IMG/VR virus record: IMGVR_UViG_3300009008_000005
Span: 1 to 64,000 of that record
DNA from: a virus
Length of the DNA stretch: 64,000 nucleotides
Strand: one strand, 5' to 3'
Part shown: positions 1 through 64,000 of the stretch, in pieces
Position numbering within the stretch: the first letter of the stretch is position 1
Layout: every line of letters starts with the position of its first letter
Notes under the pieces: model-generated
The model's input: the letters and a program-made list of their open reading frames with translations, nothing else
The model's database searches: none
Told to the model about the DNA's origin: nothing
Made by a program: the position numbers and the translations under genes

Positions 1-10
1 ACCCGGTTCA

Positions 11-979
11 TTACACTTCCTGGGACATCTGGGCGAGCATCAACTGTGTTGGTTTGGGTAGGCTTTCAAATACGGTACAGGGACTCTTCTCGAACTCCTT
101 GGCGAAGTCCGAAGACAGGCGGTCAGCAATTCCTGGGTCTTTGGCTAGACGGATGATGTCGGTGGAGGTCACTGCAATCTGCCCAAGATGGTAGAGCTTG
201 GGCTTCTCCTCCTTACCGTCCTTCTCTGTCGTAGTCTTGGGTGCAGCAGTCTTCGGCCGACCGTAGACGGTGTCGTACGGATTGGGGACAGTTGAGTCCC
301 ATAGACCAGTGACTCCGATCTTGTGGTCCATATCTTCGATGGCACCCACTAGGCCCGCTGGATCCATAGCGAACTTCGACATCTCTGAGAACATACCGGA
401 GCGGTCACCCTCAGGAACATGCATCATCCGGATCATTAGACCCTTCTGCAGGCTGTCCTGGTCTACGGACCTACCGAACCCGGGCGAAGCAGTCTTATAG
501 AACTCCATCCTGTCCTTCGGGGACAATGACATCGGATCTACAGCCCCTAGTCGGACCTCGGCTTCCTGTGCTTTGTCGGATGCGACCTTGGTCATCTTAG
601 CCTCCACTCCAGCAGGGATGGGAATTCTTGCCACCTCACCCATCGCAATTTTCTCCAAGGTAGGGAACTCCTCCACCCCGAAGTTCTTGCAGGATTCTTG
701 GATAGCACGAGCGGCAGTCTTCCGCAAACCTTCAGGTAGCTGGTGGCCTGTGCGAGAGAAATAGAACCCACTCAGCCAAGCATCAGCTCTGCTAGAGCAG
801 GCGAACTTCTTCAGCTCTGCCACACCGTCGTTGTAGTCAAGTGCCCAACCTTGTGAAGATGCTTCCGGGAATTGAGCCGTCTTCACGAACCCCGGCACCC
901 CACTGGAGGTAGGGAAGGACGCACGGAGAAGGCTTCCTCCATCGTCCGAGATATCGTAACAGGCGAATCTCCAATCCAT
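11..979 (-). CDS. Hypothetical protein with six K-x-A motifs; possibly a head-associated or proteolytically processed virion protein
   Basis: 322 aa ORF; RBS GAGGTG upstream; motifs VKTAQ, RKTAA, EKIAM, TKVAS, YKTAS, PKTAA; function is inference only. Confidence 0.6.
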   Translation of the reverse strand: MDWRFACYDISDDGGSLLRASFPTSSGVPGFVKTAQFPEASSQGWALDYNDGVAELKKFACSSRADAWLSGFYFSRTGHQLPEGLRKTAARAIQESCKNFGVEEFPTLEKIAMGEVARIPIPAGVEAKMTKVASDKAQEAEVRLGAVDPMSLSPKDRMEFYKTASPGFGRSVDQDSLQKGLMIRMMHVPEGDRSGMFSEMSKFAMDPAGLVGAIEDMDHKIGVTGLWDSTVPNPYDTVYGRPKTAAPKTTTEKDGKEEKPKLYHLGQIAVTSTDIIRLAKDPGIADRLSSDFAKEFEKSPCTVFESLPKPTQLMLAQMSQEV

Positions 980-1000
980 AACTTCACCTCTCTGCCTTAT

Positions 1001-1030
1001 ATGTTAGGGTGTTCGCACCTCCAGTGTCAA
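1001..1030 (-). promoter_or_regulatory. Sigma70-like promoter for the 11-979 gene
   Basis: Minus strand reads TTGACA-N18-TAACAT, ending 21 nt upstream of the ATG at 979. Confidence 0.55.
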
Positions 1031-1093
1031 GGTGAGCCGGGTACTACTAAATCTAGGGGCTAGGCTTAGCCCACCCTACGGACCCCACCTACT

Positions 1094-1114
1094 CTACTAA
1101 GGGAACCTTAGTAG
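1094..1114. repeat. Perfect 9-bp inverted repeat (hairpin)
   Basis: CTACTAAGG-GAA-CCTTAGTAG in the divergent intergenic region. Confidence 0.8.
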
Positions 1115-1136
1115 TTTGGTGAAGGCCTAAAATGTC

Positions 1137-1164
1137 TTGCAGTCGGACCTTTTCCTGGTATAAC
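1137..1164 (+). promoter_or_regulatory. Putative promoter of the replication operon
   Basis: TTGCAG-N16-TATAAC with an extended -10 TG; GGAGG RBS follows at 1194-1198. Confidence 0.5.
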
Positions 1165-1203
1165 GGAGAGTGTAGACTAAAACCACGTACTCAGGAGGAT
1201 TGC

Positions 1204-1416
1204 TTGGAGCAGATCGGACTAGGGCGTTTTATCGCCTCAATCGTGATTGAAGCCCTCGGGGCTGGCCTAGAGAAGGCCAAAGACATCGTCGAAGATGAGG
1301 ATGTCGAGCTGAATTTCAGTCGCAGGAAGGCTGAGGAACCTGAAGAAGAGATAGCGACGCTCGAAGAAGAGCTGGACGAAGAAGAGGTCGATGAGGACGG
1401 TGAAGAAGAGGCCTGA
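1204..1416 (+). CDS. Small acidic hypothetical protein
   Basis: Start moved from 1132 to TTG 1204, 5 nt after GGAGG; Glu/Asp-rich tail. Confidence 0.55.
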   Translation: MEQIGLGRFIASIVIEALGAGLEKAKDIVEDEDVELNFSRRKAEEPEEEIATLEEELDEEEVDEDGEEEA

Positions 1417-2806
1417 AGCTCTTCCTCCAGAGGAGCTTGAACCGGGAACTACTTACGTATCGTCATTCCTTTGGCTCCCACGGGCCAAGGTGAATGAGGC
1501 TGCTGTCCGATCTATCGCCACCTTCATGGTGGAGAACAAGAGGGCCCAGCAGCAGGAAGAGTTGACCCTGGTCGAGACTACACCGACGCATCTAGTGGTT
1601 CCTAGGGAGCTGTTCGAAGATGAGCAGCTCCCGGAACCCGTTGTTAGGTATCAGAGCAAAGCTCCAGACGTGAAGTTCGAGGAGAACATTGAACTCTGGC
1701 CTAACCAGAGGAACGGATGGAGGGCTCTGCGCAAGGCAGACAAGGGAATCCTGAACCTGGCTTGCGGTCGTGGGAAGACTGTGCTGGCGCTGAAGAAGAT
1801 CGCCTACGAAGGGAAGCCAGCAGCGATCGTAGTAGACAAGACAGCACTCCTTGAGCAGTGGAAGCTGGAAGCTACAAAGCACCTCGGCATCAAGGAAAGA
1901 GACATCGGGATCATCCAGGAGGACAGGTTCGAGTGGGACCGTCCCTTCGTGATCGCATCTATCCACTCTCTCGTGAATAGGGTGAAAGCTGGTGAGGTCC
2001 CGTGGGCGATGCGGGAACACTTCGGTATCGTCGTTTTCGATGAGGTGCACCACCTGTCTGCACCGACCTTCATTCTTACTGCACCCCTCTTCTTGAACTC
2101 ACGCATAGGTCTCAGTGCTACACCCACCCGACAGGATGGTCTGGAAGTACTGTACATGTCCCACCTGGGTGAGGTGTTCCACTCCGATCTCAGGCAACAG
2201 CTTACCCCGAACATCTTCTTCATTGAGACGGATACACAGATCCGGACCATCGATGACCAGAAGGACGTGCAGGACTGCACCGGGGAGCTGAACATCCCTA
2301 GGATGCGGAACTGGATGGGTAAGCAGATGTCCCGCAACAGGCTGATCCTTGCACAGATCAAGGAAGCTATGGATAAGGGACGCAACATCCTGGCCCTCAG
2401 TCACTCTAAGGATCAGGTAGAACTCCTGAACTCACTGGTACCCAGGTCCGGTATCATCACCAGTGACATCAGGCAGAAGGATAGGCTTCAGATGCTTCGT
2501 GATAGGCAGGTCACTTTTGCTATCACGGACATTGCAAAGGAGGGCCTCGACCACAAGGACCTGGACACCGTATTTTTCCTAACCCCGTTCTCCGACGAGA
2601 ACATGCTCCAGCAGGGTATAGGAAGGGCGTTACGAAAGAAGGCAGGAAAGAAAACTCCAGTGGTTGTATTCTTCTGGGACAGGCAGATCCGCCCAGCAGA
2701 CCACATGTGTAAAAGCCTTATGAGGGAGATGAAACGCCGTGACTGGAAGTATAGAAAGTTGCTCGCCGGGAAAAAGCCCCGCAGAGCTGGTCAAAGACCT
2801 ACATAG
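1391..2806 (+). CDS. Superfamily 2 DNA helicase (UvsW/XPB-like)
   Basis: Walker A LACGRGKT, DEVHH, SAT (motif III), QGIGRALR (motif VI). Confidence 0.9.
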   Translation: MRTVKKRPEALPPEELEPGTTYVSSFLWLPRAKVNEAAVRSIATFMVENKRAQQQEELTLVETTPTHLVVPRELFEDEQLPEPVVRYQSKAPDVKFEENIELWPNQRNGWRALRKADKGILNLACGRGKTVLALKKIAYEGKPAAIVVDKTALLEQWKLEATKHLGIKERDIGIIQEDRFEWDRPFVIASIHSLVNRVKAGEVPWAMREHFGIVVFDEVHHLSAPTFILTAPLFLNSRIGLSATPTRQDGLEVLYMSHLGEVFHSDLRQQLTPNIFFIETDTQIRTIDDQKDVQDCTGELNIPRMRNWMGKQMSRNRLILAQIKEAMDKGRNILALSHSKDQVELLNSLVPRSGIITSDIRQKDRLQMLRDRQVTFAITDIAKEGLDHKDLDTVFFLTPFSDENMLQQGIGRALRKKAGKKTPVVVFFWDRQIRPADHMCKSLMREMKRRDWKYRKLLAGKKPRRAGQRPT

Positions 2807-3389
2807 GGATTGGTCCGCCTGTTCGAGGTGTATCTACGCCACGAAGCGAATCTCGGTAGTCCTTGGTGAAGGACCCGTCCCTTGTCCAATAGCCATTGTA
2901 GGCGAAGCCCCTGGGCGTGAAGAGAACGTGCAGGGTAAACCCTTCGTCGGGTCCCACGGAGAGATCCTGGACCTGATGTTATCCGCTGCCGACCGTACGA
3001 GAGAAGACGTCTTCCTGACCAACACCGTATGCTGCAAGACTCCGGACAGCGAGGACCCCGTAAAGGAAGCCTTGGCTGCATGTAGGCCACGGATGATGGA
3101 AGAGATATACCTCGTCGACCCTGTCGTGATTATCACGCTGGGGAAGGTGGCCACAACCTACTTCTTAGGGAAGCACCGGCTCCCCGATGTAGTAGGGAAG
3201 ATGTACCCCGTGGAACTCCCTGGGAGGGTCACGCCGTGGAAGACAACAGTTCTTCCGACGTGGCACCCGGAGAAGATTCTCCGTGAGGGTATGTCGGCTG
3301 CGCTAGCCGACGATGTTTTCAGGCATATGTGCCTTGGTTTCGAAACCGCAGACATACACCGGGAGGTAGCTTATGAAGAAATTGACTGA
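2739..3389 (+). CDS. udg: Uracil-DNA glycosylase, family 4 (Fe-S type)
   Basis: CSRC, VGEAPG, GKPFVG, TNTVCC, C and TWHP motifs. Confidence 0.9.
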   Translation: MTGSIESCSPGKSPAELVKDLHRDWSACSRCIYATKRISVVLGEGPVPCPIAIVGEAPGREENVQGKPFVGSHGEILDLMLSAADRTREDVFLTNTVCCKTPDSEDPVKEALAACRPRMMEEIYLVDPVVIITLGKVATTYFLGKHRLPDVVGKMYPVELPGRVTPWKTTVLPTWHPEKILREGMSAALADDVFRHMCLGFETADIHREVAYEEID

Positions 3390-3783
3390 GATCTCGTGGG
3401 CCCAATTCGATAAGGCCCAGAAGGACCTGAAGGACTTCGAGGAGAACCATCCAAAACTCCTTGTGATTCTAAGGGCCCTGGTTGAAGAGTACAACAAGGC
3501 CATCGTGAACATGGATCACGCCCTTCGTAGCGAGGTAAGCGGAAGGTCTGAAACTGGTCCGTTCTCCACGCATGCCAGGACTGTCACGAAGATCGATCTG
3601 GACACCTTGATCCTCAAGGCCCCGAAGGTTCTTCTGGAGCCGGGTGTGGTGTCCAGGGTGAACCCCGGTAACACCATCGCTGCGTGCGAACGGACTAAGC
3701 TGAAGAGGTTGGTGGGTGAGATCGCTACGAAGTCCACTGGTCTGGCCATCTCCAAGCCCGATAAGCTGAACTTGGAATGGTAG
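3373..3783 (+). CDS. Hypothetical protein with N-terminal coiled coil
   Basis: 136 aa; overlaps both neighbours; operon-like codon usage. Confidence 0.65.
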   Translation: MKKLTEISWAQFDKAQKDLKDFEENHPKLLVILRALVEEYNKAIVNMDHALRSEVSGRSETGPFSTHARTVTKIDLDTLILKAPKVLLEPGVVSRVNPGNTIAACERTKLKRLVGEIATKSTGLAISKPDKLNLEW

Positions 3784-3809
3784 GCGCAGCTGTAACAAGG
3801 AGGGCGCAA

Positions 3810-4160
3810 GTGTCATCTAACCAGAAACAAGATCTGTCCGCAGAGTGGAGGGCCAAGAGGAATGAACTCCTCACCGAACTTGCAGACGGTGAAGCCGACG
3901 TGAACGTCCGAGCAGGCAGTGTGACCACACGGAAGTACTACGTGAAGAACCAGTTCGGCCAGACGGATGACGTCTTCGTGCGGGTCGAGTACTCCGCTGC
4001 AGTAACCTTGAAATGCCCCCAGACCGACGATGGTATTGCTCAGGCCAAGACCATTGCATCTGAGCTGGCCATGAAACACCACGTCCAGTGTATGGAAGAA
4101 CTGGAGGTCAACGTAATGGCCTACCTCAAGGGTGAGGGTGTGGACGTAGACGATGCGTAA
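3810..4160 (+). CDS. Hypothetical protein
   Basis: GTG start after AGGAGG; coupled to the next gene. Confidence 0.65.
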   Translation: MSSNQKQDLSAEWRAKRNELLTELADGEADVNVRAGSVTTRKYYVKNQFGQTDDVFVRVEYSAAVTLKCPQTDDGIAQAKTIASELAMKHHVQCMEELEVNVMAYLKGEGVDVDDA

Positions 4161-4539
4161 AGCACGCATAGGGGATGTCTCTGTACGGGTAACGGAGCTG
4201 ACGCTGACGAGCGGCTCCGTTCCCGGCTCTTACCACGGGAGGGTGAAGTACGCCGTAGCGCCAGACAGGGGCACAGAGGTGATGATCACTGAGCAGCCCG
4301 TACCGCCTGAGATCTACAAGTACGTGGAGAAGCTCATTGAGATGTTGGAGGAACGCTTTGTGGAGGGGGGAAACCTCTTCCGACTTACGGAGGTCGGCAA
4401 GGAGCCGGAAGACGTAGAAACCTTTGGGGAACTAAGCTTCCTCATTCCAGTTGAAGATGAAGGGGATGCCGATGAGTGCATGGGGACTACAGCTGATCAG
4501 CTCGATCCTGACAGCGGAGGACCCGAAGGCGGCGTATGA
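4153..4539 (+). CDS. Hypothetical protein with acidic C-terminus
   Basis: 128 aa ORF within the replication operon. Confidence 0.6.
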   Translation: MRKARIGDVSVRVTELTLTSGSVPGSYHGRVKYAVAPDRGTEVMITEQPVPPEIYKYVEKLIEMLEERFVEGGNLFRLTEVGKEPEDVETFGELSFLIPVEDEGDADECMGTTADQLDPDSGGPEGGV

Positions 4540-5899
4540 CCTCGCCGTAAAGGCAGGCATCTCCCCAAGGGTCCTACTAAATTTTGAAGCAAGAGCTGCT
4601 CTACAGAAGATAAAGGACTTCCACGACCGGCCTACGCAGTTCGGTCGAATCCCTTCAGTCGAGAGGCTAATGGTGGACTGTCCTCGTCTCGTACTACCAC
4701 AGGCGAAGGACACCATCGAGGATCTGTGTGAGTCAGTCCAATCAGAATACTTGAAAGCAAGCATCAGGGACTTCCGGGACAAGCTGGATGAATCCATCGT
4801 CGATACGGACCCACGAGAAGTTATCGACATGATGCGTAACGAAGTCCTGACCCTGGCCAAGGAACTCGTCACAGAAAGTGATGAGGACTTCGGCGCAGGT
4901 TTCCAGGATGGTCTAGCAGAGCACATACACGCCATGTCTTCTGCGGATGGACTGTTGGGTATCCCATGGCCCTGGGAAGAGATGAATGAAGCGACCCAGG
5001 GGATCTGCCCAGGTGACCTAATCCTGTGGTATGGGATCCCGAAGAGCATGAAGACATGGATCGGACTGTACGTCTGCACGTGGCTCTTCCTAAAGGGCTA
5101 CAAGGTGTTGGTGTACTCCAGGGAAATGACCTACAGGATCATGAGGCTGCGCTGCGGATCGATCCTGGCCTCTGTGGACTACACAAGGCTGAAGAGAAAC
5201 CAGCTTACTCCATTGGAGTGGGCTCGCATAGACAAGGCGATCCAGCTTCTGGAACACCCCGAGTGCGGGCACATGATGTTCACACGGAACAGTAACCCCG
5301 ATGGATCCGCTGCTGGTGTCCAGGCTCTCCGCATGAAGGTAGACGCCTACGAGCCAGACTTCATCATGCTGGACAGCGCCTACCTGATGTCAAACGACCG
5401 CACAGGTGAGTCCAGCATGAAGTGGAATGACCTTTCGGCTATCAGCCAAGATGTGAAGCAGATGATCCTGGCCTCCAACATCCCCACGATGTTGGTCTGG
5501 CAGGAGTCCGAACGACTCTCCATGAAGTATGGGAAGGCTGGACGTGGTACAGCCTCTCTCGCCCTCGCAACACAACTGGTCTACGACGCAGACCTTGCAG
5601 TCAAGATCGTCTACAACCACGGCCTGAGTAAGGCATCACTGCACCTAGCGGCTGCGAGGGAGACCGAGTTTGACGGACTCACCATCAACGCATGTGCAGG
5701 CTACGACTTCACCTTCTCCAGCCTCGACCTACTCCACAACGGGGAGGAAGAGTCTGTCGGTGGAGGACTACCAGAAACGAAACCGTCGTCCCAACAGATG
5801 GCGGAGCTACAGAACATGTTCAGGAACTCGGTCGCACTCCAAGGTAGAGGTGCGGCGGAACCTGTAGAAGAGGTAGAAGAAGATGAGCCTGAGGAGTGA
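4451..5899 (+). CDS. dnaB: Replicative DNA helicase, DnaB family
   Basis: GIPWPW, GDLILWYGIPKSMKT (Walker A), YSREM, FIMLDSAY (Walker B), YDAD. Confidence 0.9.
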   Translation: MKMKGMPMSAWGLQLISSILTAEDPKAAYDLAVKAGISPRVLLNFEARAALQKIKDFHDRPTQFGRIPSVERLMVDCPRLVLPQAKDTIEDLCESVQSEYLKASIRDFRDKLDESIVDTDPREVIDMMRNEVLTLAKELVTESDEDFGAGFQDGLAEHIHAMSSADGLLGIPWPWEEMNEATQGICPGDLILWYGIPKSMKTWIGLYVCTWLFLKGYKVLVYSREMTYRIMRLRCGSILASVDYTRLKRNQLTPLEWARIDKAIQLLEHPECGHMMFTRNSNPDGSAAGVQALRMKVDAYEPDFIMLDSAYLMSNDRTGESSMKWNDLSAISQDVKQMILASNIPTMLVWQESERLSMKYGKAGRGTASLALATQLVYDADLAVKIVYNHGLSKASLHLAAARETEFDGLTINACAGYDFTFSSLDLLHNGEEESVGGGLPETKPSSQQMAELQNMFRNSVALQGRGAAEPVEEVEEDEPEE

Positions 5900-6860
5900 C
5901 ATCGTACACGTCGCCTCCCAGTTCATGAGAATCGGGGGGAGCCCTAATGGGAACAACGTCCCCTTCCATTGCCCCTTCCACAAGGGTGGACGGGAAACCA
6001 AGCCGTCGTTCTATCTCTACGTTGGGCCACCTGATGGCCGTAGGTCCCCAGGTATGGGGTTCTGCCACACGTGCAACGAGGGCTGGACGCTAAAGACAAT
6101 CCTAAGGAATCTGAGAGTACCGGGTAACCTGATCGATGAGATCGTGAAGGATCTACCTGTGGTAGCGCCGAAGAGAACTGTGGTCTCACAGGTTCGAAGA
6201 CTCAACTTCGACAACCCTCACCTCCCTGAAGAGCTACTGGGTATCTATGACTGGTGTCCTACCTCGATGCTGAACATAGGGTTCCCTAAGGAACTCCTGC
6301 ACGAGTATGAGATCGGGTTTGACAAGTCGATGCGCCGTATCACATTCCCCCTCCGGGACCACATGGGTAACCTCATTGGGATCTCCGGTAGAGCAATGTC
6401 TGAGTATGCGCACCCCAAGTACTACTTCTACACGGACGAAGAACTAGGAGAGGCCTGCCCTGGGTACAAGCTACACAAGGGACGGTCGATGTGGAACTTC
6501 CATCGGTTCTATGCCACCAGCCTGGAGATGGATGTGCCGTACCTAGTTATCGTGGAGGGTTTCAAGCAGGCTCTTTGGCTGGTGAAGGCTGGGTACAAGA
6601 ATGTCGTAAGCGTCATGGGATCCTACCTGACCGAGGAGCAGGCAACTCTGCTGCTCAGGACAGGGGCGAAACTCTACCTCTTCCTGGACAATGACCTGCC
6701 GGGTAGGAAGGCAACGAAGAAGGTCGTGAGTATGCTAAGAAAGCAGACTCCCGAGGTATATGAAGTGCAGTACCCAGAAGGTACTGACGGGCTGTCTCCG
6801 GATGATTTTCCGGAAGATGAACTACAAAACATTCTTATGGAGGCAATCAATGGCTCGTAA
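5883..6860 (+). CDS. dnaG: DNA primase (DnaG-type Zn finger plus TOPRIM)
   Basis: CPFH...CHTC Zn finger; RITFPLRD, GISGR, IVEG, FLDNDLPG. Confidence 0.9.
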   Translation: MSLRSDIVHVASQFMRIGGSPNGNNVPFHCPFHKGGRETKPSFYLYVGPPDGRRSPGMGFCHTCNEGWTLKTILRNLRVPGNLIDEIVKDLPVVAPKRTVVSQVRRLNFDNPHLPEELLGIYDWCPTSMLNIGFPKELLHEYEIGFDKSMRRITFPLRDHMGNLIGISGRAMSEYAHPKYYFYTDEELGEACPGYKLHKGRSMWNFHRFYATSLEMDVPYLVIVEGFKQALWLVKAGYKNVVSVMGSYLTEEQATLLLRTGAKLYLFLDNDLPGRKATKKVVSMLRKQTPEVYEVQYPEGTDGLSPDDFPEDELQNILMEAINGS

Positions 6861-7920
6861 ACCCTATGACATGCGTGCGTTCCGAGACAAGTACCAGCAG
6901 GAGTCGGCCCGGATCCAGGCACGTAGACCCCAAAGTGGCAAGTTCGAGATTCCTGCCTGGAAGATGCGAATGGACAAGCTGCGGCTGGACAAAGAAGGGA
7001 CCTTGGTTCACATCTTCGCAGGGAACTACGAAGGGTGGCCGTTCTTCGAGTTCTGGGAGGCCTGGATAAAGGTGAAAGGTCGGCCCCGCCAGATCCTCTG
7101 CAACTGCGCAGGTGGCTCCACGGACAAGAACTGTGTCCTCTGCCACTATGAGAGGGAAGAGGAGAACCCTGCCTACATCCCGAAGCTCAGGGTGGCTGTC
7201 AACGCCATCGAACTGGCCACCTTCCACAAGGTGCAGCGTACGGCCAAGAGCGGTCGTCCCTACACCGTACTAGAGAAATGTAAGGGAACTAACGAGCTGG
7301 GGCACAATCGGTGCGAGTACTGCGACAGCCGTACACCCACGACCTTCGGACGGAAGGTGTTCCTGAGCCTGGGGAAGGGGTACTGGGAAAGCCTGAACGG
7401 CATCTCTGAGCAGATCAGCCGTATCTGCAAGAACTGTGGAGGGAAGATCTTCGTCCTGAAGTACAGCTGCGGTGAGTGCGGAGAGGTCTTCGCAGATCCT
7501 TCGGCCAAGACCGTGTCGGACGAAGAGTTCGCCATGTTCGAGAGCGAGAAGATCTCCTGTCCCAACTGTGGGCACACAGACTACGCCGACAAGGAAGAGC
7601 AGTGCTACAAGCGTGGCGAAGATGCGAAGCTCGTTCCGTCATGTGACAACACGGAAGCCTGCAACCTCTTCGACATGCCCATCCAGTTGGGTATCGCTGG
7701 AGACGGTCCTACTAGCAGCATGGTCCTCCAGACCAAGGAAGAGGACCTGAAATTCCAGGCCATGGACCCGAGAGTGGTCGACATGGCGCATCCCTATGAC
7801 TTCGACAAGTTCCTGGGCAGTATGCCCTGCGAGGAGCAGGCGGAGATCATGGACAAGCCGAACCCCTTTGAGGGTAAGGAAGATGACTCTGGAGACGGAG
7901 AGGACGTTGAGATCTACTAA
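6850..7920 (+). CDS. Probable single-stranded DNA-binding protein (gp32-like) with extra Cys clusters
   Basis: Lies between primase and polymerase; aromatic/basic N-terminal half, many CxxC motifs, acidic C-tail EDDSGDGEDVEIY; start moved to ATG 6850. Confidence 0.6.
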   Translation: MARKPYDMRAFRDKYQQESARIQARRPQSGKFEIPAWKMRMDKLRLDKEGTLVHIFAGNYEGWPFFEFWEAWIKVKGRPRQILCNCAGGSTDKNCVLCHYEREEENPAYIPKLRVAVNAIELATFHKVQRTAKSGRPYTVLEKCKGTNELGHNRCEYCDSRTPTTFGRKVFLSLGKGYWESLNGISEQISRICKNCGGKIFVLKYSCGECGEVFADPSAKTVSDEEFAMFESEKISCPNCGHTDYADKEEQCYKRGEDAKLVPSCDNTEACNLFDMPIQLGIAGDGPTSSMVLQTKEEDLKFQAMDPRVVDMAHPYDFDKFLGSMPCEEQAEIMDKPNPFEGKEDDSGDGEDVEIY

Positions 7921-7922
7921 GA

Positions 7923-7939
7923 GTATTTCGTTGAAATAC
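7923..7939. promoter_or_regulatory. Palindromic site copy 1, GTATTTC-GTT-GAAATAC
   Basis: Intergenic, immediately upstream of the polymerase start. Confidence 0.8.
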
Positions 7940-7950
7940 TTTGAGGCAGC

Positions 7951-9837
7951 GTGATGCTAGACGTATCACGTCTGCTGCCAAAGCCGATCACCATCCGTAC
8001 GGATGAGGAAGCGGAGAAGCTGCTGCTGGACCTGGAGGAGCTGGAGGTCGTCGCCTATGACACGGAGACGACAGGCCTCTCCAGGATCAGTGACATCGCT
8101 CTCTTCCTCGCACTGTCGGATGGTGTTAGGCGTTGGTGTGTAGGTCCGGAACAGATAGGTAAGTTCAAGCACGCTCTAATGCGGCCTGATCTCAAGCTTG
8201 TCGCACACAACTCCAACTACGACGCCTGGATGATGCACAACATCGGCATCCCTCTGCACCACACGAGGAACAGAAGGTTCGATACCGCCGTAATGCATCT
8301 CCTCTACGACGATGACGCTCCTCACGACTTGGAGTTCATCGCTCAGGACCTTCTAGGTATTCGTAAGCTCTCTTTCTCCAAGATGTTCAAGCTGAAGAAG
8401 GGTGACAAGGTCGGCGAAGTTCTGATGAAGTACTGGGACAGCGGGGACTGGGAGAAGGTATCCCACTACGCCTCCCTGGATGCATACGCAACCATGCTCA
8501 TCTTCGACCGCCTGCGTGATCTTCTTATGGAAGAGGACATCGACGAGGAGAACACCCTCTGGGACTACTACCTGAACTACGAACTCCCCTACGGCGATGT
8601 ACTGTTCCAGCTAGAGCTGAACGGTATCGAAGTAGACATGGACAACCTGCTGGAGCTGATCCCTCAGTTCGAGACCAGGGAGCACGAACTTGCGAAGTGG
8701 TTCGCACGAGAAGCTGGGGAACTTTGCAAGACCACAGGTAAGACCGTACACCGATTATTCTTCGAGACACTCCAGAAGGAACCTCTGGGCTACACGGACA
8801 CTAACCAGCCACAGCTGAACAAGGACTGTCTTGGTAGGTGGGCTGCGCAGGGATGCGAACACTCCGCAAAACTCCTGGAGTGGAGACAGACCAAGGACTT
8901 CTTAGGTAAGTACCTTCGGAACATCGTTGGCTTCGCAAAGCTGGGTAACGGGAGGGTGCATCCCACCTACAACCAGCACATCGTCAGGTCCGGGAGGCTG
9001 AGTAGTGCCGACCCAAACATGCAGAACCAGCACCCTGAAATCAAGCACGCCTACGTGCCTGGTAAGGGTAAGGTCTTCATGTGCTCGGACTACGCCCAGA
9101 TGGAGTGGCGTGTAGCAGCGCACCTGTCCGGGGATCCCAAGATGATCGCTGATATCCTGGATGGTCGTGACGCCCACGCATCCACAGCAGCAGCGGTCTT
9201 CAATGTCCCCTATGACGACATCATAGCAGCGAAGAAAAGAGGTGAAGAAGGTACTGCAACTGAAGAGGACATGGCTCTACTGAAGCTACGTTCGAATGCA
9301 AAGACCCTGAACTTCGGCGTCCTCTTCGGAGAGGGTGCACAGGGTGTGGCGCATAGCCTTGGTATCTCACTCGAAGAAGCACAGCAGATGCTATACACCT
9401 TCCGAGATACCTACAAGGTACTACACAAGTACTTCTGGAGGATCATCGGAGAGGCGGAAGAAACTGGTGTGTGCTGGACGATGTTGGGGAGGCCTAGGCG
9501 TCTCCGTCACATCGGATCCGGTAGAAGGTCGAAGGCCGCAGAGGACGAGAGGAAGGCGAAGAATAGTCCTATCCAAGGCAGTGCATCAGATCTCATGAAG
9601 GTCGTGATGATGCAGCTACATGACCTGGATGAGTTCCAGGAGGGTAGGGCGAAGATGGTTGCGCAAGTGCACGATGAGATCCTGCTGCAACTGGACGAAG
9701 AGCTACGGCATGATGAGAGCTTCGTCAACACAGTGCTGACTATCATGCGGAACCCACTAGGGCCTGACACCCTGTGCGTACCTCTCCCTGTAGATACGGG
9801 ATGGGGCACCACATGGAAGGAAGCCAAAGGAGCCTGA
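7951..9837 (+). CDS. polA: DNA polymerase family A with 3'-5' exonuclease domain
   Basis: Exo I YDTETTG, Exo II HNSNYD, Exo III YASLDA; motif A DYAQME, motif B RSNAKTLNFG, motif C VHDE. Confidence 0.95.
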   Translation: MMLDVSRLLPKPITIRTDEEAEKLLLDLEELEVVAYDTETTGLSRISDIALFLALSDGVRRWCVGPEQIGKFKHALMRPDLKLVAHNSNYDAWMMHNIGIPLHHTRNRRFDTAVMHLLYDDDAPHDLEFIAQDLLGIRKLSFSKMFKLKKGDKVGEVLMKYWDSGDWEKVSHYASLDAYATMLIFDRLRDLLMEEDIDEENTLWDYYLNYELPYGDVLFQLELNGIEVDMDNLLELIPQFETREHELAKWFAREAGELCKTTGKTVHRLFFETLQKEPLGYTDTNQPQLNKDCLGRWAAQGCEHSAKLLEWRQTKDFLGKYLRNIVGFAKLGNGRVHPTYNQHIVRSGRLSSADPNMQNQHPEIKHAYVPGKGKVFMCSDYAQMEWRVAAHLSGDPKMIADILDGRDAHASTAAAVFNVPYDDIIAAKKRGEEGTATEEDMALLKLRSNAKTLNFGVLFGEGAQGVAHSLGISLEEAQQMLYTFRDTYKVLHKYFWRIIGEAEETGVCWTMLGRPRRLRHIGSGRRSKAAEDERKAKNSPIQGSASDLMKVVMMQLHDLDEFQEGRAKMVAQVHDEILLQLDEELRHDESFVNTVLTIMRNPLGPDTLCVPLPVDTGWGTTWKEAKGA

Positions 9838-9838
9838 G

Positions 9839-10021
9839 ATGAAGAAGTATGGTGTGGACCAGACCGGGTACTCAAAGACAAAGACAGCAGATCCTTCGGA
9901 GGATACTCCCAAGTGTCCTGAGTGCGAGAAGCCTACAGAGGACGACTCCAACTCTCTGGTGTGTCCTACCCACGGGACCAAGCCCTTCGAGGTGAAGAAG
10001 GATGGCAAAGAAGAAGACTAA
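9839..10021 (+). CDS. Small Zn-ribbon protein
   Basis: 60 aa; CPEC...CPTH; KTA motif; tight coupling to both neighbours. Confidence 0.65.
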   Translation: MKKYGVDQTGYSKTKTADPSEDTPKCPECEKPTEDDSNSLVCPTHGTKPFEVKKDGKEED

Positions 10022-11153
10022 GAAAGAGAAGCCTAGTGAGCTGGTGGAGAAGCTGCGGGCCCGTATGAAGGGCAAGGCTGAGTTCAGAACCGCAGCAGAG
10101 GTCGCACCTACATACTCCCTCCGCAGGCCCTTCGGTATCCCCTCACTGGACATCGATCTCCGTGGAGGCATGCCAGCAGGGACCGTGGCGCAGATGTATG
10201 GGAAGGATGGCTCAGGTAAAAACTACCTGACGAATTGTGCGATCAAGAAGCTACAGGACAACTACGGGGATGCGGCCAAGGTCTTCATCCTGTCTTTCGG
10301 CTATGAGATCGACAAGACTGCGATGCTCATGGCGGGCGTGCACATGCCCTACACGAAGGACATCAAGGAAGCCGGGATCAAGGAAGACGACCCCAAGTAC
10401 GCACACCTCTTCGAACCGAAGGGGGAACTGATCATCATCTCCACGGGTATGGACAAGCGTTCAAAGTCCCACCCTGCGGAGAGCATGATGGAGGCCGTAC
10501 TCGCCTGCGTGGAGACTGGAGAGTTCCAGCTCGGAATCGTGGACGAGATGCCTGCGGCTATGACTGCACACAGCAGAGCCATCAAGCACTTCGGAGACAA
10601 GGGACAACCTGGTGGAGTTGCATCTCTACTGTCGGACTTCCAGCGCAACTATCACAGAGCGATGGAAGAGGTTACTGGTAACGAGACGAACCTCGTGATC
10701 ATCAACCAGATGCGTGCAAGGATCGGTAGAGGGCAGGGACCTACAACTACTCAAGGTCTCGGCTGGGCCCTCAGACACCTGAAGGCTGTAGACATTCACC
10801 TGAAGCCTGTCGGTCAACTCAAGGTCGCAGAGCAGAAGATCGGGAAGCGTATCCACTACCTCGTGGATAAGGGTAAGTGCGGACTCAGCGAGGGTGGAGA
10901 AGGGGAGTACAACTTCCTCTTCTACCACGGGGCTGACATCCACTTCGACATCCTCAACCTGGGGGCAGACCTAGGTGTGATAGAGAAGCGGGGAACAAGC
11001 TACTACTACTTCCATGATGTTGACGGAGAAGTGCAGAAGGTTCAGGGGCTGAGCCAGTTCAAGAACTATTGCGACGAGAATCCAGATGCATTGCAGTACT
11101 TCTATGACCAGGTCATGGTCGCTGCAGGGCTATCGGGGGTTAGGTACGTGTAA
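10002..11153 (+). CDS. recA: RecA/UvsX-like recombinase
   Basis: GIPSLDIDLRGG, GKDGSGK Walker A, IVDE Walker B, IINQMR, GWALRH, KIGK...VDKGK. Confidence 0.9.
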   Translation: MAKKKTKKEKPSELVEKLRARMKGKAEFRTAAEVAPTYSLRRPFGIPSLDIDLRGGMPAGTVAQMYGKDGSGKNYLTNCAIKKLQDNYGDAAKVFILSFGYEIDKTAMLMAGVHMPYTKDIKEAGIKEDDPKYAHLFEPKGELIIISTGMDKRSKSHPAESMMEAVLACVETGEFQLGIVDEMPAAMTAHSRAIKHFGDKGQPGGVASLLSDFQRNYHRAMEEVTGNETNLVIINQMRARIGRGQGPTTTQGLGWALRHLKAVDIHLKPVGQLKVAEQKIGKRIHYLVDKGKCGLSEGGEGEYNFLFYHGADIHFDILNLGADLGVIEKRGTSYYYFHDVDGEVQKVQGLSQFKNYCDENPDALQYFYDQVMVAAGLSGVRYV

Positions 11154-11602
11154 TGGGGGACACCTCACGCAGAGAACGGAAAGTGGCTCGTGAGCATGGG
11201 GGCAGGGCCGTACCTGCCTCTGGTGCTATACCTGGGCTCAAGCGTGATGTTCGATCCGTTGGGCGGTTCCTTATGGAGCACAAGGAAGTCGGTGGCGACT
11301 GGTACAGGTTCGACATCAGGGACTTCAACTACCTATGCAGACAGTGCAACGAACCTCTGCCTGTGTACCTCGTGGAGTTCATACATGACCGACACTATCC
11401 GGTCTACGTACTCCCGGCCTGGGCAGTAGAGGACAAACCTGAGAAGACGATACGTGTCGATAGCTGGACCACTCGTCTTCGTCCTGGACGCTTGTACGGA
11501 AACCTGATGCACTTCGAGAAGACCAACACGACGGTCTACATTACGGACTTCGAAACGTACGAAAAGATCTTGGAGAGGGTGGTGGCCGATGGCGAGAAGT
11601 AA
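11153..11602 (+). CDS. Probable Holliday junction resolvase (Hjc/PD-(D/E)XK-like)
   Basis: ERKVA...SGA...D...EHK pattern of phage Hjc-type resolvases; TAATG overlap with recA. Confidence 0.6.
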   Translation: MGDTSRRERKVAREHGGRAVPASGAIPGLKRDVRSVGRFLMEHKEVGGDWYRFDIRDFNYLCRQCNEPLPVYLVEFIHDRHYPVYVLPAWAVEDKPEKTIRVDSWTTRLRPGRLYGNLMHFEKTNTTVYITDFETYEKILERVVADGEK

Positions 11603-12365
11603 GGATACGAAACACATCTACATCGAGCCCCGCCTGGAAGTGGATAGCCGATGCTGGAGAGGGGACATCCCGAAGCATCATGGGGACTTCTCTGCAAAGA
11701 AGTTGATTGATGGATTCCTCCTGAGCGAGATCGGGAACGAAGATCGCACAGGTGGGTGGATCCGGCCCTCCGGCATTGGCTTCTGCTTCCGCTCCATGTT
11801 CTATGACAAGTTGGACATCTGTGGCGCTGAGAACAACCGCCCGACAGACCGTAAGCTCATGGGTGTCGGCACCGTAATCCATGAACTCTACCAGGGGTGG
11901 ATGGGTGAGGCGCTAGGTAAGGACAACAAAGATCTCTACGTAGACGAGCTTCCCATCAGGTACAAGGCCTTCCAGGTGTCGGGTCGAGTAGACGGTGTCT
12001 TCAAGATCTATGACTGGCTCTGGGAGATCAAGACCGTCAGCGACAAGGCCTTCGCCAAGCTGACAGCCCCACGGGAGAAGGACCTACTCCAGCTTCACGT
12101 CTACATGTGGGTGCTGGACATCCCCCGTGGAGTGCTCCACTACATCAACCGGAACGACGGCGAAGACATGGAGTTCCGTGTGAACTTCGATCGGAAAATA
12201 TGGAATAAGGTGGAACGAATGCTGAGGCAGATCCAGTGGCATGAGAAAAACAACTCTGTTCCACCACGCCTGTCCTCTGATTATTGGTGCAACACCTGCA
12301 AATACAACGCCCACTGCATGCAAGACCAGGAGGGAATGGATGCTCCCGAAGCTGCCATCGGATGA
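11589..12365 (+). CDS. Cas4/RecB-like PD-(D/E)XK exonuclease with Fe-S cysteines
   Basis: GTVIH, GRVDG, EIKT, QLHVY; one N-terminal Cys plus C-terminal CxxC-x5-C. Confidence 0.85.
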   Translation: MARSKDTKHIYIEPRLEVDSRCWRGDIPKHHGDFSAKKLIDGFLLSEIGNEDRTGGWIRPSGIGFCFRSMFYDKLDICGAENNRPTDRKLMGVGTVIHELYQGWMGEALGKDNKDLYVDELPIRYKAFQVSGRVDGVFKIYDWLWEIKTVSDKAFAKLTAPREKDLLQLHVYMWVLDIPRGVLHYINRNDGEDMEFRVNFDRKIWNKVERMLRQIQWHEKNNSVPPRLSSDYWCNTCKYNAHCMQDQEGMDAPEAAIG

Positions 12366-12891
12366 AGACCTCCTAACAGGGGTCAAGGAGTACATGGATG
12401 TCCGGGAGAGGATTGTCGATCACCTGCAGCAGACAGGTATGCCGAAGGAGATGCCTCTCCCCGCAAACGAAGAACCTGACATTCCCTCTGGGGTAACCAC
12501 CCTGGAGCTGAATGCGCTGGGTGATCTCTATGATAGCCTGACAAGCTGGTATGACACGGTCAGCTATCACATCGCCCTAGCTGAGACGAACAAAGGTACG
12601 GCTGAAGAGCAGAAGAAATTCGTGGCTGCTGCGCTGCACTTGAAGATGAAGCAAGCGAACCCGGGTACATCCGTCGCAGATGTGGATCGCCTGGTCCTGG
12701 TAGACCCTACCTACCTCGAAGCCTCCAGAGCCTATCAGTTCTACAGGGGACTCCTCAACGCTCAGAAGTGCAGGCTGTCCAGTATTGCGCAGAAGCGGGA
12801 TAGGATTTTTAGAGAGCTGAAGAGGAGGGAGAACCAGGAGGATAAGATGCGCTTCCGTCCGCTGGAGCGTCGCCTGAAGGATAAAGAATGA
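12340..12891 (+). CDS. Helical protein, possible recombination mediator (UvsY-like)
   Basis: ATG 12340 after GGAGGG; long amphipathic helices; recombination context; family call is inference. Confidence 0.45.
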   Translation: MLPKLPSDEDLLTGVKEYMDVRERIVDHLQQTGMPKEMPLPANEEPDIPSGVTTLELNALGDLYDSLTSWYDTVSYHIALAETNKGTAEEQKKFVAAALHLKMKQANPGTSVADVDRLVLVDPTYLEASRAYQFYRGLLNAQKCRLSSIAQKRDRIFRELKRRENQEDKMRFRPLERRLKDKE

Positions 12892-13316
12892 GGTGCCTTC
12901 AGGCCACGGCACCCCTACAGACTGCAGACCTGGGTAAGCTCTCCGTGAACAAGCTCTACGTTCAACGTAGGCAGGGCGGGAGGGCCCTCAGCAAGACAGG
13001 GGATAAGTACCAGCGCCTCGTGATGATGATGCTCGTGAAGGAGTGGGCAATGCTTGCGGCCTGCGACCCGCAAAGCGCATATGCTCTGGAGCTGGTCTTC
13101 TTCCTACCTCGTGTCTACACGAAGGGGTACCCAAAGAAGGCAAAGAACAAGTACGTAGCTATCGACGCCTACAACTTTGGAAAGTTCTTTCAGGACTGTG
13201 TGGCCAAAGTGTCTGGCGTAGACGATGCGAACCACCTTGATGTGATCATCCGCAAAAGGGAGGACCGTGAGAACCCCAGGGTAGAGATAACCCTCCAGGA
13301 GATCGAAGATGTCTGA
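12888..13316 (+). CDS. rusA: RusA-like Holliday junction resolvase
   Basis: SVNKLY, DxxNxxKxxxD, GVDD, NPRVEI. Confidence 0.8.
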   Translation: MRCLQATAPLQTADLGKLSVNKLYVQRRQGGRALSKTGDKYQRLVMMMLVKEWAMLAACDPQSAYALELVFFLPRVYTKGYPKKAKNKYVAIDAYNFGKFFQDCVAKVSGVDDANHLDVIIRKREDRENPRVEITLQEIEDV

Positions 13317-13629
13317 CGAGTACATCAACCAGAGCGAACTCGTAGCCATCTGTATCCTGAACGGCTACAAGGTAGACCGCACTACTCCGGGAATGGAGAT
13401 CGCAAGACTCCTATCAGGGGAAGGGCATGAAGCTGTGCCCGGTGCTGCTTCCGCTCAGGTAGAGAAGCTCGCAGAGTTCGTGAGAACCCATAGGTACCAA
13501 CTGAATCTGGAGTGCGACGCAGTGTGCGGAGAATGCTCCTATGGTCTAAACATCTGGTGCTCTGCGCAACTGCCGAGGGCAAAGGAGGTCATGAATGGCC
13601 AAGAAGAAACTGACGAAGAAACTAGCTGA
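13309..13629 (+). CDS. Hypothetical Cys-containing protein
   Basis: 106 aa; coupled ORF. Confidence 0.6.
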   Translation: MSDEYINQSELVAICILNGYKVDRTTPGMEIARLLSGEGHEAVPGAASAQVEKLAEFVRTHRYQLNLECDAVCGECSYGLNIWCSAQLPRAKEVMNGQEETDEETS

Positions 13630-14350
13630 CCAGATGGATGCTGCGGAGCTAAGGGTGCTCCTGCGGCAGGTCGTCAAGATCCCATCGCTGGAGCTTCTGC
13701 AGACACATCTGCCTGCGGACCTCATCGTCCTGCTCATGCAGAACCAGGAGATGCTCCACGACGCAGAGTTCGATGATGCGGTATTCGATGAGCTAGATCC
13801 TGACCTTGCTGGGTGGCTCCGGGAGGTGCAGAAGTACCTCATCGGGGAGATCCCTAAGTGTCCAGGACGTGCTGCCATGGCCGCAGCAAAGGGAATCTCT
13901 CCGTGGGAGGGATTTGAAGAAGACGGAGACAAGGCCGGTGAAGAAGCCGAGCCTGTCGCAGAGCCTGAACCAAAAACTGAGGAGGAACCTGACGTGCCGA
14001 AGAAGAAGACCGAAGACAAGAAGCCTAAGACCCTGCGGACCCGTAAGCTTGGAGCCGCCAAGGAAGCCCCGGCCGAGCCAGAGCCGGAGACCCCTGAGGC
14101 TCCCGCATTCGACGTAGAGAGTCTGCAGACCTTCATCAAGGAAGAGATCGCTGCGGGTGTCCAGGCACTGCAGTCGACTCTGAAGGAGCACGAAGGTGAC
14201 GCCAGTGATCTTCTCGGGAAGATCGATGACATCTGCACGGTTCTCCTGTTCGTCGTGAATGAGGCTGTCCTGGAGGATGAGGACGAGGAGGGGAATCCGC
14301 AGGATCCCATCGAGTCCTTCGATGAACTCGTCTCTGCCCTGAAGGGTTAG
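13595..14350 (+). CDS. Hypothetical protein with acidic/Pro-Lys disordered centre
   Basis: 251 aa; last gene before the terminator. Confidence 0.7.
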   Translation: MAKKKLTKKLADQMDAAELRVLLRQVVKIPSLELLQTHLPADLIVLLMQNQEMLHDAEFDDAVFDELDPDLAGWLREVQKYLIGEIPKCPGRAAMAAAKGISPWEGFEEDGDKAGEEAEPVAEPEPKTEEEPDVPKKKTEDKKPKTLRTRKLGAAKEAPAEPEPETPEAPAFDVESLQTFIKEEIAAGVQALQSTLKEHEGDASDLLGKIDDICTVLLFVVNEAVLEDEDEEGNPQDPIESFDELVSALKG

Positions 14351-14362
14351 TAGACGGAGTGA

Positions 14363-14389
14363 GAAGAGGGGGCCTGCGGGCCCCTTTTT
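14363..14389. terminator. Probably bidirectional intrinsic terminator between convergent operons
   Basis: AAGAGGGGGCC-TGCG-GGCCCCTTTTT. Confidence 0.85.
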
Positions 14390-14391
14390 AC

Positions 14392-17300
14392 TTAGAGGTC
14401 GTTGTTCACGTCCTCAATCTGGACGGTCGTGGCAGCACCTGTCGGAGGCATACTCGTCACATGGATAAGATAGCCGTTGTTCCCGAACTGGTTCCCAACA
14501 ACGATGGCCTCCCCTCCGCTCTCGTGTAGAGCATTCGAGGCGTTCCCCTCGTTCAGAGCGGAGTTCCCTGAGATGACAGTGCGAGGAGCATCAATACGGA
14601 AAGCCGCTTGCTGTAGGTATGTCGCACTGTTCGCATACGTGATGACCTTGTTCCCAGTAACGTGGCACATGTCTGCATGCGTAGCTCCCACGGCCTGTAA
14701 CACAAAGGAATCCCCTTGTGTTTCGATCACCAGGTTGTTTTCGAGTTGGATACCCACGTCGTATGTGCACAAGGCACGGTAGAGGCTGGTCGAGCGGAAT
14801 GTGTTCCCCTTGACCTTCGCCGCAACACCCTCGCCCAAGAAGACGCCCTGGCCCATTGAGCCAAAGCGATTGTCCTGGATCGTGAGAGTGCTCATGGAGG
14901 AGCCGTCGAGAGGGTACATGATACCGATTCCCATCTCTTCAGGTAAACCACTATCCCCGATACCCTCGAACTCGCAGTTTTCAATCGTTGCGTGGTTACC
15001 CTGTACCATGACGCCTACAGCGTTGCGAATTCCCCAGGAGATGTTTCCGTTACGTCCGTCTCCCGCAACCCATGTAGCATGCGTGGACTGCGCCGCAGGT
15101 GTTCCCGACACAGAGGTGATCAGGAATACACCCGTGTTCGCAAGACCGACAGTATCGAATACATGCAAGTACTTAGCTGCATCCGTACCTGCGATAGGCG
15201 TACCTGGGGACGAGAACTCTACGGGGGCCCCCAAGAAGGAGCCATCGGTATCCGTCTTCTGTGCGACAGAGCCCCAATCGTATAGGCGGGAACCACGAAG
15301 AGTGCAATACGCCCCATCGAGCAGATAAGCACCTAGGCTTCCGAACCTGGCCGTACCAGCCTCCATCTGACACCCGTCAGCCACACAGTAGTTACCGTCT
15401 AACCGGATCTGGCCTTCGTAGTCAGTGTCTGCAACAAAGGCGAGGCCCGTTAGGTCCACCTGGCAGTTCAGTACATGCACACCGTTACCTGTTGCATTCA
15501 CAGAGTAACCTTCGGGTACATCAAAGAACCTGCACTTCGAGACAATCCCGTGCGCCGACGCTACCGTCACAACTCCCGATGGAGAGACTGCGGGAGAGAA
15601 GGAAGAGGCGTAGAAGTCGCACCCCTCGATCTCCACCTGGCCGGAGCCAAAGATGTTCATGTGGATGTCTGTGCAATTCTCGAAGAGGAGATTGCGGAAC
15701 TTGTAATCTGCTGCGGAGATAACAGACACACCTGTGACCCACCCATCGAACTTGGAGTTGGCCAGAACTACCATAGGGTTGATCGTAGGAGTGCCCTGGA
15801 TGTCGAAGGCAATTCCGGACCCTGGGCCTCCAGCGGCAGTGAACTCACAGCCATCCACGTAGAAGTGCGTCACATCATAAGGTTGCGCCCCAGACATGTC
15901 GACGATGTTATCCGCCTCGAAAGCGCAGCCTTCCATGATCAGGCTACCCAGGCTGAGACCTGCAACGACGTTGAACCTAATGAAGGAGGGGCACGACGTT
16001 CCAGTGTGTGTGAACGTACAGTTCCTAAATACCAGCTCATCCATGAAAGATTCGATACTGATGAACGGCTCAACACCGCCTAGAGCAGAGATCCAGCTGA
16101 ACTCTACGTTCTCGAAGGTAATACTTAGGTCTGCATCTCCTCCGAAGGCAAACATAGGTTCATCTAAGGCCTGCATGAAGACGCAGTTCGTACCGGTTGT
16201 GTTCTTACCAACGATGCGGACATTCTTGATGCCGGAGGCTACAGTAATAGTGCCTGTCGCCCCGGTCAGGTTGCCCGTTAGCTGAATCTCTGCGGGGAAT
16301 GAAATCTTCAAGTCATTCCACGTAGTATTCATGAAGTGGAAGGCTTCTTCTAGGGTGCCGAAGTTTGCATCCCCGGTATTCCCGACTACAAGGGGGAGCA
16401 TGTGCTCAAGGTTCTGGAACTCCCGTGCACCCGTGACGTAGTTCGCCTGGTCTGGTCCAATGTCATTTGCATGTACGATAGCCAGCAGCACAAAACCTGC
16501 TACAGGGTAGTCGTTCACTCCCCCGGGGAGATCTCTTCTCGTCGGAAGAGCGGTGTCTACGGCTACGACTTCGAGTGCGGTGTCGTAGAACACAAACCAA
16601 GTTGCTGGTGCGCCACCCCATCCCGGACCCGGCCGGATAGACCCGGCGGGAATTTCCTTGATCAAGCCAGCGACCGTGAATGTAAGTGTGTTCCACACCA
16701 CAGAGTTTGCCGGGGCAGGTGCGTCCAACCCCAGTGTGTCTGCGAATAGAAGCCTAGGCGTGTTGCAGGAGAAGTTAATGGCCTGTAGCTGTGACAACTG
16801 CGCCATCAGGTTTCCGTTCTCTGTACGGAAATACTCGTATGGGGCCTGTGCATTCGGGTCAGCCGAGATGACGTTCCCGTATAGCACGCTTCCAGTCTCG
16901 TCGAACCCTGCTGTTAGAGCCGCCGTAGAGTCAGCCACCCACTGCTGGGCATCCCCTGAATCCGAGGGGTGGGCTACTGTCCTGACCTTCGTGTCATTGT
17001 TGGGACCGGCTTCCGTCACACGATGCAAGTCCTGTGACGTCCTAGAGGGGAGACTGCTCTCCTGATTCGTGGGTGCGTAATTTGTAGTTCGTCCACCAAC
17101 ACTGTAGCTGGAGGTCATGTAGTCCCCAGCCATGTCCATGACGCCAAACCCCATCCCGAGGTCCACAGGTGAACTCGGAAGGGCCGTCAGACCCCCTGCA
17201 ATAATGAGGTGTGCCGTTGTCGCAGCCACGGCATTCCAGCCAATAGGCAGGAACCCAGGAGGAGCGTATGAGTAGACCGACGTTGTCGAGGTGTCACCGA

Positions 17301-18414
17301 TGTCGAAGATAAGATCCTCACCCATCTCGTCCACGGTCAGGACAGTACCGAAGGTGGCACCCACCAGGATATCTGCCGACAGGTGGAGTACAGTGGCTGC
17401 ACCAATGTCCGTGACATCGTTAGCTTTGTGGAGCTGTGCAGCAGTTGTCTGATCCAGGACAGGAGACCCTAACCACGGGTGCAACCAAATCTCGCCTGTT
17501 ACGACATCGTAGTCCATAACATAGAAGAACCTACCGGAGTTCAGGACCTCCAACCTCCACCCGAAATCCATGCCAGCACCAGCGAGGGCTACTACGTCCA
17601 AGGGATCCATAGTGATGCGCTTCGCTGCGGAGCGGGTGAGGATAGCTTTCGTATCATTGGCTGTGATCTCAGTGATCTGGTACCAGCCAGGATTCTTCGC
17701 ACCCGTGACCTTGATGAAGCTTCCAGGCACAGCACCCATGCCGTACCACCCACCCACCATACGGATCCCGTCAACATCGAAGATGTCGGTGGCTACGCCA
17801 TAGGTGATTGAGTTCATAAGGCAGAGAGGACTTCCTGCCCCACCAGTGGTTACCTCTAAGGGCAGGTCATCCACGAGACCAATGTCAGAACCTACACCAG
17901 CAGTGGACCACATACTGTTTCCACCATACTGGACGTCAGTAACAACATCCGGAATCGTGTGCAGATTCTTCGGATGTGTGATGTCCGAGTAGTATAGGAA
18001 GAAGGGAGCACCCCGATTATGATCCGCAGGGCTACTGACCCCGACGTACATGAAGAGCGGAGACTCTCCTGCATTGAAAGCCTCCAGATCAATCTGGGTA
18101 GCTCCATGGGGCTGCTGATTCAGTCCTACACCTGCACCCAGACCCGAAAACCAGGCAGAGTCGAACCCAAAACCTGCAATCTGTGCAGAGGTGAACATGC
18201 CACGGATGATGTCGAGGTTCTCACCCAGAGCACCAAGGGCCCGGTTCCACTGGTCTGACGAACCACCTTCTCTATGACCGATGAAGGCTGTACCGGCAGG
18301 CTGGGGCTGACCCGGATAAGCACCACCCCAGTTGTTGGGGACAGTGGTATCGTCGATAACGTCTTTTGTCCCGGTGTAGCCTGAGAGCGTTCCGAGAGTC
18401 CTGTAATTCTTCAT
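14392..18414 (-). CDS. Tail spike/fibre with C-terminal right-handed beta-helix (pectin-lyase-like)
   Basis: 1340 aa; repeated I/F-xN/D-C-xF turns in the C-terminal half; tail-module context. Confidence 0.75.
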   Translation of the reverse strand: MKNYRTLGTLSGYTGTKDVIDDTTVPNNWGGAYPGQPQPAGTAFIGHREGGSSDQWNRALGALGENLDIIRGMFTSAQIAGFGFDSAWFSGLGAGVGLNQQPHGATQIDLEAFNAGESPLFMYVGVSSPADHNRGAPFFLYYSDITHPKNLHTIPDVVTDVQYGGNSMWSTAGVGSDIGLVDDLPLEVTTGGAGSPLCLMNSITYGVATDIFDVDGIRMVGGWYGMGAVPGSFIKVTGAKNPGWYQITEITANDTKAILTRSAAKRITMDPLDVVALAGAGMDFGWRLEVLNSGRFFYVMDYDVVTGEIWLHPWLGSPVLDQTTAAQLHKANDVTDIGAATVLHLSADILVGATFGTVLTVDEMGEDLIFDIGDTSTTSVYSYAPPGFLPIGWNAVAATTAHLIIAGGLTALPSSPVDLGMGFGVMDMAGDYMTSSYSVGGRTTNYAPTNQESSLPSRTSQDLHRVTEAGPNNDTKVRTVAHPSDSGDAQQWVADSTAALTAGFDETGSVLYGNVISADPNAQAPYEYFRTENGNLMAQLSQLQAINFSCNTPRLLFADTLGLDAPAPANSVVWNTLTFTVAGLIKEIPAGSIRPGPGWGGAPATWFVFYDTALEVVAVDTALPTRRDLPGGVNDYPVAGFVLLAIVHANDIGPDQANYVTGAREFQNLEHMLPLVVGNTGDANFGTLEEAFHFMNTTWNDLKISFPAEIQLTGNLTGATGTITVASGIKNVRIVGKNTTGTNCVFMQALDEPMFAFGGDADLSITFENVEFSWISALGGVEPFISIESFMDELVFRNCTFTHTGTSCPSFIRFNVVAGLSLGSLIMEGCAFEADNIVDMSGAQPYDVTHFYVDGCEFTAAGGPGSGIAFDIQGTPTINPMVVLANSKFDGWVTGVSVISAADYKFRNLLFENCTDIHMNIFGSGQVEIEGCDFYASSFSPAVSPSGVVTVASAHGIVSKCRFFDVPEGYSVNATGNGVHVLNCQVDLTGLAFVADTDYEGQIRLDGNYCVADGCQMEAGTARFGSLGAYLLDGAYCTLRGSRLYDWGSVAQKTDTDGSFLGAPVEFSSPGTPIAGTDAAKYLHVFDTVGLANTGVFLITSVSGTPAAQSTHATWVAGDGRNGNISWGIRNAVGVMVQGNHATIENCEFEGIGDSGLPEEMGIGIMYPLDGSSMSTLTIQDNRFGSMGQGVFLGEGVAAKVKGNTFRSTSLYRALCTYDVGIQLENNLVIETQGDSFVLQAVGATHADMCHVTGNKVITYANSATYLQQAAFRIDAPRTVISGNSALNEGNASNALHESGGEAIVVGNQFGNNGYLIHVTSMPPTGAATTVQIEDVNNDL

Positions 18415-18426
18415 GCTTCTAAACTC

Positions 18427-19179
18427 CTAGGCGAACGAGATTTCCCAGACAACTTCAAGACTTACGGAAGGTGTCTTGATCAAGGGCTCATTGATCCCGT
18501 AAGCGATGATACCCGGAACGTCATTACCTGAATATGAGTCGATGTGCGGTGCTAGGAAAGGATCCGCCGCTGAGGTGAACAGACCTACCTCAGTGATGGG
18601 TACAGAGGTCCCGTAGATATTGCCCAGGTAGTCCCTGGATGCTGTACCCGCACCGTTCAGGTAGGAGATCTCGTCCTCTGCGAAGAGCCTCCGGAAGACA
18701 ATGGTCCCATCCTCTGGGAAGTCTAGAGCTGCATTTGCAGGCACACCCTGGACATCAACCTCTCCCATCCACTCGAAGGTCTTGGCTGGGATAGTGGAGT
18801 CCTTCACCGTAACCGGATTCTCCAGCCCAGCCACAGATGTGATCTCCGACTGCATCATGGCTCCGGGTGGAGTGTATACCTGTAGGGCACCGCCTACACC
18901 AACGCCGATCCACCTAACCCTATATGTGTAGTAGTTAGCGGGGTTGGACCAGCTCTCCGTCAGGGAATAGGTCGAGCTTGCAGCCGAACCTAGGTGCGTG
19001 TCCCGCATATGGGCTTCGGACGTGAGCGTAGGGTAGGCCCTGGACCCGATGAGGTTCCTGAGCCAGTTACGCCCTGTCATCACGAAGACATTGTGCTTCT
19101 CACGCTCGTCCACAACCTTGGTTCCATCGAGGAGCCTCAGGTTGAGGTTGACATTCAGTGCAATAGGGTCGCCTGGCAT
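18427..19179 (-). CDS. Tail fibre attachment/baseplate-associated protein
   Basis: N-terminal NVFVMTGRNWL; C-terminal ITEVGLF...IKT.SVSLEVVWEISF, typical of tail-fibre anchor domains. Confidence 0.6.
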   Translation of the reverse strand: MPGDPIALNVNLNLRLLDGTKVVDEREKHNVFVMTGRNWLRNLIGSRAYPTLTSEAHMRDTHLGSAASSTYSLTESWSNPANYYTYRVRWIGVGVGGALQVYTPPGAMMQSEITSVAGLENPVTVKDSTIPAKTFEWMGEVDVQGVPANAALDFPEDGTIVFRRLFAEDEISYLNGAGTASRDYLGNIYGTSVPITEVGLFTSAADPFLAPHIDSYSGNDVPGIIAYGINEPLIKTPSVSLEVVWEISFA

Positions 19180-19243
19180 GTGCGTCTCCTTCGTCTCGTA
19201 CCTATGATACCCGCCTACCCAACTCTGTGGGAAGGGGTACTGG

Positions 19244-19260
19244 ATATTTCACTGAAATAC
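19244..19260. promoter_or_regulatory. Palindromic site copy 2, ATATTTC-ACT-GAAATAC
   Basis: Intergenic, about 65 nt upstream of the 19179 start. Confidence 0.8.
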
Positions 19261-20868
19261 TCAAGGCTCATCCCACGTATCTCCAGTGTACGTAATCACA
19301 TTGCTGCCCACGGTAACACGCACATAGTAGGAGTGCCCACTCACCAAGGATGGAACAGCCCCGGAGACCGTGATGTTCAGGATCCTCCCCGCACAGTTGA
19401 AAGGGTCGGGAATGTAGTCTTCGTCCAAGTTCTCGTCGAAAAGATACCATACCCAGCTACCCGAGAACTGATCTTCCTCAATGTCTGGAGTAACTTGTAG
19501 GTTCGTGGGACTGAGGACTCGAATTCTGTGCCAGCCTCTAGCTCCTGACTCGCAGCCATAGATGTATAGCAGGTGCCCATCAAACCCAGACCAGAAAGGA
19601 ACTGGTGGGGCCGGTGACGTGAATTCGCTAGCACTTACGAAAGCCCCATCTGTCCCGGACCACAGCATCAGGGCGGAAGTCGACAGGTCATCTATACCTG
19701 CACCTCCATTCGGCATACTGTGGACCGTCTGGTCACCAGCATCGATCAGATCGATGGTTGCCGTTGAGGGTATTCCCCTACCACTCAAGACGATGCGACC
19801 TGGGACTGCTGCTACCTCGAAGGCACCAATGTCCCAGTTGGGTCCCTGCGGACGAGCTGTGCCTGCAAAGTCCTCATCAACTACACCAGGTAGAGACTTA
19901 CCATTATCTTGCAGGGGTGACCCTGTAGCGAAGATGAAATTCCCTGCGACGGGATCTAGAAATAGCGGATCTCCAGACTGCGGGCTGATGCACGCAGGGT
20001 AGTCATCGATGTCCGCTGAGGTACAGTTATAGAAGTGGCAGTTCTCAGGGGCGGGCGTGGAACCATGTGCAATGCTGCCATTGATCCCGTAATTGCAGTC
20101 CATGAATGTACAGTTGTAGATAGCGCTGGCATAGGCGAGAGGTGCGACTGAGATACCCGACACATTTACGTCGTAGAACGTACAGTTGTAGATCTCCGCC
20201 GTTGTCACCCCTGCGCCGATGGCTACGCCAGAGGCGTTCATCTCCTTCACGATGCAATTCTTGAACACATCGCCGTCAGCTACGGTTCCAGCCGAATAGC
20301 GGAAGACACAACGCTCCCAGGTGTTTCCACCCCCCGAGGTACCGGCGAAGGAAGAGACTGCGTAGAACTCGCAGTCATAAACATCCATACCGGTCGCCCC
20401 GGTCTGCACGATAGCTGCGCTGGAAAGCGTGACTCCATCATCAAAGCTGCACTCACCGATCTCCCATCCGCTGGTATTATTTATGTCCAACACTTTGGCC
20501 GGGAAACCGATGAAGTCACACCTGAGAACCGTACCGTCAGATGGACCTCCCCAGGCTAGTAGGGCAGCATCGGTCATGCCGTACCCATTGTCATCGAATA
20601 TGAGGTCCTGGACGGTCGGTCGATCTCCCCAGAACTTCCATTGCCTTGCCTTGATCCCGGAGGGCTGAATCGTAATCAGACCTTCGTCGCCAACGGCTGT
20701 GCGGATGATTACGTCGTCCAGCATGATGTCTATGCCGGTAACCTCGCTGATGATCGTTGGGGCACCGCCAGTAGCGTGGTAAACGAACTCGTCCCCATTG
20801 ATCCCGAAGGGAAGAGCCGTAGCAAAGTCTGGGTAGGTCTGGGCTACGCCGATGTCTAGTACTGGCAT
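19261..20868 (-). CDS. Right-handed beta-helix virion protein (second spike-like protein)
   Basis: 535 aa; IYNCTF repeats; GDPLF...SPLQD.G...D..G..R...WDIGAFE segment typical of beta-helix passenger proteins. Confidence 0.7.
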   Translation of the reverse strand: MPVLDIGVAQTYPDFATALPFGINGDEFVYHATGGAPTIISEVTGIDIMLDDVIIRTAVGDEGLITIQPSGIKARQWKFWGDRPTVQDLIFDDNGYGMTDAALLAWGGPSDGTVLRCDFIGFPAKVLDINNTSGWEIGECSFDDGVTLSSAAIVQTGATGMDVYDCEFYAVSSFAGTSGGGNTWERCVFRYSAGTVADGDVFKNCIVKEMNASGVAIGAGVTTAEIYNCTFYDVNVSGISVAPLAYASAIYNCTFMDCNYGINGSIAHGSTPAPENCHFYNCTSADIDDYPACISPQSGDPLFLDPVAGNFIFATGSPLQDNGKSLPGVVDEDFAGTARPQGPNWDIGAFEVAAVPGRIVLSGRGIPSTATIDLIDAGDQTVHSMPNGGAGIDDLSTSALMLWSGTDGAFVSASEFTSPAPPVPFWSGFDGHLLYIYGCESGARGWHRIRVLSPTNLQVTPDIEEDQFSGSWVWYLFDENLDEDYIPDPFNCAGRILNITVSGAVPSLVSGHSYYVRVTVGSNVITYTGDTWDEP

Positions 20869-20876
20869 CTAGTCTC

Positions 20877-23800
20877 CTACGGGGCCACAGGGATCATTGC
20901 AAGGACAGCGGGGAGGTTCAAGTAGTTCAGGAACTCATACGATGTGAAGCCGTGAGTCCAGTTAGGGATCTTATCTCCGTAGGCTTCCCACCTGAATACT
21001 ACCTGGTCCCTCGCTACGAAGTCCGGGTCTACATTACCCCACTTGAAGTCCTGCCACCATGAGGGCTGGTTTATGAAGGTGACCCCTACCTCCGGGAAAG
21101 CTCCGCCCAAGGGAGCACCTGCAAGAGTTACCGTAGCTCCAACGACATTGGTGACATCCCACATGGCGTTGTTAGCTGCCGTGGCAGAATCAAAGATAAG
21201 GAACTTCTCTCCGATCACAGGAGGAGCACCGGCTGTTACCACGAAGGTCCCTGCGCCTGTGATGTCTCCGGTCTTCACAGCAACCTCTGGAGCCTGCCAG
21301 GTCGAAGGACGTACAACAAAGTCTAGTCCAACCTCATTTACGAAGGGTGCCCCAGCTACAGTAAACTGGTTCGCCCCCAGGTTGATTGCTATGATCCTGT
21401 AGAGGCCGTCATTGGTCAGACCAGAATTATAGATAGCTACGTTCTGACCCACCCAGAAGTTGTTAGCTGCAGCAATGGCACCTGCGTCGCCTGAGTAGTC
21501 GAACACGTTAGGAGCAATGGTCTGCCCGGGATTCCACTCAGACCCTGCAGCTGGACCTGGAGAGTACGCACCAGGTAGAGGGAACTCTACGTCCACGTAG
21601 TCCGTCATAATTGGAGTGTCTACCCACCAGTACTGGCCAAGGTACATGCTGGGGCATGTGTTCTCCTCGCTCAGGTCCAGAGGAGATAAGGTCACTGCAT
21701 CGTGGGGTTGCAGGTCGTCCACCACTAGCCCCTCGTCAACAGCAGCGGAGTGTCCATTGGGCCCGACATAGTAGGAAGTGATGACCCCAGGATTAGATCG
21801 GGGCATCGCACGTCCAATGTCCACCTCGAATACTTCTACGGGGAACCTGTGGGTACTGACCACTGCAATGCGGGCACCGGAGGTTTCCCCCTCCAGTCCG
21901 GCTCCGATTGGGAAGTCTACGTAGTCCGCAGAATCCATACGGATCGGCTCGTCACCTTCGATGTTCCTACGCTGGACAAGCATGAAGCACCGCTGATGGG
22001 TACCCTGGTTTAGGTAATTCGAAATGTACAGGAGACGGGCCCTACCGGGACCTGTCTGGTCAAAAATCCACTCGTTCAACTGGAACCCATCTAGTGCGAT
22101 GTCTCCCTCGATCCAGACGAGGCTCTTCGAATAGTCCTCGTCCCCATCGACCAGGTTCACAGGCTCCACCCGGGACTTCGTCGTGTAGATCTGGTAGACC
22201 GTGCCTGCCCCAACACCTGGGTCCGGGTTCAAGGTTATTTGGGTAGCGGTGTTCGCTGTGATTACACCCGCTGCGGTAGCTGGGTTACCCGTGTATGCGA
22301 CGTCCCCCACCATGGCATTGGGTGTCCAGGTCTTGGTCGAGTCATCGTAGGCGGGCCCCACACCACCGTCAAATACCCCGGAGTCCACGGGCTCCATAGG
22401 AGCATCCGGGTGCCAGCTACCGTCCCCAGAGAAATCGTCTACACGTCCAGCCATGTACCCGGACTCATACACCTCGACGTTGTCCATGACAGTACCGTCT
22501 ACGTCATTGACGATCAGACCTGTCTTCGGGTACCTGTGCGGAAACACCTGCTCAGGTGCATTGCGGATCTCGTAGTCCTCTGTCCCCAATAACGTGAGCC
22601 CTGTGTCCAAAGTAAGAGCGGTGGCAGTGTTAGAAACAACCCTAGCCCATGTCTGGAGCCCTGCTCCCGTAGTAACGAACCGGGCGATGTGACCGGCCCA
22701 CTCATTGATGGTCCAGGCCTTCCCACCATCCGTAGCTACAGGTGAGGCATACGCAGTAAGGGTCCCGTCCTCCAGTACAGGCTGAGTGAACATGGCGTAG
22801 GAGATCGTGTCATGGTGCGCCAGAGAGTAGGAGAAGGTGGGCTTCTCTATGACATCGATGTCCGTCTCGACAACCCGAACATGGATGAAGATCGCCTTGG
22901 AGTACTCCGGCTTGAAGTCATCCACGATCTCTACGAGTTTCTCTAAATCGTCCTCTACGATCGTTCCACCGGACAAGCGAACGGTGAAGGTGTGGAACTT
23001 CTTCAGGTAATCATCACCCTGGAAGTGCTTAGCGAACCATACAGGCCAGGAGACGGCATCCTCGATGTCAATCCCTCCGGCGATAGGCCAGTACTTCTCA
23101 ACCTCGTCCCCTACGGCGTATGGAGCCCCCGTCTTGGGATTCTCCGCCAATCCGAGTGACCGGGTATAGGGGAAGGACAAAATGGTTCCTGTGGCGTCCT
23201 GGACGAAGATACGGCCCTCTGTCGAAGTATAGGTGTCGTTGATGTTTACGACGGTACCTTCGGTCAAGAAGAGCTGTCGGTCCAACAGAGCGTTGGCCAT
23301 CGTCTCCATATTAGAGATCGTGGGCCCGTGCCAGAAGGCGAACCAGATACCAGTGACATCCGACTTGTAGTTATCCTGGTCTACGAGGGGGAAGCCTACC
23401 GCTGCACCGAAGTTCCGATCGATCGTTGGGTCGTTCTCGAACCCAACAAGCTCTGCCCACCAGGTAGATGGGAACGTGGAGTGCTGGGGGACTTCGGCGT
23501 TGAATGTCCCGGCCACAGGAGCTTCATACCCCACTTCCGCAGCAGTCCCATTCCAGTTGTAGGGTGCGAGGACAGTACCGTTATCCAGGTACAGGTAGTC
23601 GACTGGGCCAGCAGGACATGTGATCCGCTTCCCTGCCCAGGATACAGTGGTCGATGTGGTGTTCCACTTTATGTAATGAGCCTCGTCCTTATTCGCAAGC
23701 TCGTAGTCGGAGTACTGGGTATACACCGTCCCGTCAAGTGTGGCGATCTCCTCCTGCAAGTGTGGAACGTCCAAAGCTGAGACGTCTGACCGCAGGTAGG

Positions 23801-26360
23801 TATGTGCTAAGAATTTGGTCAGCTGCGGAGATATTTCGCTGAAATACTCAGTAATGAAGGTCTCGTCTGGATCTTCCTGTGTGAGGATCTGGGACAGGGT
23901 AGCCTTGAACGGAGCAGCATGTGTAGAGTCGGCTACCTGCTCCCCGGTGATGTTGTCGATGATCCACTTACCTACAGGGGCCCAATCCACGAACACGGAG
24001 AAGTCCTCGTAGTTCCACACTGGTACTACGACACTTCCCTCCTCATCACAGATTGTGAACTCCATGGTGGCTAGAGCCCACAAGTGGGGTTTCACAGAGG
24101 ACGTGAACACAGGCTCAAAGATGATGTCTACAAACTCCGTATAGACCTCTAGCACCTGCCAGTCTAGGAAGTCTCCCCAGGCTAGGGTCGTCCCAAGGGT
24201 TCGCTCACAGACATCCACCACGTAGGCCGGGTGTGTACCCGGGACGGGGTCAATGAGTAGAGCTTGCTCACTCTCCGCTTTGATGAGGTAATCCTGATCC
24301 TCGATACGTAGGAGCTTTCCTATGATACCTGAAGGGAAAATGCCTGCATGCAACCTAAACTGCATGCGCTCCTTGCGCTCCTCGATGTAGAACTCGACGT
24401 TGGTGTAGCTCGTAAGCTCCTGCGGTGCCGCAAAATAGGCTGCACCTAGGGCGACGCTGTCGATGGTCCAGGAAGTCCCAGCGTCAGGTCCATTGATTAT
24501 GTGGACCGTGCTGCCCACATCTGCTGCCACGAATGGATACGAGGGCGAACCCATTACATCATCTGTGTGCGGTCCACCGGGATCGTGAACCACCACCCCA
24601 TCGTATCTTCGGAGTGGTACCAGCTCACAGACACCAGTCTTCAGGCCCGATCCAAGTACAGTGTAGGCATCGAGTTCAGTCTCTGCGACGTAGTATGTTG
24701 CGTTCTCGCCTGCGGCCACGCTGTTCACATGGCTCTCGCCGGAGTCCTCGTCTACAAGGAGTGCTTTGAAGGGCCCTCTGACGGGGCGCTCTAGAGGGAG
24801 GAGGTAGGATGATGTGATGTCTGAGTCCCCGTCATCCTGGATCGTACAAGTCAGCCTCTTGTAGCCAGGGTAACCAGAGACCGTAGTAGTCGTATCCTCC
24901 TCGGTGGGAAAACCGACCCATTTCCTCTGGTAGACGGTAGGGATGTCCTGGAGGGTTTTGGCATAGTCGTCCTGCCAGCCCTTGTACAACTCCCCCGTAA
25001 CCGTCTGCATCATTCCAGACCAGATGTGGTCGAAGACCTCCTTGTCTCCCGACACCCTGGTCCAGAAGTCTGGGATGGTCTGCCACATGACGGAACCATC
25101 AGGTACCGTCTCCAGCAGATGTTCAGACGAGGTAGCTACGATCGTTGCTGTTGCCTGGGTACTGTTCTGCGACCCGTCATTCACAGTCAGTCCCAGCACA
25201 TACTGCCCACGGGACATCGGTACGAAGGTGGGCTGTGCCAGGTCGGAGTCGATACCCCCGGAGAGATTCCAGGTGCCAGGAATCACTCCACCAATACCAG
25301 AGTTGGTCAACTCTGAAGTGAATGTATCCGTGATCGTTGCGGAGAATCCGAACTTCAAGGCTTCCTGCATAATGGTGTGCAGGTTCAGGTAACTGGTCGT
25401 CACGGGAGCTACGATCGTTAGGACTGTTCCGATCAACTGAATGCTGAGGACGGGCCCGTGCGAGATGGTGACGGAATAGGTGTTACCGGCAAGTCCGAGG
25501 AATGTGGTGGACACCTTCCACGTGAAGTCTATCGTCGTGTTCGCCTGTACCAGGCCTTCGAGCAGAGGCCTCTCCGCTCCAGAAGGAAACTGCATGATCT
25601 GCCAGGAGTACGTGAGCGCATGCCCGTCTGGGTCATAGCTATCAATACCTGAGAGTTGGGTGGGCTGGCCTGTAACAGCCATGTCCTGGGTAGTGATTAC
25701 AGCTACTGGCTCCGCCGTGGGCAGTAGAGCGTTCGAACTTAGACGGAAGGAGCCTAGGAGGATCTCCCCCTTGCCACACTGGACCTCAACCGCATTCGTG
25801 ACAGACACCAGGGGTTCTGGGGCCGTGATATAGAAGCTCTCAGACAAGGTCGGGGTAGACAGGAACAGATTGATCTTGCTCCCGTCGTTGACCCCCCGTA
25901 CCGTAAGCCACTCGTTGGACTCCAGGAATCTCGAAGTGTCTGAGAGTAGCTGTGGTGTTCCGGACTGAGTCTGGATATGGCCGACACCCTGCTGGCTAAG
26001 GAACAGACGTACTAGGGAACCTTGGGCATCTACCACCCCCAGAAGAATCTTCAGTGGGTCCGACAGGTCAGCAGGGAGAGTCGAGTAGGTACATCGGACG
26101 GTGAACTCGAAGGTGTTCGTAGCCGGGACTACGGACGGATAGAGGATCTGAGATCCCTGCGACAGGAGTAGGTTGTCACCGAAGGTCGTTACCGTACCCG
26201 CCACATAGGAGGTCGGTTGAGTGAGGAATCCGTTCGTGGTATCACTGAGTAAGGCGTCGAAGCTGGTAGGTGTGTCTACCGTTGAGGCTGCACCCGAGAA
26301 CCAGTCGAACAGGTCGAATCCTGCTCCGCCTTCGCTTAGATATGTACGGGGGAGAGCCAT
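20877..26360 (-). CDS. Large baseplate wedge protein with PKD/Ig-like domain
   Basis: 1827 aa; PKD-like SYDPDGHALTYSWQ...LTVNDG; FWHGPTISNM segment; adjacent to baseplate J. Confidence 0.7.
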   Translation of the reverse strand: MALPRTYLSEGGAGFDLFDWFSGAASTVDTPTSFDALLSDTTNGFLTQPTSYVAGTVTTFGDNLLLSQGSQILYPSVVPATNTFEFTVRCTYSTLPADLSDPLKILLGVVDAQGSLVRLFLSQQGVGHIQTQSGTPQLLSDTSRFLESNEWLTVRGVNDGSKINLFLSTPTLSESFYITAPEPLVSVTNAVEVQCGKGEILLGSFRLSSNALLPTAEPVAVITTQDMAVTGQPTQLSGIDSYDPDGHALTYSWQIMQFPSGAERPLLEGLVQANTTIDFTWKVSTTFLGLAGNTYSVTISHGPVLSIQLIGTVLTIVAPVTTSYLNLHTIMQEALKFGFSATITDTFTSELTNSGIGGVIPGTWNLSGGIDSDLAQPTFVPMSRGQYVLGLTVNDGSQNSTQATATIVATSSEHLLETVPDGSVMWQTIPDFWTRVSGDKEVFDHIWSGMMQTVTGELYKGWQDDYAKTLQDIPTVYQRKWVGFPTEEDTTTTVSGYPGYKRLTCTIQDDGDSDITSSYLLPLERPVRGPFKALLVDEDSGESHVNSVAAGENATYYVAETELDAYTVLGSGLKTGVCELVPLRRYDGVVVHDPGGPHTDDVMGSPSYPFVAADVGSTVHIINGPDAGTSWTIDSVALGAAYFAAPQELTSYTNVEFYIEERKERMQFRLHAGIFPSGIIGKLLRIEDQDYLIKAESEQALLIDPVPGTHPAYVVDVCERTLGTTLAWGDFLDWQVLEVYTEFVDIIFEPVFTSSVKPHLWALATMEFTICDEEGSVVVPVWNYEDFSVFVDWAPVGKWIIDNITGEQVADSTHAAPFKATLSQILTQEDPDETFITEYFSEISPQLTKFLAHTYLRSDVSALDVPHLQEEIATLDGTVYTQYSDYELANKDEAHYIKWNTTSTTVSWAGKRITCPAGPVDYLYLDNGTVLAPYNWNGTAAEVGYEAPVAGTFNAEVPQHSTFPSTWWAELVGFENDPTIDRNFGAAVGFPLVDQDNYKSDVTGIWFAFWHGPTISNMETMANALLDRQLFLTEGTVVNINDTYTSTEGRIFVQDATGTILSFPYTRSLGLAENPKTGAPYAVGDEVEKYWPIAGGIDIEDAVSWPVWFAKHFQGDDYLKKFHTFTVRLSGGTIVEDDLEKLVEIVDDFKPEYSKAIFIHVRVVETDIDVIEKPTFSYSLAHHDTISYAMFTQPVLEDGTLTAYASPVATDGGKAWTINEWAGHIARFVTTGAGLQTWARVVSNTATALTLDTGLTLLGTEDYEIRNAPEQVFPHRYPKTGLIVNDVDGTVMDNVEVYESGYMAGRVDDFSGDGSWHPDAPMEPVDSGVFDGGVGPAYDDSTKTWTPNAMVGDVAYTGNPATAAGVITANTATQITLNPDPGVGAGTVYQIYTTKSRVEPVNLVDGDEDYSKSLVWIEGDIALDGFQLNEWIFDQTGPGRARLLYISNYLNQGTHQRCFMLVQRRNIEGDEPIRMDSADYVDFPIGAGLEGETSGARIAVVSTHRFPVEVFEVDIGRAMPRSNPGVITSYYVGPNGHSAAVDEGLVVDDLQPHDAVTLSPLDLSEENTCPSMYLGQYWWVDTPIMTDYVDVEFPLPGAYSPGPAAGSEWNPGQTIAPNVFDYSGDAGAIAAANNFWVGQNVAIYNSGLTNDGLYRIIAINLGANQFTVAGAPFVNEVGLDFVVRPSTWQAPEVAVKTGDITGAGTFVVTAGAPPVIGEKFLIFDSATAANNAMWDVTNVVGATVTLAGAPLGGAFPEVGVTFINQPSWWQDFKWGNVDPDFVARDQVVFRWEAYGDKIPNWTHGFTSYEFLNYLNLPAVLAMIPVAP
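23831..23847. promoter_or_regulatory. Palindromic site copy 3, ATATTTC-GCT-GAAATAC (intragenic)
   Basis: Encodes Y-F-S-E-I on the minus strand. Confidence 0.75.
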
Positions 26361-26622
26361 GGGTAAAACTCCTAGCCTAAGTCAAGATCAGATGCGAGAG
26401 CTGTTGGACGGTGTGGAGGACGTACTCACTCCGCTGGCTGACAAGCTGCAGCTTCCTGCCAAGGACTGTAGCGCCTGCGGTACCCCCATGATCTCCTCTA
26501 TCAACTCAGTCGCACCCTTCGTAGCTGGGGAACTTCTCCCGCAGCCTATCTACCAGTGCCCGGTGTGTGGTCTCACCGTAACACCCTCAGGATCCATTAC
26601 AACGCCGTCTTTGTTAGATTGA
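26359..26622 (+). CDS. Small Zn-ribbon protein oriented against the tail operon
   Basis: CSAC...CPVC; C/G-ending codons; fills the 236-nt gap between two baseplate genes. Confidence 0.55.
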   Translation: MGKTPSLSQDQMRELLDGVEDVLTPLADKLQLPAKDCSACGTPMISSINSVAPFVAGELLPQPIYQCPVCGLTVTPSGSITTPSLLD

Positions 26623-29600
26623 CCTCAATGTTCATGAAGGCGTTGTGTACGGGGAGCGCAAGCAACTCCTCCACGTGCGTGAAGGTGTACGTGCGATCCT
26701 TCGCTATTGTCGTTACAAAGACCGTGGGCTGAGCCTGGATAGAGATCCCATCCTTCTTCAGCTGTGAGATCATCGCACGGATAGAGAACCTCTCCCCGAT
26801 CCCCAAGCTACGGATGTACTCCTCTACCTTCACCTCTGCATCTGCCACTTCTTGGAGTCCGTAGTACGTGGCGGAGATATAGATAGAAGCAGGAATGGAC
26901 ACGCAAGCCAGGGGATTACAGACCACAGTTCTGTAGTAATCGGTCTGCATCATGTAGTGCACATCAGTCACGGGAGGTGCGAAGTTCGCCTTCACAGACA
27001 TCCCATAGCCGATCACAGGATGCGGTGTGTCGTCACGGTAAACCGTGGGAATAACCACCTTGATAGGCTCCGCTGGGCTGAAAGAGTACTCCTCCTCCGT
27101 GGAGTAGGAGAACCCATTAGCTGTCGCATAAGCCACGGACATGTCCGCACGAGATCGTACAAGATGGTCGGGTCCCGGGTAGTAGGAGGACACATCAAGG
27201 TCCACGTAGTGCAGGGTATTCGAGTTGATCATAGCCGTGGACTCGAAGATCTGAGTGCCTGGGCGAACCACCTTGGCATGAAGGAAGGAGAGCGCAGTCA
27301 ACCCTACTGCAGGAGTATCGGGTGCCGTGTTGTACTCGATCAACTCAATCTGAGCCCTGTTGGTAGCCGAGAGTGGAGGGTAGTCGTTCTCTATCCACAC
27401 ACCGTCACGAGGGATCCTGAAAGGTCCCCTGCGAGCTGCGGACAGCACATTGGTTGCGCCCACAGTTAAGAACATTGCCGACACTGCTGTGCCGTACCCG
27501 ACCTCTACATCACTAGAGGAGTTGATGACAAAAATCTCGAACCCACTACCACCTGGGTCGTCCTCTACTGTAATCGTCACAGCCGGGATAGCCTTGTTCA
27601 CTGCGTCAGCTACTTCTTGTGGCGTGAGGTTGTTCTCCACGAAGGTGTAGGTGACTTCCCGGTTGTCTATAAGTAGGACTAGGTTCCGGCCGTCAAGGTT
27701 GAACAAAGGTGTGGCTAAGCCGAAGTCTCCACTCTGGATACCTGCGTGCAGTAGATACACGAGATCCGAATCCCCTGCGTACCCCATGTCTACCTGACTA
27801 CAAGCACGGATATCCTTGGCCCCGAAGTCCACTGACTCACTCTTCAGGAACCAGTCAGTACCACCTACAAGGTCTGTGACCAGATCACTACCTGCGGTCT
27901 CGTCCTTCCAGATCTCTGCGGCGGTGTCCGGGTCTGGGATGAAGACCTTCCCTTCATCGTCCGTGATCCTAACGTCAGGTCCGAACTCCACACGGGTGGG
28001 AGACTTGAAGTAACACCGGGCTGTGCCCTGTGGTGCAGGCCCGATCTCGTATTCCAGAGCCGTCTCGGAAGTAGTCACCAACAAGCCATGCGCAATGACG
28101 TAGGTCGCCTGGACTTCTGTGATTGTGTAGGCTCCCGCAACCAAACCTTCCTTAATATACAGGATGTCTCCTGCTGTGACCCCAGAAGCCTGGAAGTCGC
28201 CTACAAGGTCATAGAAGTTGTATGGGTTGGCCACGTCTACGGAGCCATCCGTCGCAGACTCCCCAGCAGCGGGAAGTGTGAGGGTATTCCCTCTCATTGA
28301 AGCAGCTTCCACACGAGCGCCCATAGGATTCCCGTAAGGAAGAGCCATCTTGGAAGGAACTTCGCCTGCGGTGAGAAGCGTGAGGTTGGCTATCTCCCCA
28401 CAAGGGAATCCGACCTGCCCCTGGTTCTTATACACCGTGAAGTGTAGGGAAGACTCCCCTCCTTGCAGAGTACTGGCCAGGACCAGAGAGTTGTTCTTCA
28501 CAGAGTTGATGATGTGGGTTCCGATATCTACACCCTCCAAGATCTGGAGCGTATCGGCAGGCTGTACTCCGGCGGCGACGAAGTCGAAACCAAGGCTCAC
28601 GACGACAGACGAATTTACGTTCGTGGTGAGGTCGTCCCCATTGCGGATCCTATACCACTTGTTGGGTGCCAGTGAGGCCGTAACCTTGTTCACGATCACG
28701 AACTCAAGCTGTGTCTCTCCACCAGGGTTGAAGGGCGGATAGACCCTCAGCTCCGAGGCTGATGCCGGATTCTGCCCAATGATCAGGAAGCTCTTGAAGT
28801 AGTCAGCACTCTCTGGTGGACCAGTAATGATCAGAAGATCCCCAGGTGTCCAAAGGTATGAGGATAGCTCCGGAGAGAAGAACTTACCGTCCTCTGCAGG
28901 GAAAGCCCCGAAAACTCCGGATACGCCTTGTCCTCCGGATGTACCGTTGAACGGGGACGGGTGGACGACATCATCATTGTCGAAGGATGCGAACGGTGTT
29001 ATCGAGATATTCACGTCTGCAAGCTCGGAGGGCTTGCAATATACATCCATCATCCCGCCTACGTGGATCGTATTATCGGTGACCTCCATGGGCCCTGCAT
29101 ACTGCGGGACCTGACCCAGTAGAATCCTGCCTGCTCCGTCCTCCTGGGTCATGAGCTTCGCAGCACTCCAGTCAAAGGCCATGTCCTCCAGCTCATAGGT
29201 ATTAGCCGATGCACCAAATCCTATGTCATTGATGTCCGGTAAGCCGAAGGTGTAGTAGGACCCGTAGAACCTGATGGGGAACGAATCGTCAGCGCCCAGA
29301 TACAAAGGGTCATCTAAGGTAAGCATCCCGAAGGGGAAAGGGTTTCCCTTGGAGGGCGTAGCCGGAACAGCCCAATCGTCAATGTCGAACGCAGGTAGTC
29401 TACTAGAGGGTACACGAATGATCGCCCAGTTCGTTCCAGCCCATGCTTTATGCGCATGGTTACCTGAAGCGACCGTATTCGGACGTACCTCGGGGTAGTT
29501 CTCTCCTACGTGGCAGTTAGCCCCGGTGAACGTGTACAACCCGAAAGTAGTCCATGCGGGGAGGAATGACGAGGGCCACGATACCGCAGTGAAGGGGCCC

Positions 29601-31669
29601 GTCTGTCCTGTGCCTGTTCCCTTCCTAATAGTCCAGTAGTACCTGTAGTTATTGATGTTGACCAGCGTCGGTGCAACCATCGCTGGAATCTGTGCATTGA
29701 TACCGGCTAGAGGGGTGGGGGTATCCATGTACCCACCGGCCACATTGATAGCTGTGACTGTAAGCTCGAACCAGACAGGGATCTGGTGTGCAGTTGTTCC
29801 GTGAGTATGGCCAACCACTGTGCACAGAGTAATCGTGTCCCCAGGCTCGATGTTGTAGAGGCCCAGGTCCAGGTTGGTGCAGGCATGGAGTCTGAGGAAA
29901 CCTGTCCCTACGTTGTCCTCAATGGATATACCCGTTCCAGACTGACCTACGAGCATCCAGTTCGCAGCGTCTGCCTGGATGTCAGGTCCGCCCCCTCCGA
30001 TAGTGCGGATCTCCCCACCAAGGTAGTGCTCGTTCCTGCTCCCAACACGAATCGTATCGGTGTACATCTCCTTGATGGGGAAGTACTTAGCTCGCATGTA
30101 CCCAGTACCAGCCACCGGGCTGTTGTTGTCCTGGACCATCAGGAAGTCTGTATCAGAGTCCAGGGAAGAGTTCAGGTGTCCTGCTGTTAGTCCGGATACC
30201 TTGAGCTGATTCGTGCAGAACAGCGGGGCTGAGGTCAGATAGTTGTTAGAATCTATGTCACTGTGGAAGTAGACCTCAGTGTCTCCCTTGAAGCTGGTAC
30301 TGTCGCTAGACGCAATGACGTCCAGGGCACCACGTACACCACCGTCTGCAGGCTGGGCATAGACCTGAGCTACTTCATACTCCTTCCCGTCGCAACGGAT
30401 GAGATCCGCTAGGCCAAAGGATTCCAGCCACCAGTCGATGGCATCCTCACCAGCACCCAGGTTAACCACAGCAGAGTGCAGCGGGAACATGGAGTCCATG
30501 CTGTTGTAGGCGGTGTAGTTCTCGGTCCCCGCCAGGTCAAGGTCCCGGTACAAGGTAAAGTCGTTCCCTGCGGTTCCTGTGATGTAGGACCACACTACGA
30601 AAGAGTCCGCAGTGTCGAACACTACGAAGTCTCCGGGATTCACTAAGTGCCCAGCAGCTACAGTGCACACCCTCGTGGCCGCTACATAACCGGTAAGGAC
30701 GCCTGAATCTGTAGATGCGGTCCACCACGTCGGAAAGTTGTCAGGCAAGGCCAAGGTGGCATTCCGGCCACCCGCATAGGCTCTTCCGTAGGCTGCGTCA
30801 GGCTCCCATAAGAACTCACCCTGCAGGACGTCCCTGTACATCTCATCATCACCGAAGCCGACAGTGACTACGTCCAGCACGTACTCGTTGTCTTCGAGGA
30901 TCGTAGTCTTCACGCCCCTAGAGTTCACGAGGGAGCGCTCGGTGATGGCAACCTCTACGTTCCTTAGGAACTCCTCGGCCGTGCTCTCTGTGCTACCACC
31001 CGTGAAAGCAGCTTTGTTCGTCATCTTCACGGCGTTGGGGATACCGTTCGAAGCTGAGATGGAGCCCTTCTCGATGTTGGCGTCGGTGGTGGACAGAGCT
31101 GCAACCAGATCGATGTCTGCGTAGTAGAGACTGTTCTCCACATTCGCACGCATCGTGTCCTGGTCGAACTGCTGCACCCCGTCCACGAAGAAAAGCTGGT
31201 TGTTCGTAGCTGTGAAAGTGATCGTGGGATCTACGTACAGATCAATGGGAGATGCGAAGTAGACCCTGACCTTTCCGTAGGCCTTCGTCCCCTGATTCCT
31301 GTAGGCGAATACGTTGGAAGCCAGAGCCTCAAGCTCTGCAATGGACATCGAGTCCGACTGTGAGATCGTCTGGGAATTCCTGATGGCCTGGAGTTCCTGC
31401 TTGAAGGACTCCAAGATCAAGGTCATCGGACCTACGAACACATCGTTGATGATCGACCCTGCGCTGTCCACGTCCAGGCTTGGGAAGTTCTCCCGTACAC
31501 GCTGCTTGATGAACTCCTGGATGTCTGTCTCGAAGGGGTCGCTCCCCAGCCTAATGATGATAGGTTGGACTACCTCGCTGTAGAAGTCCGAGTCAGTGTC
31601 CGTATCCAGCGTCGGGAAGAACTGCGCCATGCGCTCGACGATGAATTCTGCAAGAGTTGTCCGTGGCAT
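26597..31669 (-). CDS. Baseplate J-like (gp6/gp47-like) protein with large internal insertions
   Basis: N-terminal LEALASNVFAYR..GTKAYGKVRVYF, AAFTGG..E....F; C-terminal J-like closure; follows a gp25-like gene. Confidence 0.8.
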   Translation of the reverse strand: MPRTTLAEFIVERMAQFFPTLDTDTDSDFYSEVVQPIIIRLGSDPFETDIQEFIKQRVRENFPSLDVDSAGSIINDVFVGPMTLILESFKQELQAIRNSQTISQSDSMSIAELEALASNVFAYRNQGTKAYGKVRVYFASPIDLYVDPTITFTATNNQLFFVDGVQQFDQDTMRANVENSLYYADIDLVAALSTTDANIEKGSISASNGIPNAVKMTNKAAFTGGSTESTAEEFLRNVEVAITERSLVNSRGVKTTILEDNEYVLDVVTVGFGDDEMYRDVLQGEFLWEPDAAYGRAYAGGRNATLALPDNFPTWWTASTDSGVLTGYVAATRVCTVAAGHLVNPGDFVVFDTADSFVVWSYITGTAGNDFTLYRDLDLAGTENYTAYNSMDSMFPLHSAVVNLGAGEDAIDWWLESFGLADLIRCDGKEYEVAQVYAQPADGGVRGALDVIASSDSTSFKGDTEVYFHSDIDSNNYLTSAPLFCTNQLKVSGLTAGHLNSSLDSDTDFLMVQDNNSPVAGTGYMRAKYFPIKEMYTDTIRVGSRNEHYLGGEIRTIGGGGPDIQADAANWMLVGQSGTGISIEDNVGTGFLRLHACTNLDLGLYNIEPGDTITLCTVVGHTHGTTAHQIPVWFELTVTAINVAGGYMDTPTPLAGINAQIPAMVAPTLVNINNYRYYWTIRKGTGTGQTGPFTAVSWPSSFLPAWTTFGLYTFTGANCHVGENYPEVRPNTVASGNHAHKAWAGTNWAIIRVPSSRLPAFDIDDWAVPATPSKGNPFPFGMLTLDDPLYLGADDSFPIRFYGSYYTFGLPDINDIGFGASANTYELEDMAFDWSAAKLMTQEDGAGRILLGQVPQYAGPMEVTDNTIHVGGMMDVYCKPSELADVNISITPFASFDNDDVVHPSPFNGTSGGQGVSGVFGAFPAEDGKFFSPELSSYLWTPGDLLIITGPPESADYFKSFLIIGQNPASASELRVYPPFNPGGETQLEFVIVNKVTASLAPNKWYRIRNGDDLTTNVNSSVVVSLGFDFVAAGVQPADTLQILEGVDIGTHIINSVKNNSLVLASTLQGGESSLHFTVYKNQGQVGFPCGEIANLTLLTAGEVPSKMALPYGNPMGARVEAASMRGNTLTLPAAGESATDGSVDVANPYNFYDLVGDFQASGVTAGDILYIKEGLVAGAYTITEVQATYVIAHGLLVTTSETALEYEIGPAPQGTARCYFKSPTRVEFGPDVRITDDEGKVFIPDPDTAAEIWKDETAGSDLVTDLVGGTDWFLKSESVDFGAKDIRACSQVDMGYAGDSDLVYLLHAGIQSGDFGLATPLFNLDGRNLVLLIDNREVTYTFVENNLTPQEVADAVNKAIPAVTITVEDDPGGSGFEIFVINSSSDVEVGYGTAVSAMFLTVGATNVLSAARRGPFRIPRDGVWIENDYPPLSATNRAQIELIEYNTAPDTPAVGLTALSFLHAKVVRPGTQIFESTAMINSNTLHYVDLDVSSYYPGPDHLVRSRADMSVAYATANGFSYSTEEEYSFSPAEPIKVVIPTVYRDDTPHPVIGYGMSVKANFAPPVTDVHYMMQTDYYRTVVCNPLACVSIPASIYISATYYGLQEVADAEVKVEEYIRSLGIGERFSIRAMISQLKKDGISIQAQPTVFVTTIAKDRTYTFTHVEELLALPVHNAFMNIEVNLTKTAL

Positions 31670-32337
31670 TAGCTTACCCCCACATGAACCACAGCACCTG
31701 TGAGCTGGGTCTGGAACTCCATCTTCACGTCCACAGAAGCTGTGGCAGAATCATAGGAGATATCGATTGGATAGACCCCCAGGATGCGCTCCTCCCCAGG
31801 TATGTTCAAGTACCTCTGGGAGTTTCGCAGGTCTCTCGTACACTTCTTGATACCCAGCTGTATCCTGGACACGATACCCTGGACACCCGAGCTGTCCATA
31901 TTTGCCCCGGCGAGGTGGGCAATGTCTCCACCTTCAGATGGTCTGAAGGCATTGGTACCTGTAGTAGTCATGAGGATCTTGACGAATTGCTGGAGCACCT
32001 TGGAGATCCCGGATACAGGTCTCAGAGCAGTCAGGTCAAACTCGATCTTCGTGTTCTCCGTCAGCGTCTGTGTATCCCCAAGGACTACGACTCTCTCGAT
32101 GACCGTCTCCCACAGAAGCTCGGGAACGTCGATCAAGATGTTGTTGTCCGAGATGATGGTGAATCCATAGGCCGAGCCTGCTGTGGCCTTCGGGAAGAGC
32201 TGGGTGGCGTTGATGTACACCGAGGTTGCGTTCATGAATCCCGCACCCTTCAGCTCTACTTGGAAGGGGAGCACCGAGATGAGGTCGATGTTCGTAACGG
32301 GTAGGATGTCGATGGCGTTGATGATCCGTATATCCAT
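31669..32337 (-). CDS. Baseplate wedge gp25-like protein with N-terminal IPT/TIG-like domain
   Basis: KVLQQFVKILMTT.GT...GG; C-terminal beta sheet; position upstream of J. Confidence 0.7.
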   Translation of the reverse strand: MDIRIINAIDILPVTNIDLISVLPFQVELKGAGFMNATSVYINATQLFPKATAGSAYGFTIISDNNILIDVPELLWETVIERVVVLGDTQTLTENTKIEFDLTALRPVSGISKVLQQFVKILMTTTGTNAFRPSEGGDIAHLAGANMDSSGVQGIVSRIQLGIKKCTRDLRNSQRYLNIPGEERILGVYPIDISYDSATASVDVKMEFQTQLTGAVVHVGVS

Positions 32338-32594
32338 CAGTCTTCCTTTACCTCATCGATCAGCTTATCTAGCTCCTCCCGCATAGCCTTCAAGCGGTCG
32401 ATCTGGGTAGGTCCGAACTCTGTCTCGAAGCCGAAGTATGTCGTGGCTTCAGAGTCCCCTCCAAGCAGAGCCAGGTATTCGTCAACAGCCGTGGTCAGGG
32501 AGTACTTTTCGACGAGATCCCGGTTGATGATGATGCCCAGGAGGCTCTCGTATATGCCCGAAAGTGTAGACCTCTGCTTGTCTGTCAGCGCCAT
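32337..32594 (-). CDS. Hypothetical protein
   Basis: 85 aa; coupled; GGAGG RBS. Confidence 0.65.
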   Translation of the reverse strand: MALTDKQRSTLSGIYESLLGIIINRDLVEKYSLTTAVDEYLALLGGDSEATTYFGFETEFGPTQIDRLKAMREELDKLIDEVKED

Positions 32595-32645
32595 AACCGC
32601 CTCCCGAGAGAATATCTTACCACAGCATCTTAGGCTAAGGGATGG

Positions 32646-35039
32646 TTACAGGAGAAGGTCTCGGGTCTTCTTGGACGCTTTGTCAGCCCTTGATGCCTCC
32701 TCCACAAGCAGCCTTAGGAAGGTATCTACCTCCCCTCTCTGGACAATGTCAGCCGCCTGGTCAAACCCTGATTCCGCTAGGGATTCCACGAAGGAAGCTA
32801 TCCGATCCGTGGTGCCATCCAAGTCTCGGAAGTCTGTGGCTAGCTGTGCGATGGCGTCCATATACTGCTGCAGAGAAGTAGTCAGGGACTCCCACCCAGA
32901 AGCGTCGAGCTGATTCTTGAACTTCTCAATTTGGGTCCGTATTGCGTCAAGAGCGGTGCTTGGCTCAGAGAGAATCTCTGGGATCTCTACACCAAGGATG
33001 CCCTTCTGCAAACCTGAGATGATGTCCACATCTGTGTCGGCTACAGATATTGGGTCCTCTACCTTCACAGGGGTAGTAGAGCGAAGCTTAGTGCTCGTGG
33101 TTTCCGTCCCGGACAGAGAGCTGGTAACCGCATCCTCGTCCCTGAGAGGGGCGTCGCTAGACACATCTCCACCTAGGGTCAGTGTCGTGCCACTTGCATA
33201 GGAATGGATCGGATACACAGCTGGGGGCACTGGAGGAGCGATCCCGATCTCAGGGGCTGCAGGTGCATTCACACCTAGGTAGTAGTCATCCCACAGAGTT
33301 CTGTCTTCCCTATTGATGTCCACCCGGACACTTTCCACCTCGTCTATGTAGAAGTTGACGAGTGGTGCTGTGACGAGTTCCTGGGGAGGGTCGAAGTAGG
33401 CCACTCCGACAGCTACAGCGTCAATGGTGAAGGACAGTCCAGCATCTGGCCCGGAAGTTATGGCTACAACCTTCCCCACATCCCCCGCTACGAACGGGTA
33501 GAGCTGGGAAGTCAGAGAGTCGTTGACTCCTGGATTGGGCCCGCCCGCATCGTCGTGAACCACATCCCCTATGTAGCGGTTCGTAAAAGGAACTCCGTCG
33601 AAGTACAGAGGATCCGGAGTTGTCGGGTCACCATCGGCACAGGGAGTCAAGGTAAGCGTATGCAGTCCGCCACCTGTAGCGACAGAGAAGACCCTATAAC
33701 CACAGTCCAGAGCAGTAGTGGAACCTGTATACCGCACTGCTATTGCGTCACCTGCCTGGACATCGAAGGTATCTGCAATCTCGATCGTTCCGTTCCCACG
33801 CAGGTCTGCAGCCTCGTCGTCGGCGACAAACGTATACTCCGTACGGAGGGGTGGTGAATCCTCCTTGGGTAGCTCTGCAGTAGCTCCACCGTTCCAGGGT
33901 CCAGCTAACTGTAAGTACTCGTTTATATTAGCTGTGTCACCTGCCCCCGCTAGAACGATAAGTTCATCGAACTGGATCTGCATACCTTCTACAGCGTGAT
34001 CTCCGTCTAGGTCGACTTTGATATAGCTCGAAGGGCCCGCAGAGAAGGTAATACCTGCAGGTAGACCCACTATACCATTGAGGGACACTGCCAAAGTACT
34101 CGTGCTGACGGGTGGTACTCCAGCTGGGGTTACCCCAGAGAACACATAAAATGTGTTGTTCAGCCTGAAGGACAAGGTATAGGGAGGGGCTGTAAGAGGT
34201 GGGGCTAGTGCGAAGGTCCACTGATCCTCTGCAGTATTTCCGCTATCTCCTAGGACACTAGCGGGCGTACTTGCAGGAATGTCCCACAAGAATCCTGTAG
34301 GTACGGTCCCAGAGTCGTAGTCTACAGTAATGTCTGTTGGGATTCGGTAAGGCCCGCAAGGGATCTCAATCTCAGCCGGATTCTCCGGGAGCACAGTGAA
34401 GGCTCCAGAATACTTCGCCAGTGTGTCGCCAGCCTTGAAGTCCTGGTCATAAGCATTGACTGAGTCGAGGACATAGTTCACTACACCTAAGGACTCCACA
34501 GACTCCACGGCGTTAGGATCGGATGCGGCCTTGTCCAGAAGGGACTGGATCATCTCCTGGGCTCCGCCCTTGTACCAAAGCACCTTGTATGAACCTAGGA
34601 TCTTGACGCTACGTACAGCCCGGAGCACGTCTCTAAACTTTCGCTGGAGCCTGTCGAGGTGGGTTAGGGGATCGACGTTGGAGACATTCCTGGGCCCGTA
34701 AGCCCCAATCTTCTCCTTCACAACCGCACCTAGTGTATCTGGGAAGGCTGACACCTCTTCCCCAATGTTCTTCTGGAAGGTGGGGGTCGTGCCCACAGCT
34801 TTGTCGGACTTCATGTAAGCGTCTAGGTCTGCAATAAGGGCGTCTACGTCCGTGTTACTGCGTAGGTAAGACTTAGCAGCCAGCAGTCCGCTCTCCCACA
34901 AGACATCCTTATCGAACACACATAAGGAGCATAAGAGGAGCTTCATTCGATTGAAGCGCTTCTCCTTGTCCTCCCCCAGATCCGCACGATCTGTGGTGGC
35001 CATAGAGTTGAAGAAATCAGTGAGAGCGTTAGTGAACAT
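32646..35039 (-). CDS. Virion/baseplate-associated protein
   Basis: 797 aa; helical termini, beta-rich centre; shares a roughly 75-aa domain with the 1827-aa protein. Confidence 0.7.
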   Translation of the reverse strand: MFTNALTDFFNSMATTDRADLGEDKEKRFNRMKLLLCSLCVFDKDVLWESGLLAAKSYLRSNTDVDALIADLDAYMKSDKAVGTTPTFQKNIGEEVSAFPDTLGAVVKEKIGAYGPRNVSNVDPLTHLDRLQRKFRDVLRAVRSVKILGSYKVLWYKGGAQEMIQSLLDKAASDPNAVESVESLGVVNYVLDSVNAYDQDFKAGDTLAKYSGAFTVLPENPAEIEIPCGPYRIPTDITVDYDSGTVPTGFLWDIPASTPASVLGDSGNTAEDQWTFALAPPLTAPPYTLSFRLNNTFYVFSGVTPAGVPPVSTSTLAVSLNGIVGLPAGITFSAGPSSYIKVDLDGDHAVEGMQIQFDELIVLAGAGDTANINEYLQLAGPWNGGATAELPKEDSPPLRTEYTFVADDEAADLRGNGTIEIADTFDVQAGDAIAVRYTGSTTALDCGYRVFSVATGGGLHTLTLTPCADGDPTTPDPLYFDGVPFTNRYIGDVVHDDAGGPNPGVNDSLTSQLYPFVAGDVGKVVAITSGPDAGLSFTIDAVAVGVAYFDPPQELVTAPLVNFYIDEVESVRVDINREDRTLWDDYYLGVNAPAAPEIGIAPPVPPAVYPIHSYASGTTLTLGGDVSSDAPLRDEDAVTSSLSGTETTSTKLRSTTPVKVEDPISVADTDVDIISGLQKGILGVEIPEILSEPSTALDAIRTQIEKFKNQLDASGWESLTTSLQQYMDAIAQLATDFRDLDGTTDRIASFVESLAESGFDQAADIVQRGEVDTFLRLLVEEASRADKASKKTRDLLL

Positions 35040-35382
35040 TTCCGCCCAGACCTATCTTGCGTAGTCCACGTAGATTCGCTTCGCCGATGAGATCCAACCG
35101 ATCTACTATCTTGTTACCCTCTATCCCTAGAAGGAAGCAGATGGACCGGAAGGATGTAATCGCATCCTCGTCGTCGGAGTTGAACCACTCCAGGAGAACC
35201 TGCATGTCTTTCTTGCTAGAGGGATCATCTGATCCCTGGAGTAGTGCATAGTCCTGGAGGGCCCTCTGGAGTACAGCTAACCATAGCTTAGTAGTTTTTT
35301 CTGTGCTATCTGTGGTGTCAAACAGACTTCGTGTGGAGTAGAACCTAAAGACCTGTCCTGGGAATAGCGTGTCTTGAATCAT
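35029..35382 (-). CDS. Small helical phage hypothetical protein
   Basis: LWLAVLQRALQDY...WF...SF..IC..LG pattern; overlaps both neighbours. Confidence 0.6.
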   Translation of the reverse strand: MIQDTLFPGQVFRFYSTRSLFDTTDSTEKTTKLWLAVLQRALQDYALLQGSDDPSSKKDMQVLLEWFNSDDEDAITSFRSICFLLGIEGNKIVDRLDLIGEANLRGLRKIGLGGNVH

Positions 35383-36311
35383 CAGGTCACCGTGATCTCT
35401 AGGGTTGCGTTCACAGTATTTACATGAGCACTTTGTTCCGGCGTAAGCAAGGCATAATCTGTGGGCATGAAATTTTCTGCAGTTACGTTAGTCGTCCCTG
35501 GAGCGATCCCGGTGATAGTAAACACGGTCCCGTCCATCAAGCCAGTAGCTACAGCATGGTCATCAGTGTCAGTAGCCACACAACCTGAGATATCATCCAT
35601 CACGGCCCACCCGTAGGTGTAAAGCTTCGGGTACAGCTCAATTGTCGCACCTGTGGCTACAGTCACCGTCTCCGTGAGAGATGTGTGCTCTGCGTCGGTG
35701 TAGAACTTCAGATGTCCTGGGACAGGGAAGATAACTGCCGGAAGATTCGCCCCTATAGTCTCAGGTGTGCGAACCTCCCAAGCCGTGTCCTGTAGGCCCG
35801 GGAACCATACGTGCACCAACATATCTCTGGGTAGATCGAGCTGGGCGTATCCATCAGAGTCCAGAACTACCTCCACGGACTTGTTAGATAGGCCGATGAT
35901 CTCATCATTACTCGCAAGAGCTACAGGCGAGTCCTTCTTGACGAAGTAGAACTTCATACCCTCCGGAGGTTCCCCAGATATTTCGGTGAAATACCCCGAG
36001 AGACGGGAATACCTAGCATCGTCGGAAGCAGGTTGCACCGGGCTGTAAACCGTGATCTCCACTACAGGGCTTTCTCCGACCCCGATGTTCACCTCAAACG
36101 TAGAGGGGAGACCAACGGTGGCCCCTAAGATTCCAGGAGCACAGCGCAGGTAATACGTACCTAGTGCTAGACCGATGAACTCCACCTCCCCAGTAGCCGC
36201 TGTGATCTGTGTAGACTGGTGAACCATAATAGATGAGTAGAGCTTTACGTAGGCGTTCTCTATGGGGTCTGACGCAACTGAGTCGAGAACCCTTACGATC
36301 ATATCAGGCAT
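35382..36311 (-). CDS. Virion protein with carboxypeptidase-regulatory-like and Ig-like domains
   Basis: N-terminal beta sandwich (VLD...IENAYVKLY...GTYYL); C-terminal Big_2-like ITGIAPGTTNVTA. Confidence 0.65.
   Translation of the reverse strand: MPDMIVRVLDSVASDPIENAYVKLYSSIMVHQSTQITAATGEVEFIGLALGTYYLRCAPGILGATVGLPSTFEVNIGVGESPVVEITVYSPVQPASDDARYSRLSGYFTEISGEPPEGMKFYFVKKDSPVALASNDEIIGLSNKSVEVVLDSDGYAQLDLPRDMLVHVWFPGLQDTAWEVRTPETIGANLPAVIFPVPGHLKFYTDAEHTSLTETVTVATGATIELYPKLYTYGWAVMDDISGCVATDTDDHAVATGLMDGTVFTITGIAPGTTNVTAENFMPTDYALLTPEQSAHVNTVNATLEITVT
35978..35994. promoter_or_regulatory. Palindromic site copy 4, ATATTTC-GGT-GAAATAC (intragenic)
   Basis: Encodes Y-F-T-E-I on the minus strand. 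Confidence 0.75.
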
Positions 36312-36314
36312 GGT

Positions 36315-38567
36315 CTAGCCTCCGTACAAGGCATCTAGCTCATTGTTCATCTTACTATCCGACTTGGGAATCCTACTAGTAGCAGGTCCCTTGCGGTTAT
36401 TTGCTGGGGCTGGAATGGCTCCGGGCGGATTACCACCACCTACTACAAACGAGCCTGACCTGGGAGCTGCCCCTGTGTCACGCTTGTTGTTCCACTCCAT
36501 GGCCTCGTTCTCTTCCCGGAAAGCTTCGGCTCTGAGCTTTCGCATAGCCCGGTCCCTATCAGACACTCCGGGACCTTCCGGAAGGGGCTTGGCATAACCT
36601 GGGAGTTCCACAGGCTCTTGTCGCTGCTGCTCCTGCCTGAGGCGGTCGGCCTCGTTCGGAGTCTGTGCCACAGGTTGTCCGGAGGAATCAGCCAAGACAG
36701 GTTTCGCTCTGTCACCACCCTGTGCTTCGTAGTAGTCCTCACCCGGGGCACGGCCTCCGGTACCTTCACCTATAAGCTTTGACCCCACTACCAGACCTCC
36801 CGCTGTGAGGAGACCAGCACCTATTAGTTTGGGCGCAGCGCCTAAGGCTCTGCTACCAGCAGCCGCCATGCGTCCACCAAGGCCAACAGCCTGTCCGCCT
36901 GGGGAAGGTACGGGCGGTGGGACATTACTTGGAGGTACATTCGGCGGGGGCTTGGCTGCACCACGGCCTATGTTAGCTGCAGGGTTCGCATTCGGTGAAG
37001 CTGTATCATCTACAAAGGTGGCAGTCCTAGGCTGCTTCTTGACTGGGGTTGTAGGTCTTGGGGGAGGATTCGCCGGGTCATACCGAGGAATCCTTGAACT
37101 CTGAGACGGTGGCGTAGCGCTAGGTGGGGGTGGGTTGTCAAAGATCGACTTGGGTGTTCCTTGTACAGGAGTCTTCGACGCAGGTACAGCTCCTGCAGGC
37201 TCCTTCTTAGTCGTCAAGCGCTGCCACATATTCGGTTCTTCCCTACCGTAGCGCTCCTTGTTGCTCCGCCTAATAGCCTCTTCAGAGGGGCCCTTAGACT
37301 TTGCGGGTTTAGTCTTCAGTTGCTTCTTCGTCAGATCTCTACTGACTGCTTCAACTTCTGCCCTTGCCTCTGCGGATAGAGGGACCTTACCTGAGCGATC
37401 CAGAGCTTTCCGCTCCGCTACTGCTTTGGCGATACCGTCAGCGTCAGGCTTTACTTTCGTCCCTGGACCAGGCGTTGGTTTTACGTGACTCGTACCCGAA
37501 CCTAAGTCCGCAGTGCTACTAGCGGCCGATGTTCCCTTGGGACTCTTCGTTGGGTTCGGGGCAGGTGCCCTAGGAACGCCACCTCCGCCACCTCCAGCTC
37601 CTACCCTTACGGGGACTGGGGGGCGCTTCATGGTCTCAGCACCACGTAAGGCATCGTCCCAAAGACCCTTAGCCTTACCCGCTACGTTCTTGACCGCCTG
37701 TACAGGGCTCGAAGATATACCGGATCTCGCAAGCCTAGATACGCCGGGGGCCACCACCATGGATGCGTCCAGAGCTTGCCCAGCTGTTGCACCCAGAGTG
37801 GCGGGCCTCTCCCTGAACTTCTTTACTTGATCGTCAGTTACATTAGGGTCGAGCGCCTGTGCAATCTCCGGAGCGGCGAAGAATGATCTGTCCTGGCCCT
37901 TGAAACCCGGATGGAATGTCCGCTCTTGTCCTGTACGCTTCAGCTTCGCTTTGTACGCCGTGTCCTGCTTAGTGTCGCCGAACTCCTTCTCTCGCATCGT
38001 ATTGACATAACCACCCGGGCCGTCCACGTTCATCCCAGTGGCCCGGATAGGAGCCGTTACAAAATCACGCACAAACTTCTTAGATCGCTTCGCACCCCGG
38101 TCCATAACACGATCGTGGGCTCCAGCTAAGCCGCCACCCTGCGAATGAGCGCTCTCATTGAAGCGCTTCGCACCGGCCCGATTACGTGCCCGCACACGCT
38201 TGAACTTGTCTGCAGCTCCCTGATATGCGCCCTGGACCTTAGACCCGAGATTTTTACCGAGAGCGACCTGCAATCCTGTGGCCTTGGGAGGGGGCGCTTT
38301 ATAGTCCAGCTTTGACTTGAATCCTTTTTGGTGCCAGGGCTGATTCAAAGGAGGGTTCACAGCCTTTGTTGAGTCCTTCGGCCCATAATCAGCTGTGACC
38401 GGGTCCTTGAACGTAGCTGTAGATGACCTTCCGCTGGGTGAGGGCAGTGTCCGCTGGAGCTTTGGATCGACCTTGGTCTTAGGTTTGGGTGCAGTCGTCT
38501 GCCCAAAACCTTTTAGCTGCGGGTCGAAGGCCAGCTTACGTAGGTGCTCCTCTAATCTCTGTCTCAT
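36315..38567 (-). CDS. Large Pro/Lys/Gly-rich, mostly disordered basic protein with one hydrophobic Gly-rich segment
   Basis: 750 aa; ATGA overlap with the upstream gene; N-terminal RKLAF. Confidence 0.7.
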   Translation of the reverse strand: MRQRLEEHLRKLAFDPQLKGFGQTTAPKPKTKVDPKLQRTLPSPSGRSSTATFKDPVTADYGPKDSTKAVNPPLNQPWHQKGFKSKLDYKAPPPKATGLQVALGKNLGSKVQGAYQGAADKFKRVRARNRAGAKRFNESAHSQGGGLAGAHDRVMDRGAKRSKKFVRDFVTAPIRATGMNVDGPGGYVNTMREKEFGDTKQDTAYKAKLKRTGQERTFHPGFKGQDRSFFAAPEIAQALDPNVTDDQVKKFRERPATLGATAGQALDASMVVAPGVSRLARSGISSSPVQAVKNVAGKAKGLWDDALRGAETMKRPPVPVRVGAGGGGGGVPRAPAPNPTKSPKGTSAASSTADLGSGTSHVKPTPGPGTKVKPDADGIAKAVAERKALDRSGKVPLSAEARAEVEAVSRDLTKKQLKTKPAKSKGPSEEAIRRSNKERYGREEPNMWQRLTTKKEPAGAVPASKTPVQGTPKSIFDNPPPPSATPPSQSSRIPRYDPANPPPRPTTPVKKQPRTATFVDDTASPNANPAANIGRGAAKPPPNVPPSNVPPPVPSPGGQAVGLGGRMAAAGSRALGAAPKLIGAGLLTAGGLVVGSKLIGEGTGGRAPGEDYYEAQGGDRAKPVLADSSGQPVAQTPNEADRLRQEQQRQEPVELPGYAKPLPEGPGVSDRDRAMRKLRAEAFREENEAMEWNNKRDTGAAPRSGSFVVGGGNPPGAIPAPANNRKGPATSRIPKSDSKMNNELDALYGG

Positions 38568-39913
38568 GGCCGCCCCATCCTTGGAGGCTTCGGGACCCGG
38601 GTCTTCATGGGCTTAGGCATACCTCGCATCGTATTCCTACGCTGTCCACCTGCTCTGTGCTGACCGATTTGTGTCATTCGACCGGGCTTCGCCAACCCTC
38701 CACGACCTGCGCCTCCGTAAGGGTTGACGTTGCCCTTAGTGTAGCCCGAGAAGTGCAACTTCTTAGGTCCACGCTGGCTTATAGGTAGCGCTGACCTACG
38801 CTTAGCCGCTGCTCCGGCTGCAGCCGCTGACTGCTGGTAGGAAGGTACCTTAGGTTTACTCCTAGGCGACGGGACACGAGGCTTCTTATCATAAACATCT
38901 GCAGAAGCTACAGGCTTACGTGTATCCGTATCTCTGTGCGGACCGAAGGGCTTGTTCGTCTTAGGATCAACCTGCTGGAACGTGGTCTTTGACGTGGTAT
39001 ATTTACCCTTCCACTTAGAACCTTTGGGAGCTTCACCGGGCAGACGCCCAGGATCTGGCTTCGCAGGCAGGCCTCTACCTGTCCTGAACTTTTCAAGCCT
39101 TTTCTGACGAGCACCTGGATATAACTTATCTTCGGCCGTCCCTGCTCGGCCCAGATTCACCCTCATACCTTTGAGGGGGTCCATACCAGTCTTGCCAGTG
39201 ACCGCCAGCCCCTTGTCCATAGTGGCCAAGAATTTCTGGTCCATGGGATCCTTGCTACGCTTCATGAGAGCTGCGCCATGCGCCCTGAAGTCCGCCATGA
39301 ACTTAGCTGGATCTTCTCCCTTATCGATAGCTCCTTGGACCTGAGTCAGTAGGGTGTCTCTAGTTAGTGCCTTATCCGGATTCTTCGCATCCAGCTGCCA
39401 CTGCGCACCTACGCCCGTACCTGTCTCAAAACCCGGCTTCTGGTAGAACCTGGAGTTAGGATCCTTTCTCGCCGCCTCCAGAGGGGAAGGACTGGTCCCA
39501 GAACCACGGAGTACATGTTGCGGTGCTTCTGCTTGTGGTGCGGGTGCAGCAGGCTGCTGGGCATTACCGTCTGGCCACTGGTCATTACCTTCTGGCCAAT
39601 TCTCAAAGAACCTCGGAATCTTCGCTGGTTCCGTCGGAGCAGGAGCCGCTGCTGGGGTTACTTCGGGAGAGGGAGGTCCTCCTTGCCAGCCACCCGTAGG
39701 TCCTGTAGGTGGAGGAGCCGGTACCTGGGTCATGCCTGTAGTCGTGCCACTCAGGTTCTCCTGGGCCTGTGCCCCAGCAGGTTGACCTGCACCCGGGAAC
39801 CAATTCCTAACCCTCGCCATTCCTGCCCGGGCTCTTTCAACAGCAGCTTGTGCGTCCTGGAGCGCTGGAGGCTGGAACGAGGCTGTGAAGCCCTGGGCTA
39901 TCTTCTTTCTCAT
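38564..39913 (-). CDS. Pro/Gln/Lys-rich, mostly disordered basic protein
   Basis: 449 aa; ATGA overlaps at both ends; N-terminal KKIAQ. Confidence 0.7.
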   Translation of the reverse strand: MRKKIAQGFTASFQPPALQDAQAAVERARAGMARVRNWFPGAGQPAGAQAQENLSGTTTGMTQVPAPPPTGPTGGWQGGPPSPEVTPAAAPAPTEPAKIPRFFENWPEGNDQWPDGNAQQPAAPAPQAEAPQHVLRGSGTSPSPLEAARKDPNSRFYQKPGFETGTGVGAQWQLDAKNPDKALTRDTLLTQVQGAIDKGEDPAKFMADFRAHGAALMKRSKDPMDQKFLATMDKGLAVTGKTGMDPLKGMRVNLGRAGTAEDKLYPGARQKRLEKFRTGRGLPAKPDPGRLPGEAPKGSKWKGKYTTSKTTFQQVDPKTNKPFGPHRDTDTRKPVASADVYDKKPRVPSPRSKPKVPSYQQSAAAAGAAAKRRSALPISQRGPKKLHFSGYTKGNVNPYGGAGRGGLAKPGRMTQIGQHRAGGQRRNTMRGMPKPMKTRVPKPPRMGRP

Positions 39914-41451
39914 GGGAGGTCACTCCTATTCGCATCGACGGTAGCTATGCGGAGAATTCCAAAGGTGTCGTCTGTGTCCAGGTCCAGGGTGGCGAACAAG
40001 TCGAAGGTGGCTGCGTCGGGCGTCGTAAACGTCCTACGAATAGAAGTCCCCTCGATTGCAACGACGATCTCTACCTCTCGCAGAAGCTCTACCTCCAGGA
40101 AACCACGAGCATCAGAGGTGGCCAGGATATTCCTGCCCATGACGCCCAGGGTATCCCCAGAGGATCCTGTAACCGTGAACGGGGTGAAGTTATTGGAGAT
40201 GCAAAGGGTGACACTCTGGATGGGTTGACCTCGTAGGTCTACGAAACGGGCTGACATTGTGGTCAACTGCTCGTCGGTTACGTACTCCTCTACGTCGAAC
40301 TGCGGAACGACTACACCTGTGACGAGGGTGTAGGAGTTCGTGAATAGGGAGCTACCTTCGTCCTCAACGCCGACCCGGAAGTTGTTGTATGTGAAGACCT
40401 CGGTCCCCCGCCGAAGGGTTACCACATAGTCACCGGGGGCTAGAGGGACGCTGAAAGCTCCTGTGATATCTGTGATCTCCTGGGTTACGAACTCACCCGT
40501 GGACTTCACCACAGAGGCCGTAACTCCGACGAAGGGACTTGTGTCCGCATCATCATCTACGACTACGAAGGTCGCAATGGGCTGGTCATAAGGCTCGTAG
40601 ACCCAGATGTCCTCAAGGGGACCTACAGCACCAACGCTGGAGCTGTACCAGAACAGAAGATAGTTCCCTTCAGCTAGCTTGATCGGGTACGTAGTCTGGA
40701 AGAAGCCCTCATCATCCGATACGGCTGCGGGAGAGTCCAGGACTGCCGGTGTATAAGTTCCAGCGGTCAGGAAGAGTGTAGCCAGGTCTGCGCCAACCAG
40801 GACGATCTGGCTACCCTCAGAGCTAGAATCTGAGTAGAACTTGATGGCCCCGCCTGCATTCACAGCCCTGCCGTCGATGATGGACAGGTTGATGGACTCC
40901 ACCACTTCGAACAGGTTTGCGTGTACGCCAGCAGCGATATTTACAGCCTGCGCAGCGCCTCCGTCGAAAGCCACGGTGAATGCTACGGGAACCGCTATAG
41001 GGAACACTACGGGAGCGGTTCCTGTCACCTCTGCCCTTGTGGGAGGCACCACACATTCCGTTACTACTGCGCCGTCTTGGTCAAGGATGTAGAGGAAATT
41101 GATAGCGTCCGCAGGCTCTGAGCCCAGAGCTATGTAACCTGGGATCTCAGGCTGAAGTTCTGCCTGAGGGGTAGCCTCTACCACAATCTCGTCGGTGCTA
41201 ACGACCACAGCGGTATCATCATCATACCAGTGTCCATAGTAGGTCCCAACCTCATCGAATGTGTAGGCCTCATCGGTCTGGTACAGGACTCCAATAGCTG
41301 CAGGGACTGCTAGAGGGTTCACGTCGATGGTGTCGAGGAGAGTTCCCTCATCATCATACAGACGGAACTCTACAGGCCCTACGAGTACGCCAATGTTGGC
41401 TGTAAAAAGCTTAGCCTCGTCCAGCTTCACTCTGTATGCAGTATCGCTCAT
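39910..41451 (-). CDS. Beta-rich virion protein with carboxypeptidase-regulatory-like domain
   Basis: 513 aa; acidic, beta-rich; C-terminal half resembles the 309-aa protein. Confidence 0.65.
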   Translation of the reverse strand: MSDTAYRVKLDEAKLFTANIGVLVGPVEFRLYDDEGTLLDTIDVNPLAVPAAIGVLYQTDEAYTFDEVGTYYGHWYDDDTAVVVSTDEIVVEATPQAELQPEIPGYIALGSEPADAINFLYILDQDGAVVTECVVPPTRAEVTGTAPVVFPIAVPVAFTVAFDGGAAQAVNIAAGVHANLFEVVESINLSIIDGRAVNAGGAIKFYSDSSSEGSQIVLVGADLATLFLTAGTYTPAVLDSPAAVSDDEGFFQTTYPIKLAEGNYLLFWYSSSVGAVGPLEDIWVYEPYDQPIATFVVVDDDADTSPFVGVTASVVKSTGEFVTQEITDITGAFSVPLAPGDYVVTLRRGTEVFTYNNFRVGVEDEGSSLFTNSYTLVTGVVVPQFDVEEYVTDEQLTTMSARFVDLRGQPIQSVTLCISNNFTPFTVTGSSGDTLGVMGRNILATSDARGFLEVELLREVEIVVAIEGTSIRRTFTTPDAATFDLFATLDLDTDDTFGILRIATVDANRSDLP

Positions 41452-41452
41452 A

Positions 41453-41653
41453 TCAATCCTCTTCCAGGAAGACGGACAGGTCGGAGTCGATGTGATTCTC
41501 CATGTTAGGGAGCAGCGTATTCATCGAACCTACTGCGCCCTTGAGCTTCAACTCCTTCAAGAAATCCCGCTCTCTGGTGGCCTTCTCTTCCTCTACATCC
41601 AACCACTCGTCCAGGATGTCTCGTAGCTCCTCAAGCTTTTCCTTAGTTGCCAC
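41453..41653 (-). CDS. Small helical hypothetical protein
   Basis: 66 aa; coupled to the sigma gene. Confidence 0.6.
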   Translation of the reverse strand: MATKEKLEELRDILDEWLDVEEEKATRERDFLKELKLKGAVGSMNTLLPNMENHIDSDLSVFLEED

Positions 41654-42491
41654 TAGCTATACCTGCCCGCTTCAAATGCTCGCCTAGCTGTGAGGCTACG
41701 TTCTTCCTGATACGGTAGATCTTATGGGTAGTCATGCCCGTCTTCTTTGAGATCACCTTCACGTCCGTAGTCCTGGGTCTCCCTAGGCCTGTTAGGTAAC
41801 GGTATACCTCCTGCTCGTCCTCCTTCAGCTCGTACAGAAACAGCTTCATGATCTCCATCTCCTTAGGAGGAGAGACCGCTGTAGGATCAGATTCAAACTG
41901 AGATGTGGTGAGGTCCTTCCGAAGCTCTGTGCGAAGGAGTGTTACCTGCTTCACTGGCCACTTCAAACCATGAGCCAGTTCCCCATCCGTGGGTAGCCGA
42001 CCCAGCTTATCTGTGAGGCGCTGCCTCTTCATCTCGTAGGTGCGGATCTTGTCGATCCTCTCCTCCGGGATGCGGGCTGCATTCTGGTAGGTCTTGATGT
42101 ACCTTCCTGTCTTCCGCATATACCACGTAGCGAAGGTGGACAGACTCGCACCCTTTGCTGGATCGTAACGCTTCAAGCCCTCGATCAGATGCTTGGTGAA
42201 CTCTGTCCGTATCGCCTCTGGAGGAAGCTGTACGTTCCCGATGTACTCGTTGGCTGCTCTGTTGATAAGTGGTTGGAAGGACTCGACCAGGGGTCGCATG
42301 TCTTCAGGGCGCTCTCCGCTAGTCTTCCACTTGAGCCAGAGAGCCATCTCCCTCTGGCGGCTCTTCTGTAGCGGGGCCTTTTCGGGCTTCTTCTCCTCTA
42401 CATCTTCGGTACGAGTATGGCCCTTGACCAGGACCTTCTTCCCGTCCTCCGTACGATAGTACGGCTTTACTGGAACCTTACGAGTAGCCAT
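41643..42491 (-). CDS. RNA polymerase sigma-70-family factor with a basic N-terminal tag
   Basis: Region 2 LIEGLKRYDPAKGASLSTFATWY; region 3 LGRLPTDGELAHGL; region 4 HTH. Confidence 0.9.
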   Translation of the reverse strand: MATRKVPVKPYYRTEDGKKVLVKGHTRTEDVEEKKPEKAPLQKSRQREMALWLKWKTSGERPEDMRPLVESFQPLINRAANEYIGNVQLPPEAIRTEFTKHLIEGLKRYDPAKGASLSTFATWYMRKTGRYIKTYQNAARIPEERIDKIRTYEMKRQRLTDKLGRLPTDGELAHGLKWPVKQVTLLRTELRKDLTTSQFESDPTAVSPPKEMEIMKLFLYELKEDEQEVYRYLTGLGRPRTTDVKVISKKTGMTTHKIYRIRKNVASQLGEHLKRAGIASGN

Positions 42492-42493
42492 AT

Positions 42494-42961
42494 CTAGGCC
42501 CCCGGAATCTTCAGCTTGCGAAGACCTGAGTATATGCCATAGCGGAAGCCTGCTGTCTTCTCCATGTTCTCGAAGATCCCGTGCTTGACGGGGTTCTTGA
42601 ACCCCATCTTGTTTCCGAGCTTCCTGCTGCCTTTATTCGTGTGGACGTACTGCCACTTCCAGCGCTTCACTTCAGGGTGCTTCTTCATAAGGAAGGAAAC
42701 GGCTTTCTCACCAAGACCCTGCCTACGGTATTTCGGCGAAATACCTACGCCAACGAAAGCGGATTTGCTGGAATAAACCTTCTGCTTCTTGTAAGGCCTC
42801 GTAAGCTCTACGAAGCCCATCCACTTCCCTCCATCATATAACCCGTAACCCGTCCGGGCACCTTTAGGTGGGGCTGGGATCGTACCATGACCTGGGAAGT
42901 TTCCTGACTTTACCTTTAGGGCGGAAGCTTTCTTCCTGTCATAGGGGCCTATGCGAATCAC
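42494..42961 (-). CDS. GNAT-family N-acetyltransferase
   Basis: ISPKYRRQGLG acetyl-CoA motif; NKGSRKLGNKMGF; start moved to GTG 42961 after GGAGG. Confidence 0.8.
   Translation of the reverse strand: MIRIGPYDRKKASALKVKSGNFPGHGTIPAPPKGARTGYGLYDGGKWMGFVELTRPYKKQKVYSSKSAFVGVGISPKYRRQGLGEKAVSFLMKKHPEVKRWKWQYVHTNKGSRKLGNKMGFKNPVKHGIFENMEKTAGFRYGIYSGLRKLKIPGA
42728..42744. promoter_or_regulatory. Palindromic site copy 5, GTATTTC-GGC-GAAATAC (intragenic)
   Basis: Perfect 8-bp arms GGTATTTC/GAAATACC inside the GNAT gene. Confidence 0.75.
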
Positions 42962-43076
42962 GTAAAGTCCTCCGTTCTCAGGCTCTATTATGCAAAACAG
43001 TTCAGTGGGTTGTCCACAAAACTCCCAGACTTCCCGGTAGAAGAACTTCGGACCCATCCATACCAAGGAGGAAAGT

Positions 43077-43265
43077 ATGGAAGATTTCAAGATGCCGAAG
43101 AATGGCTTTGTGCTTGTAGTAACGCCGGAAGGTGTACGCACCAGCTGCCGTGGGCACCTGGGGCAGGCATGCAAAAGGAAGCTCCTAGGGAAGCATATTC
43201 CCAACTCCAGGGCCTTCTCCCATGAGGTGTCGAAGCGAGTCGACAACAGGAGCTTCAGGAAGTAG
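43077..43265 (+). CDS. Small basic hypothetical protein
   Basis: 62 aa; strong AAGGAGG RBS. Confidence 0.5.
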   Translation: MEDFKMPKNGFVLVVTPEGVRTSCRGHLGQACKRKLLGKHIPNSRAFSHEVSKRVDNRSFRK

Positions 43266-43320
43266 CCCAGAGGACCTAATGGAGAACCAGGCTGCGGCCT
43301 GGTTTTCTTACCCCCTGAAA

Positions 43321-43391
43321 AGTGCAAAAAACGGCCCACTACCTGAGATAAGAATAGTGAACCCCAACCACGTACTAGGAGGTACATCATG
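43321..43391 (+). promoter_or_regulatory. Promoter/RBS cassette copy A
   Basis: AGTGCAAAAA-N14-GAGATAAGAATAGTGAACCCC...GGAGGTACATCATG. Confidence 0.75.
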
Positions 43392-43784
43392 GGTGACCAG
43401 ACGAAAAAGGCGAAGATCTATGAGGCGAAGCGCTCCTGCCGGATCGACATCCAGCTGCAGAAGGGCATCATGAAGCTGGCCCGCAAGGCGCTCACCGTGG
43501 ACTTCAAGATCTGGCGGGCGTCTCGCAAGGCGCAGCGCAAGGGCGAGATCTTCGAGGCGAAGGGCAAGACCGCCGAGGCGGCGGCTCTGGCGACGGCGAC
43601 CGAGAAGGCCACCGAGGAGATCAAGGCCAAGGTCGACGAGAAGTTCGCTGCGAAGCGGGCGAAGCTCGACGAGAAGGTGGCGAAGGCCCGGGGGAAGATG
43701 GACGAGAAGATCGCCAAGATCATGACCGTCAAGGAGGAGACTCCGGCCCCGACCCTCGTCCCGGACCCCGAGCCCGCCAAGTAG
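43389..43784 (+). CDS. Lys/Ala-rich basic helical protein (histone-like composition)
   Basis: 131 aa; nearly all codons end in G/C; own promoter and terminator. Confidence 0.8.
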   Translation: MGDQTKKAKIYEAKRSCRIDIQLQKGIMKLARKALTVDFKIWRASRKAQRKGEIFEAKGKTAEAAALATATEKATEEIKAKVDEKFAAKRAKLDEKVAKARGKMDEKIAKIMTVKEETPAPTLVPDPEPAK

Positions 43785-43799
43785 AGCGGTTCGACGAGA

Positions 43800-43846
43800 G
43801 ACACGATTGGGACAGGGGGCTGCGGCCCCCGTCCCCGTGTCTTCTT
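43800..43846 (+). terminator. Intrinsic terminator
   Basis: GACACG..GGGAC.GGGGGC-TGCG-GCCCCCGTCCCCGTGTC followed by TTCTT. Confidence 0.75.
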
Positions 43847-43914
43847 AGTGCAAAAACTAGCCAAAAAAAGAGATAAGAATAGTGAACCCCTAGCGTACCT
43901 GGAGGTACATCATG
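43847..43914 (+). promoter_or_regulatory. Promoter/RBS cassette copy B
   Basis: AGTGCAAAAA-N13-GAGATAAGAATAGTGAACCCC...GGAGGTACATCATG. Confidence 0.75.
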
Positions 43915-44388
43915 AAAGAGTCAACGAAAAATTTCTGGAATGGCGTTGGTAGCGTCCTGGGCGGAGCCCTCAGCATGGCAGCTAAGGTCAACCGTGAGGT
44001 CGGTCGGCAGGAAGGGATGCGGACCGTCCGCAACACCCACACCACCGTCCACCACACCACTCCCGTGATCGAGCAGCGCACCGTCATCGTGGGTGGTGGC
44101 CTGGGCTCTGACCTGGCCATGATCATGCAGGCCCGCCAGGACAACATGCGGTCCATCGGCCGGATGTGGGAGGACTCCTGGAGCCACGACTCCGCCCGCC
44201 ACCTGATGCGGGATTCGGCCACCGACCTCAAGGCCCTCCTGCAGAGCCGCCCCGAGTGCAACGCTCTTCTGGCCACCATCAAGGTGCAGGAGATGGATGC
44301 GCTGATCGAGGGTTACGAATCGGCGGGTGGTGACTGGAGCCACGAGAAGCAGTCGCTGCGTCGGTTGTACGAGCGCTGCCACCGGTAG
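43912..44388 (+). CDS. Hypothetical protein
   Basis: 158 aa; very high GC3; same cassette architecture as the preceding gene. Confidence 0.8.
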   Translation: MKESTKNFWNGVGSVLGGALSMAAKVNREVGRQEGMRTVRNTHTTVHHTTPVIEQRTVIVGGGLGSDLAMIMQARQDNMRSIGRMWEDSWSHDSARHLMRDSATDLKALLQSRPECNALLATIKVQEMDALIEGYESAGGDWSHEKQSLRRLYERCHR

Positions 44389-44402
44389 AGAGGGACCCGG
44401 GT

Positions 44403-44442
44403 GGGGAACGGGGGTGGGCGAAAGCCCTTCCCCCTTCCCTTT
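44403..44442. terminator. Intrinsic terminator between convergent genes
   Basis: G-rich arm, GGGC-GAAA-GCCC, then pyrimidine-rich arm ending CCCTTT. Confidence 0.65.
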
Positions 44443-44444
44443 AC

Positions 44445-46913
44445 CTAGATGGCATCCCCAAGGGCTTTGTCCACACCTGTAGTCTTGGCCATAGAACGTA
44501 TGGCACGGACTCTCTTGAATCTCTTTATCCGATCCATGAGGGTCTTCTTGGAGAGGAGGGGCTCCTTCCGTTTCTTTAGAGCTGAGTGCACGAAGGGGAT
44601 AGCCGCTGCGCCTGCGGCTGCGGGGAGCGTGTACTTACGGAGCTTCCGTAGGCCCTTGAGCTTCTTGGCTGCACCTCCAGCCGAAGCGAAGTCGACGACT
44701 TTACCCTTGGACTTTGACTTCAAGGATCTCTTGGCCAGGGCCTCTGCACCGAACTGTGCTCCTGCACCGGCCCCACCGATAGCTGCTCCCGTAGCGAGAT
44801 TTTTCTTGAGTGTTTTCTTCTGCTCGGGAGAGGCCTTACGGACCTTCTTCAGGACCTTCTTACCGCCCTTCACTCCCAGGTAACCACCGTACGAACCTGC
44901 CAGGGCCCCGCCCATGGCTCCAAGGGTGGCTCCGCCCACGGTAGGAATCTTTCCTTTCTTGGCCCTGTTCTCCATTACCTTCAAGGCGGTCAATGCACCT
45001 GCAAGGGAACCACCAGTGGCTCCGAACTGCTCACCAAGAGTCGGGTCTGGGGGGCTGGCGGCTGTCTTCTCTAGTGGGAGAAGGCGTGTGGGTCGCCTAC
45101 GAGACGGGTCAAAGTTGGAGAGGGCCTTATTCGACCAACTTTTGAAAGATGACCGGGGGACCAAAATTTCGTTTACCAAACCATCCCCACCACCGAGAAT
45201 CTTGTTCCTTGGAACATTGAATGAGAGAGTACCGCCCCCGGGACGTTGGCCGTATGGAGCGCTGTGGTGGAAAGCATACCCTTTCTTTGGGTTCGCCTCA
45301 AAGGCGTATAGACCGCCCTGGGCAGCACGAGTTTGTCCAGGAATTACATGCTGGGAAGTAAACCTGGTGCCCGGTGTAGATGTCCCAGCTAAACGCAGGT
45401 CTGAGGCTTCGCCACCAGAGACAACACGGACGGGCTCCTTAGAACGTGAGTACGAGCGAGCACTCGGACTGTAAGGACTACCAACCCCGGTGCCCTCTAA
45501 CTCCGGTACCTTCCCTGTTCTTTTCCACGTCTTGTAGGATTCAAGTCTTTGCTTCAACGGTACATAGGGATCGGATTTTGCGTTGACTCTTCTGGTGCGC
45601 CGAACCAGTTTTTTCAGCTTAGGTAAATCCCTCTCCGCTATTACCTTCTTAGCTTGGTGTTGCGTCATAGGGGACGGGGCAGACTTACGTAGCGTGGAGA
45701 CCAAACTGTCAAATAAGTTGAACGCAGCCCTGGGGGCCTTTGCTAGGGAAGCAATCTTGACCTTCTTCCCACGCTTCCGTCCATCATGGACCCAGCGCCA
45801 GAACTGGCCAATGTTCATCACAGAGTGGTCTTGGTAAAATCCTCGGCTGTTGTACTGCTTTCGGTAGGCTTTGAGCGCAGTCTGGACATCATTGAAGCCC
45901 AGCATGACCTTGTCTTCGTCATACTTTTTGGTCTTGGGGTCTTGCTGATGTACAACCACCACAAGGGGCGAATCTGCATTCTTCCCGACGTAGACGTCGA
46001 GCTTGTCCCCATCCTTGCCTTCCGTACCCCGGATCTCACCATAGTGGTGATGCATGAAGGTCTTCCAAGGTTTTCCATCAGGATCCTTTCCGGAGCGTGA
46101 GGAACCACGCTTGTTCTCAACGTCGATCTTCAGTCCTTGGAAATCTACGTAGCCCTGGAAGGGCCACTTCTTCCTCTTGGCTTTTGGCGGAGCAAGAGGC
46201 ACACGTGAGTTACCGGTGGGGACCTTCACAGCAGAGGACTCCTTCTTGAGGAGATTAGCCTTCAGGTCGCTCACTCCCTTCCCTACGAGTGCGGACCCCC
46301 CAGCAAGACCAGCTATGCCTGCACCGAACCTACCCGGCTTCCTCTTGATGTACTTCGGTAGGCCCTTGGCTAGTTCCTTCACGAGACCAAGGCGCTTACG
46401 ATGCTTCGACTTATGGATGTACTTAGGGTCGATAGTTTCCGTCGTAGTAGCTGCGATGTTCTTCCGGACCGACTTGGGAATATCATTAGGAGGTCTCATG
46501 TCCTGATCAAGCTTGAACTTTTCCCACCGGGAGTCCGGTATCGTAGCCGTTATGACTCTCTTATTTGCGGTGGGGTCAAAAGCCTTGAGCAAAGGGAGTT
46601 TGTCCGTAGATTTCTCCTTTTTGAGCTTTTCCGTCAGTCCAGCGAACATCCTAGCAAGGGTTTTGCTCTTGGTTACGTGGACTTTCCCCTTGCTCCTATC
46701 CTTGAAGTACTCGTCTATTGTGGCCGCTCCTGTACCGCCCTTGGCAGGGCTTAGACCCTCAGACAGGATAGAAGGAATGTTCTTACCATCACCCGTACCA
46801 TGATACACCTTGTGCGCCCCTACCGTACGTCGTAAGGACGACGGTAGGAGAGCCGCTCCTGTACCTAAGGCAACAGCGCTGCCTGGAAGGCCTAAACGAT
46901 CCCTCTCGGCCAT
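44445..46913 (-). CDS. Multidomain (polyvalent) protein: Tpt1/KptA-like ADP-ribosyltransferase domain, inorganic pyrophosphatase-like domain, possible second ART domain, and Gly-rich hydrophobic segments
   Basis: YHGT...SILSEGLSP...VHVT...IDPKYI; FQGLKIDVEN..GS.RSG.D.DGK.W...HYGEIRGT.G.DGD.LDVY.G; VRV...GLYAF...NEILVP. Confidence 0.75.
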   Translation of the reverse strand: MAERDRLGLPGSAVALGTGAALLPSSLRRTVGAHKVYHGTGDGKNIPSILSEGLSPAKGGTGAATIDEYFKDRSKGKVHVTKSKTLARMFAGLTEKLKKEKSTDKLPLLKAFDPTANKRVITATIPDSRWEKFKLDQDMRPPNDIPKSVRKNIAATTTETIDPKYIHKSKHRKRLGLVKELAKGLPKYIKRKPGRFGAGIAGLAGGSALVGKGVSDLKANLLKKESSAVKVPTGNSRVPLAPPKAKRKKWPFQGYVDFQGLKIDVENKRGSSRSGKDPDGKPWKTFMHHHYGEIRGTEGKDGDKLDVYVGKNADSPLVVVVHQQDPKTKKYDEDKVMLGFNDVQTALKAYRKQYNSRGFYQDHSVMNIGQFWRWVHDGRKRGKKVKIASLAKAPRAAFNLFDSLVSTLRKSAPSPMTQHQAKKVIAERDLPKLKKLVRRTRRVNAKSDPYVPLKQRLESYKTWKRTGKVPELEGTGVGSPYSPSARSYSRSKEPVRVVSGGEASDLRLAGTSTPGTRFTSQHVIPGQTRAAQGGLYAFEANPKKGYAFHHSAPYGQRPGGGTLSFNVPRNKILGGGDGLVNEILVPRSSFKSWSNKALSNFDPSRRRPTRLLPLEKTAASPPDPTLGEQFGATGGSLAGALTALKVMENRAKKGKIPTVGGATLGAMGGALAGSYGGYLGVKGGKKVLKKVRKASPEQKKTLKKNLATGAAIGGAGAGAQFGAEALAKRSLKSKSKGKVVDFASAGGAAKKLKGLRKLRKYTLPAAAGAAAIPFVHSALKKRKEPLLSKKTLMDRIKRFKRVRAIRSMAKTTGVDKALGDAI

Positions 46914-46918
46914 GGGGC

Positions 46919-47350
46919 CTAATCCTTCTTGAAACGGTCGATGTACTTCTTCTTCGCTTCAGGCGTGACCTTGCTACGGAATGGGCCCATCTGGATTCCC
47001 TTCTCCGCCAGGAGGTTACGATCTGTGAGGTACTGGCCTACGCCAGCGCCTCCGGACATCCCGAGAAGGCCACCTAGGATTGCACCAACAGCTCCACCCT
47101 TCCCGGAGCCCTTCCCGATTACTGAACCGAGACCGGCACCACCGAGGGCACCTAGGCCCATACCCCCAAAGGTACCCTTGAGTCGTCGCAGGTAGACCTC
47201 TGGGGAAACTACCACCTTCCCGAGACCCTTATCACCAGCACGCATGGCTCTGTTACTAGACAGGAACGAATCCTTTAGTCCTAGCTGCTCCATGTCCTTG
47301 CGGTTCTTCAACTCTTTGTAGGCTTTCGATGCGAGTTTCAGCTTGCTCAT
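46919..47350 (-). CDS. Small basic protein with glycine-zipper-like segments
   Basis: GLGALGGAGLG...GAILGGLLGMSGGAGVG; start moved to ATG 47350 after GAGGAGG; N-terminal KLAS. Confidence 0.7.
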   Translation of the reverse strand: MSKLKLASKAYKELKNRKDMEQLGLKDSFLSSNRAMRAGDKGLGKVVVSPEVYLRRLKGTFGGMGLGALGGAGLGSVIGKGSGKGGAVGAILGGLLGMSGGAGVGQYLTDRNLLAEKGIQMGPFRSKVTPEAKKKYIDRFKKD

Positions 47351-47360
47351 GAGATCCTCC

Positions 47361-48782
47361 TCACTTGATGTTCTTCTCCACATGCCAATCCGAGAAGCTC
47401 GCCTTCGACAAAGCCCCGGACTCGTACTGCTTCTCTGCAGTCACTCGGGCCACTAGACCCACATACCGCTTCTTATTCTGCCATAGATCTTCACGCAATG
47501 CATCATTCAGCCCTGTGCCTACCTTCCCCACAATAGGTCCATGACGGGTCAGGGAATAAGAGAATCCTCCTGCTGCCTTGCCTGCATATTTACCACCACC
47601 TGGGAAGATCTCCCGTACATAGACATCGTGCTCATACCTGAGCTTCGACTTCACAGGACCCTTATCTGTCCAGAGGACAACACCTTCTCTCGTAAGGGGG
47701 TGCTTCCCTGAACCGATGGAATCTAATAGCTTCGACTTGTCCTTCGGTGAGGTAGCTACAGGGGCAACACCTAGGACAGGGTATTTCGCTGAAATAGTAT
47801 GTAGAAGCTGCAGCCTTTCCTTATACGGTAACTTCGTAACATCGTGGCCATTGATCTTCACTGCGTCGAAAAGGAAGATCTTCGTCTTGGCCTTAGCCTC
47901 TGCTTGGATGTGGAGGCTGTTGATGACGGTAGCGTTCAACATACCTCCCACCTTCTCAGGAGGCAGAGGGACTCCGTCTGGACCTATGGCCAGAACCTCC
48001 CCACGGAGGATAGTTGGACCCTTCCCACCCTTGGCCTTCGTAGCGTATAAGTCCTTGATCTTGTGGGTATATTCTAAAAGGTCACCGGTCTTGGACTCCC
48101 TGGTGGAGAAGGCCCGTATCCGCTTCCCAGGTCGCATTAGGACAAGGGCATGCGCCCCATCGAGTTTGGCTCCGACGATGACGTCATCCCTGTTGACGAT
48201 CTCGTCACGCTGAGGTGTCTTCCACCCGATCTCCTTGTACTTCGGCCTGCCCCTAGGGGTTTCCTTCTTGGGGGCCGTCATGTTCACAAGGATCCAATTC
48301 TTCTTCCCTATATGGAGCAGTGCGAAGTCTTCCGTGCTCTTCCCACGGGTCACGGAGAACACGACCTTCTTCTCATCGGACGAATGTATGATGGCGTGGG
48401 AGTACTGCTTCAGGAATACCTTGCCTTGGCCGTACCCTGTCTCAAGCCTCCCCTCGAAGGGCATGTAGTCGTTCTTGTGCGTGAACGTCTGCATGACCAA
48501 TGTGCTCTTCCCTGGGGGAGGGAGAGTGAAGTCCTTCCCCTTCAGGGAGTGCCAGCTATGCGCCTTACCTGAAGGGTCACCCAAACGAAGGTCGAAGTGC
48601 TTCCCGGACTTCTTGGCATGGTGCTCCTGGAGCCCGAAAAGCCACACTTCTCCCCTCGCTGTCGGGATGGGGTGTGTGGTCTTGCTGTAGGGCCCTTCCT
48701 TTAGGTCACGGGTATGCGGCCGGACGTAGACGGTCTTGCCTTTGAGCTTCCGGCTATGCCCATCTACTTGTGTGCGGCCCAT
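47361..48782 (-). CDS. LigD-like protein: 3'-phosphoesterase domain plus ATP-dependent DNA ligase and OB domain
   Basis: PE: QEHHA...HFDLRL, THKNDY.PFEG; ligase: KLDG, GEV, FD, EGVV; OB: GKVGTG; start moved to ATG 48782. Confidence 0.85.
   Translation of the reverse strand: MGRTQVDGHSRKLKGKTVYVRPHTRDLKEGPYSKTTHPIPTARGEVWLFGLQEHHAKKSGKHFDLRLGDPSGKAHSWHSLKGKDFTLPPPGKSTLVMQTFTHKNDYMPFEGRLETGYGQGKVFLKQYSHAIIHSSDEKKVVFSVTRGKSTEDFALLHIGKKNWILVNMTAPKKETPRGRPKYKEIGWKTPQRDEIVNRDDVIVGAKLDGAHALVLMRPGKRIRAFSTRESKTGDLLEYTHKIKDLYATKAKGGKGPTILRGEVLAIGPDGVPLPPEKVGGMLNATVINSLHIQAEAKAKTKIFLFDAVKINGHDVTKLPYKERLQLLHTISAKYPVLGVAPVATSPKDKSKLLDSIGSGKHPLTREGVVLWTDKGPVKSKLRYEHDVYVREIFPGGGKYAGKAAGGFSYSLTRHGPIVGKVGTGLNDALREDLWQNKKRYVGLVARVTAEKQYESGALSKASFSDWHVEKNIK
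47781..47797. promoter_or_regulatory. Palindromic site copy 6, GTATTTC-GCT-GAAATAG (intragenic)
   Basis: Inside the ligase gene, in a different codon phase (I-S-A-K-Y). Confidence 0.75.
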
Positions 48783-48848
48783 TTCTACCCCCAGGATCCA
48801 TCGATTATAGCTCTGCAACTACGTATGGACAAGGTGGTATAAGGATAT

Positions 48849-48988
48849 TGCAAGCGAACGGTGATGCTTGTCACCTCCAGCGTCAAGGTTCCGTCCGCTT
48901 GCACACATCCTCCAAGGCAGGAGGGGTTCACTGTGCGGAGAGGTCCAGGGTTGATTCGCCTCTAGGCGTCCCCTGGACCTCTTCTTAC
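48849..48988 (+). ncRNA. Candidate structured small RNA (three consecutive hairpins)
   Basis: Stems at 48849-48903, 48909-48924 and 48937-48984; TG-N-TATAAG at 48835-48843 just upstream; T-rich tail. Confidence 0.35.
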
Positions 48989-49067
48989 CTGGTGTCCGGA
49001 TACCCCTTTCGGCTTCACTATTGCTGTAGTATAATTGACCCCGACCTCGTACCCGAAGGAGAAAGAA

Positions 49068-49499
49068 ATGACAGAGAGGATCCGTCTTCCCGATGAAAGG
49101 TCTGCGGTTGTAAAGAAGCTCAAGTTCGGAGAAGAACTGCATCTATATCTGATCATCGGCCTGTACGAAGACGGAAGTCCTGGCGAAATTCTTATCCGAG
49201 GGTTGAAGGAAGGGTCCATAGTGTCTGGACTCCTGAACACCTTCGCTCGTGTGTTCAGTACAGCACTACAGTTTGGTGTTCCCCTGGAGCAACTCCTCTC
49301 CAGCATCAAACATCTAAGATTCGAGCCTATGGGAATGACTGGTGATCCGGAGACCCCTATGGCCTTCTCTGTGGTCGACTACATAGCTCGATACATGTCG
49401 AGGAAGTTCCTTCCTCAGGAGAATACAAATGATCAAGGAAGCGAGGTTACTAGCCCTGGGACCGTTCCGGAAGGATCTGACGAGGTTCCTACCCCATAA
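49068..49499 (+). CDS. Stand-alone TSCPD domain (class II ribonucleotide reductase C-terminal-like)
   Basis: RLPDER, IGLYEDGSPGEI, STALQFGVPL, RFEPMG, SVVDYIARY; AAGGAG RBS; TATAAT at 49030-49035. Confidence 0.85.
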   Translation: MTERIRLPDERSAVVKKLKFGEELHLYLIIGLYEDGSPGEILIRGLKEGSIVSGLLNTFARVFSTALQFGVPLEQLLSSIKHLRFEPMGMTGDPETPMAFSVVDYIARYMSRKFLPQENTNDQGSEVTSPGTVPEGSDEVPTP

Positions 49500-49743
49500 G
49501 TCAGCCTACTATACCAATGCGAAGGAAGGCCTGCTCGTAGAGACCGAACTTTTTGTCTGTACCACAGCACAAGCCAGCCTAGATCTTGCGGAGCTGCTGA
49601 ACGTGGACCCAACAGATTGTAGCACGCACGAGATATCCCCTATGGCTGTCGACGTCCGGGACCTGGGTAAGTTCGAGGACGAGATCGAGAAGTTCATCAA
49701 ACTTGTAGGGGCGGAGTTCTCCTTCGTCTTTTCCTTCCGATGA
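49429..49743 (+). CDS. Hypothetical protein
   Basis: 104 aa; AGGAG RBS; overlaps the TSCPD tail by 71 nt. Confidence 0.6.
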   Translation: MIKEARLLALGPFRKDLTRFLPHKSAYYTNAKEGLLVETELFVCTTAQASLDLAELLNVDPTDCSTHEISPMAVDVRDLGKFEDEIEKFIKLVGAEFSFVFSFR

Positions 49744-50183
49744 GCGTGTATGTAGAGGCCTTCGATAGTGAGGAGACCTGGAACGGATTCCGATTCCCCC
49801 TTCAAAGCTACAGCGTATCCAGACCCCTAACAAGAACACTAATGTCCCACAGATCCCAAAAAGCTACTTTAGGTTTTGCACCGATGTCCCTGTCCGCCCA
49901 TGATGCCATGGCAAACACCTTCATGAATAAGGTATATGCAATACGTATCGTGGATGAAGACCAACCCCTGGGGATCTACCTGCGTGGAGTAACCCCAGTT
50001 AGTGCTAGCGCTCAAAACGTCTATGAGTTCTACGTAGACCAGATCTCCACGTATGAACTTCCGGTGCGCACCGAGTCTGCGGAAGTACCTGAACCACCTG
50101 AACCTGTGCCACCTACTAGGCTCGAACGCTTGCGAAGAAGGAGAGAAGGTCATGGGGAGGCTAGAGAGACTAAAGAGACGTAA
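49740..50183 (+). CDS. Hypothetical protein
   Basis: 147 aa; ATGA coupling. Confidence 0.6.
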   Translation: MSVYVEAFDSEETWNGFRFPLQSYSVSRPLTRTLMSHRSQKATLGFAPMSLSAHDAMANTFMNKVYAIRIVDEDQPLGIYLRGVTPVSASAQNVYEFYVDQISTYELPVRTESAEVPEPPEPVPPTRLERLRRRREGHGEARETKET

Positions 50184-50688
50184 CGACCCTTCTGTGTCCT
50201 CTATCCTCAGGGAAGGTAGAAAGAAAGACACACGGCCTACAGAGAAGCAGTTCCATGCAAACGCCCAACTTGAACACTTTGACGATAACTTCCGTGTGAC
50301 CTGCATACGGACGAGAACCCAATTCATTGGGGACACCTACCAGGCCAGGGTTACTCTGTACGAATCCGTGCGTCCCACGTTGTACATGCACCTCCCTGGG
50401 GTTACGTCAGGATTCCTGGTGGAAAGCCTTCACGGGAACAAGATGGGCTTTATCTACACCACACGACCTATCCCCAATGGAAGTGGTAAGGGCTTGTCCA
50501 ACCGGATGCTGTGGTGGGGGAAGTACATCGGGAGAGCAATGCATACATCCATACCCTACTCAAACCAGTACGCACAGGCTTCCCCCGGTAAAGAGCGGGA
50601 GGAAATCCTGGATGACTTTTTGCTGCACCTATCGGATCAAGGTATCTACCCACCCGTACCTATGGACGCTCGACAAACCACCGTGTAA
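50152..50688 (+). CDS. Hypothetical protein
   Basis: Start moved to ATG 50152 after AAGGAG. Confidence 0.55.
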   Translation: MGRLERLKRRNDPSVSSILREGRKKDTRPTEKQFHANAQLEHFDDNFRVTCIRTRTQFIGDTYQARVTLYESVRPTLYMHLPGVTSGFLVESLHGNKMGFIYTTRPIPNGSGKGLSNRMLWWGKYIGRAMHTSIPYSNQYAQASPGKEREEILDDFLLHLSDQGIYPPVPMDARQTTV

Positions 50689-50699
50689 CCTTCCACCGA

Positions 50700-50716
50700 G
50701 TATTTCGACGAAATAC
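50700..50716. promoter_or_regulatory. Palindromic site copy 7, GTATTTC-GAC-GAAATAC
   Basis: Intergenic, directly upstream of the GAGGAG RBS of the 50730 gene. Confidence 0.8.
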
Positions 50717-50729
50717 TTTATGAGGAGCT

Positions 50730-51014
50730 TTGATGAAAGCCAACTGGATATTCATGGACCCCAAGTCGCTACAAGAACTCTTCGGAACAGACGACCTGTG
50801 GGCCCTAGCTCAAACCTGCATAGACAATGAGGAGCTTCCTCCGGTTGGTCTGGTGCAGGACCTAACCTCACCCGACGAGGTGAGCGGGTGGCACATAGGT
50901 GTCGTAGACGCTCTGCAGGAATCTGCTGCCCGTGCGAACTACCGTGCTGTGGACAGTAAGAAGAAGTTGCGGGCGATGAAGACGAAGCTTCTTGGGAAGC
51001 TGAAGGATAAGTAA
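50730..51014 (+). CDS. Hypothetical protein
   Basis: 94 aa; RBS; TAATG coupling. Confidence 0.65.
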   Translation: MMKANWIFMDPKSLQELFGTDDLWALAQTCIDNEELPPVGLVQDLTSPDEVSGWHIGVVDALQESAARANYRAVDSKKKLRAMKTKLLGKLKDK

Positions 51015-51697
51015 TGGAGACGGTGTACAAAGCAGTCCTAGAGGACTCATCCGGCGGCGTATGGTCGATGATGAGTGGAGTGTACAAGTACTACAAGAAC
51101 CGCTGGATGATAGCCCCCATCGGTGGTTTCCTGTGCTACTCTTCTCTGGAAGCTGCACAGATGTTCTGGCTCCCCAACAGCACAATCTGGGAGTGTAGGG
51201 CAGAGGAAGAGCTAGATCTTCCTGTACGCATCACCAACTTCGGGGTCGTATCGGAACCGGATGTGGTCGAGGCAGCATGGGACCCGATGCTACATGACGA
51301 GCTGTCCAATGATCTCCTATACAAGAACCCCAGGATCTGGGAAGAAGGGACAGTAGCCTACAAGAGGCTGATCCTGACCAAAAAGGTGTTCCCACCCGAG
51401 GGTGACCACCCAGTCATTGCAGACTTGTACGAAAGGTTCGACAAGAATCCGGAACTTAGTACAACTGACATGACGATGTCTCTGACCTTCACGCTCCTGG
51501 ATGAGGTGGTGAACAACACGGTCGCCTCCTATCTCGCAGAGAGTAGGGATGTCCTAGGACGAACAGTGTCCGACCTCACGAAAAGGCTCATAGCTGGACT
51601 GACCCAGTGGCGGAATGTTCGACGAGAGATTCTTCACATGGAGAACTCAACAGGAGACGACAGCAACGTCGTCCAACTGATCACTCCCGACTCGTAG
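51014..51697 (+). CDS. Hypothetical protein
   Basis: 227 aa. Confidence 0.65.
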   Translation: METVYKAVLEDSSGGVWSMMSGVYKYYKNRWMIAPIGGFLCYSSLEAAQMFWLPNSTIWECRAEEELDLPVRITNFGVVSEPDVVEAAWDPMLHDELSNDLLYKNPRIWEEGTVAYKRLILTKKVFPPEGDHPVIADLYERFDKNPELSTTDMTMSLTFTLLDEVVNNTVASYLAESRDVLGRTVSDLTKRLIAGLTQWRNVRREILHMENSTGDDSNVVQLITPDS

Positions 51698-54600
51698 GCT
51701 CCATAGGAGAGGCGGACCAGCTTCCTGTAGTGGTGAATCCCACTTCAGACAAGCTGCCGATGTAACGGAGGATTGCCTCATGGCGTTCCTTCCTCGGATC
51801 CAGGTCGCCTGGGATCCGCCTCTCCTCACCCTCACCGTCGTACATTCTTAGCTTAGGGTGGTCGAGGATCACCATAGGGTTGTACGAACCACAGGCCCTA
51901 CTATGGAATCCTTCCTCCGCAACCGGGATAGCATTCACACCATCAGTGAATACAGGTGCTGCGGCGCTTCCTTCATCGGGTGTGGTCTTCGTTGCGATGG
52001 GTTGTCTGTACGGGGGACCGAAGATGTCCTCGAAGGTAGCGACCTCCCGCCCAGTGAACTCCCTCACGAACTCGTACAGGAGGCTCTTGTCCCCTGTGGT
52101 CTTGTGCTGGATGTACTGCTTTATTACGTTCATGGCGGACTGCTTCATCGTGAAGCCTCCCATGATGTCCTCCACGAAACGGAGCACCTTGGGTGCCATC
52201 GAGTCATCTGCGCCCTTGAGGAGAGGTATGGGACCCTCCTCCGCCGTGTACAGGGAGAACCACTCAGGATGCGTCGCTAGTTGCCTTACGTACCCGATGT
52301 AGGTGTCAAGTGAGAAGTTGTCGAGCCTATCACAGATGCTGCTGCAGCCGAACATGTTCTGGTAAAAATCCTGCCCGATGCGGAGGTTTGTGAACGTGGG
52401 GCCCATCCAAGGTGGCCGTACGATGTACTCGAAGGGTACGTCTAAAGTCTCCTCCACGTAGATCGGCTTCTTCTCAGTGATCCGCATCTTGGCGGTACCA
52501 CTGGTCAACTCCATGACCTGCCTGTTGTCTTTGGTCACGTAGTCCCCTGTGAGAGCACCTGGGCCGCAGCCGGGATTCTCCGGGTCTATCCCCACGTCTA
52601 GGAACTCCATGGACTCAATCTCATGGCCATTAGGCCCAATCCACTTGTTCCCCCGCTCCGTGACCTTCACCTTCGCCTTGGACCAGGTCCCATCACTGGA
52701 CTGTGAGGAAGCGATGTACTGCGCAGCCCCTACAGGATTTCCCTTGTCGTCTCTGTAGGTATCCAACTTGTCGTTGAACTGCTGCTCGGAGACGTTGGCT
52801 ACGTGTTTCTTCTCTCCTGCTGGGGTCCCCTCTGGGTAGGAGTGGCCTTCCTCGAAGGAAGGTATATCCACAGAGGTATCCGTGATGGAGGGGTCCATCA
52901 GCACACCATTGAGCATTACTTGTGTGACAGTCTCAACAGTCTCGTGACCCACGACACGTCTAATCGTAGGACTGGTAATTCCAGGTATCTCTTCTTTCGT
53001 CGGGAACCATACGTGGGAAACCACATAGCTCGTAACACCACCTTGCTGACTGATCGAGTGCGTCACAGAGGCAATCATCCCTGAGTAAACCATAGGGAGA
53101 TTCTCTGTCTTCAACTGGTCTGCGAACTTCCCTAACTGCCCCAGTGTCGAGGCGGGGTCGTTCGTCATGTTCCGGACTAGCTCGTCACAGTCCTCCAGAC
53201 CCATGGATTTCAGGGCCTGCTCCTGAGTGGCTGTAGGCATCTTCGGGAGGATCAGCGTAGGCATACCCGTGGCGATCGTGGGGTTGAACCTACCCTGGAT
53301 GTTCAAGGAGCGGACTCCTAGCCGAGCCTTCAAGAAGAGGAAGTTCGCCATCTTCTGCATGTACCCGACCTTGGTGGAGGTGATCAGGTTCTGGTCGCTC
53401 TTCTCCTTCTTCAAGTCCTTCTGGATACTCTGGTAGGCTGGCGCATCCATCATCTGGTCAATGATCGGCACGATCCCGGTGAACTTCTCGTGAGGGAACA
53501 GATAGGTCTCCCCCTTCTTCGTCTTCTTGGACGGGTCCATTCCGAACAACGCCTCGATGTCCGGGGCGATATACGTGGACTTATGGCTCTGCTGGACTCC
53601 CTTGCCGTCCCACTCCTTCCTTGAGGTCAGGTGCAGCCTTGTGGTCTCGGCCAAGTAGTTCCTGGACATGGACAGGGATACAATGTGCTCTGGGAAGAGG
53701 ACGTTGCATCGAGGCGGTGGGCACAGGAAGATCTCAGGGTTGAATACATGCGTGTAGAGTCTAGGCAGTTGTAGGACATCTACACGAATCTTCTTCGAAG
53801 ATGTCTTCGTGGCTCTGCGCTTGTAGGCATCGATAGCGGAGTTCGTAGCATCTTTTAGATGCTGTGCAGATATGTTATCGATGTTCGGATAGTAAGGCTG
53901 CTCGTTCGAGCCCATAAGGACAGCGGTTCCTGGTGGATACGGATCAGACTGGGCAGTCTCTTTATGGGTCATAGAGGCCAGCTTATCAATAACCTTCTGC
54001 TCCTCATAAGCTGCCTGAGCGAAGTCCTTATCCTCCTTCAATGCGTCTACTTCAGGACTAACGCCCCCCGGGGAGTCTTGGGAGTAGTCGTACTCCAACG
54101 AGGGGCCCAGCTTCGTGTGTGTATCCTGGTGGGCACGTACAGGGTCTACACCCGCCCTCTCCAGCTTGACGTGACTCTCACCCTTACCAGAGAGGATCTC
54201 GTCGGTTGCATCCCGGATCCCCTCCAGCCGCTTGATACGACGCTTCACAGCATCATTGTCAATGCGAGAGGATGAGCTAACAGTGACCTCGACATCCTCC
54301 ACCAGCTCTTGCTTGGCGAAGTACGGAGCGAGAACAGAGGCGTAGTTATGCTGGATCCTCTGTAGGGACATCGACATGACATCCCTGAAGGAGAGGGTGT
54401 TCGACCTGGCTGTGATCGCCTTCTGGAGCATCTTCTTGAAGCCATAACTCCCCAGGAGCTTCACAGCGGAATCATCCTTCCGTGCGGAGCCCAGCATCCT
54501 GGACATGTGGAGACGCAGCTCCGCCTGGCTGAAGAAGTCGTTCAGACCTCGGAAGGTCTTCTTACCTACGTAGACTCCTCCCATCGTCTCTAGGAGCAGT

Positions 54601-55124
54601 AGGAGGCCACCCATCAGACCTTCGACATCCGGGTGGCCCACAGACTTTCCGGTAAGCATCCTGAGCAGAACATCGGCCGGACTACGAGAGGTCTTGGCCT
54701 GTCCATAGTAGGAGGCGGCTCCAGTGAAGGAAGCGATCTGTGTCTGGGATCCAACAGAGCCTTGTGTCTGTGTCGTGGTGAGACCATCGTCAGTCTTACC
54801 AAAGAAGTTCAGGCGGGCCGTATCCCAGTAGGAAGAGAAGTCCAGGCACTTCAACACTGCAACACGCTGCGTGTGCGACTGCACATAGTCCACAGCTACC
54901 AGCTCCCCTGTGAAGAGGAGCCTGTACTTGTGTGGATCCGCATCGGAATCGAAGTAGAAGATGTGGACTAGGGAGCGTGGAAGGAGATCCATCACCTCGT
55001 CAGTAGGTACGATCTGAGCTGTCGCTGAGCCCGCAGTATTGATACCGCCCGTGCAGATAGCGGACACAACTGGGATCTCGATCCCTTCTACGGTGAGACG
55101 TATCTGAAGAGGTTTCGCTTCCAT
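51681..55124 (-). CDS. Tail/baseplate hub protein (gp27/VgrG-like, with insertions)
   Basis: 1147 aa; RLTVEGIEIPV, LFTGEL, C.DFSSYWD, G.FNP..G.P...SVTHSI; lies downstream of the tape measure gene. Confidence 0.65.
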   Translation of the reverse strand: MEAKPLQIRLTVEGIEIPVVSAICTGGINTAGSATAQIVPTDEVMDLLPRSLVHIFYFDSDADPHKYRLLFTGELVAVDYVQSHTQRVAVLKCLDFSSYWDTARLNFFGKTDDGLTTTQTQGSVGSQTQIASFTGAASYYGQAKTSRSPADVLLRMLTGKSVGHPDVEGLMGGLLLLLETMGGVYVGKKTFRGLNDFFSQAELRLHMSRMLGSARKDDSAVKLLGSYGFKKMLQKAITARSNTLSFRDVMSMSLQRIQHNYASVLAPYFAKQELVEDVEVTVSSSSRIDNDAVKRRIKRLEGIRDATDEILSGKGESHVKLERAGVDPVRAHQDTHTKLGPSLEYDYSQDSPGGVSPEVDALKEDKDFAQAAYEEQKVIDKLASMTHKETAQSDPYPPGTAVLMGSNEQPYYPNIDNISAQHLKDATNSAIDAYKRRATKTSSKKIRVDVLQLPRLYTHVFNPEIFLCPPPRCNVLFPEHIVSLSMSRNYLAETTRLHLTSRKEWDGKGVQQSHKSTYIAPDIEALFGMDPSKKTKKGETYLFPHEKFTGIVPIIDQMMDAPAYQSIQKDLKKEKSDQNLITSTKVGYMQKMANFLFLKARLGVRSLNIQGRFNPTIATGMPTLILPKMPTATQEQALKSMGLEDCDELVRNMTNDPASTLGQLGKFADQLKTENLPMVYSGMIASVTHSISQQGGVTSYVVSHVWFPTKEEIPGITSPTIRRVVGHETVETVTQVMLNGVLMDPSITDTSVDIPSFEEGHSYPEGTPAGEKKHVANVSEQQFNDKLDTYRDDKGNPVGAAQYIASSQSSDGTWSKAKVKVTERGNKWIGPNGHEIESMEFLDVGIDPENPGCGPGALTGDYVTKDNRQVMELTSGTAKMRITEKKPIYVEETLDVPFEYIVRPPWMGPTFTNLRIGQDFYQNMFGCSSICDRLDNFSLDTYIGYVRQLATHPEWFSLYTAEEGPIPLLKGADDSMAPKVLRFVEDIMGGFTMKQSAMNVIKQYIQHKTTGDKSLLYEFVREFTGREVATFEDIFGPPYRQPIATKTTPDEGSAAAPVFTDGVNAIPVAEEGFHSRACGSYNPMVILDHPKLRMYDGEGEERRIPGDLDPRKERHEAILRYIGSLSEVGFTTTGSWSASPMEPTSRE

Positions 55125-55125
55125 G

Positions 55126-56538
55126 CTACACCGGGAAAAGTCCGCCCGCCCCAGGGATTGTCATCCCGGAGAAGCCAGCAGAGAAGGTTCCTGTAAGCGC
55201 ACCAATACCAAGGATGACTCCCATACTCAAGCCTAGAGCGCCGAAGATCGCAAGAGTGAGTGGACCTGCCTTGCCTCCCATCGCCTTGATGAAGTTGTCC
55301 GGGGTGTAGAAGATCGAATACACCCACTGGGGGATACCCTCCTCAAAGGCGTACTGGTCAATGGTCTTCAGGAGCTTAGTCCCCCAAGCACCTACAGTCT
55401 TCCACCACTCCTCTACGATAACCTCCCCGGACAAGGAGTATGGACGACACTGGTCGTCCATGCCTACATTCATTCCTGACGCACGGGCGATCATTCTATA
55501 GATGGAGTCTGATGCGAACTCTCCGATCTGGCCGATGAAGTCCTTTCCCCTGGACTCCAAGGTATTGGTCTTACCCTGAGCGCCTTCGCCAATAATGGCC
55601 GCTACAGCATCAAAACTCCCTGCAGCCAACATGGAGCCTACGATACCTAGCTTGGCGAGCCTCTGCCTCTGTCGCATACCGATGGAGGAGATCATCACGG
55701 ACTTGCCGTTCGATACCTCAAGCTGCCCGGTGGGCATGTACTCCATGGCTCCACGGACACTCCGAGAAGGCTCCAGCTGCTCCATGATGTTGAAGCTGCG
55801 ATGCATACCAAGGGACACATAGTCCGAGACGAGGAAGGCGAAGTTGAAGTTCACGATGTCGGGCTGACCCGCAGTCTCCGAAGCTTCAGCGTTCAGGATA
55901 TACCCCTCTACGATGATATCGTCCCACCCGAAGTGAGCGGTAGCACCCATCTCGATGAGTCTAGACCCCCGCAAATAACGCTCATAATTCTCCCAGAACT
56001 GCGTGCGCCAGTCGAAGTCCCTAGAGTTGAACAGATGTCCGGTTACTCCAATGATCCTTGGTCTGGAGCCTGTGGCATAGAAGTAACCCTCACCGAAGGT
56101 CTCTACGATCTGGTACTTCTCTGCTCTCTGCTCGGTGACAGATGTGACGATGAAGTCCGTGTAATACTCTGACTTACCTAGGGACTTCTTCTCGCCAGGT
56201 GAGTCCTTCTGGTTGAAGGCGGGAGGCATCACTCCACCGATGCCATTGTACATCGGAATTGGGAGACCCTGCTTGTCATAGATACGGAGGAAGGCCACAC
56301 GCTTCCCCTTCATCTCTAGACCCCACAAAGGTCTACGGACGAACTGTGGACCAGGGTACTTGTCCCTCCAGGCCGGTCCCTTGGCCAGGGTGCAGTCCCC
56401 TCCACGGTCCCAGTTACCGAAGAGCTTCTCCAACAGGGTCTTCTTTGCGAAGGACCCAGCCTTCTTTACCTGGGAGGACACAAACATCTTCGGATTGTTC
56501 GCTGCTCCCTTTGGGATGCTGCCTAGAGAAACTCCCAT
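55126..56538 (-). CDS. Baseplate/tail-tube initiator-like protein
   Basis: FIVTSVTEQRAEKYQIVETFG...PRII...G.L.NS; context. Confidence 0.6.
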   Translation of the reverse strand: MGVSLGSIPKGAANNPKMFVSSQVKKAGSFAKKTLLEKLFGNWDRGGDCTLAKGPAWRDKYPGPQFVRRPLWGLEMKGKRVAFLRIYDKQGLPIPMYNGIGGVMPPAFNQKDSPGEKKSLGKSEYYTDFIVTSVTEQRAEKYQIVETFGEGYFYATGSRPRIIGVTGHLFNSRDFDWRTQFWENYERYLRGSRLIEMGATAHFGWDDIIVEGYILNAEASETAGQPDIVNFNFAFLVSDYVSLGMHRSFNIMEQLEPSRSVRGAMEYMPTGQLEVSNGKSVMISSIGMRQRQRLAKLGIVGSMLAAGSFDAVAAIIGEGAQGKTNTLESRGKDFIGQIGEFASDSIYRMIARASGMNVGMDDQCRPYSLSGEVIVEEWWKTVGAWGTKLLKTIDQYAFEEGIPQWVYSIFYTPDNFIKAMGGKAGPLTLAIFGALGLSMGVILGIGALTGTFSAGFSGMTIPGAGGLFPV

Positions 56539-56541
56539 CTC

Positions 56542-56754
56542 TTACCTCTTCTGCAGTAGCCGATCTTTCACGTCTCGGCTAATAGGGAGATCGTCGGCTT
56601 CGTCCTCTAGATGAAGGTAGAGGATCTGCTGCCTGACCAGGTGCTCCAAGGCCAGTTCAGGTGACGCCCCAATGGGGTAGAACCTAAGCTCAATCTCGGA
56701 GTCCGCCATGTGCGGCACATTGGCCACCTTCTCGTACGTAGATCTCTCTCGCAT
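56542..56754 (-). CDS. Small hypothetical protein
   Basis: 70 aa between tape measure and baseplate genes. Confidence 0.55.
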   Translation of the reverse strand: MRERSTYEKVANVPHMADSEIELRFYPIGASPELALEHLVRQQILYLHLEDEADDLPISRDVKDRLLQKR

Positions 56755-56761
56755 CTTACAC

Positions 56762-59700
56762 CTAGCGCTCTGACTTCATGTTGGCCATGATCTTGAGGGC
56801 AGCAGTGGCCCCCTCCACACCCTTCGTGAACTCTTCCATATCCGGTCCACCACCTGAGCCCTTGCCTGTTCCACCAGGCTTTTGGGTCATGGCAGCATAC
56901 TTCTCCATGAGCATCTGACCCTCGTCCCCGCTTACCTCTCCGTCCTGCATCGCCTTGTAGTACTCGGCTACGAAGGAGTTCGCACTGGAGTCCTCGTAGT
57001 TCATGGAGTTTAGCATTTGCTTCAGCTTGGAGGTCATGTAGTGGTCTACTTTACCCTCCTTGATCTGCTTCCCGAACCTCTTCTCGAAGCGCTGGTAGCC
57101 CTCTGCTCCGCCGAACATCTCTCTGGAAAGGGATAGATTATCCTTGCTGGACAAGGTCCCTCCACCCGACGTGAAGTTGGCGAAGTCCCCGTCCTCTGCT
57201 CCTGTAGCTCTACCCCACCGACCACGAAGTGTAGCCACCCTGCGAGTCATACCGAAGAAGGCCTCTGTACCCTCCGGACCACGCATAGCCCCAATGTCTT
57301 GGAGTTCGGGTAGGGGAATTGACGACAGCCGGTCGATCAAGCCTGTGCCACCCTCGTCCCCGAGGATATGCTCACGCCGCTGAGTCTGACTCATGAGCCA
57401 CCAGCCAACAGACTTCTTGATGTCATCGGACAGGCGTGCTCCCTGGCCACCACCTACAGCACCAAACTGGTTGGTCAATCCGGCGTTGTTCGCCCACCTG
57501 TAGGCCTCTTCCTTCACAGGCGCTAGGGCTGTCTCCAAGCGCTGCCGCACAGGGGCGAGCATCCATTTCTGAGACTCTACGAACCTAGCAGCGCCTGAAG
57601 CAGCCCCACCAGAGAACATCTTCTTTACGAAGTCCGGAGCATCTGCACTCTCTGCACCAAGGACTTCATTCTGCATCTGCTCTGCTAATGCATACCATCG
57701 AGGCGTCCCGGCCTTCTCGCCAGCGAGATGCATAGCTGTCTTTGACGTGTAAACACCTGGGAGGTTGCCCGTGCTGGCTATCCTCTCCATGTCCTCCATG
57801 TCATCTTCACCGATGCCTGCGGGCAACGCTGTCCTGGCGTACGCAGCGGGTCCGCCACTCTCCTCCCCCTTCAGGCCACCTATGTACCCTTCAATACCAG
57901 TGCCTGAGAATTTCTTCTGTAGGTAGTCAACGCCTACATTCCAGCCACGGGTTGCGACGTCGCCTGCCAGTGTCCCAAAGCTCATCTTACCGTCTTCAGC
58001 ACTTCGGACATCCTGGATGTTAATGAACCCTTCTTCGTCCATGAAGTTCCCCATATCCTCTTCGGCTACGCCAGCGGCTATGAGAAGTCCGTGCCTCCTT
58101 GCCTGTCGGGAGTCCCTGTACTTCCTATTAATGGACCGAGCGTCACGCAGGGTCACATCTGTTGCGTAACCCCCAACTCCCATCAGAGCAGCCATGCCTC
58201 CAAGGCCCCTCTTGGTGAACGCATCCGCAGCTCTACCATAACCAGATTCCCGCATGTTCTCTAAGAGATCCTCAGTCATGCGAGTCTCATACTCACCCGG
58301 TCGTAGGCCTCCGTACCTACCGCTGCTCCGCATACCTCCGACCATGCCCCTGATGGCATTGGCCTCTGCTGTGGACAGGTCGTCCTCCATAGTACTCATA
58401 GGCTCCAGGAGACCACGGGTTACGTCGTTGACTGCTTGGTTCGCTGTCTCTCTGGAGGAGAAACCAATCTGGTAACCACCCCCAGACGTATGGCGGGCTC
58501 CGGGCATCAAGTCACCAAGAGAGTCCAACCAGTTCTGCCTACCATAAGAAGTCTCTACGCCAATGTAGCTTCCCTTATTGGCTGGATCGTAGGATCCCAT
58601 ACCTGCATGGGAGAAGGCTTGTGTCATAGCCCCACCCCTGGAACCCTGCCTGAATCCTTCTAGGAGTCTCGCTGGGGCACCTACGACTTCTGGCTCGGCC
58701 CCAAGCACGTCTCCCGTGTAGGGGGCATTGCGCATTAGGTTCGGCATCACATTGAACGCCAGATCGCCTGCCATCAGATATGGGGCAGCACCACGGAGCG
58801 CCGTGGAGGCACCCCTAGCTAGCCACCCGGCACCCGACAAAGCGCCACCAGCGACCATACCCAGGCCACCACGACGCATCATGGCTCCCCCAAGAGCAGT
58901 CGCTCCATAGCCTGCTCCGTATGCAGCGGAGCGGCCACCGATGATCGGCATGAGTGAAGCTGCAGCAGCGGTGGTACCGGGATTCCACTGAGACGTTGCA
59001 AAGCCCGTAACTCCGCCGAACTCACCACCTCGCATTACTCTCCCAAAACCGGAGCCTGCGTAGGTATCAATAGCACTGCCGATCATTCCACCGGGGCTAC
59101 TAAAGGCACTATAAGGCGCTGCACCGAAACCTGGAGGTGCAGCGGGGAGCCCACCGTACAGGCCACCAGCCGCTCCTGTCTGGTATGCGTTCATCACTCC
59201 CTGGGCGACTGGGGCTACGCCTTGACCACCACCGACCAGAGACTCGACAGCATCGGCCGTCCAGTCCTGCATCTTGCCGAGAACATTCCTACCGAAGTCC
59301 TCTAGCTTACGCTCAATGGGACCTACGAAGGCCTCCCGCATCCGGGCTTTGATCGCATAGATGGATCCAGCCCTGGCACCTCTAGCGTCATCCATTCCCT
59401 TCTGCAGGGCTAGACGACCACGCATCTTGATCTGCCCCTGAAGCTCCGGACCGAACTCAGACAAGCTGTTCAGGATATCCATTTCCTGGGTAGGGATGTG
59501 CCCGAACATCTGCGTAAGGAGTTCTTCCGTCTCCGGCCTTCCACCACCACGAGCGCTGACCTTCCCACGTACCTGGCTGGCCCACCAGCCTGGGCCTAGC
59601 TGCTCATTCATCTGCCCAGCCAACTCCGTGGACCTTGCCCGCAGTAGCTGCCGTGCACCTGGGGAACGCATGTTCTCGTTGTAGGCCTGACCTACTTCGC

Positions 59701-60868
59701 TGTAGGACATCATGCTCAGGCGAGCTGCCTTCGTTGGATCGATAGCACCTGTCTCTGGGTCCAGAGCTGCGCCGAGGGCCCTTTGACCTAGACGGGTCCC
59801 TGAGAACCTCATCCCATATCCCATGAGGCGCTGAGCGAGCTGCGGTGCAGCCTGATCCATACCTACGCCACCGAACATGTCTCGGATCCGATTCGAATTC
59901 AGGAGACCCGAGTTGGCCCCTGCTGCGATCTGGGTAGTAAGGTCGGCCATGGCTGTGGCACCGTGGCTTCTGGACAGTCCAGCCTGGCTCCACATGTCCG
60001 CTCCACCGGACATTGAGTTCATCAGAGATTCGTTGGACATACCCACAGCAGAGGACAAGCCACGCACCGTAGCTGCTACCTGGCCAGCTCCTCCTGCCCC
60101 GTAGAATCCCATCCCCTTGATCTGCTGGGATACACTGTAGGCGTCCTGGAGGGATGTGTTGAAGGTGGTGGCTACCTGTCGGACTTCGTTTACTAGGGTG
60201 CGGAAGGTCTGGGCGAACTGCTGCATGTTGCCAGCGCCCTTGAAAGATCCTCCCTGCAGACCTGCTCCAAGAATACCTGCGATATCCCCGAAGCCTTCAT
60301 AAGGGCTCTGCGCAGCCATCCCCGAAATCATATTCCCGAGCTGCTGCTGACCGCCTACACCAGGAGCGGCCATCATCGGCATCGTACTTCTGTTCCAGGT
60401 GGATCCGATCATGTTGCCGAGGTTCTGCTGTTGCTGAACCCCCTGCATAACCTGCTCGGAGCCCCAGTTGAACATCTTCCCCGCAGCATAGTAAGGGAGC
60501 GCTGCCCCGAGACCATAACCTGCAGCGCCAGCTATACCAGCCTGCCCGAAGCCATGTCTGGCTGCTCCGAGGACAGTGCTGAAGGGATCCATAAACCTTG
60601 GGCCGAACCCGAAGCCTCCCGCCAGGGCAGCTGCCCCTATTGCACCTTGAGCCATTCCGGGCATCATCTGTGCGCCCTGGAAGGCTAGAGCATTCGAGAA
60701 TCTCGGATCGTACCCAGGAGCAGCACCCGAGATAGAGGCCTGAGACGACGGAGTCTTCCTCGTACCATATTGATCTGACAGGAAGTTTCCGTAGGACTGC
60801 ATCGAAGCAGCTTGCGACATCTGCTGCTGCGAGAGCCCCATGATAGTAGTGTGCGGAATGCCTGCCAC
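56762..60868 (-). CDS. Tail tape measure protein
   Basis: 1368 aa; Gly/Ala/Met-rich helical; upstream of the hub genes; GGGAGG RBS before GTG. Confidence 0.8.
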   Translation of the reverse strand: MAGIPHTTIMGLSQQQMSQAASMQSYGNFLSDQYGTRKTPSSQASISGAAPGYDPRFSNALAFQGAQMMPGMAQGAIGAAALAGGFGFGPRFMDPFSTVLGAARHGFGQAGIAGAAGYGLGAALPYYAAGKMFNWGSEQVMQGVQQQQNLGNMIGSTWNRSTMPMMAAPGVGGQQQLGNMISGMAAQSPYEGFGDIAGILGAGLQGGSFKGAGNMQQFAQTFRTLVNEVRQVATTFNTSLQDAYSVSQQIKGMGFYGAGGAGQVAATVRGLSSAVGMSNESLMNSMSGGADMWSQAGLSRSHGATAMADLTTQIAAGANSGLLNSNRIRDMFGGVGMDQAAPQLAQRLMGYGMRFSGTRLGQRALGAALDPETGAIDPTKAARLSMMSYSEVGQAYNENMRSPGARQLLRARSTELAGQMNEQLGPGWWASQVRGKVSARGGGRPETEELLTQMFGHIPTQEMDILNSLSEFGPELQGQIKMRGRLALQKGMDDARGARAGSIYAIKARMREAFVGPIERKLEDFGRNVLGKMQDWTADAVESLVGGGQGVAPVAQGVMNAYQTGAAGGLYGGLPAAPPGFGAAPYSAFSSPGGMIGSAIDTYAGSGFGRVMRGGEFGGVTGFATSQWNPGTTAAAASLMPIIGGRSAAYGAGYGATALGGAMMRRGGLGMVAGGALSGAGWLARGASTALRGAAPYLMAGDLAFNVMPNLMRNAPYTGDVLGAEPEVVGAPARLLEGFRQGSRGGAMTQAFSHAGMGSYDPANKGSYIGVETSYGRQNWLDSLGDLMPGARHTSGGGYQIGFSSRETANQAVNDVTRGLLEPMSTMEDDLSTAEANAIRGMVGGMRSSGRYGGLRPGEYETRMTEDLLENMRESGYGRAADAFTKRGLGGMAALMGVGGYATDVTLRDARSINRKYRDSRQARRHGLLIAAGVAEEDMGNFMDEEGFINIQDVRSAEDGKMSFGTLAGDVATRGWNVGVDYLQKKFSGTGIEGYIGGLKGEESGGPAAYARTALPAGIGEDDMEDMERIASTGNLPGVYTSKTAMHLAGEKAGTPRWYALAEQMQNEVLGAESADAPDFVKKMFSGGAASGAARFVESQKWMLAPVRQRLETALAPVKEEAYRWANNAGLTNQFGAVGGGQGARLSDDIKKSVGWWLMSQTQRREHILGDEGGTGLIDRLSSIPLPELQDIGAMRGPEGTEAFFGMTRRVATLRGRWGRATGAEDGDFANFTSGGGTLSSKDNLSLSREMFGGAEGYQRFEKRFGKQIKEGKVDHYMTSKLKQMLNSMNYEDSSANSFVAEYYKAMQDGEVSGDEGQMLMEKYAAMTQKPGGTGKGSGGGPDMEEFTKGVEGATAALKIMANMKSER

Positions 60869-60933
60869 AGCTATACCTCCCGGAATCGTTCCCCCCTATT
60901 GTATAGGAGGTGGGCCCCGGGGAGAAGGGGTAC

Positions 60934-60950
60934 CCATTTCTTCGAAATAC
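60934..60950. promoter_or_regulatory. Palindromic site copy 8 (one mismatch), CCATTTC-TTC-GAAATAC, next to a TATAAG -10 box
   Basis: In the divergent intergenic region; TATAAG at 60953-60958. Confidence 0.55.
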
Positions 60951-60987
60951 GGTATAAGGCCGATGTACACCAAAAAGGAGGTACCTA

Positions 60988-61302
60988 ATGGGGCTCAAGA
61001 GAGCTAAAGGACCTGATGACGAACCTACTCTGACCTGTCCGAAATGCGGGGCAGAGGACGAGATCCTGCTTTACCAGCAAGAGAATGCTTACTACTGGGT
61101 TCTCGACATTGACTCCGATGGGTGGGCTGATACCGGGGACGCCTATCCCAAGTATTGGAATGTCGGAGATACACATTTCATCTGCAGGAGCTGTGATGCC
61201 ACCTTGATGGAATCGGACATCCTCAGAAACGGCGTGCCTATACGGGAGGAGATGGAAGATGCGCTAGATGACAACACCTGCTTGGGGAAGCCTAAGAGCT
61301 AG
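60988..61302 (+). CDS. Zn-ribbon hypothetical protein
   Basis: CPKC...CRSC; AAGGAGG RBS. Confidence 0.7.
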   Translation: MGLKRAKGPDDEPTLTCPKCGAEDEILLYQQENAYYWVLDIDSDGWADTGDAYPKYWNVGDTHFICRSCDATLMESDILRNGVPIREEMEDALDDNTCLGKPKS

Positions 61303-61778
61303 GGAAGGGAAGCCACCGGGGCCTTGAGCAGATCCGGATTCCGAAGTTCAAGCTCCTTGGCCATCACAGCCTGGGCTTTCTCTATGGAAGATAGGCGGTC
61401 GCAGTTGCTCTTCACTTCCTTCTTGATCTCAGCGGTATCCTCTTTCACTGTCTGGATAGCCTTTAGGTTCTGCTCGTGGTCTTCCTCTATGGCCTTGTGC
61501 AAGGCATCGAACTGCGCTATCTCGTGGTTCTTGTGAGAATCCAGGAGGTCCTTTACAGCACCAGCTTTAGCGGTACTAGTGGTCTCTGCCTGAGCATTCA
61601 CATAAGCCACGATAGCCCAGGTCGCTCCAACGAGAGCGATGGCTACAACGGCGAAAATCTGCCAGTGCGCTACTGGTATCCCTGTGCGGGCTTTCCTCTT
61701 CGATCTAAGCACGGGGACCTCCTTCACACTAGGAAATTGGTCAGTCTGTACTTCGTCCCGCATTGTAGTGTCCCTCAC
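61299..61778 (-). CDS. Single-TM protein with coiled coil (holin/spanin-like or membrane anchor)
   Basis: WQIFAVVAIALVGATWAIVAYV followed by a helical heptad region. Confidence 0.55.
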   Translation of the reverse strand: MRDTTMRDEVQTDQFPSVKEVPVLRSKRKARTGIPVAHWQIFAVVAIALVGATWAIVAYVNAQAETTSTAKAGAVKDLLDSHKNHEIAQFDALHKAIEEDHEQNLKAIQTVKEDTAEIKKEVKSNCDRLSSIEKAQAVMAKELELRNPDLLKAPVASLP

Positions 61779-61788
61779 AACTAAGCAT

Positions 61789-61816
61789 TTGCACGGCAGC
61801 GTAGAGTAGCTATAAC
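61789..61816 (+). promoter_or_regulatory. Putative promoter
   Basis: TTGCAC-N16-TATAAC upstream of 61833. Confidence 0.5.
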
Positions 61817-61832
61817 AGGGGGTGGGGGATTC

Positions 61833-62492
61833 ATGTTAGAGAAAGCTCGGCTCTTCAGGTACGGTGATGCGGCTGAATTCCACACCAATGTCATATACCT
61901 ATCCACGACCGACTGCCTCCGCTACAGAACTTCAGAGCATCCTAAGCTTCACAGAATCTCAGGGCCCGCTGAAGGGCCAGTATGCACAAAGTGCCTAAAA
62001 GCACTGCATGTGCAGTCCGTTCACCTATGGAGTATAGACCCCAAAGGTAGGGACAGGCAAGTCGTCGACAGTGTAATCAACGACCTGGAGAATACAATGG
62101 GACCTAGAGAATTCCGAAGAATTCGGGCGGCTATCAGCCTCACACGAAAGCAACTTGCGGAGGTAACTGGACTTGCGTCGTCCACAATAGCTCGATATGA
62201 ATCGGGCTCCTTTGCAATCCCACGGGGCATCGCACAAGCAGTCATGGCTCTTGAAGGAAAGGTGAATCCTCCTACAGAACGATGGGCAGTTCTGACTGAT
62301 CACGAAATCTCCCAGGTGAATGAATCCGCTGGGTGGTACCGCCGTAAGAAGGGTTGGGTAGCTTACAAGTCCCAGGAGGATGCGGAGACGGCGCACGGCC
62401 TGAAGGGTGGGAACGTCGTCCAGGTCATCGTAAGGAAGTGTATAGAAGAATCCATCTTCCGTGAACGGTGGGATACCCTGAAATTGGCGTAG
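61833..62492 (+). CDS. XRE-family HTH protein with N-terminal Cys/His (Zn-binding) region
   Basis: CTKC; FRRIRAAISLTRKQLAEVTGLASSTIARYESG. Confidence 0.8.
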   Translation: MLEKARLFRYGDAAEFHTNVIYLSTTDCLRYRTSEHPKLHRISGPAEGPVCTKCLKALHVQSVHLWSIDPKGRDRQVVDSVINDLENTMGPREFRRIRAAISLTRKQLAEVTGLASSTIARYESGSFAIPRGIAQAVMALEGKVNPPTERWAVLTDHEISQVNESAGWYRRKKGWVAYKSQEDAETAHGLKGGNVVQVIVRKCIEESIFRERWDTLKLA

Positions 62493-62607
62493 GCCCGGCT
62501 TAGAGCAGAGTGGGAATAAATGAAGACCTGGCCTGAAACGGCCAGAGGAAGAGGCCAGGCAGGAAGCCGGACCGGGGCCTACCATGAGTGTAAAGGGGGA
62601 ATCAAAT

Positions 62608-62997
62608 ATGAGTCAAGACGTAAGACACGTGCCGCTGCACTTTGTGATAGCGTCAGTGGTTTGGAATAGGCGTAGAGTTGCAAGAATAAAGCAAGCGACT
62701 GTCTGCCGAGTTCTAGGGCTAGGACAGACGGGGTACTCGAAGTTCGAGCGGGGGCGGACTCAGCTCAATGCAACAAAGTTCTTCCTCCTAGACTACGTCC
62801 TAGGTAGGGATCTGCACCGTGACATCTATACATTGCACCAGGAATTGATCGACAGAGGCTACTACATCACACCGAATGGTGACTGCACGAAAGGTGTAGA
62901 GATAGAAGAGGTCCGAGCCATCGCTTCGGCTATGTCTTCTTCGCCGCAGCCTTCTTCTTCGGAGCAGCAACCTTCTTTGCCGCTGGCTTTGTCTTAG
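62608..62997 (+). CDS. XRE-family HTH regulator
   Basis: RRVARIKQATVCRVLGLGQTGYSKFERG; start moved to ATG 62608. Confidence 0.75.
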   Translation: MSQDVRHVPLHFVIASVVWNRRRVARIKQATVCRVLGLGQTGYSKFERGRTQLNATKFFLLDYVLGRDLHRDIYTLHQELIDRGYYITPNGDCTKGVEIEEVRAIASAMSSSPQPSSSEQQPSLPLALS

Positions 62998-63250
62998 GAA
63001 CGTCCAGCTTTGCCTGGGCTCTAAGTTCCTGGCTAAGGTTAGTGATCCTGTCGTCGATCTCTTGCATCACCTGTTTGATTGATCCTTCCTGTACCATGGA
63101 ATAGAAGTTGTCTGCCACCTCGATCCCTTTACTCGGTGGACCTAGATCCGTGGTGCAGTAGGTGGCCAGGTGCGAGCGAAGAGTAGACCAGACAGCCCTC
63201 TCATGCTGCAGTCCGATATGTTTGTTCAGGAGTTCTTGCAAGTTAGCCAT
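62930..63250 (-). CDS. Hypothetical protein with histone H1-like PAAKK tail
   Basis: C-terminus KPAAKKVAAPKKKAAAKKT; GAGGA RBS. Confidence 0.7.
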   Translation of the reverse strand: MANLQELLNKHIGLQHERAVWSTLRSHLATYCTTDLGPPSKGIEVADNFYSMVQEGSIKQVMQEIDDRITNLSQELRAQAKLDVPKTKPAAKKVAAPKKKAAAKKT

Positions 63251-63314
63251 AGTGTTTTCCTCAGCTGATGAGATCGCAATCTAGCACAACCTCCCTTCTA
63301 GTATCACCAAACCT

Positions 63315-63343
63315 TTGGGTAGAACGCAAGGCGGGAGTATAAT
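63315..63343 (+). promoter_or_regulatory. Putative sigma70-like promoter
   Basis: TTGGGT-N17-TATAAT upstream of the GGAGGAG RBS. Confidence 0.5.
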
Positions 63344-63361
63344 ATAGACCACGGAGGAGCC

Positions 63362-63685
63362 ATGGAGAGCCCAGATTACTATATAACGATCAATGAAGCT
63401 GTGGCCTTGTACGGTGCCGACCCTAAAGCTATGAGGAGGGAGGCTACGAACCGTGGATGGGGCTACGTAAAATACAACGGGGCCCGGGTCGCCTTTGACC
63501 TCGATGAGTTCCAAGACTGGCTCTGGGGTATCGATGAAAAGACCATACGACGTACGGCCCCACGAGAGACCTGCCTATGCTGTGGTGGGAAGGCTAGGTA
63601 CAAGCGCAGATTTTGCTCTGCCTGTATCTATAAGATGCGTGAAGACTTCGCAGGATCCTTCGACGAGCACTCAGTGGCTATATGA
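63362..63685 (+). CDS. Excisionase/MerR-like HTH protein with C-terminal Cys cluster
   Basis: YITINEAVALYG...RVAFDLDEFQDWL; CLCC...CSAC. Confidence 0.65.
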   Translation: MESPDYYITINEAVALYGADPKAMRREATNRGWGYVKYNGARVAFDLDEFQDWLWGIDEKTIRRTAPRETCLCCGGKARYKRRFCSACIYKMREDFAGSFDEHSVAI

Positions 63686-64000
63686 GTATTTCGGTGAAAT
63701 AGTGGGCGGAATCAACAACAAGCTAGGCTGCGTGACTCTGACCGGGGACGGAACAGGACTGCACATCCCAGATAGCACCTTCTTGGACAACCGGGGTGGC
63801 CGAGCCAAGCTGATATCCATTGGGGATAACGTGACCTTCTCAACCGGAGTCATACTGCTCGTACACGACGCTATGGCGAAGCGTACCGGTGGGAACGTGA
63901 CCTACGGAAGGATCATCATAGAAGACCACGTTTCCATCTCCGCCCGAGTCACTGTCCTCCCCGCTACCAGGATTGGCCGTGGGTCTATTGCAGGTGCGGG
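63639..64000 (+). CDS. Hexapeptide-repeat (left-handed beta-helix) acyltransferase, truncated by the window end
   Basis: Own translation of a frame absent from the ORF track: ISIGDNVTFSTGVILLVHD...GRIIIEDHVSISARVTVLPATRIGRGSIAGA; GTG start tentative. Confidence 0.75.
   Translation, partial: MKTSQDPSTSTQWLYEYFGEIVGGINNKLGCVTLTGDGTGLHIPDSTFLDNRGGRAKLISIGDNVTFSTGVILLVHDAMAKRTGGNVTYGRIIIEDHVSISARVTVLPATRIGRGSIAGA
63686..63702. promoter_or_regulatory. Palindromic site copy 9, GTATTTC-GGT-GAAATAG
   Basis: Immediately after the stop codon of the HTH gene, within the 5' end of the acyltransferase. Confidence 0.75.

What the first reader, a model, noticed from the sequence alone, without database searches (positions are those of the whole stretch)
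7923..63702. Dispersed palindrome RTATTTC-RNY-GAAATA in 8 perfect copies and 1 near-perfect copy, half of them inside genes
Seen: TATTTC-N3-GAAATA starts at 7924, 19245, 23832, 35979, 42729, 47782, 50701 and 63687; a one-mismatch copy starts at 60935. In all 8 perfect copies the spacer is R-N-Y, the 5' flank is a purine, and at least one arm reads GTATTTC. A rough hand estimate at about 56% GC with independent bases gives about 0.001 expected copies per 64 kb. Copies sit upstream of polA, of a tail gene and of the 50730 gene, but also deep inside four CDSs in two codon phases (YFxEI and ISxKY). Selection is therefore on the DNA, not the protein. Spacing is 3-12 kb. Inference: this is more than an ordinary operator and could be a genome-wide protein-binding mark, such as a parS/matS-like partition or condensation site, a self-recognition or protection signal, a packaging signal, or a roadblock/looping repressor network. 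I may have missed degenerate copies.
Basis: partly seen in the sequence, partly recalled or inferred. Interest (0 to 1): 0.85.

Follow-up and report, generated by a model that had tools for sequence, protein, structure and literature searches.

The report
Phage-wide ParB/Noc-type binding sites
A 181-kb marine phage carries 24 perfect copies of a 15-bp palindrome spread evenly through genes and promoters, and it encodes a ParB/Noc-type DNA-binding protein whose known relatives read almost the same half-site, so these are most likely genome-wide loading sites for a phage chromosome-binding protein.

Summary
TATTTC-N3-GAAATA occurs 8 times in the window and 24 times in the 180.8-kb phage genome, plus one one-mismatch copy, against 0 in shuffles. 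Ten copies lie inside genes; synonymous-codon shuffles give 0.11. Spacing is more even than random. Five copies sit 4-7 nt upstream of a promoter core (GGnATAAG) in divergent regions.

The sister phage has a co-evolved variant (TATTTTG-N-CAAAATA, 9 copies in 47 kb). One copy lies in the same loop of the RNA polymerase gene. More distant relatives carry about three copies of TATTAC-N4-GTAATA.

Outside the window (genome 134403-135350) the phage encodes an orphan ParB/Noc-family protein with a ParB-type fold and HTH_ParB domain. Its best structural matches are Noc, ParB and KorB. It has the Noc-type Gln that reads adenine 1 of TATTTC, and a palindrome abuts its operon's promoter. No ParA or integrase was found.

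Best reading: parS/NBS-like sites for this protein, acting as KorB-like operators at some promoters and as nucleation points elsewhere. Binding is inferred, not shown. I rate it a new variant of a known kind. The scan had already noted this palindrome in an overlapping window of the same genome.

The parts
7924..7938 (.). Perfect palindrome TATTTCGTTGAAATA. Intergenic, 3 nt after the stop of the 356-aa gene and 15 nt before the polA start.
19245..19259 (.). Perfect palindrome TATTTCACTGAAATA. Intergenic between two minus-strand late genes, 1 nt after the stop of the 535-aa gene.
23832..23846 (.). Perfect palindrome inside the 1827-aa minus-strand gene, in the YFxEI frame.
35979..35993 (.). Perfect palindrome inside the 309-aa minus-strand gene, in the YFxEI frame.
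42729..42743 (.). Perfect palindrome inside a minus-strand gene (42494-42961/43390), in the ISxKY frame, next to the sigma-like gene.
47782..47796 (.). Perfect palindrome inside the 473-aa minus-strand gene, in the ISxKY frame.
50701..50715 (.). Perfect palindrome. Intergenic, 17 nt upstream of the start of the 93-aa gene at 50733.
60935..60949 (.). One-mismatch copy CATTTCTTCGAAATA in a divergent intergenic region, 4 nt upstream of the promoter core GGTATAAGG that faces gene 60988-61302.
60952..60960 (+). GGTATAAGG, a copy of the phage's recurrent -10-like promoter core (GGnATAAG), directly downstream of the 60935 palindrome.
63687..63701 (.). Perfect palindrome 1 nt after the stop of gene 63362-63685, between convergent genes. 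The following parts of the system lie beyond the window on the same contig (genome coordinates) and cannot be listed here. (a) Sixteen further perfect copies at 66454, 74819, 82406, 88285, 108005, 110089, 113872, 113899, 120052, 132283, 134044, 148022, 154795, 160496, 172216 and 177908. (b) The proposed binder, a 315-aa ParB/Noc-family gene at 134403-135350 (+), with palindrome 134044 ending 4 nt before its operon's promoter-like site. (c) The abutting AAA ATPase gene at 135351-136988.

Best explanation
The palindromes are parS/NBS-type recognition sites on double-stranded DNA for a phage-encoded orphan ParB/Noc-family protein (gene at genome 134403-135350, outside the window).

Proposed mechanism, all inferred: a dimer of this protein nucleates at each RGTATTTC-RNY-GAAATACY site. 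At the five early-type promoters the site spans about -17 to -31, directly upstream of the GGnATAAG core, so occupancy would occlude RNA polymerase. At the protein's own operon the site abuts the -35 element. These copies would be KorB-like promoter-proximal operators, including likely autoregulation. The remaining roughly 18 copies, ten of them written into coding sequence, would serve as evenly spaced nucleation or loading points. From these the protein could spread or slide to coat, silence or organise the whole 181-kb phage chromosome.

Shown here: the enrichment, selection at the DNA level, even spacing, promoter juxtaposition, co-evolution of the motif in relatives, and the existence and fold of the ParB/Noc homologue.

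Not shown: that this protein binds these sites, whether it uses CTP, and what the coating achieves.
For: 1. Enrichment and DNA-level selection.
- 24 perfect copies against 0 in shuffles.
- 10 intragenic copies against 0.11 in synonymous-codon shuffles.
- Genome-wide there are 24 perfect copies, 1 one-mismatch copy and 0 two-mismatch copies (3.3 expected), so recognition looks strict and all-or-none.

2. The element is read as duplex DNA.
- The central R/Y preferences fit two independent, identical half-sites, with no bias relative to gene orientation.
- Five copies lie upstream of promoter cores in divergent regions, where they are unlikely to be transcribed.
- The conserved core folds at only -1.3 kcal/mol.

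3. A cognate-type protein is present.
- The 315-aa protein matches HTH_ParB above the Pfam cut-off.
- It matches Thermus Spo0J at E 2e-8 over residues 14-217 and Noc at about 5e-5.
- Its AF2 model (pLDDT 86.6) has Noc, ParB and KorB structures as top Foldseek hits.

4. The half-site matches the family.
- The consensus NBS is TATTTCCC-GGGAAATA and parS is TGTTTCAC-GTGAAACA (PMC7383237). The phage arm TATTTC equals the outer six bases of the NBS.
- The residue aligned to Noc Q158 (ParB position 173) is Gln in the phage protein and its orthologues. That residue reads adenine 1 of the NBS (PMC7383237).

5. A palindrome abuts the promoter-like site of the protein's own operon.

6. Protein and site type track each other across the clade.
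- The sister phage (100/100 support) has the orthologue and TATTTTG-N-CAAAATA 9 times in 47 kb.
- One copy is in the same RNA polymerase loop as own site 172216. Both phages share a small insertion there that relatives lack.
- Distant relatives that have the orthologue carry three copies each of TATTAC-N4-GTAATA, against 0 for the control.

7. Spacing is more even than random: CV 0.61 against 0.94, p about 0.008.
Against: - No binding data exist.
- The site is 15 bp (6+3+6), one base pair shorter than the 16-bp parS/NBS.
- Box II of the nucleotide-binding fold reads G-Y-L-R-H-K-A instead of GERRxRA, and Pfam ParB_N scores only E 0.04. A CTP switch is therefore uncertain.
- No recognisable C-terminal dimerisation domain was found.
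- The permissive lysines of Noc (K164, K169) are Leu and Asn here.
- Orthologues of the protein occur in relatives (L045/L128 type) that show no dispersed perfect palindrome in 47 kb. The presence of the gene therefore does not by itself predict the high-copy motif.
- In the sister phage no palindrome lies directly upstream of the orthologue.
- Four XRE-type HTH proteins are alternative binders.
- The same 17-bp core is a high-copy intergenic repeat in bacterial MAGs that lack a close homologue of this protein.
Confidence: 0.6

Rival explanations
1. The palindromes form a dispersed operator network for a different phage regulator. Candidates are the XRE-type HTH proteins at 61833-62492, 62584-62997 and 106193-106435. 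The network would resemble the dispersed repressor sites of P1 C1, phiC31 CIRs or mycobacteriophage stoperators, blocking initiation at promoters and elongation inside operons.
For: - Five or six copies sit exactly where a repressor would act, 4-7 nt upstream of GGnATAAG.
- Several copies lie directly after stop codons or before ribosome-binding sites.
- HTH_3 proteins are present, and small XRE dimers typically read short palindromes (general knowledge).
Against: - None of these genes has a palindrome in its own promoter.
- The half-site equals the NBS arm, and a ParB/Noc protein with the matching Gln is present.
- Perfect identity of 24 copies, with no degenerate sites, is unusual for Cro/CI-type operators.
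- No tyrosine integrase was found, so an immunity repressor is not obviously needed.
Confidence: 0.2
2. The sites are read by a host protein. The phage would copy a host-genome palindrome to recruit or evade a host factor.
For: - GTATTTCGSCGAAATAC is the centre of a 33-bp perfect palindrome present 24 times, mostly intergenic, in a 6.4-Mb marine Candidatus Moanabacter MAG whose loci have 52-57% GC, like the phage.
- It also occurs as dispersed or tandem intergenic repeats in Saprospiraceae MAGs.
Against: - The host is unknown, and no link between the phage and these MAGs was tested.
- The bacterial repeats share longer flanks (ATGTTCG...CGAACAT) that the phage copies lack. Position -1 is C in the MAG and a purine in 44 of 48 phage half-sites.
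- The sister phage has changed the motif in step across its whole genome. This is easier to explain with a phage-encoded reader.
Confidence: 0.1
3. The element works as a nucleic-acid hairpin. It could be an RNA processing or translation-control stem-loop, or an extruded DNA hairpin promoter or terminator for the phage's own RNA polymerase, as in N4.
For: - A 6-bp stem with a 3-nt loop resembles N4 hairpin promoters (recalled from general knowledge, not tested).
- Some copies with complementary flanks fold at -6 to -8 kcal/mol.
- Several lie between stop codons and ribosome-binding sites, and one lies between two tRNA genes.
Against: - The conserved core alone folds at -1.3 kcal/mol, and some copies do not adopt the hairpin as their minimum-energy fold.
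- There is no G-U or compensatory variation within the genome, and no orientation bias.
- Copies upstream of promoter cores in divergent regions are probably not transcribed.
- Canonical GC-rich terminators with T-runs are used elsewhere in the genome.
- A symmetric element cannot set the direction of transcription.
Confidence: 0.05

Closest known systems
Noc and its Noc-binding sites (NBS) in Bacillus subtilis
   Same: - Orphan ParB-family protein with no ParA partner.
- Many copies of a strict palindrome scattered over a whole chromosome, including inside genes.
- The outer half-site TATTTC is identical.
- A Gln sits at the position that reads adenine 1.
- Noc structures are the top fold matches.
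   Different: - The site is 15 bp rather than 16, with inner bases G/A-N rather than CC.
- The phage protein lacks Noc's permissive lysines.
- By eye it shows no amphipathic membrane-targeting N-terminus.
- Noc is confined to Firmicutes chromosomes (PMC7383237); this protein is encoded by a marine phage.
- A role in nucleoid occlusion makes no obvious sense for a phage.
KorB and its OB operators on plasmid RK2
   Same: - ParB-CTPase-family protein that doubles as a global transcriptional repressor.
- Identical odd-length palindromes (core TTTAGCSGCTAAA) spread around the replicon.
- Some sites lie at promoters and some far from them, reached by sliding (PMC11790492).
- KorB is among the structural matches (8qa9).
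   Different: - The half-site sequence is unrelated.
- No KorA-like clamp-locking partner or IncC/ParA was identified.
- Box II is partly degenerate.
- There are about twice as many sites, ten of them inside ORFs.
- The replicon is a virus with its own RNA polymerase.
SopB and the four IR centromere sites of prophage-plasmid N15
   Same: A phage-encoded ParB-family protein with several single palindromic sites rather than one clustered centromere (PMC7205306). That the four sites are dispersed over the genome is from my own knowledge.
   Different: - N15 has SopA (ParA) and is a temperate plasmid-prophage with only 4 sites.
- Here there is no ParA and no integrase, and there are 25 sites.
- The distant relatives with about 3 sites per genome look more like N15 in number.
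Stoperators of cluster A mycobacteriophages; phiC31 CIRs; P1 C1 operators
   Same: Twenty or more copies of one binding site dispersed through a phage genome. Many lie in short intergenic gaps next to stop or start codons (general knowledge).
   Different: - Those sites are bound by immunity repressors of temperate phages.
- Stoperators and P1 operators are asymmetric and orientation-dependent.
- They are degenerate and largely avoid coding sequence.

Membership tests
ParB/Noc/KorB protein family (protein 134403-135350) | Central HTH_ParB DNA-binding domain | tested here: met
   PF17762 at E 2.2e-6, 28.2 bits, above the 22.6-bit cut-off, residues 118-199. Noc and ParB DNA-binding-domain structures are matched.
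ParB/Noc/KorB protein family (protein 134403-135350) | N-terminal ParB-CTPase (ParB/Srx) fold | tested here: met
   - phmmer against Thermus Spo0J 1vz0 gives E 2e-8 over residues 14-217.
- Foldseek probability is 1.0 to Noc, ParB and KorB chains that include the N-domain.
- Pfam ParB_N alone scores only E 0.041, below its cut-off, and a six-frame search missed it.
ParB/Noc/KorB protein family (protein 134403-135350) | Intact nucleotide-binding boxes (Box II GERRxRA, Box III ENLQRE) | tested here: inconclusive
   Box III reads EENIKRE, so E and N are kept. Box II reads G-Y-L-R-H-K-A, so one Arg is lost. Orthologues read G-[FY]-R-R-[HY]-x-A. NTP binding was not tested.
ParB/Noc/KorB protein family (protein 134403-135350) | C-terminal dimerisation domain / dimer formation | tested here: inconclusive
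   No Pfam hit for a C-terminal domain. The model has helices up to residue 263 and then a disordered Lys-rich tail.
ParABS partition system | Cognate ParA (Walker-type) ATPase | tested here: not met
   AAA_31 gave no match. CbiA gave only a 14.6-bit fragment. The neighbouring ATPase is a classical AAA (PF00004), not ParA.
parS/NBS-type site | 16-bp palindrome of two 8-bp half-sites, TGTTTCAC or TATTTCCC | tested here: not met
   The phage sites are 15 bp (TATTTC-RNY-GAAATA). The outer six bases equal the NBS, but one central base pair is missing. Distant relatives do have the 6+4+6 geometry, TATTAC-N4-GTAATA.
parS/NBS-type site | Physical binding by the cognate ParB-family protein | not testable with these tools
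   Requires EMSA, BLI or ChIP. Only indirect support is available: Gln at the adenine-1-reading position and a site at the protein's own operon.
Noc (nucleoid occlusion factor) | N-terminal amphipathic membrane-targeting helix; specificity residues Q-K-K-R | tested here: inconclusive
   The Gln is present, but the residues aligned to K164 and K169 are Leu and Asn. The N-terminus MAEKAKMPAEAKK is polar by eye and was modelled at low confidence. It was not formally analysed.
KorB-KorA regulon of IncP plasmids | OB operator TTTAGCSGCTAAA and a KorA partner | tested here: not met
   The half-site is different. The only KORA-like signal is an E 0.12 hit inside the sigma-like protein, which I treat as noise.
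Stoperator / immunity-repressor networks of temperate phages | Asymmetric, orientation-dependent sites plus an integrase/repressor lysogeny module | tested here: not met
   The sites are perfectly symmetric. No tyrosine integrase was found. Serine recombinases were not searched for specifically.

The most novel reading that the evidence does not exclude
An orphan ParB/Noc-type switch protein of a large phage that encodes its own RNA polymerase is loaded at about 25 evenly spaced sites, many written into coding sequence. It coats the entire viral chromosome. This would be a virus-encoded, chromosome-wide marking or organisation system, not a partition device. Possible roles are timing the hand-over between host and phage transcription, compacting or positioning replicating genomes together with the conserved neighbouring AAA ATPase, or shielding phage DNA from nucleases. 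It would have expanded from an ancestral state of about three sites and shortened the site by one base pair.
Probability: 0.25. Interest if true: 0.8.

Novelty: new variant of a known kind. Interest (0 to 1): 0.7.

Why it matters
ParB-CTPase proteins are known as partition clamps (ParB), a nucleoid-occlusion factor (Noc) and a plasmid global repressor (KorB). A recent survey reports that in phages the fold is mostly fused to methyltransferases or domains of unknown function, and that its roles there are unclear (PMC12704722).

This phage offers a canonical-architecture but ParA-less ParB/Noc protein together with a complete, easily read set of candidate sites. The set includes a natural specificity series across relatives: TATTAC-N4, TATTAG-N3, TATTTC-N3 and TATTTT-N3.

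That makes three questions directly testable:
- What a ParB-type protein does for a probably lytic virus.
- How a ParB-family DNA-binding domain tolerates losing one base pair between half-sites.
- How site number expands from about 3 to about 25 per genome, including by recoding genes.

It would also give the first regulatory handle on the uncultured phage clade with a fused beta-beta' RNA polymerase.

Tried and rejected
- Near-identical relatives: none in the phage collection or in IMG/VR by protein or by a palindrome-plus-promoter pattern. The 31 pattern hits were all chance matches in AT-rich contigs.
- Expression data: no RNA holder is listed. Four DNA runs of one marine study hold the phage. 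Laying their contigs showed the same sequence with almost no variation, so population-level conservation could not be tested.
- The first ParB_N six-frame search of the genome was negative. This was a false negative, because the domain is too diverged for the Pfam model.
- PHROGs and Pfam on genes next to the sites gave almost nothing.
- A word-based homologue search for the ParB-like protein found only two small contigs with no DNA available.
- The homodimer prediction for the ParB-like protein returned 'no answer'. It is no evidence either way.
- A scan for dispersed perfect 6+6 palindromes in 85 related loci was positive only for the sister phage and L077. This first suggested a patchy system. 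Looser scans then showed related, lower-copy motifs in other relatives.
- Mobile element (REP/MITE) insertion into the phage was rejected. Intragenic copies arise by synonymous choices or 1-2 codon changes, not by insertion of a unit.
- Late promoter or terminator was rejected as the main reading. The element is symmetric, no directional flanks are conserved, and canonical terminators are present.
- Adjacent genes in Saprospiraceae were examined for a linked binder. They are housekeeping genes.

Full report
**The observation**

The pattern TATTTC-N3-GAAATA occurs eight times in the window, at exactly the stated coordinates. A one-mismatch copy lies at 60935. Dinucleotide-preserving shuffles give none.

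The window is the first 64 kb of a 180,825-bp IMG/VR phage record. The record has 55.5% GC and is 99% complete, and its ends overlap by 72 nt. The whole genome holds 24 perfect copies and the one near-copy.

The mismatch spectrum is all-or-none: 24 perfect, 1 with one mismatch, 0 with two (3.3 expected) and 17 with three (36 expected). The symmetrised consensus extends to RGTATTTC-RNY-GAAATACY. 48 of the 66 TATTTC hexamers in the genome (both strands) lie inside these palindromes, so isolated half-sites are rare.

**Where the copies lie**

I made crude self-trained gene calls (231 genes, 90.7% coding). By these, 15 of the 25 copies fall in non-coding DNA and 10 fall inside genes, in all three frames.

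- Shuffling synonymous codons within each gene gives a mean of 0.11 copies (maximum 2 in 2000 shuffles) against 10 observed.
- At site 177908 the peptide IISAKY is conserved in all relatives. Only this phage chooses the codons that spell the palindrome.
- Spacing around the genome is more even than random (CV 0.61 against 0.94, p about 0.008).
- Five copies (60935, 66454, 82406, 113899, 120052) sit 4-7 nt upstream of GGnATAAG. This is the -10-like core of the phage's most enriched upstream motif. All five are in divergent intergenic regions. By my rough estimate about 0.1 such juxtapositions are expected by chance.
- Other copies lie directly after stop codons, 14-17 nt before start codons, or between two tRNA-Gln genes of a 36-tRNA cluster.

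**DNA or RNA?**

The evidence favours double-stranded DNA read by a symmetric protein, for three reasons.

- The central R..Y preferences fit two independent, identical half-sites (G 71%, A 29%). They show no bias when oriented by transcription.
- The promoter-upstream copies are probably not transcribed.
- The conserved core folds at only -1.3 kcal/mol as RNA, and some copies do not adopt the hairpin at all.

**Relatives**

The phage encodes a 2078-aa fused beta-beta' RNA polymerase. It belongs to, or resembles, the uncultured RNAP-encoding Caudovirales lineage described in PMC7481178. The nearest polymerases are only 55-57% identical.

- The sister phage (100/100 support) carries TATTTTG-N-CAAAATA 9 times in the 47 kb I could read. 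Six copies are intergenic and three intragenic.
- One sister copy lies in the same loop of the polymerase gene as own site 172216, in the same frame. Both phages have a 1-2 codon insertion there that palindrome-less relatives lack. The site has therefore been kept at that place while its sequence changed in step with the rest of the genome. Other sites have moved.
- Perfect high-copy palindromes are absent from 83 other related loci.
- Looser scans show the same architecture at low copy number. TATT-N7-AATA occurs 45 times in 1.6 Mb, against about 10 for other spacers.
- L253 has TATTAG-N3-CTAATA twice.
- A more distant subclade has TATTAC-N4-GTAATA, with three copies per 119-178-kb record in four of the five records searched, one copy in the fifth, and none for the control. 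One copy sits at a conserved place in its polymerase gene, with conserved arms and a variable centre.

**The candidate reader**

A domain inventory of about 190 proteins revealed one HTH_ParB protein, at genome 134403-135350, beyond the window.

- Sequence: it matches Thermus Spo0J over both the N-terminal and HTH domains (E 2e-8), and Noc (about 5e-5).
- Structure: its AF2 model (pLDDT 86.6) has Noc, ParB and KorB as best structural matches.
- Half-site: the consensus NBS is TATTTCCC-GGGAAATA (PMC7383237), so the phage arm equals its outer six bases.
- Specificity residue: in ParB/Noc, position 173 (Noc Q158) decides G against A at base 1. Gln reads adenine. The phage protein and its orthologues have Gln there.
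- Own operon: a palindrome (134044) ends 4 nt before a TTGACC-16-TAGATT match upstream of the protein's operon.
- Conservation: orthologues with the same downstream AAA ATPase occur in the sister phage, in the L045-type phage and in the distant subclade.
- Lifestyle and partners: no ParA and no tyrosine integrase were found.

**Weaknesses of this reading**

- Binding has not been shown.
- The site is 15 bp rather than 16.
- Box II is partly degenerate.
- No dimerisation domain is evident.
- The L045-type phage has the gene but shows no clear motif in 47 kb.
- XRE-type HTH proteins exist as alternative binders.
- The 17-bp core also forms high-copy intergenic repeats in a marine Ca. Moanabacter MAG (24 copies of a 33-bp palindrome) and in Saprospiraceae MAGs. 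These MAGs have no close homologue of the phage protein.

**Verdict**

The feature is real and selected at the DNA level. It is most likely the site set of a phage ParB/Noc-type protein. It works like KorB/OB at some promoters and like Noc/NBS in its genome-wide scatter. It is not a ParABS partition system. I rate it a new variant of a known kind, with moderately high interest.

Noticed in passing
genome 170409-176645 (-), outside the window: A single 2078-aa polypeptide that fuses RNA polymerase beta (Rpb2 domains) and beta' (Rpb1 domains). Hundreds of 2.0-2.9-kaa homologues, some with inteins, occur on 100-200-kb uncultured phage contigs.
   Followed up: partly
window 41643-42491 (-): A 282-aa protein with weak sigma-70 region 2 and region 3 matches, inside the late-gene block. 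It is a possible phage sigma factor for the GGnATAAG promoters.
   Followed up: no
genome-wide, e.g. window 43300-43390 and 43830-43911: A recurrent promoter-like cassette: GTGCAAAAA, about 17 nt, gATAAGAAtaGTGAACCC, then GGAGG and ATG. 21 of 27 plus-strand ATAAGAA copies are intergenic. The GGTATAAG core is shared with relatives.
   Followed up: partly
genome 63840-65873 (-), straddling the window end: A 677-aa protein with QueC-like and family-2 glycosyltransferase matches. It hints at 7-deazaguanine-type DNA or nucleotide modification.
   Followed up: no
genome 72468-78167 (-): A cluster of 36 tRNA genes on one strand. Palindrome 74819 fills the 17-nt gap between tRNA-Gln(ttg) and tRNA-Gln(ctg).
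   Followed up: partly
window 980-1203 and 48783-49067: Two divergent intergenic regions share the element CACCTCCAG(Y)GTCAAGGT, whose function is unknown.
   Followed up: no
L136, L144, L160, L185, L198, L200, L201, L208 (Ca. Moanabacter MAG, G001): A 33-bp perfect palindrome, ATGTTCGTATTTCGSCGAAATACGAACAT, occurs about 24 times in a 6.4-Mb marine verrucomicrobial MAG, mostly intergenic. Its centre equals the phage motif. This is a possible host clue or an independent repeat family.
   Followed up: partly
L145, L148, L151, L157, L171 (Saprospiraceae MAGs): The same 15-bp palindrome occurs in tandem arrays of 2-6 copies spaced 49-56 bp, between housekeeping genes (for example prs and ribosomal protein L25).
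   Followed up: partly
L042:3580 and L128:714: Single perfect palindromes, AGTTTCCCGGGAAACT in the sister phage and AGTTTCCGGAAACT in the L045-type phage. They are intermediate between parS and NBS and may be chance.
   Followed up: no
genome 154277-156913 (-): An 878-aa protein with Hint/intein and LAGLIDADG matches. It also contains palindrome 154795.
   Followed up: no
L077 (67% GC relative): A different palindrome, CGACAG-N-CTGTCG, occurs three times in 16 kb.
   Followed up: no
genome 135351-136988 (+): A 545-aa classical AAA ATPase whose coding sequence starts at the base right after the ParB/Noc-like gene. The gene pair is conserved in the sister phage and in the L045-type relative.
   Followed up: partly
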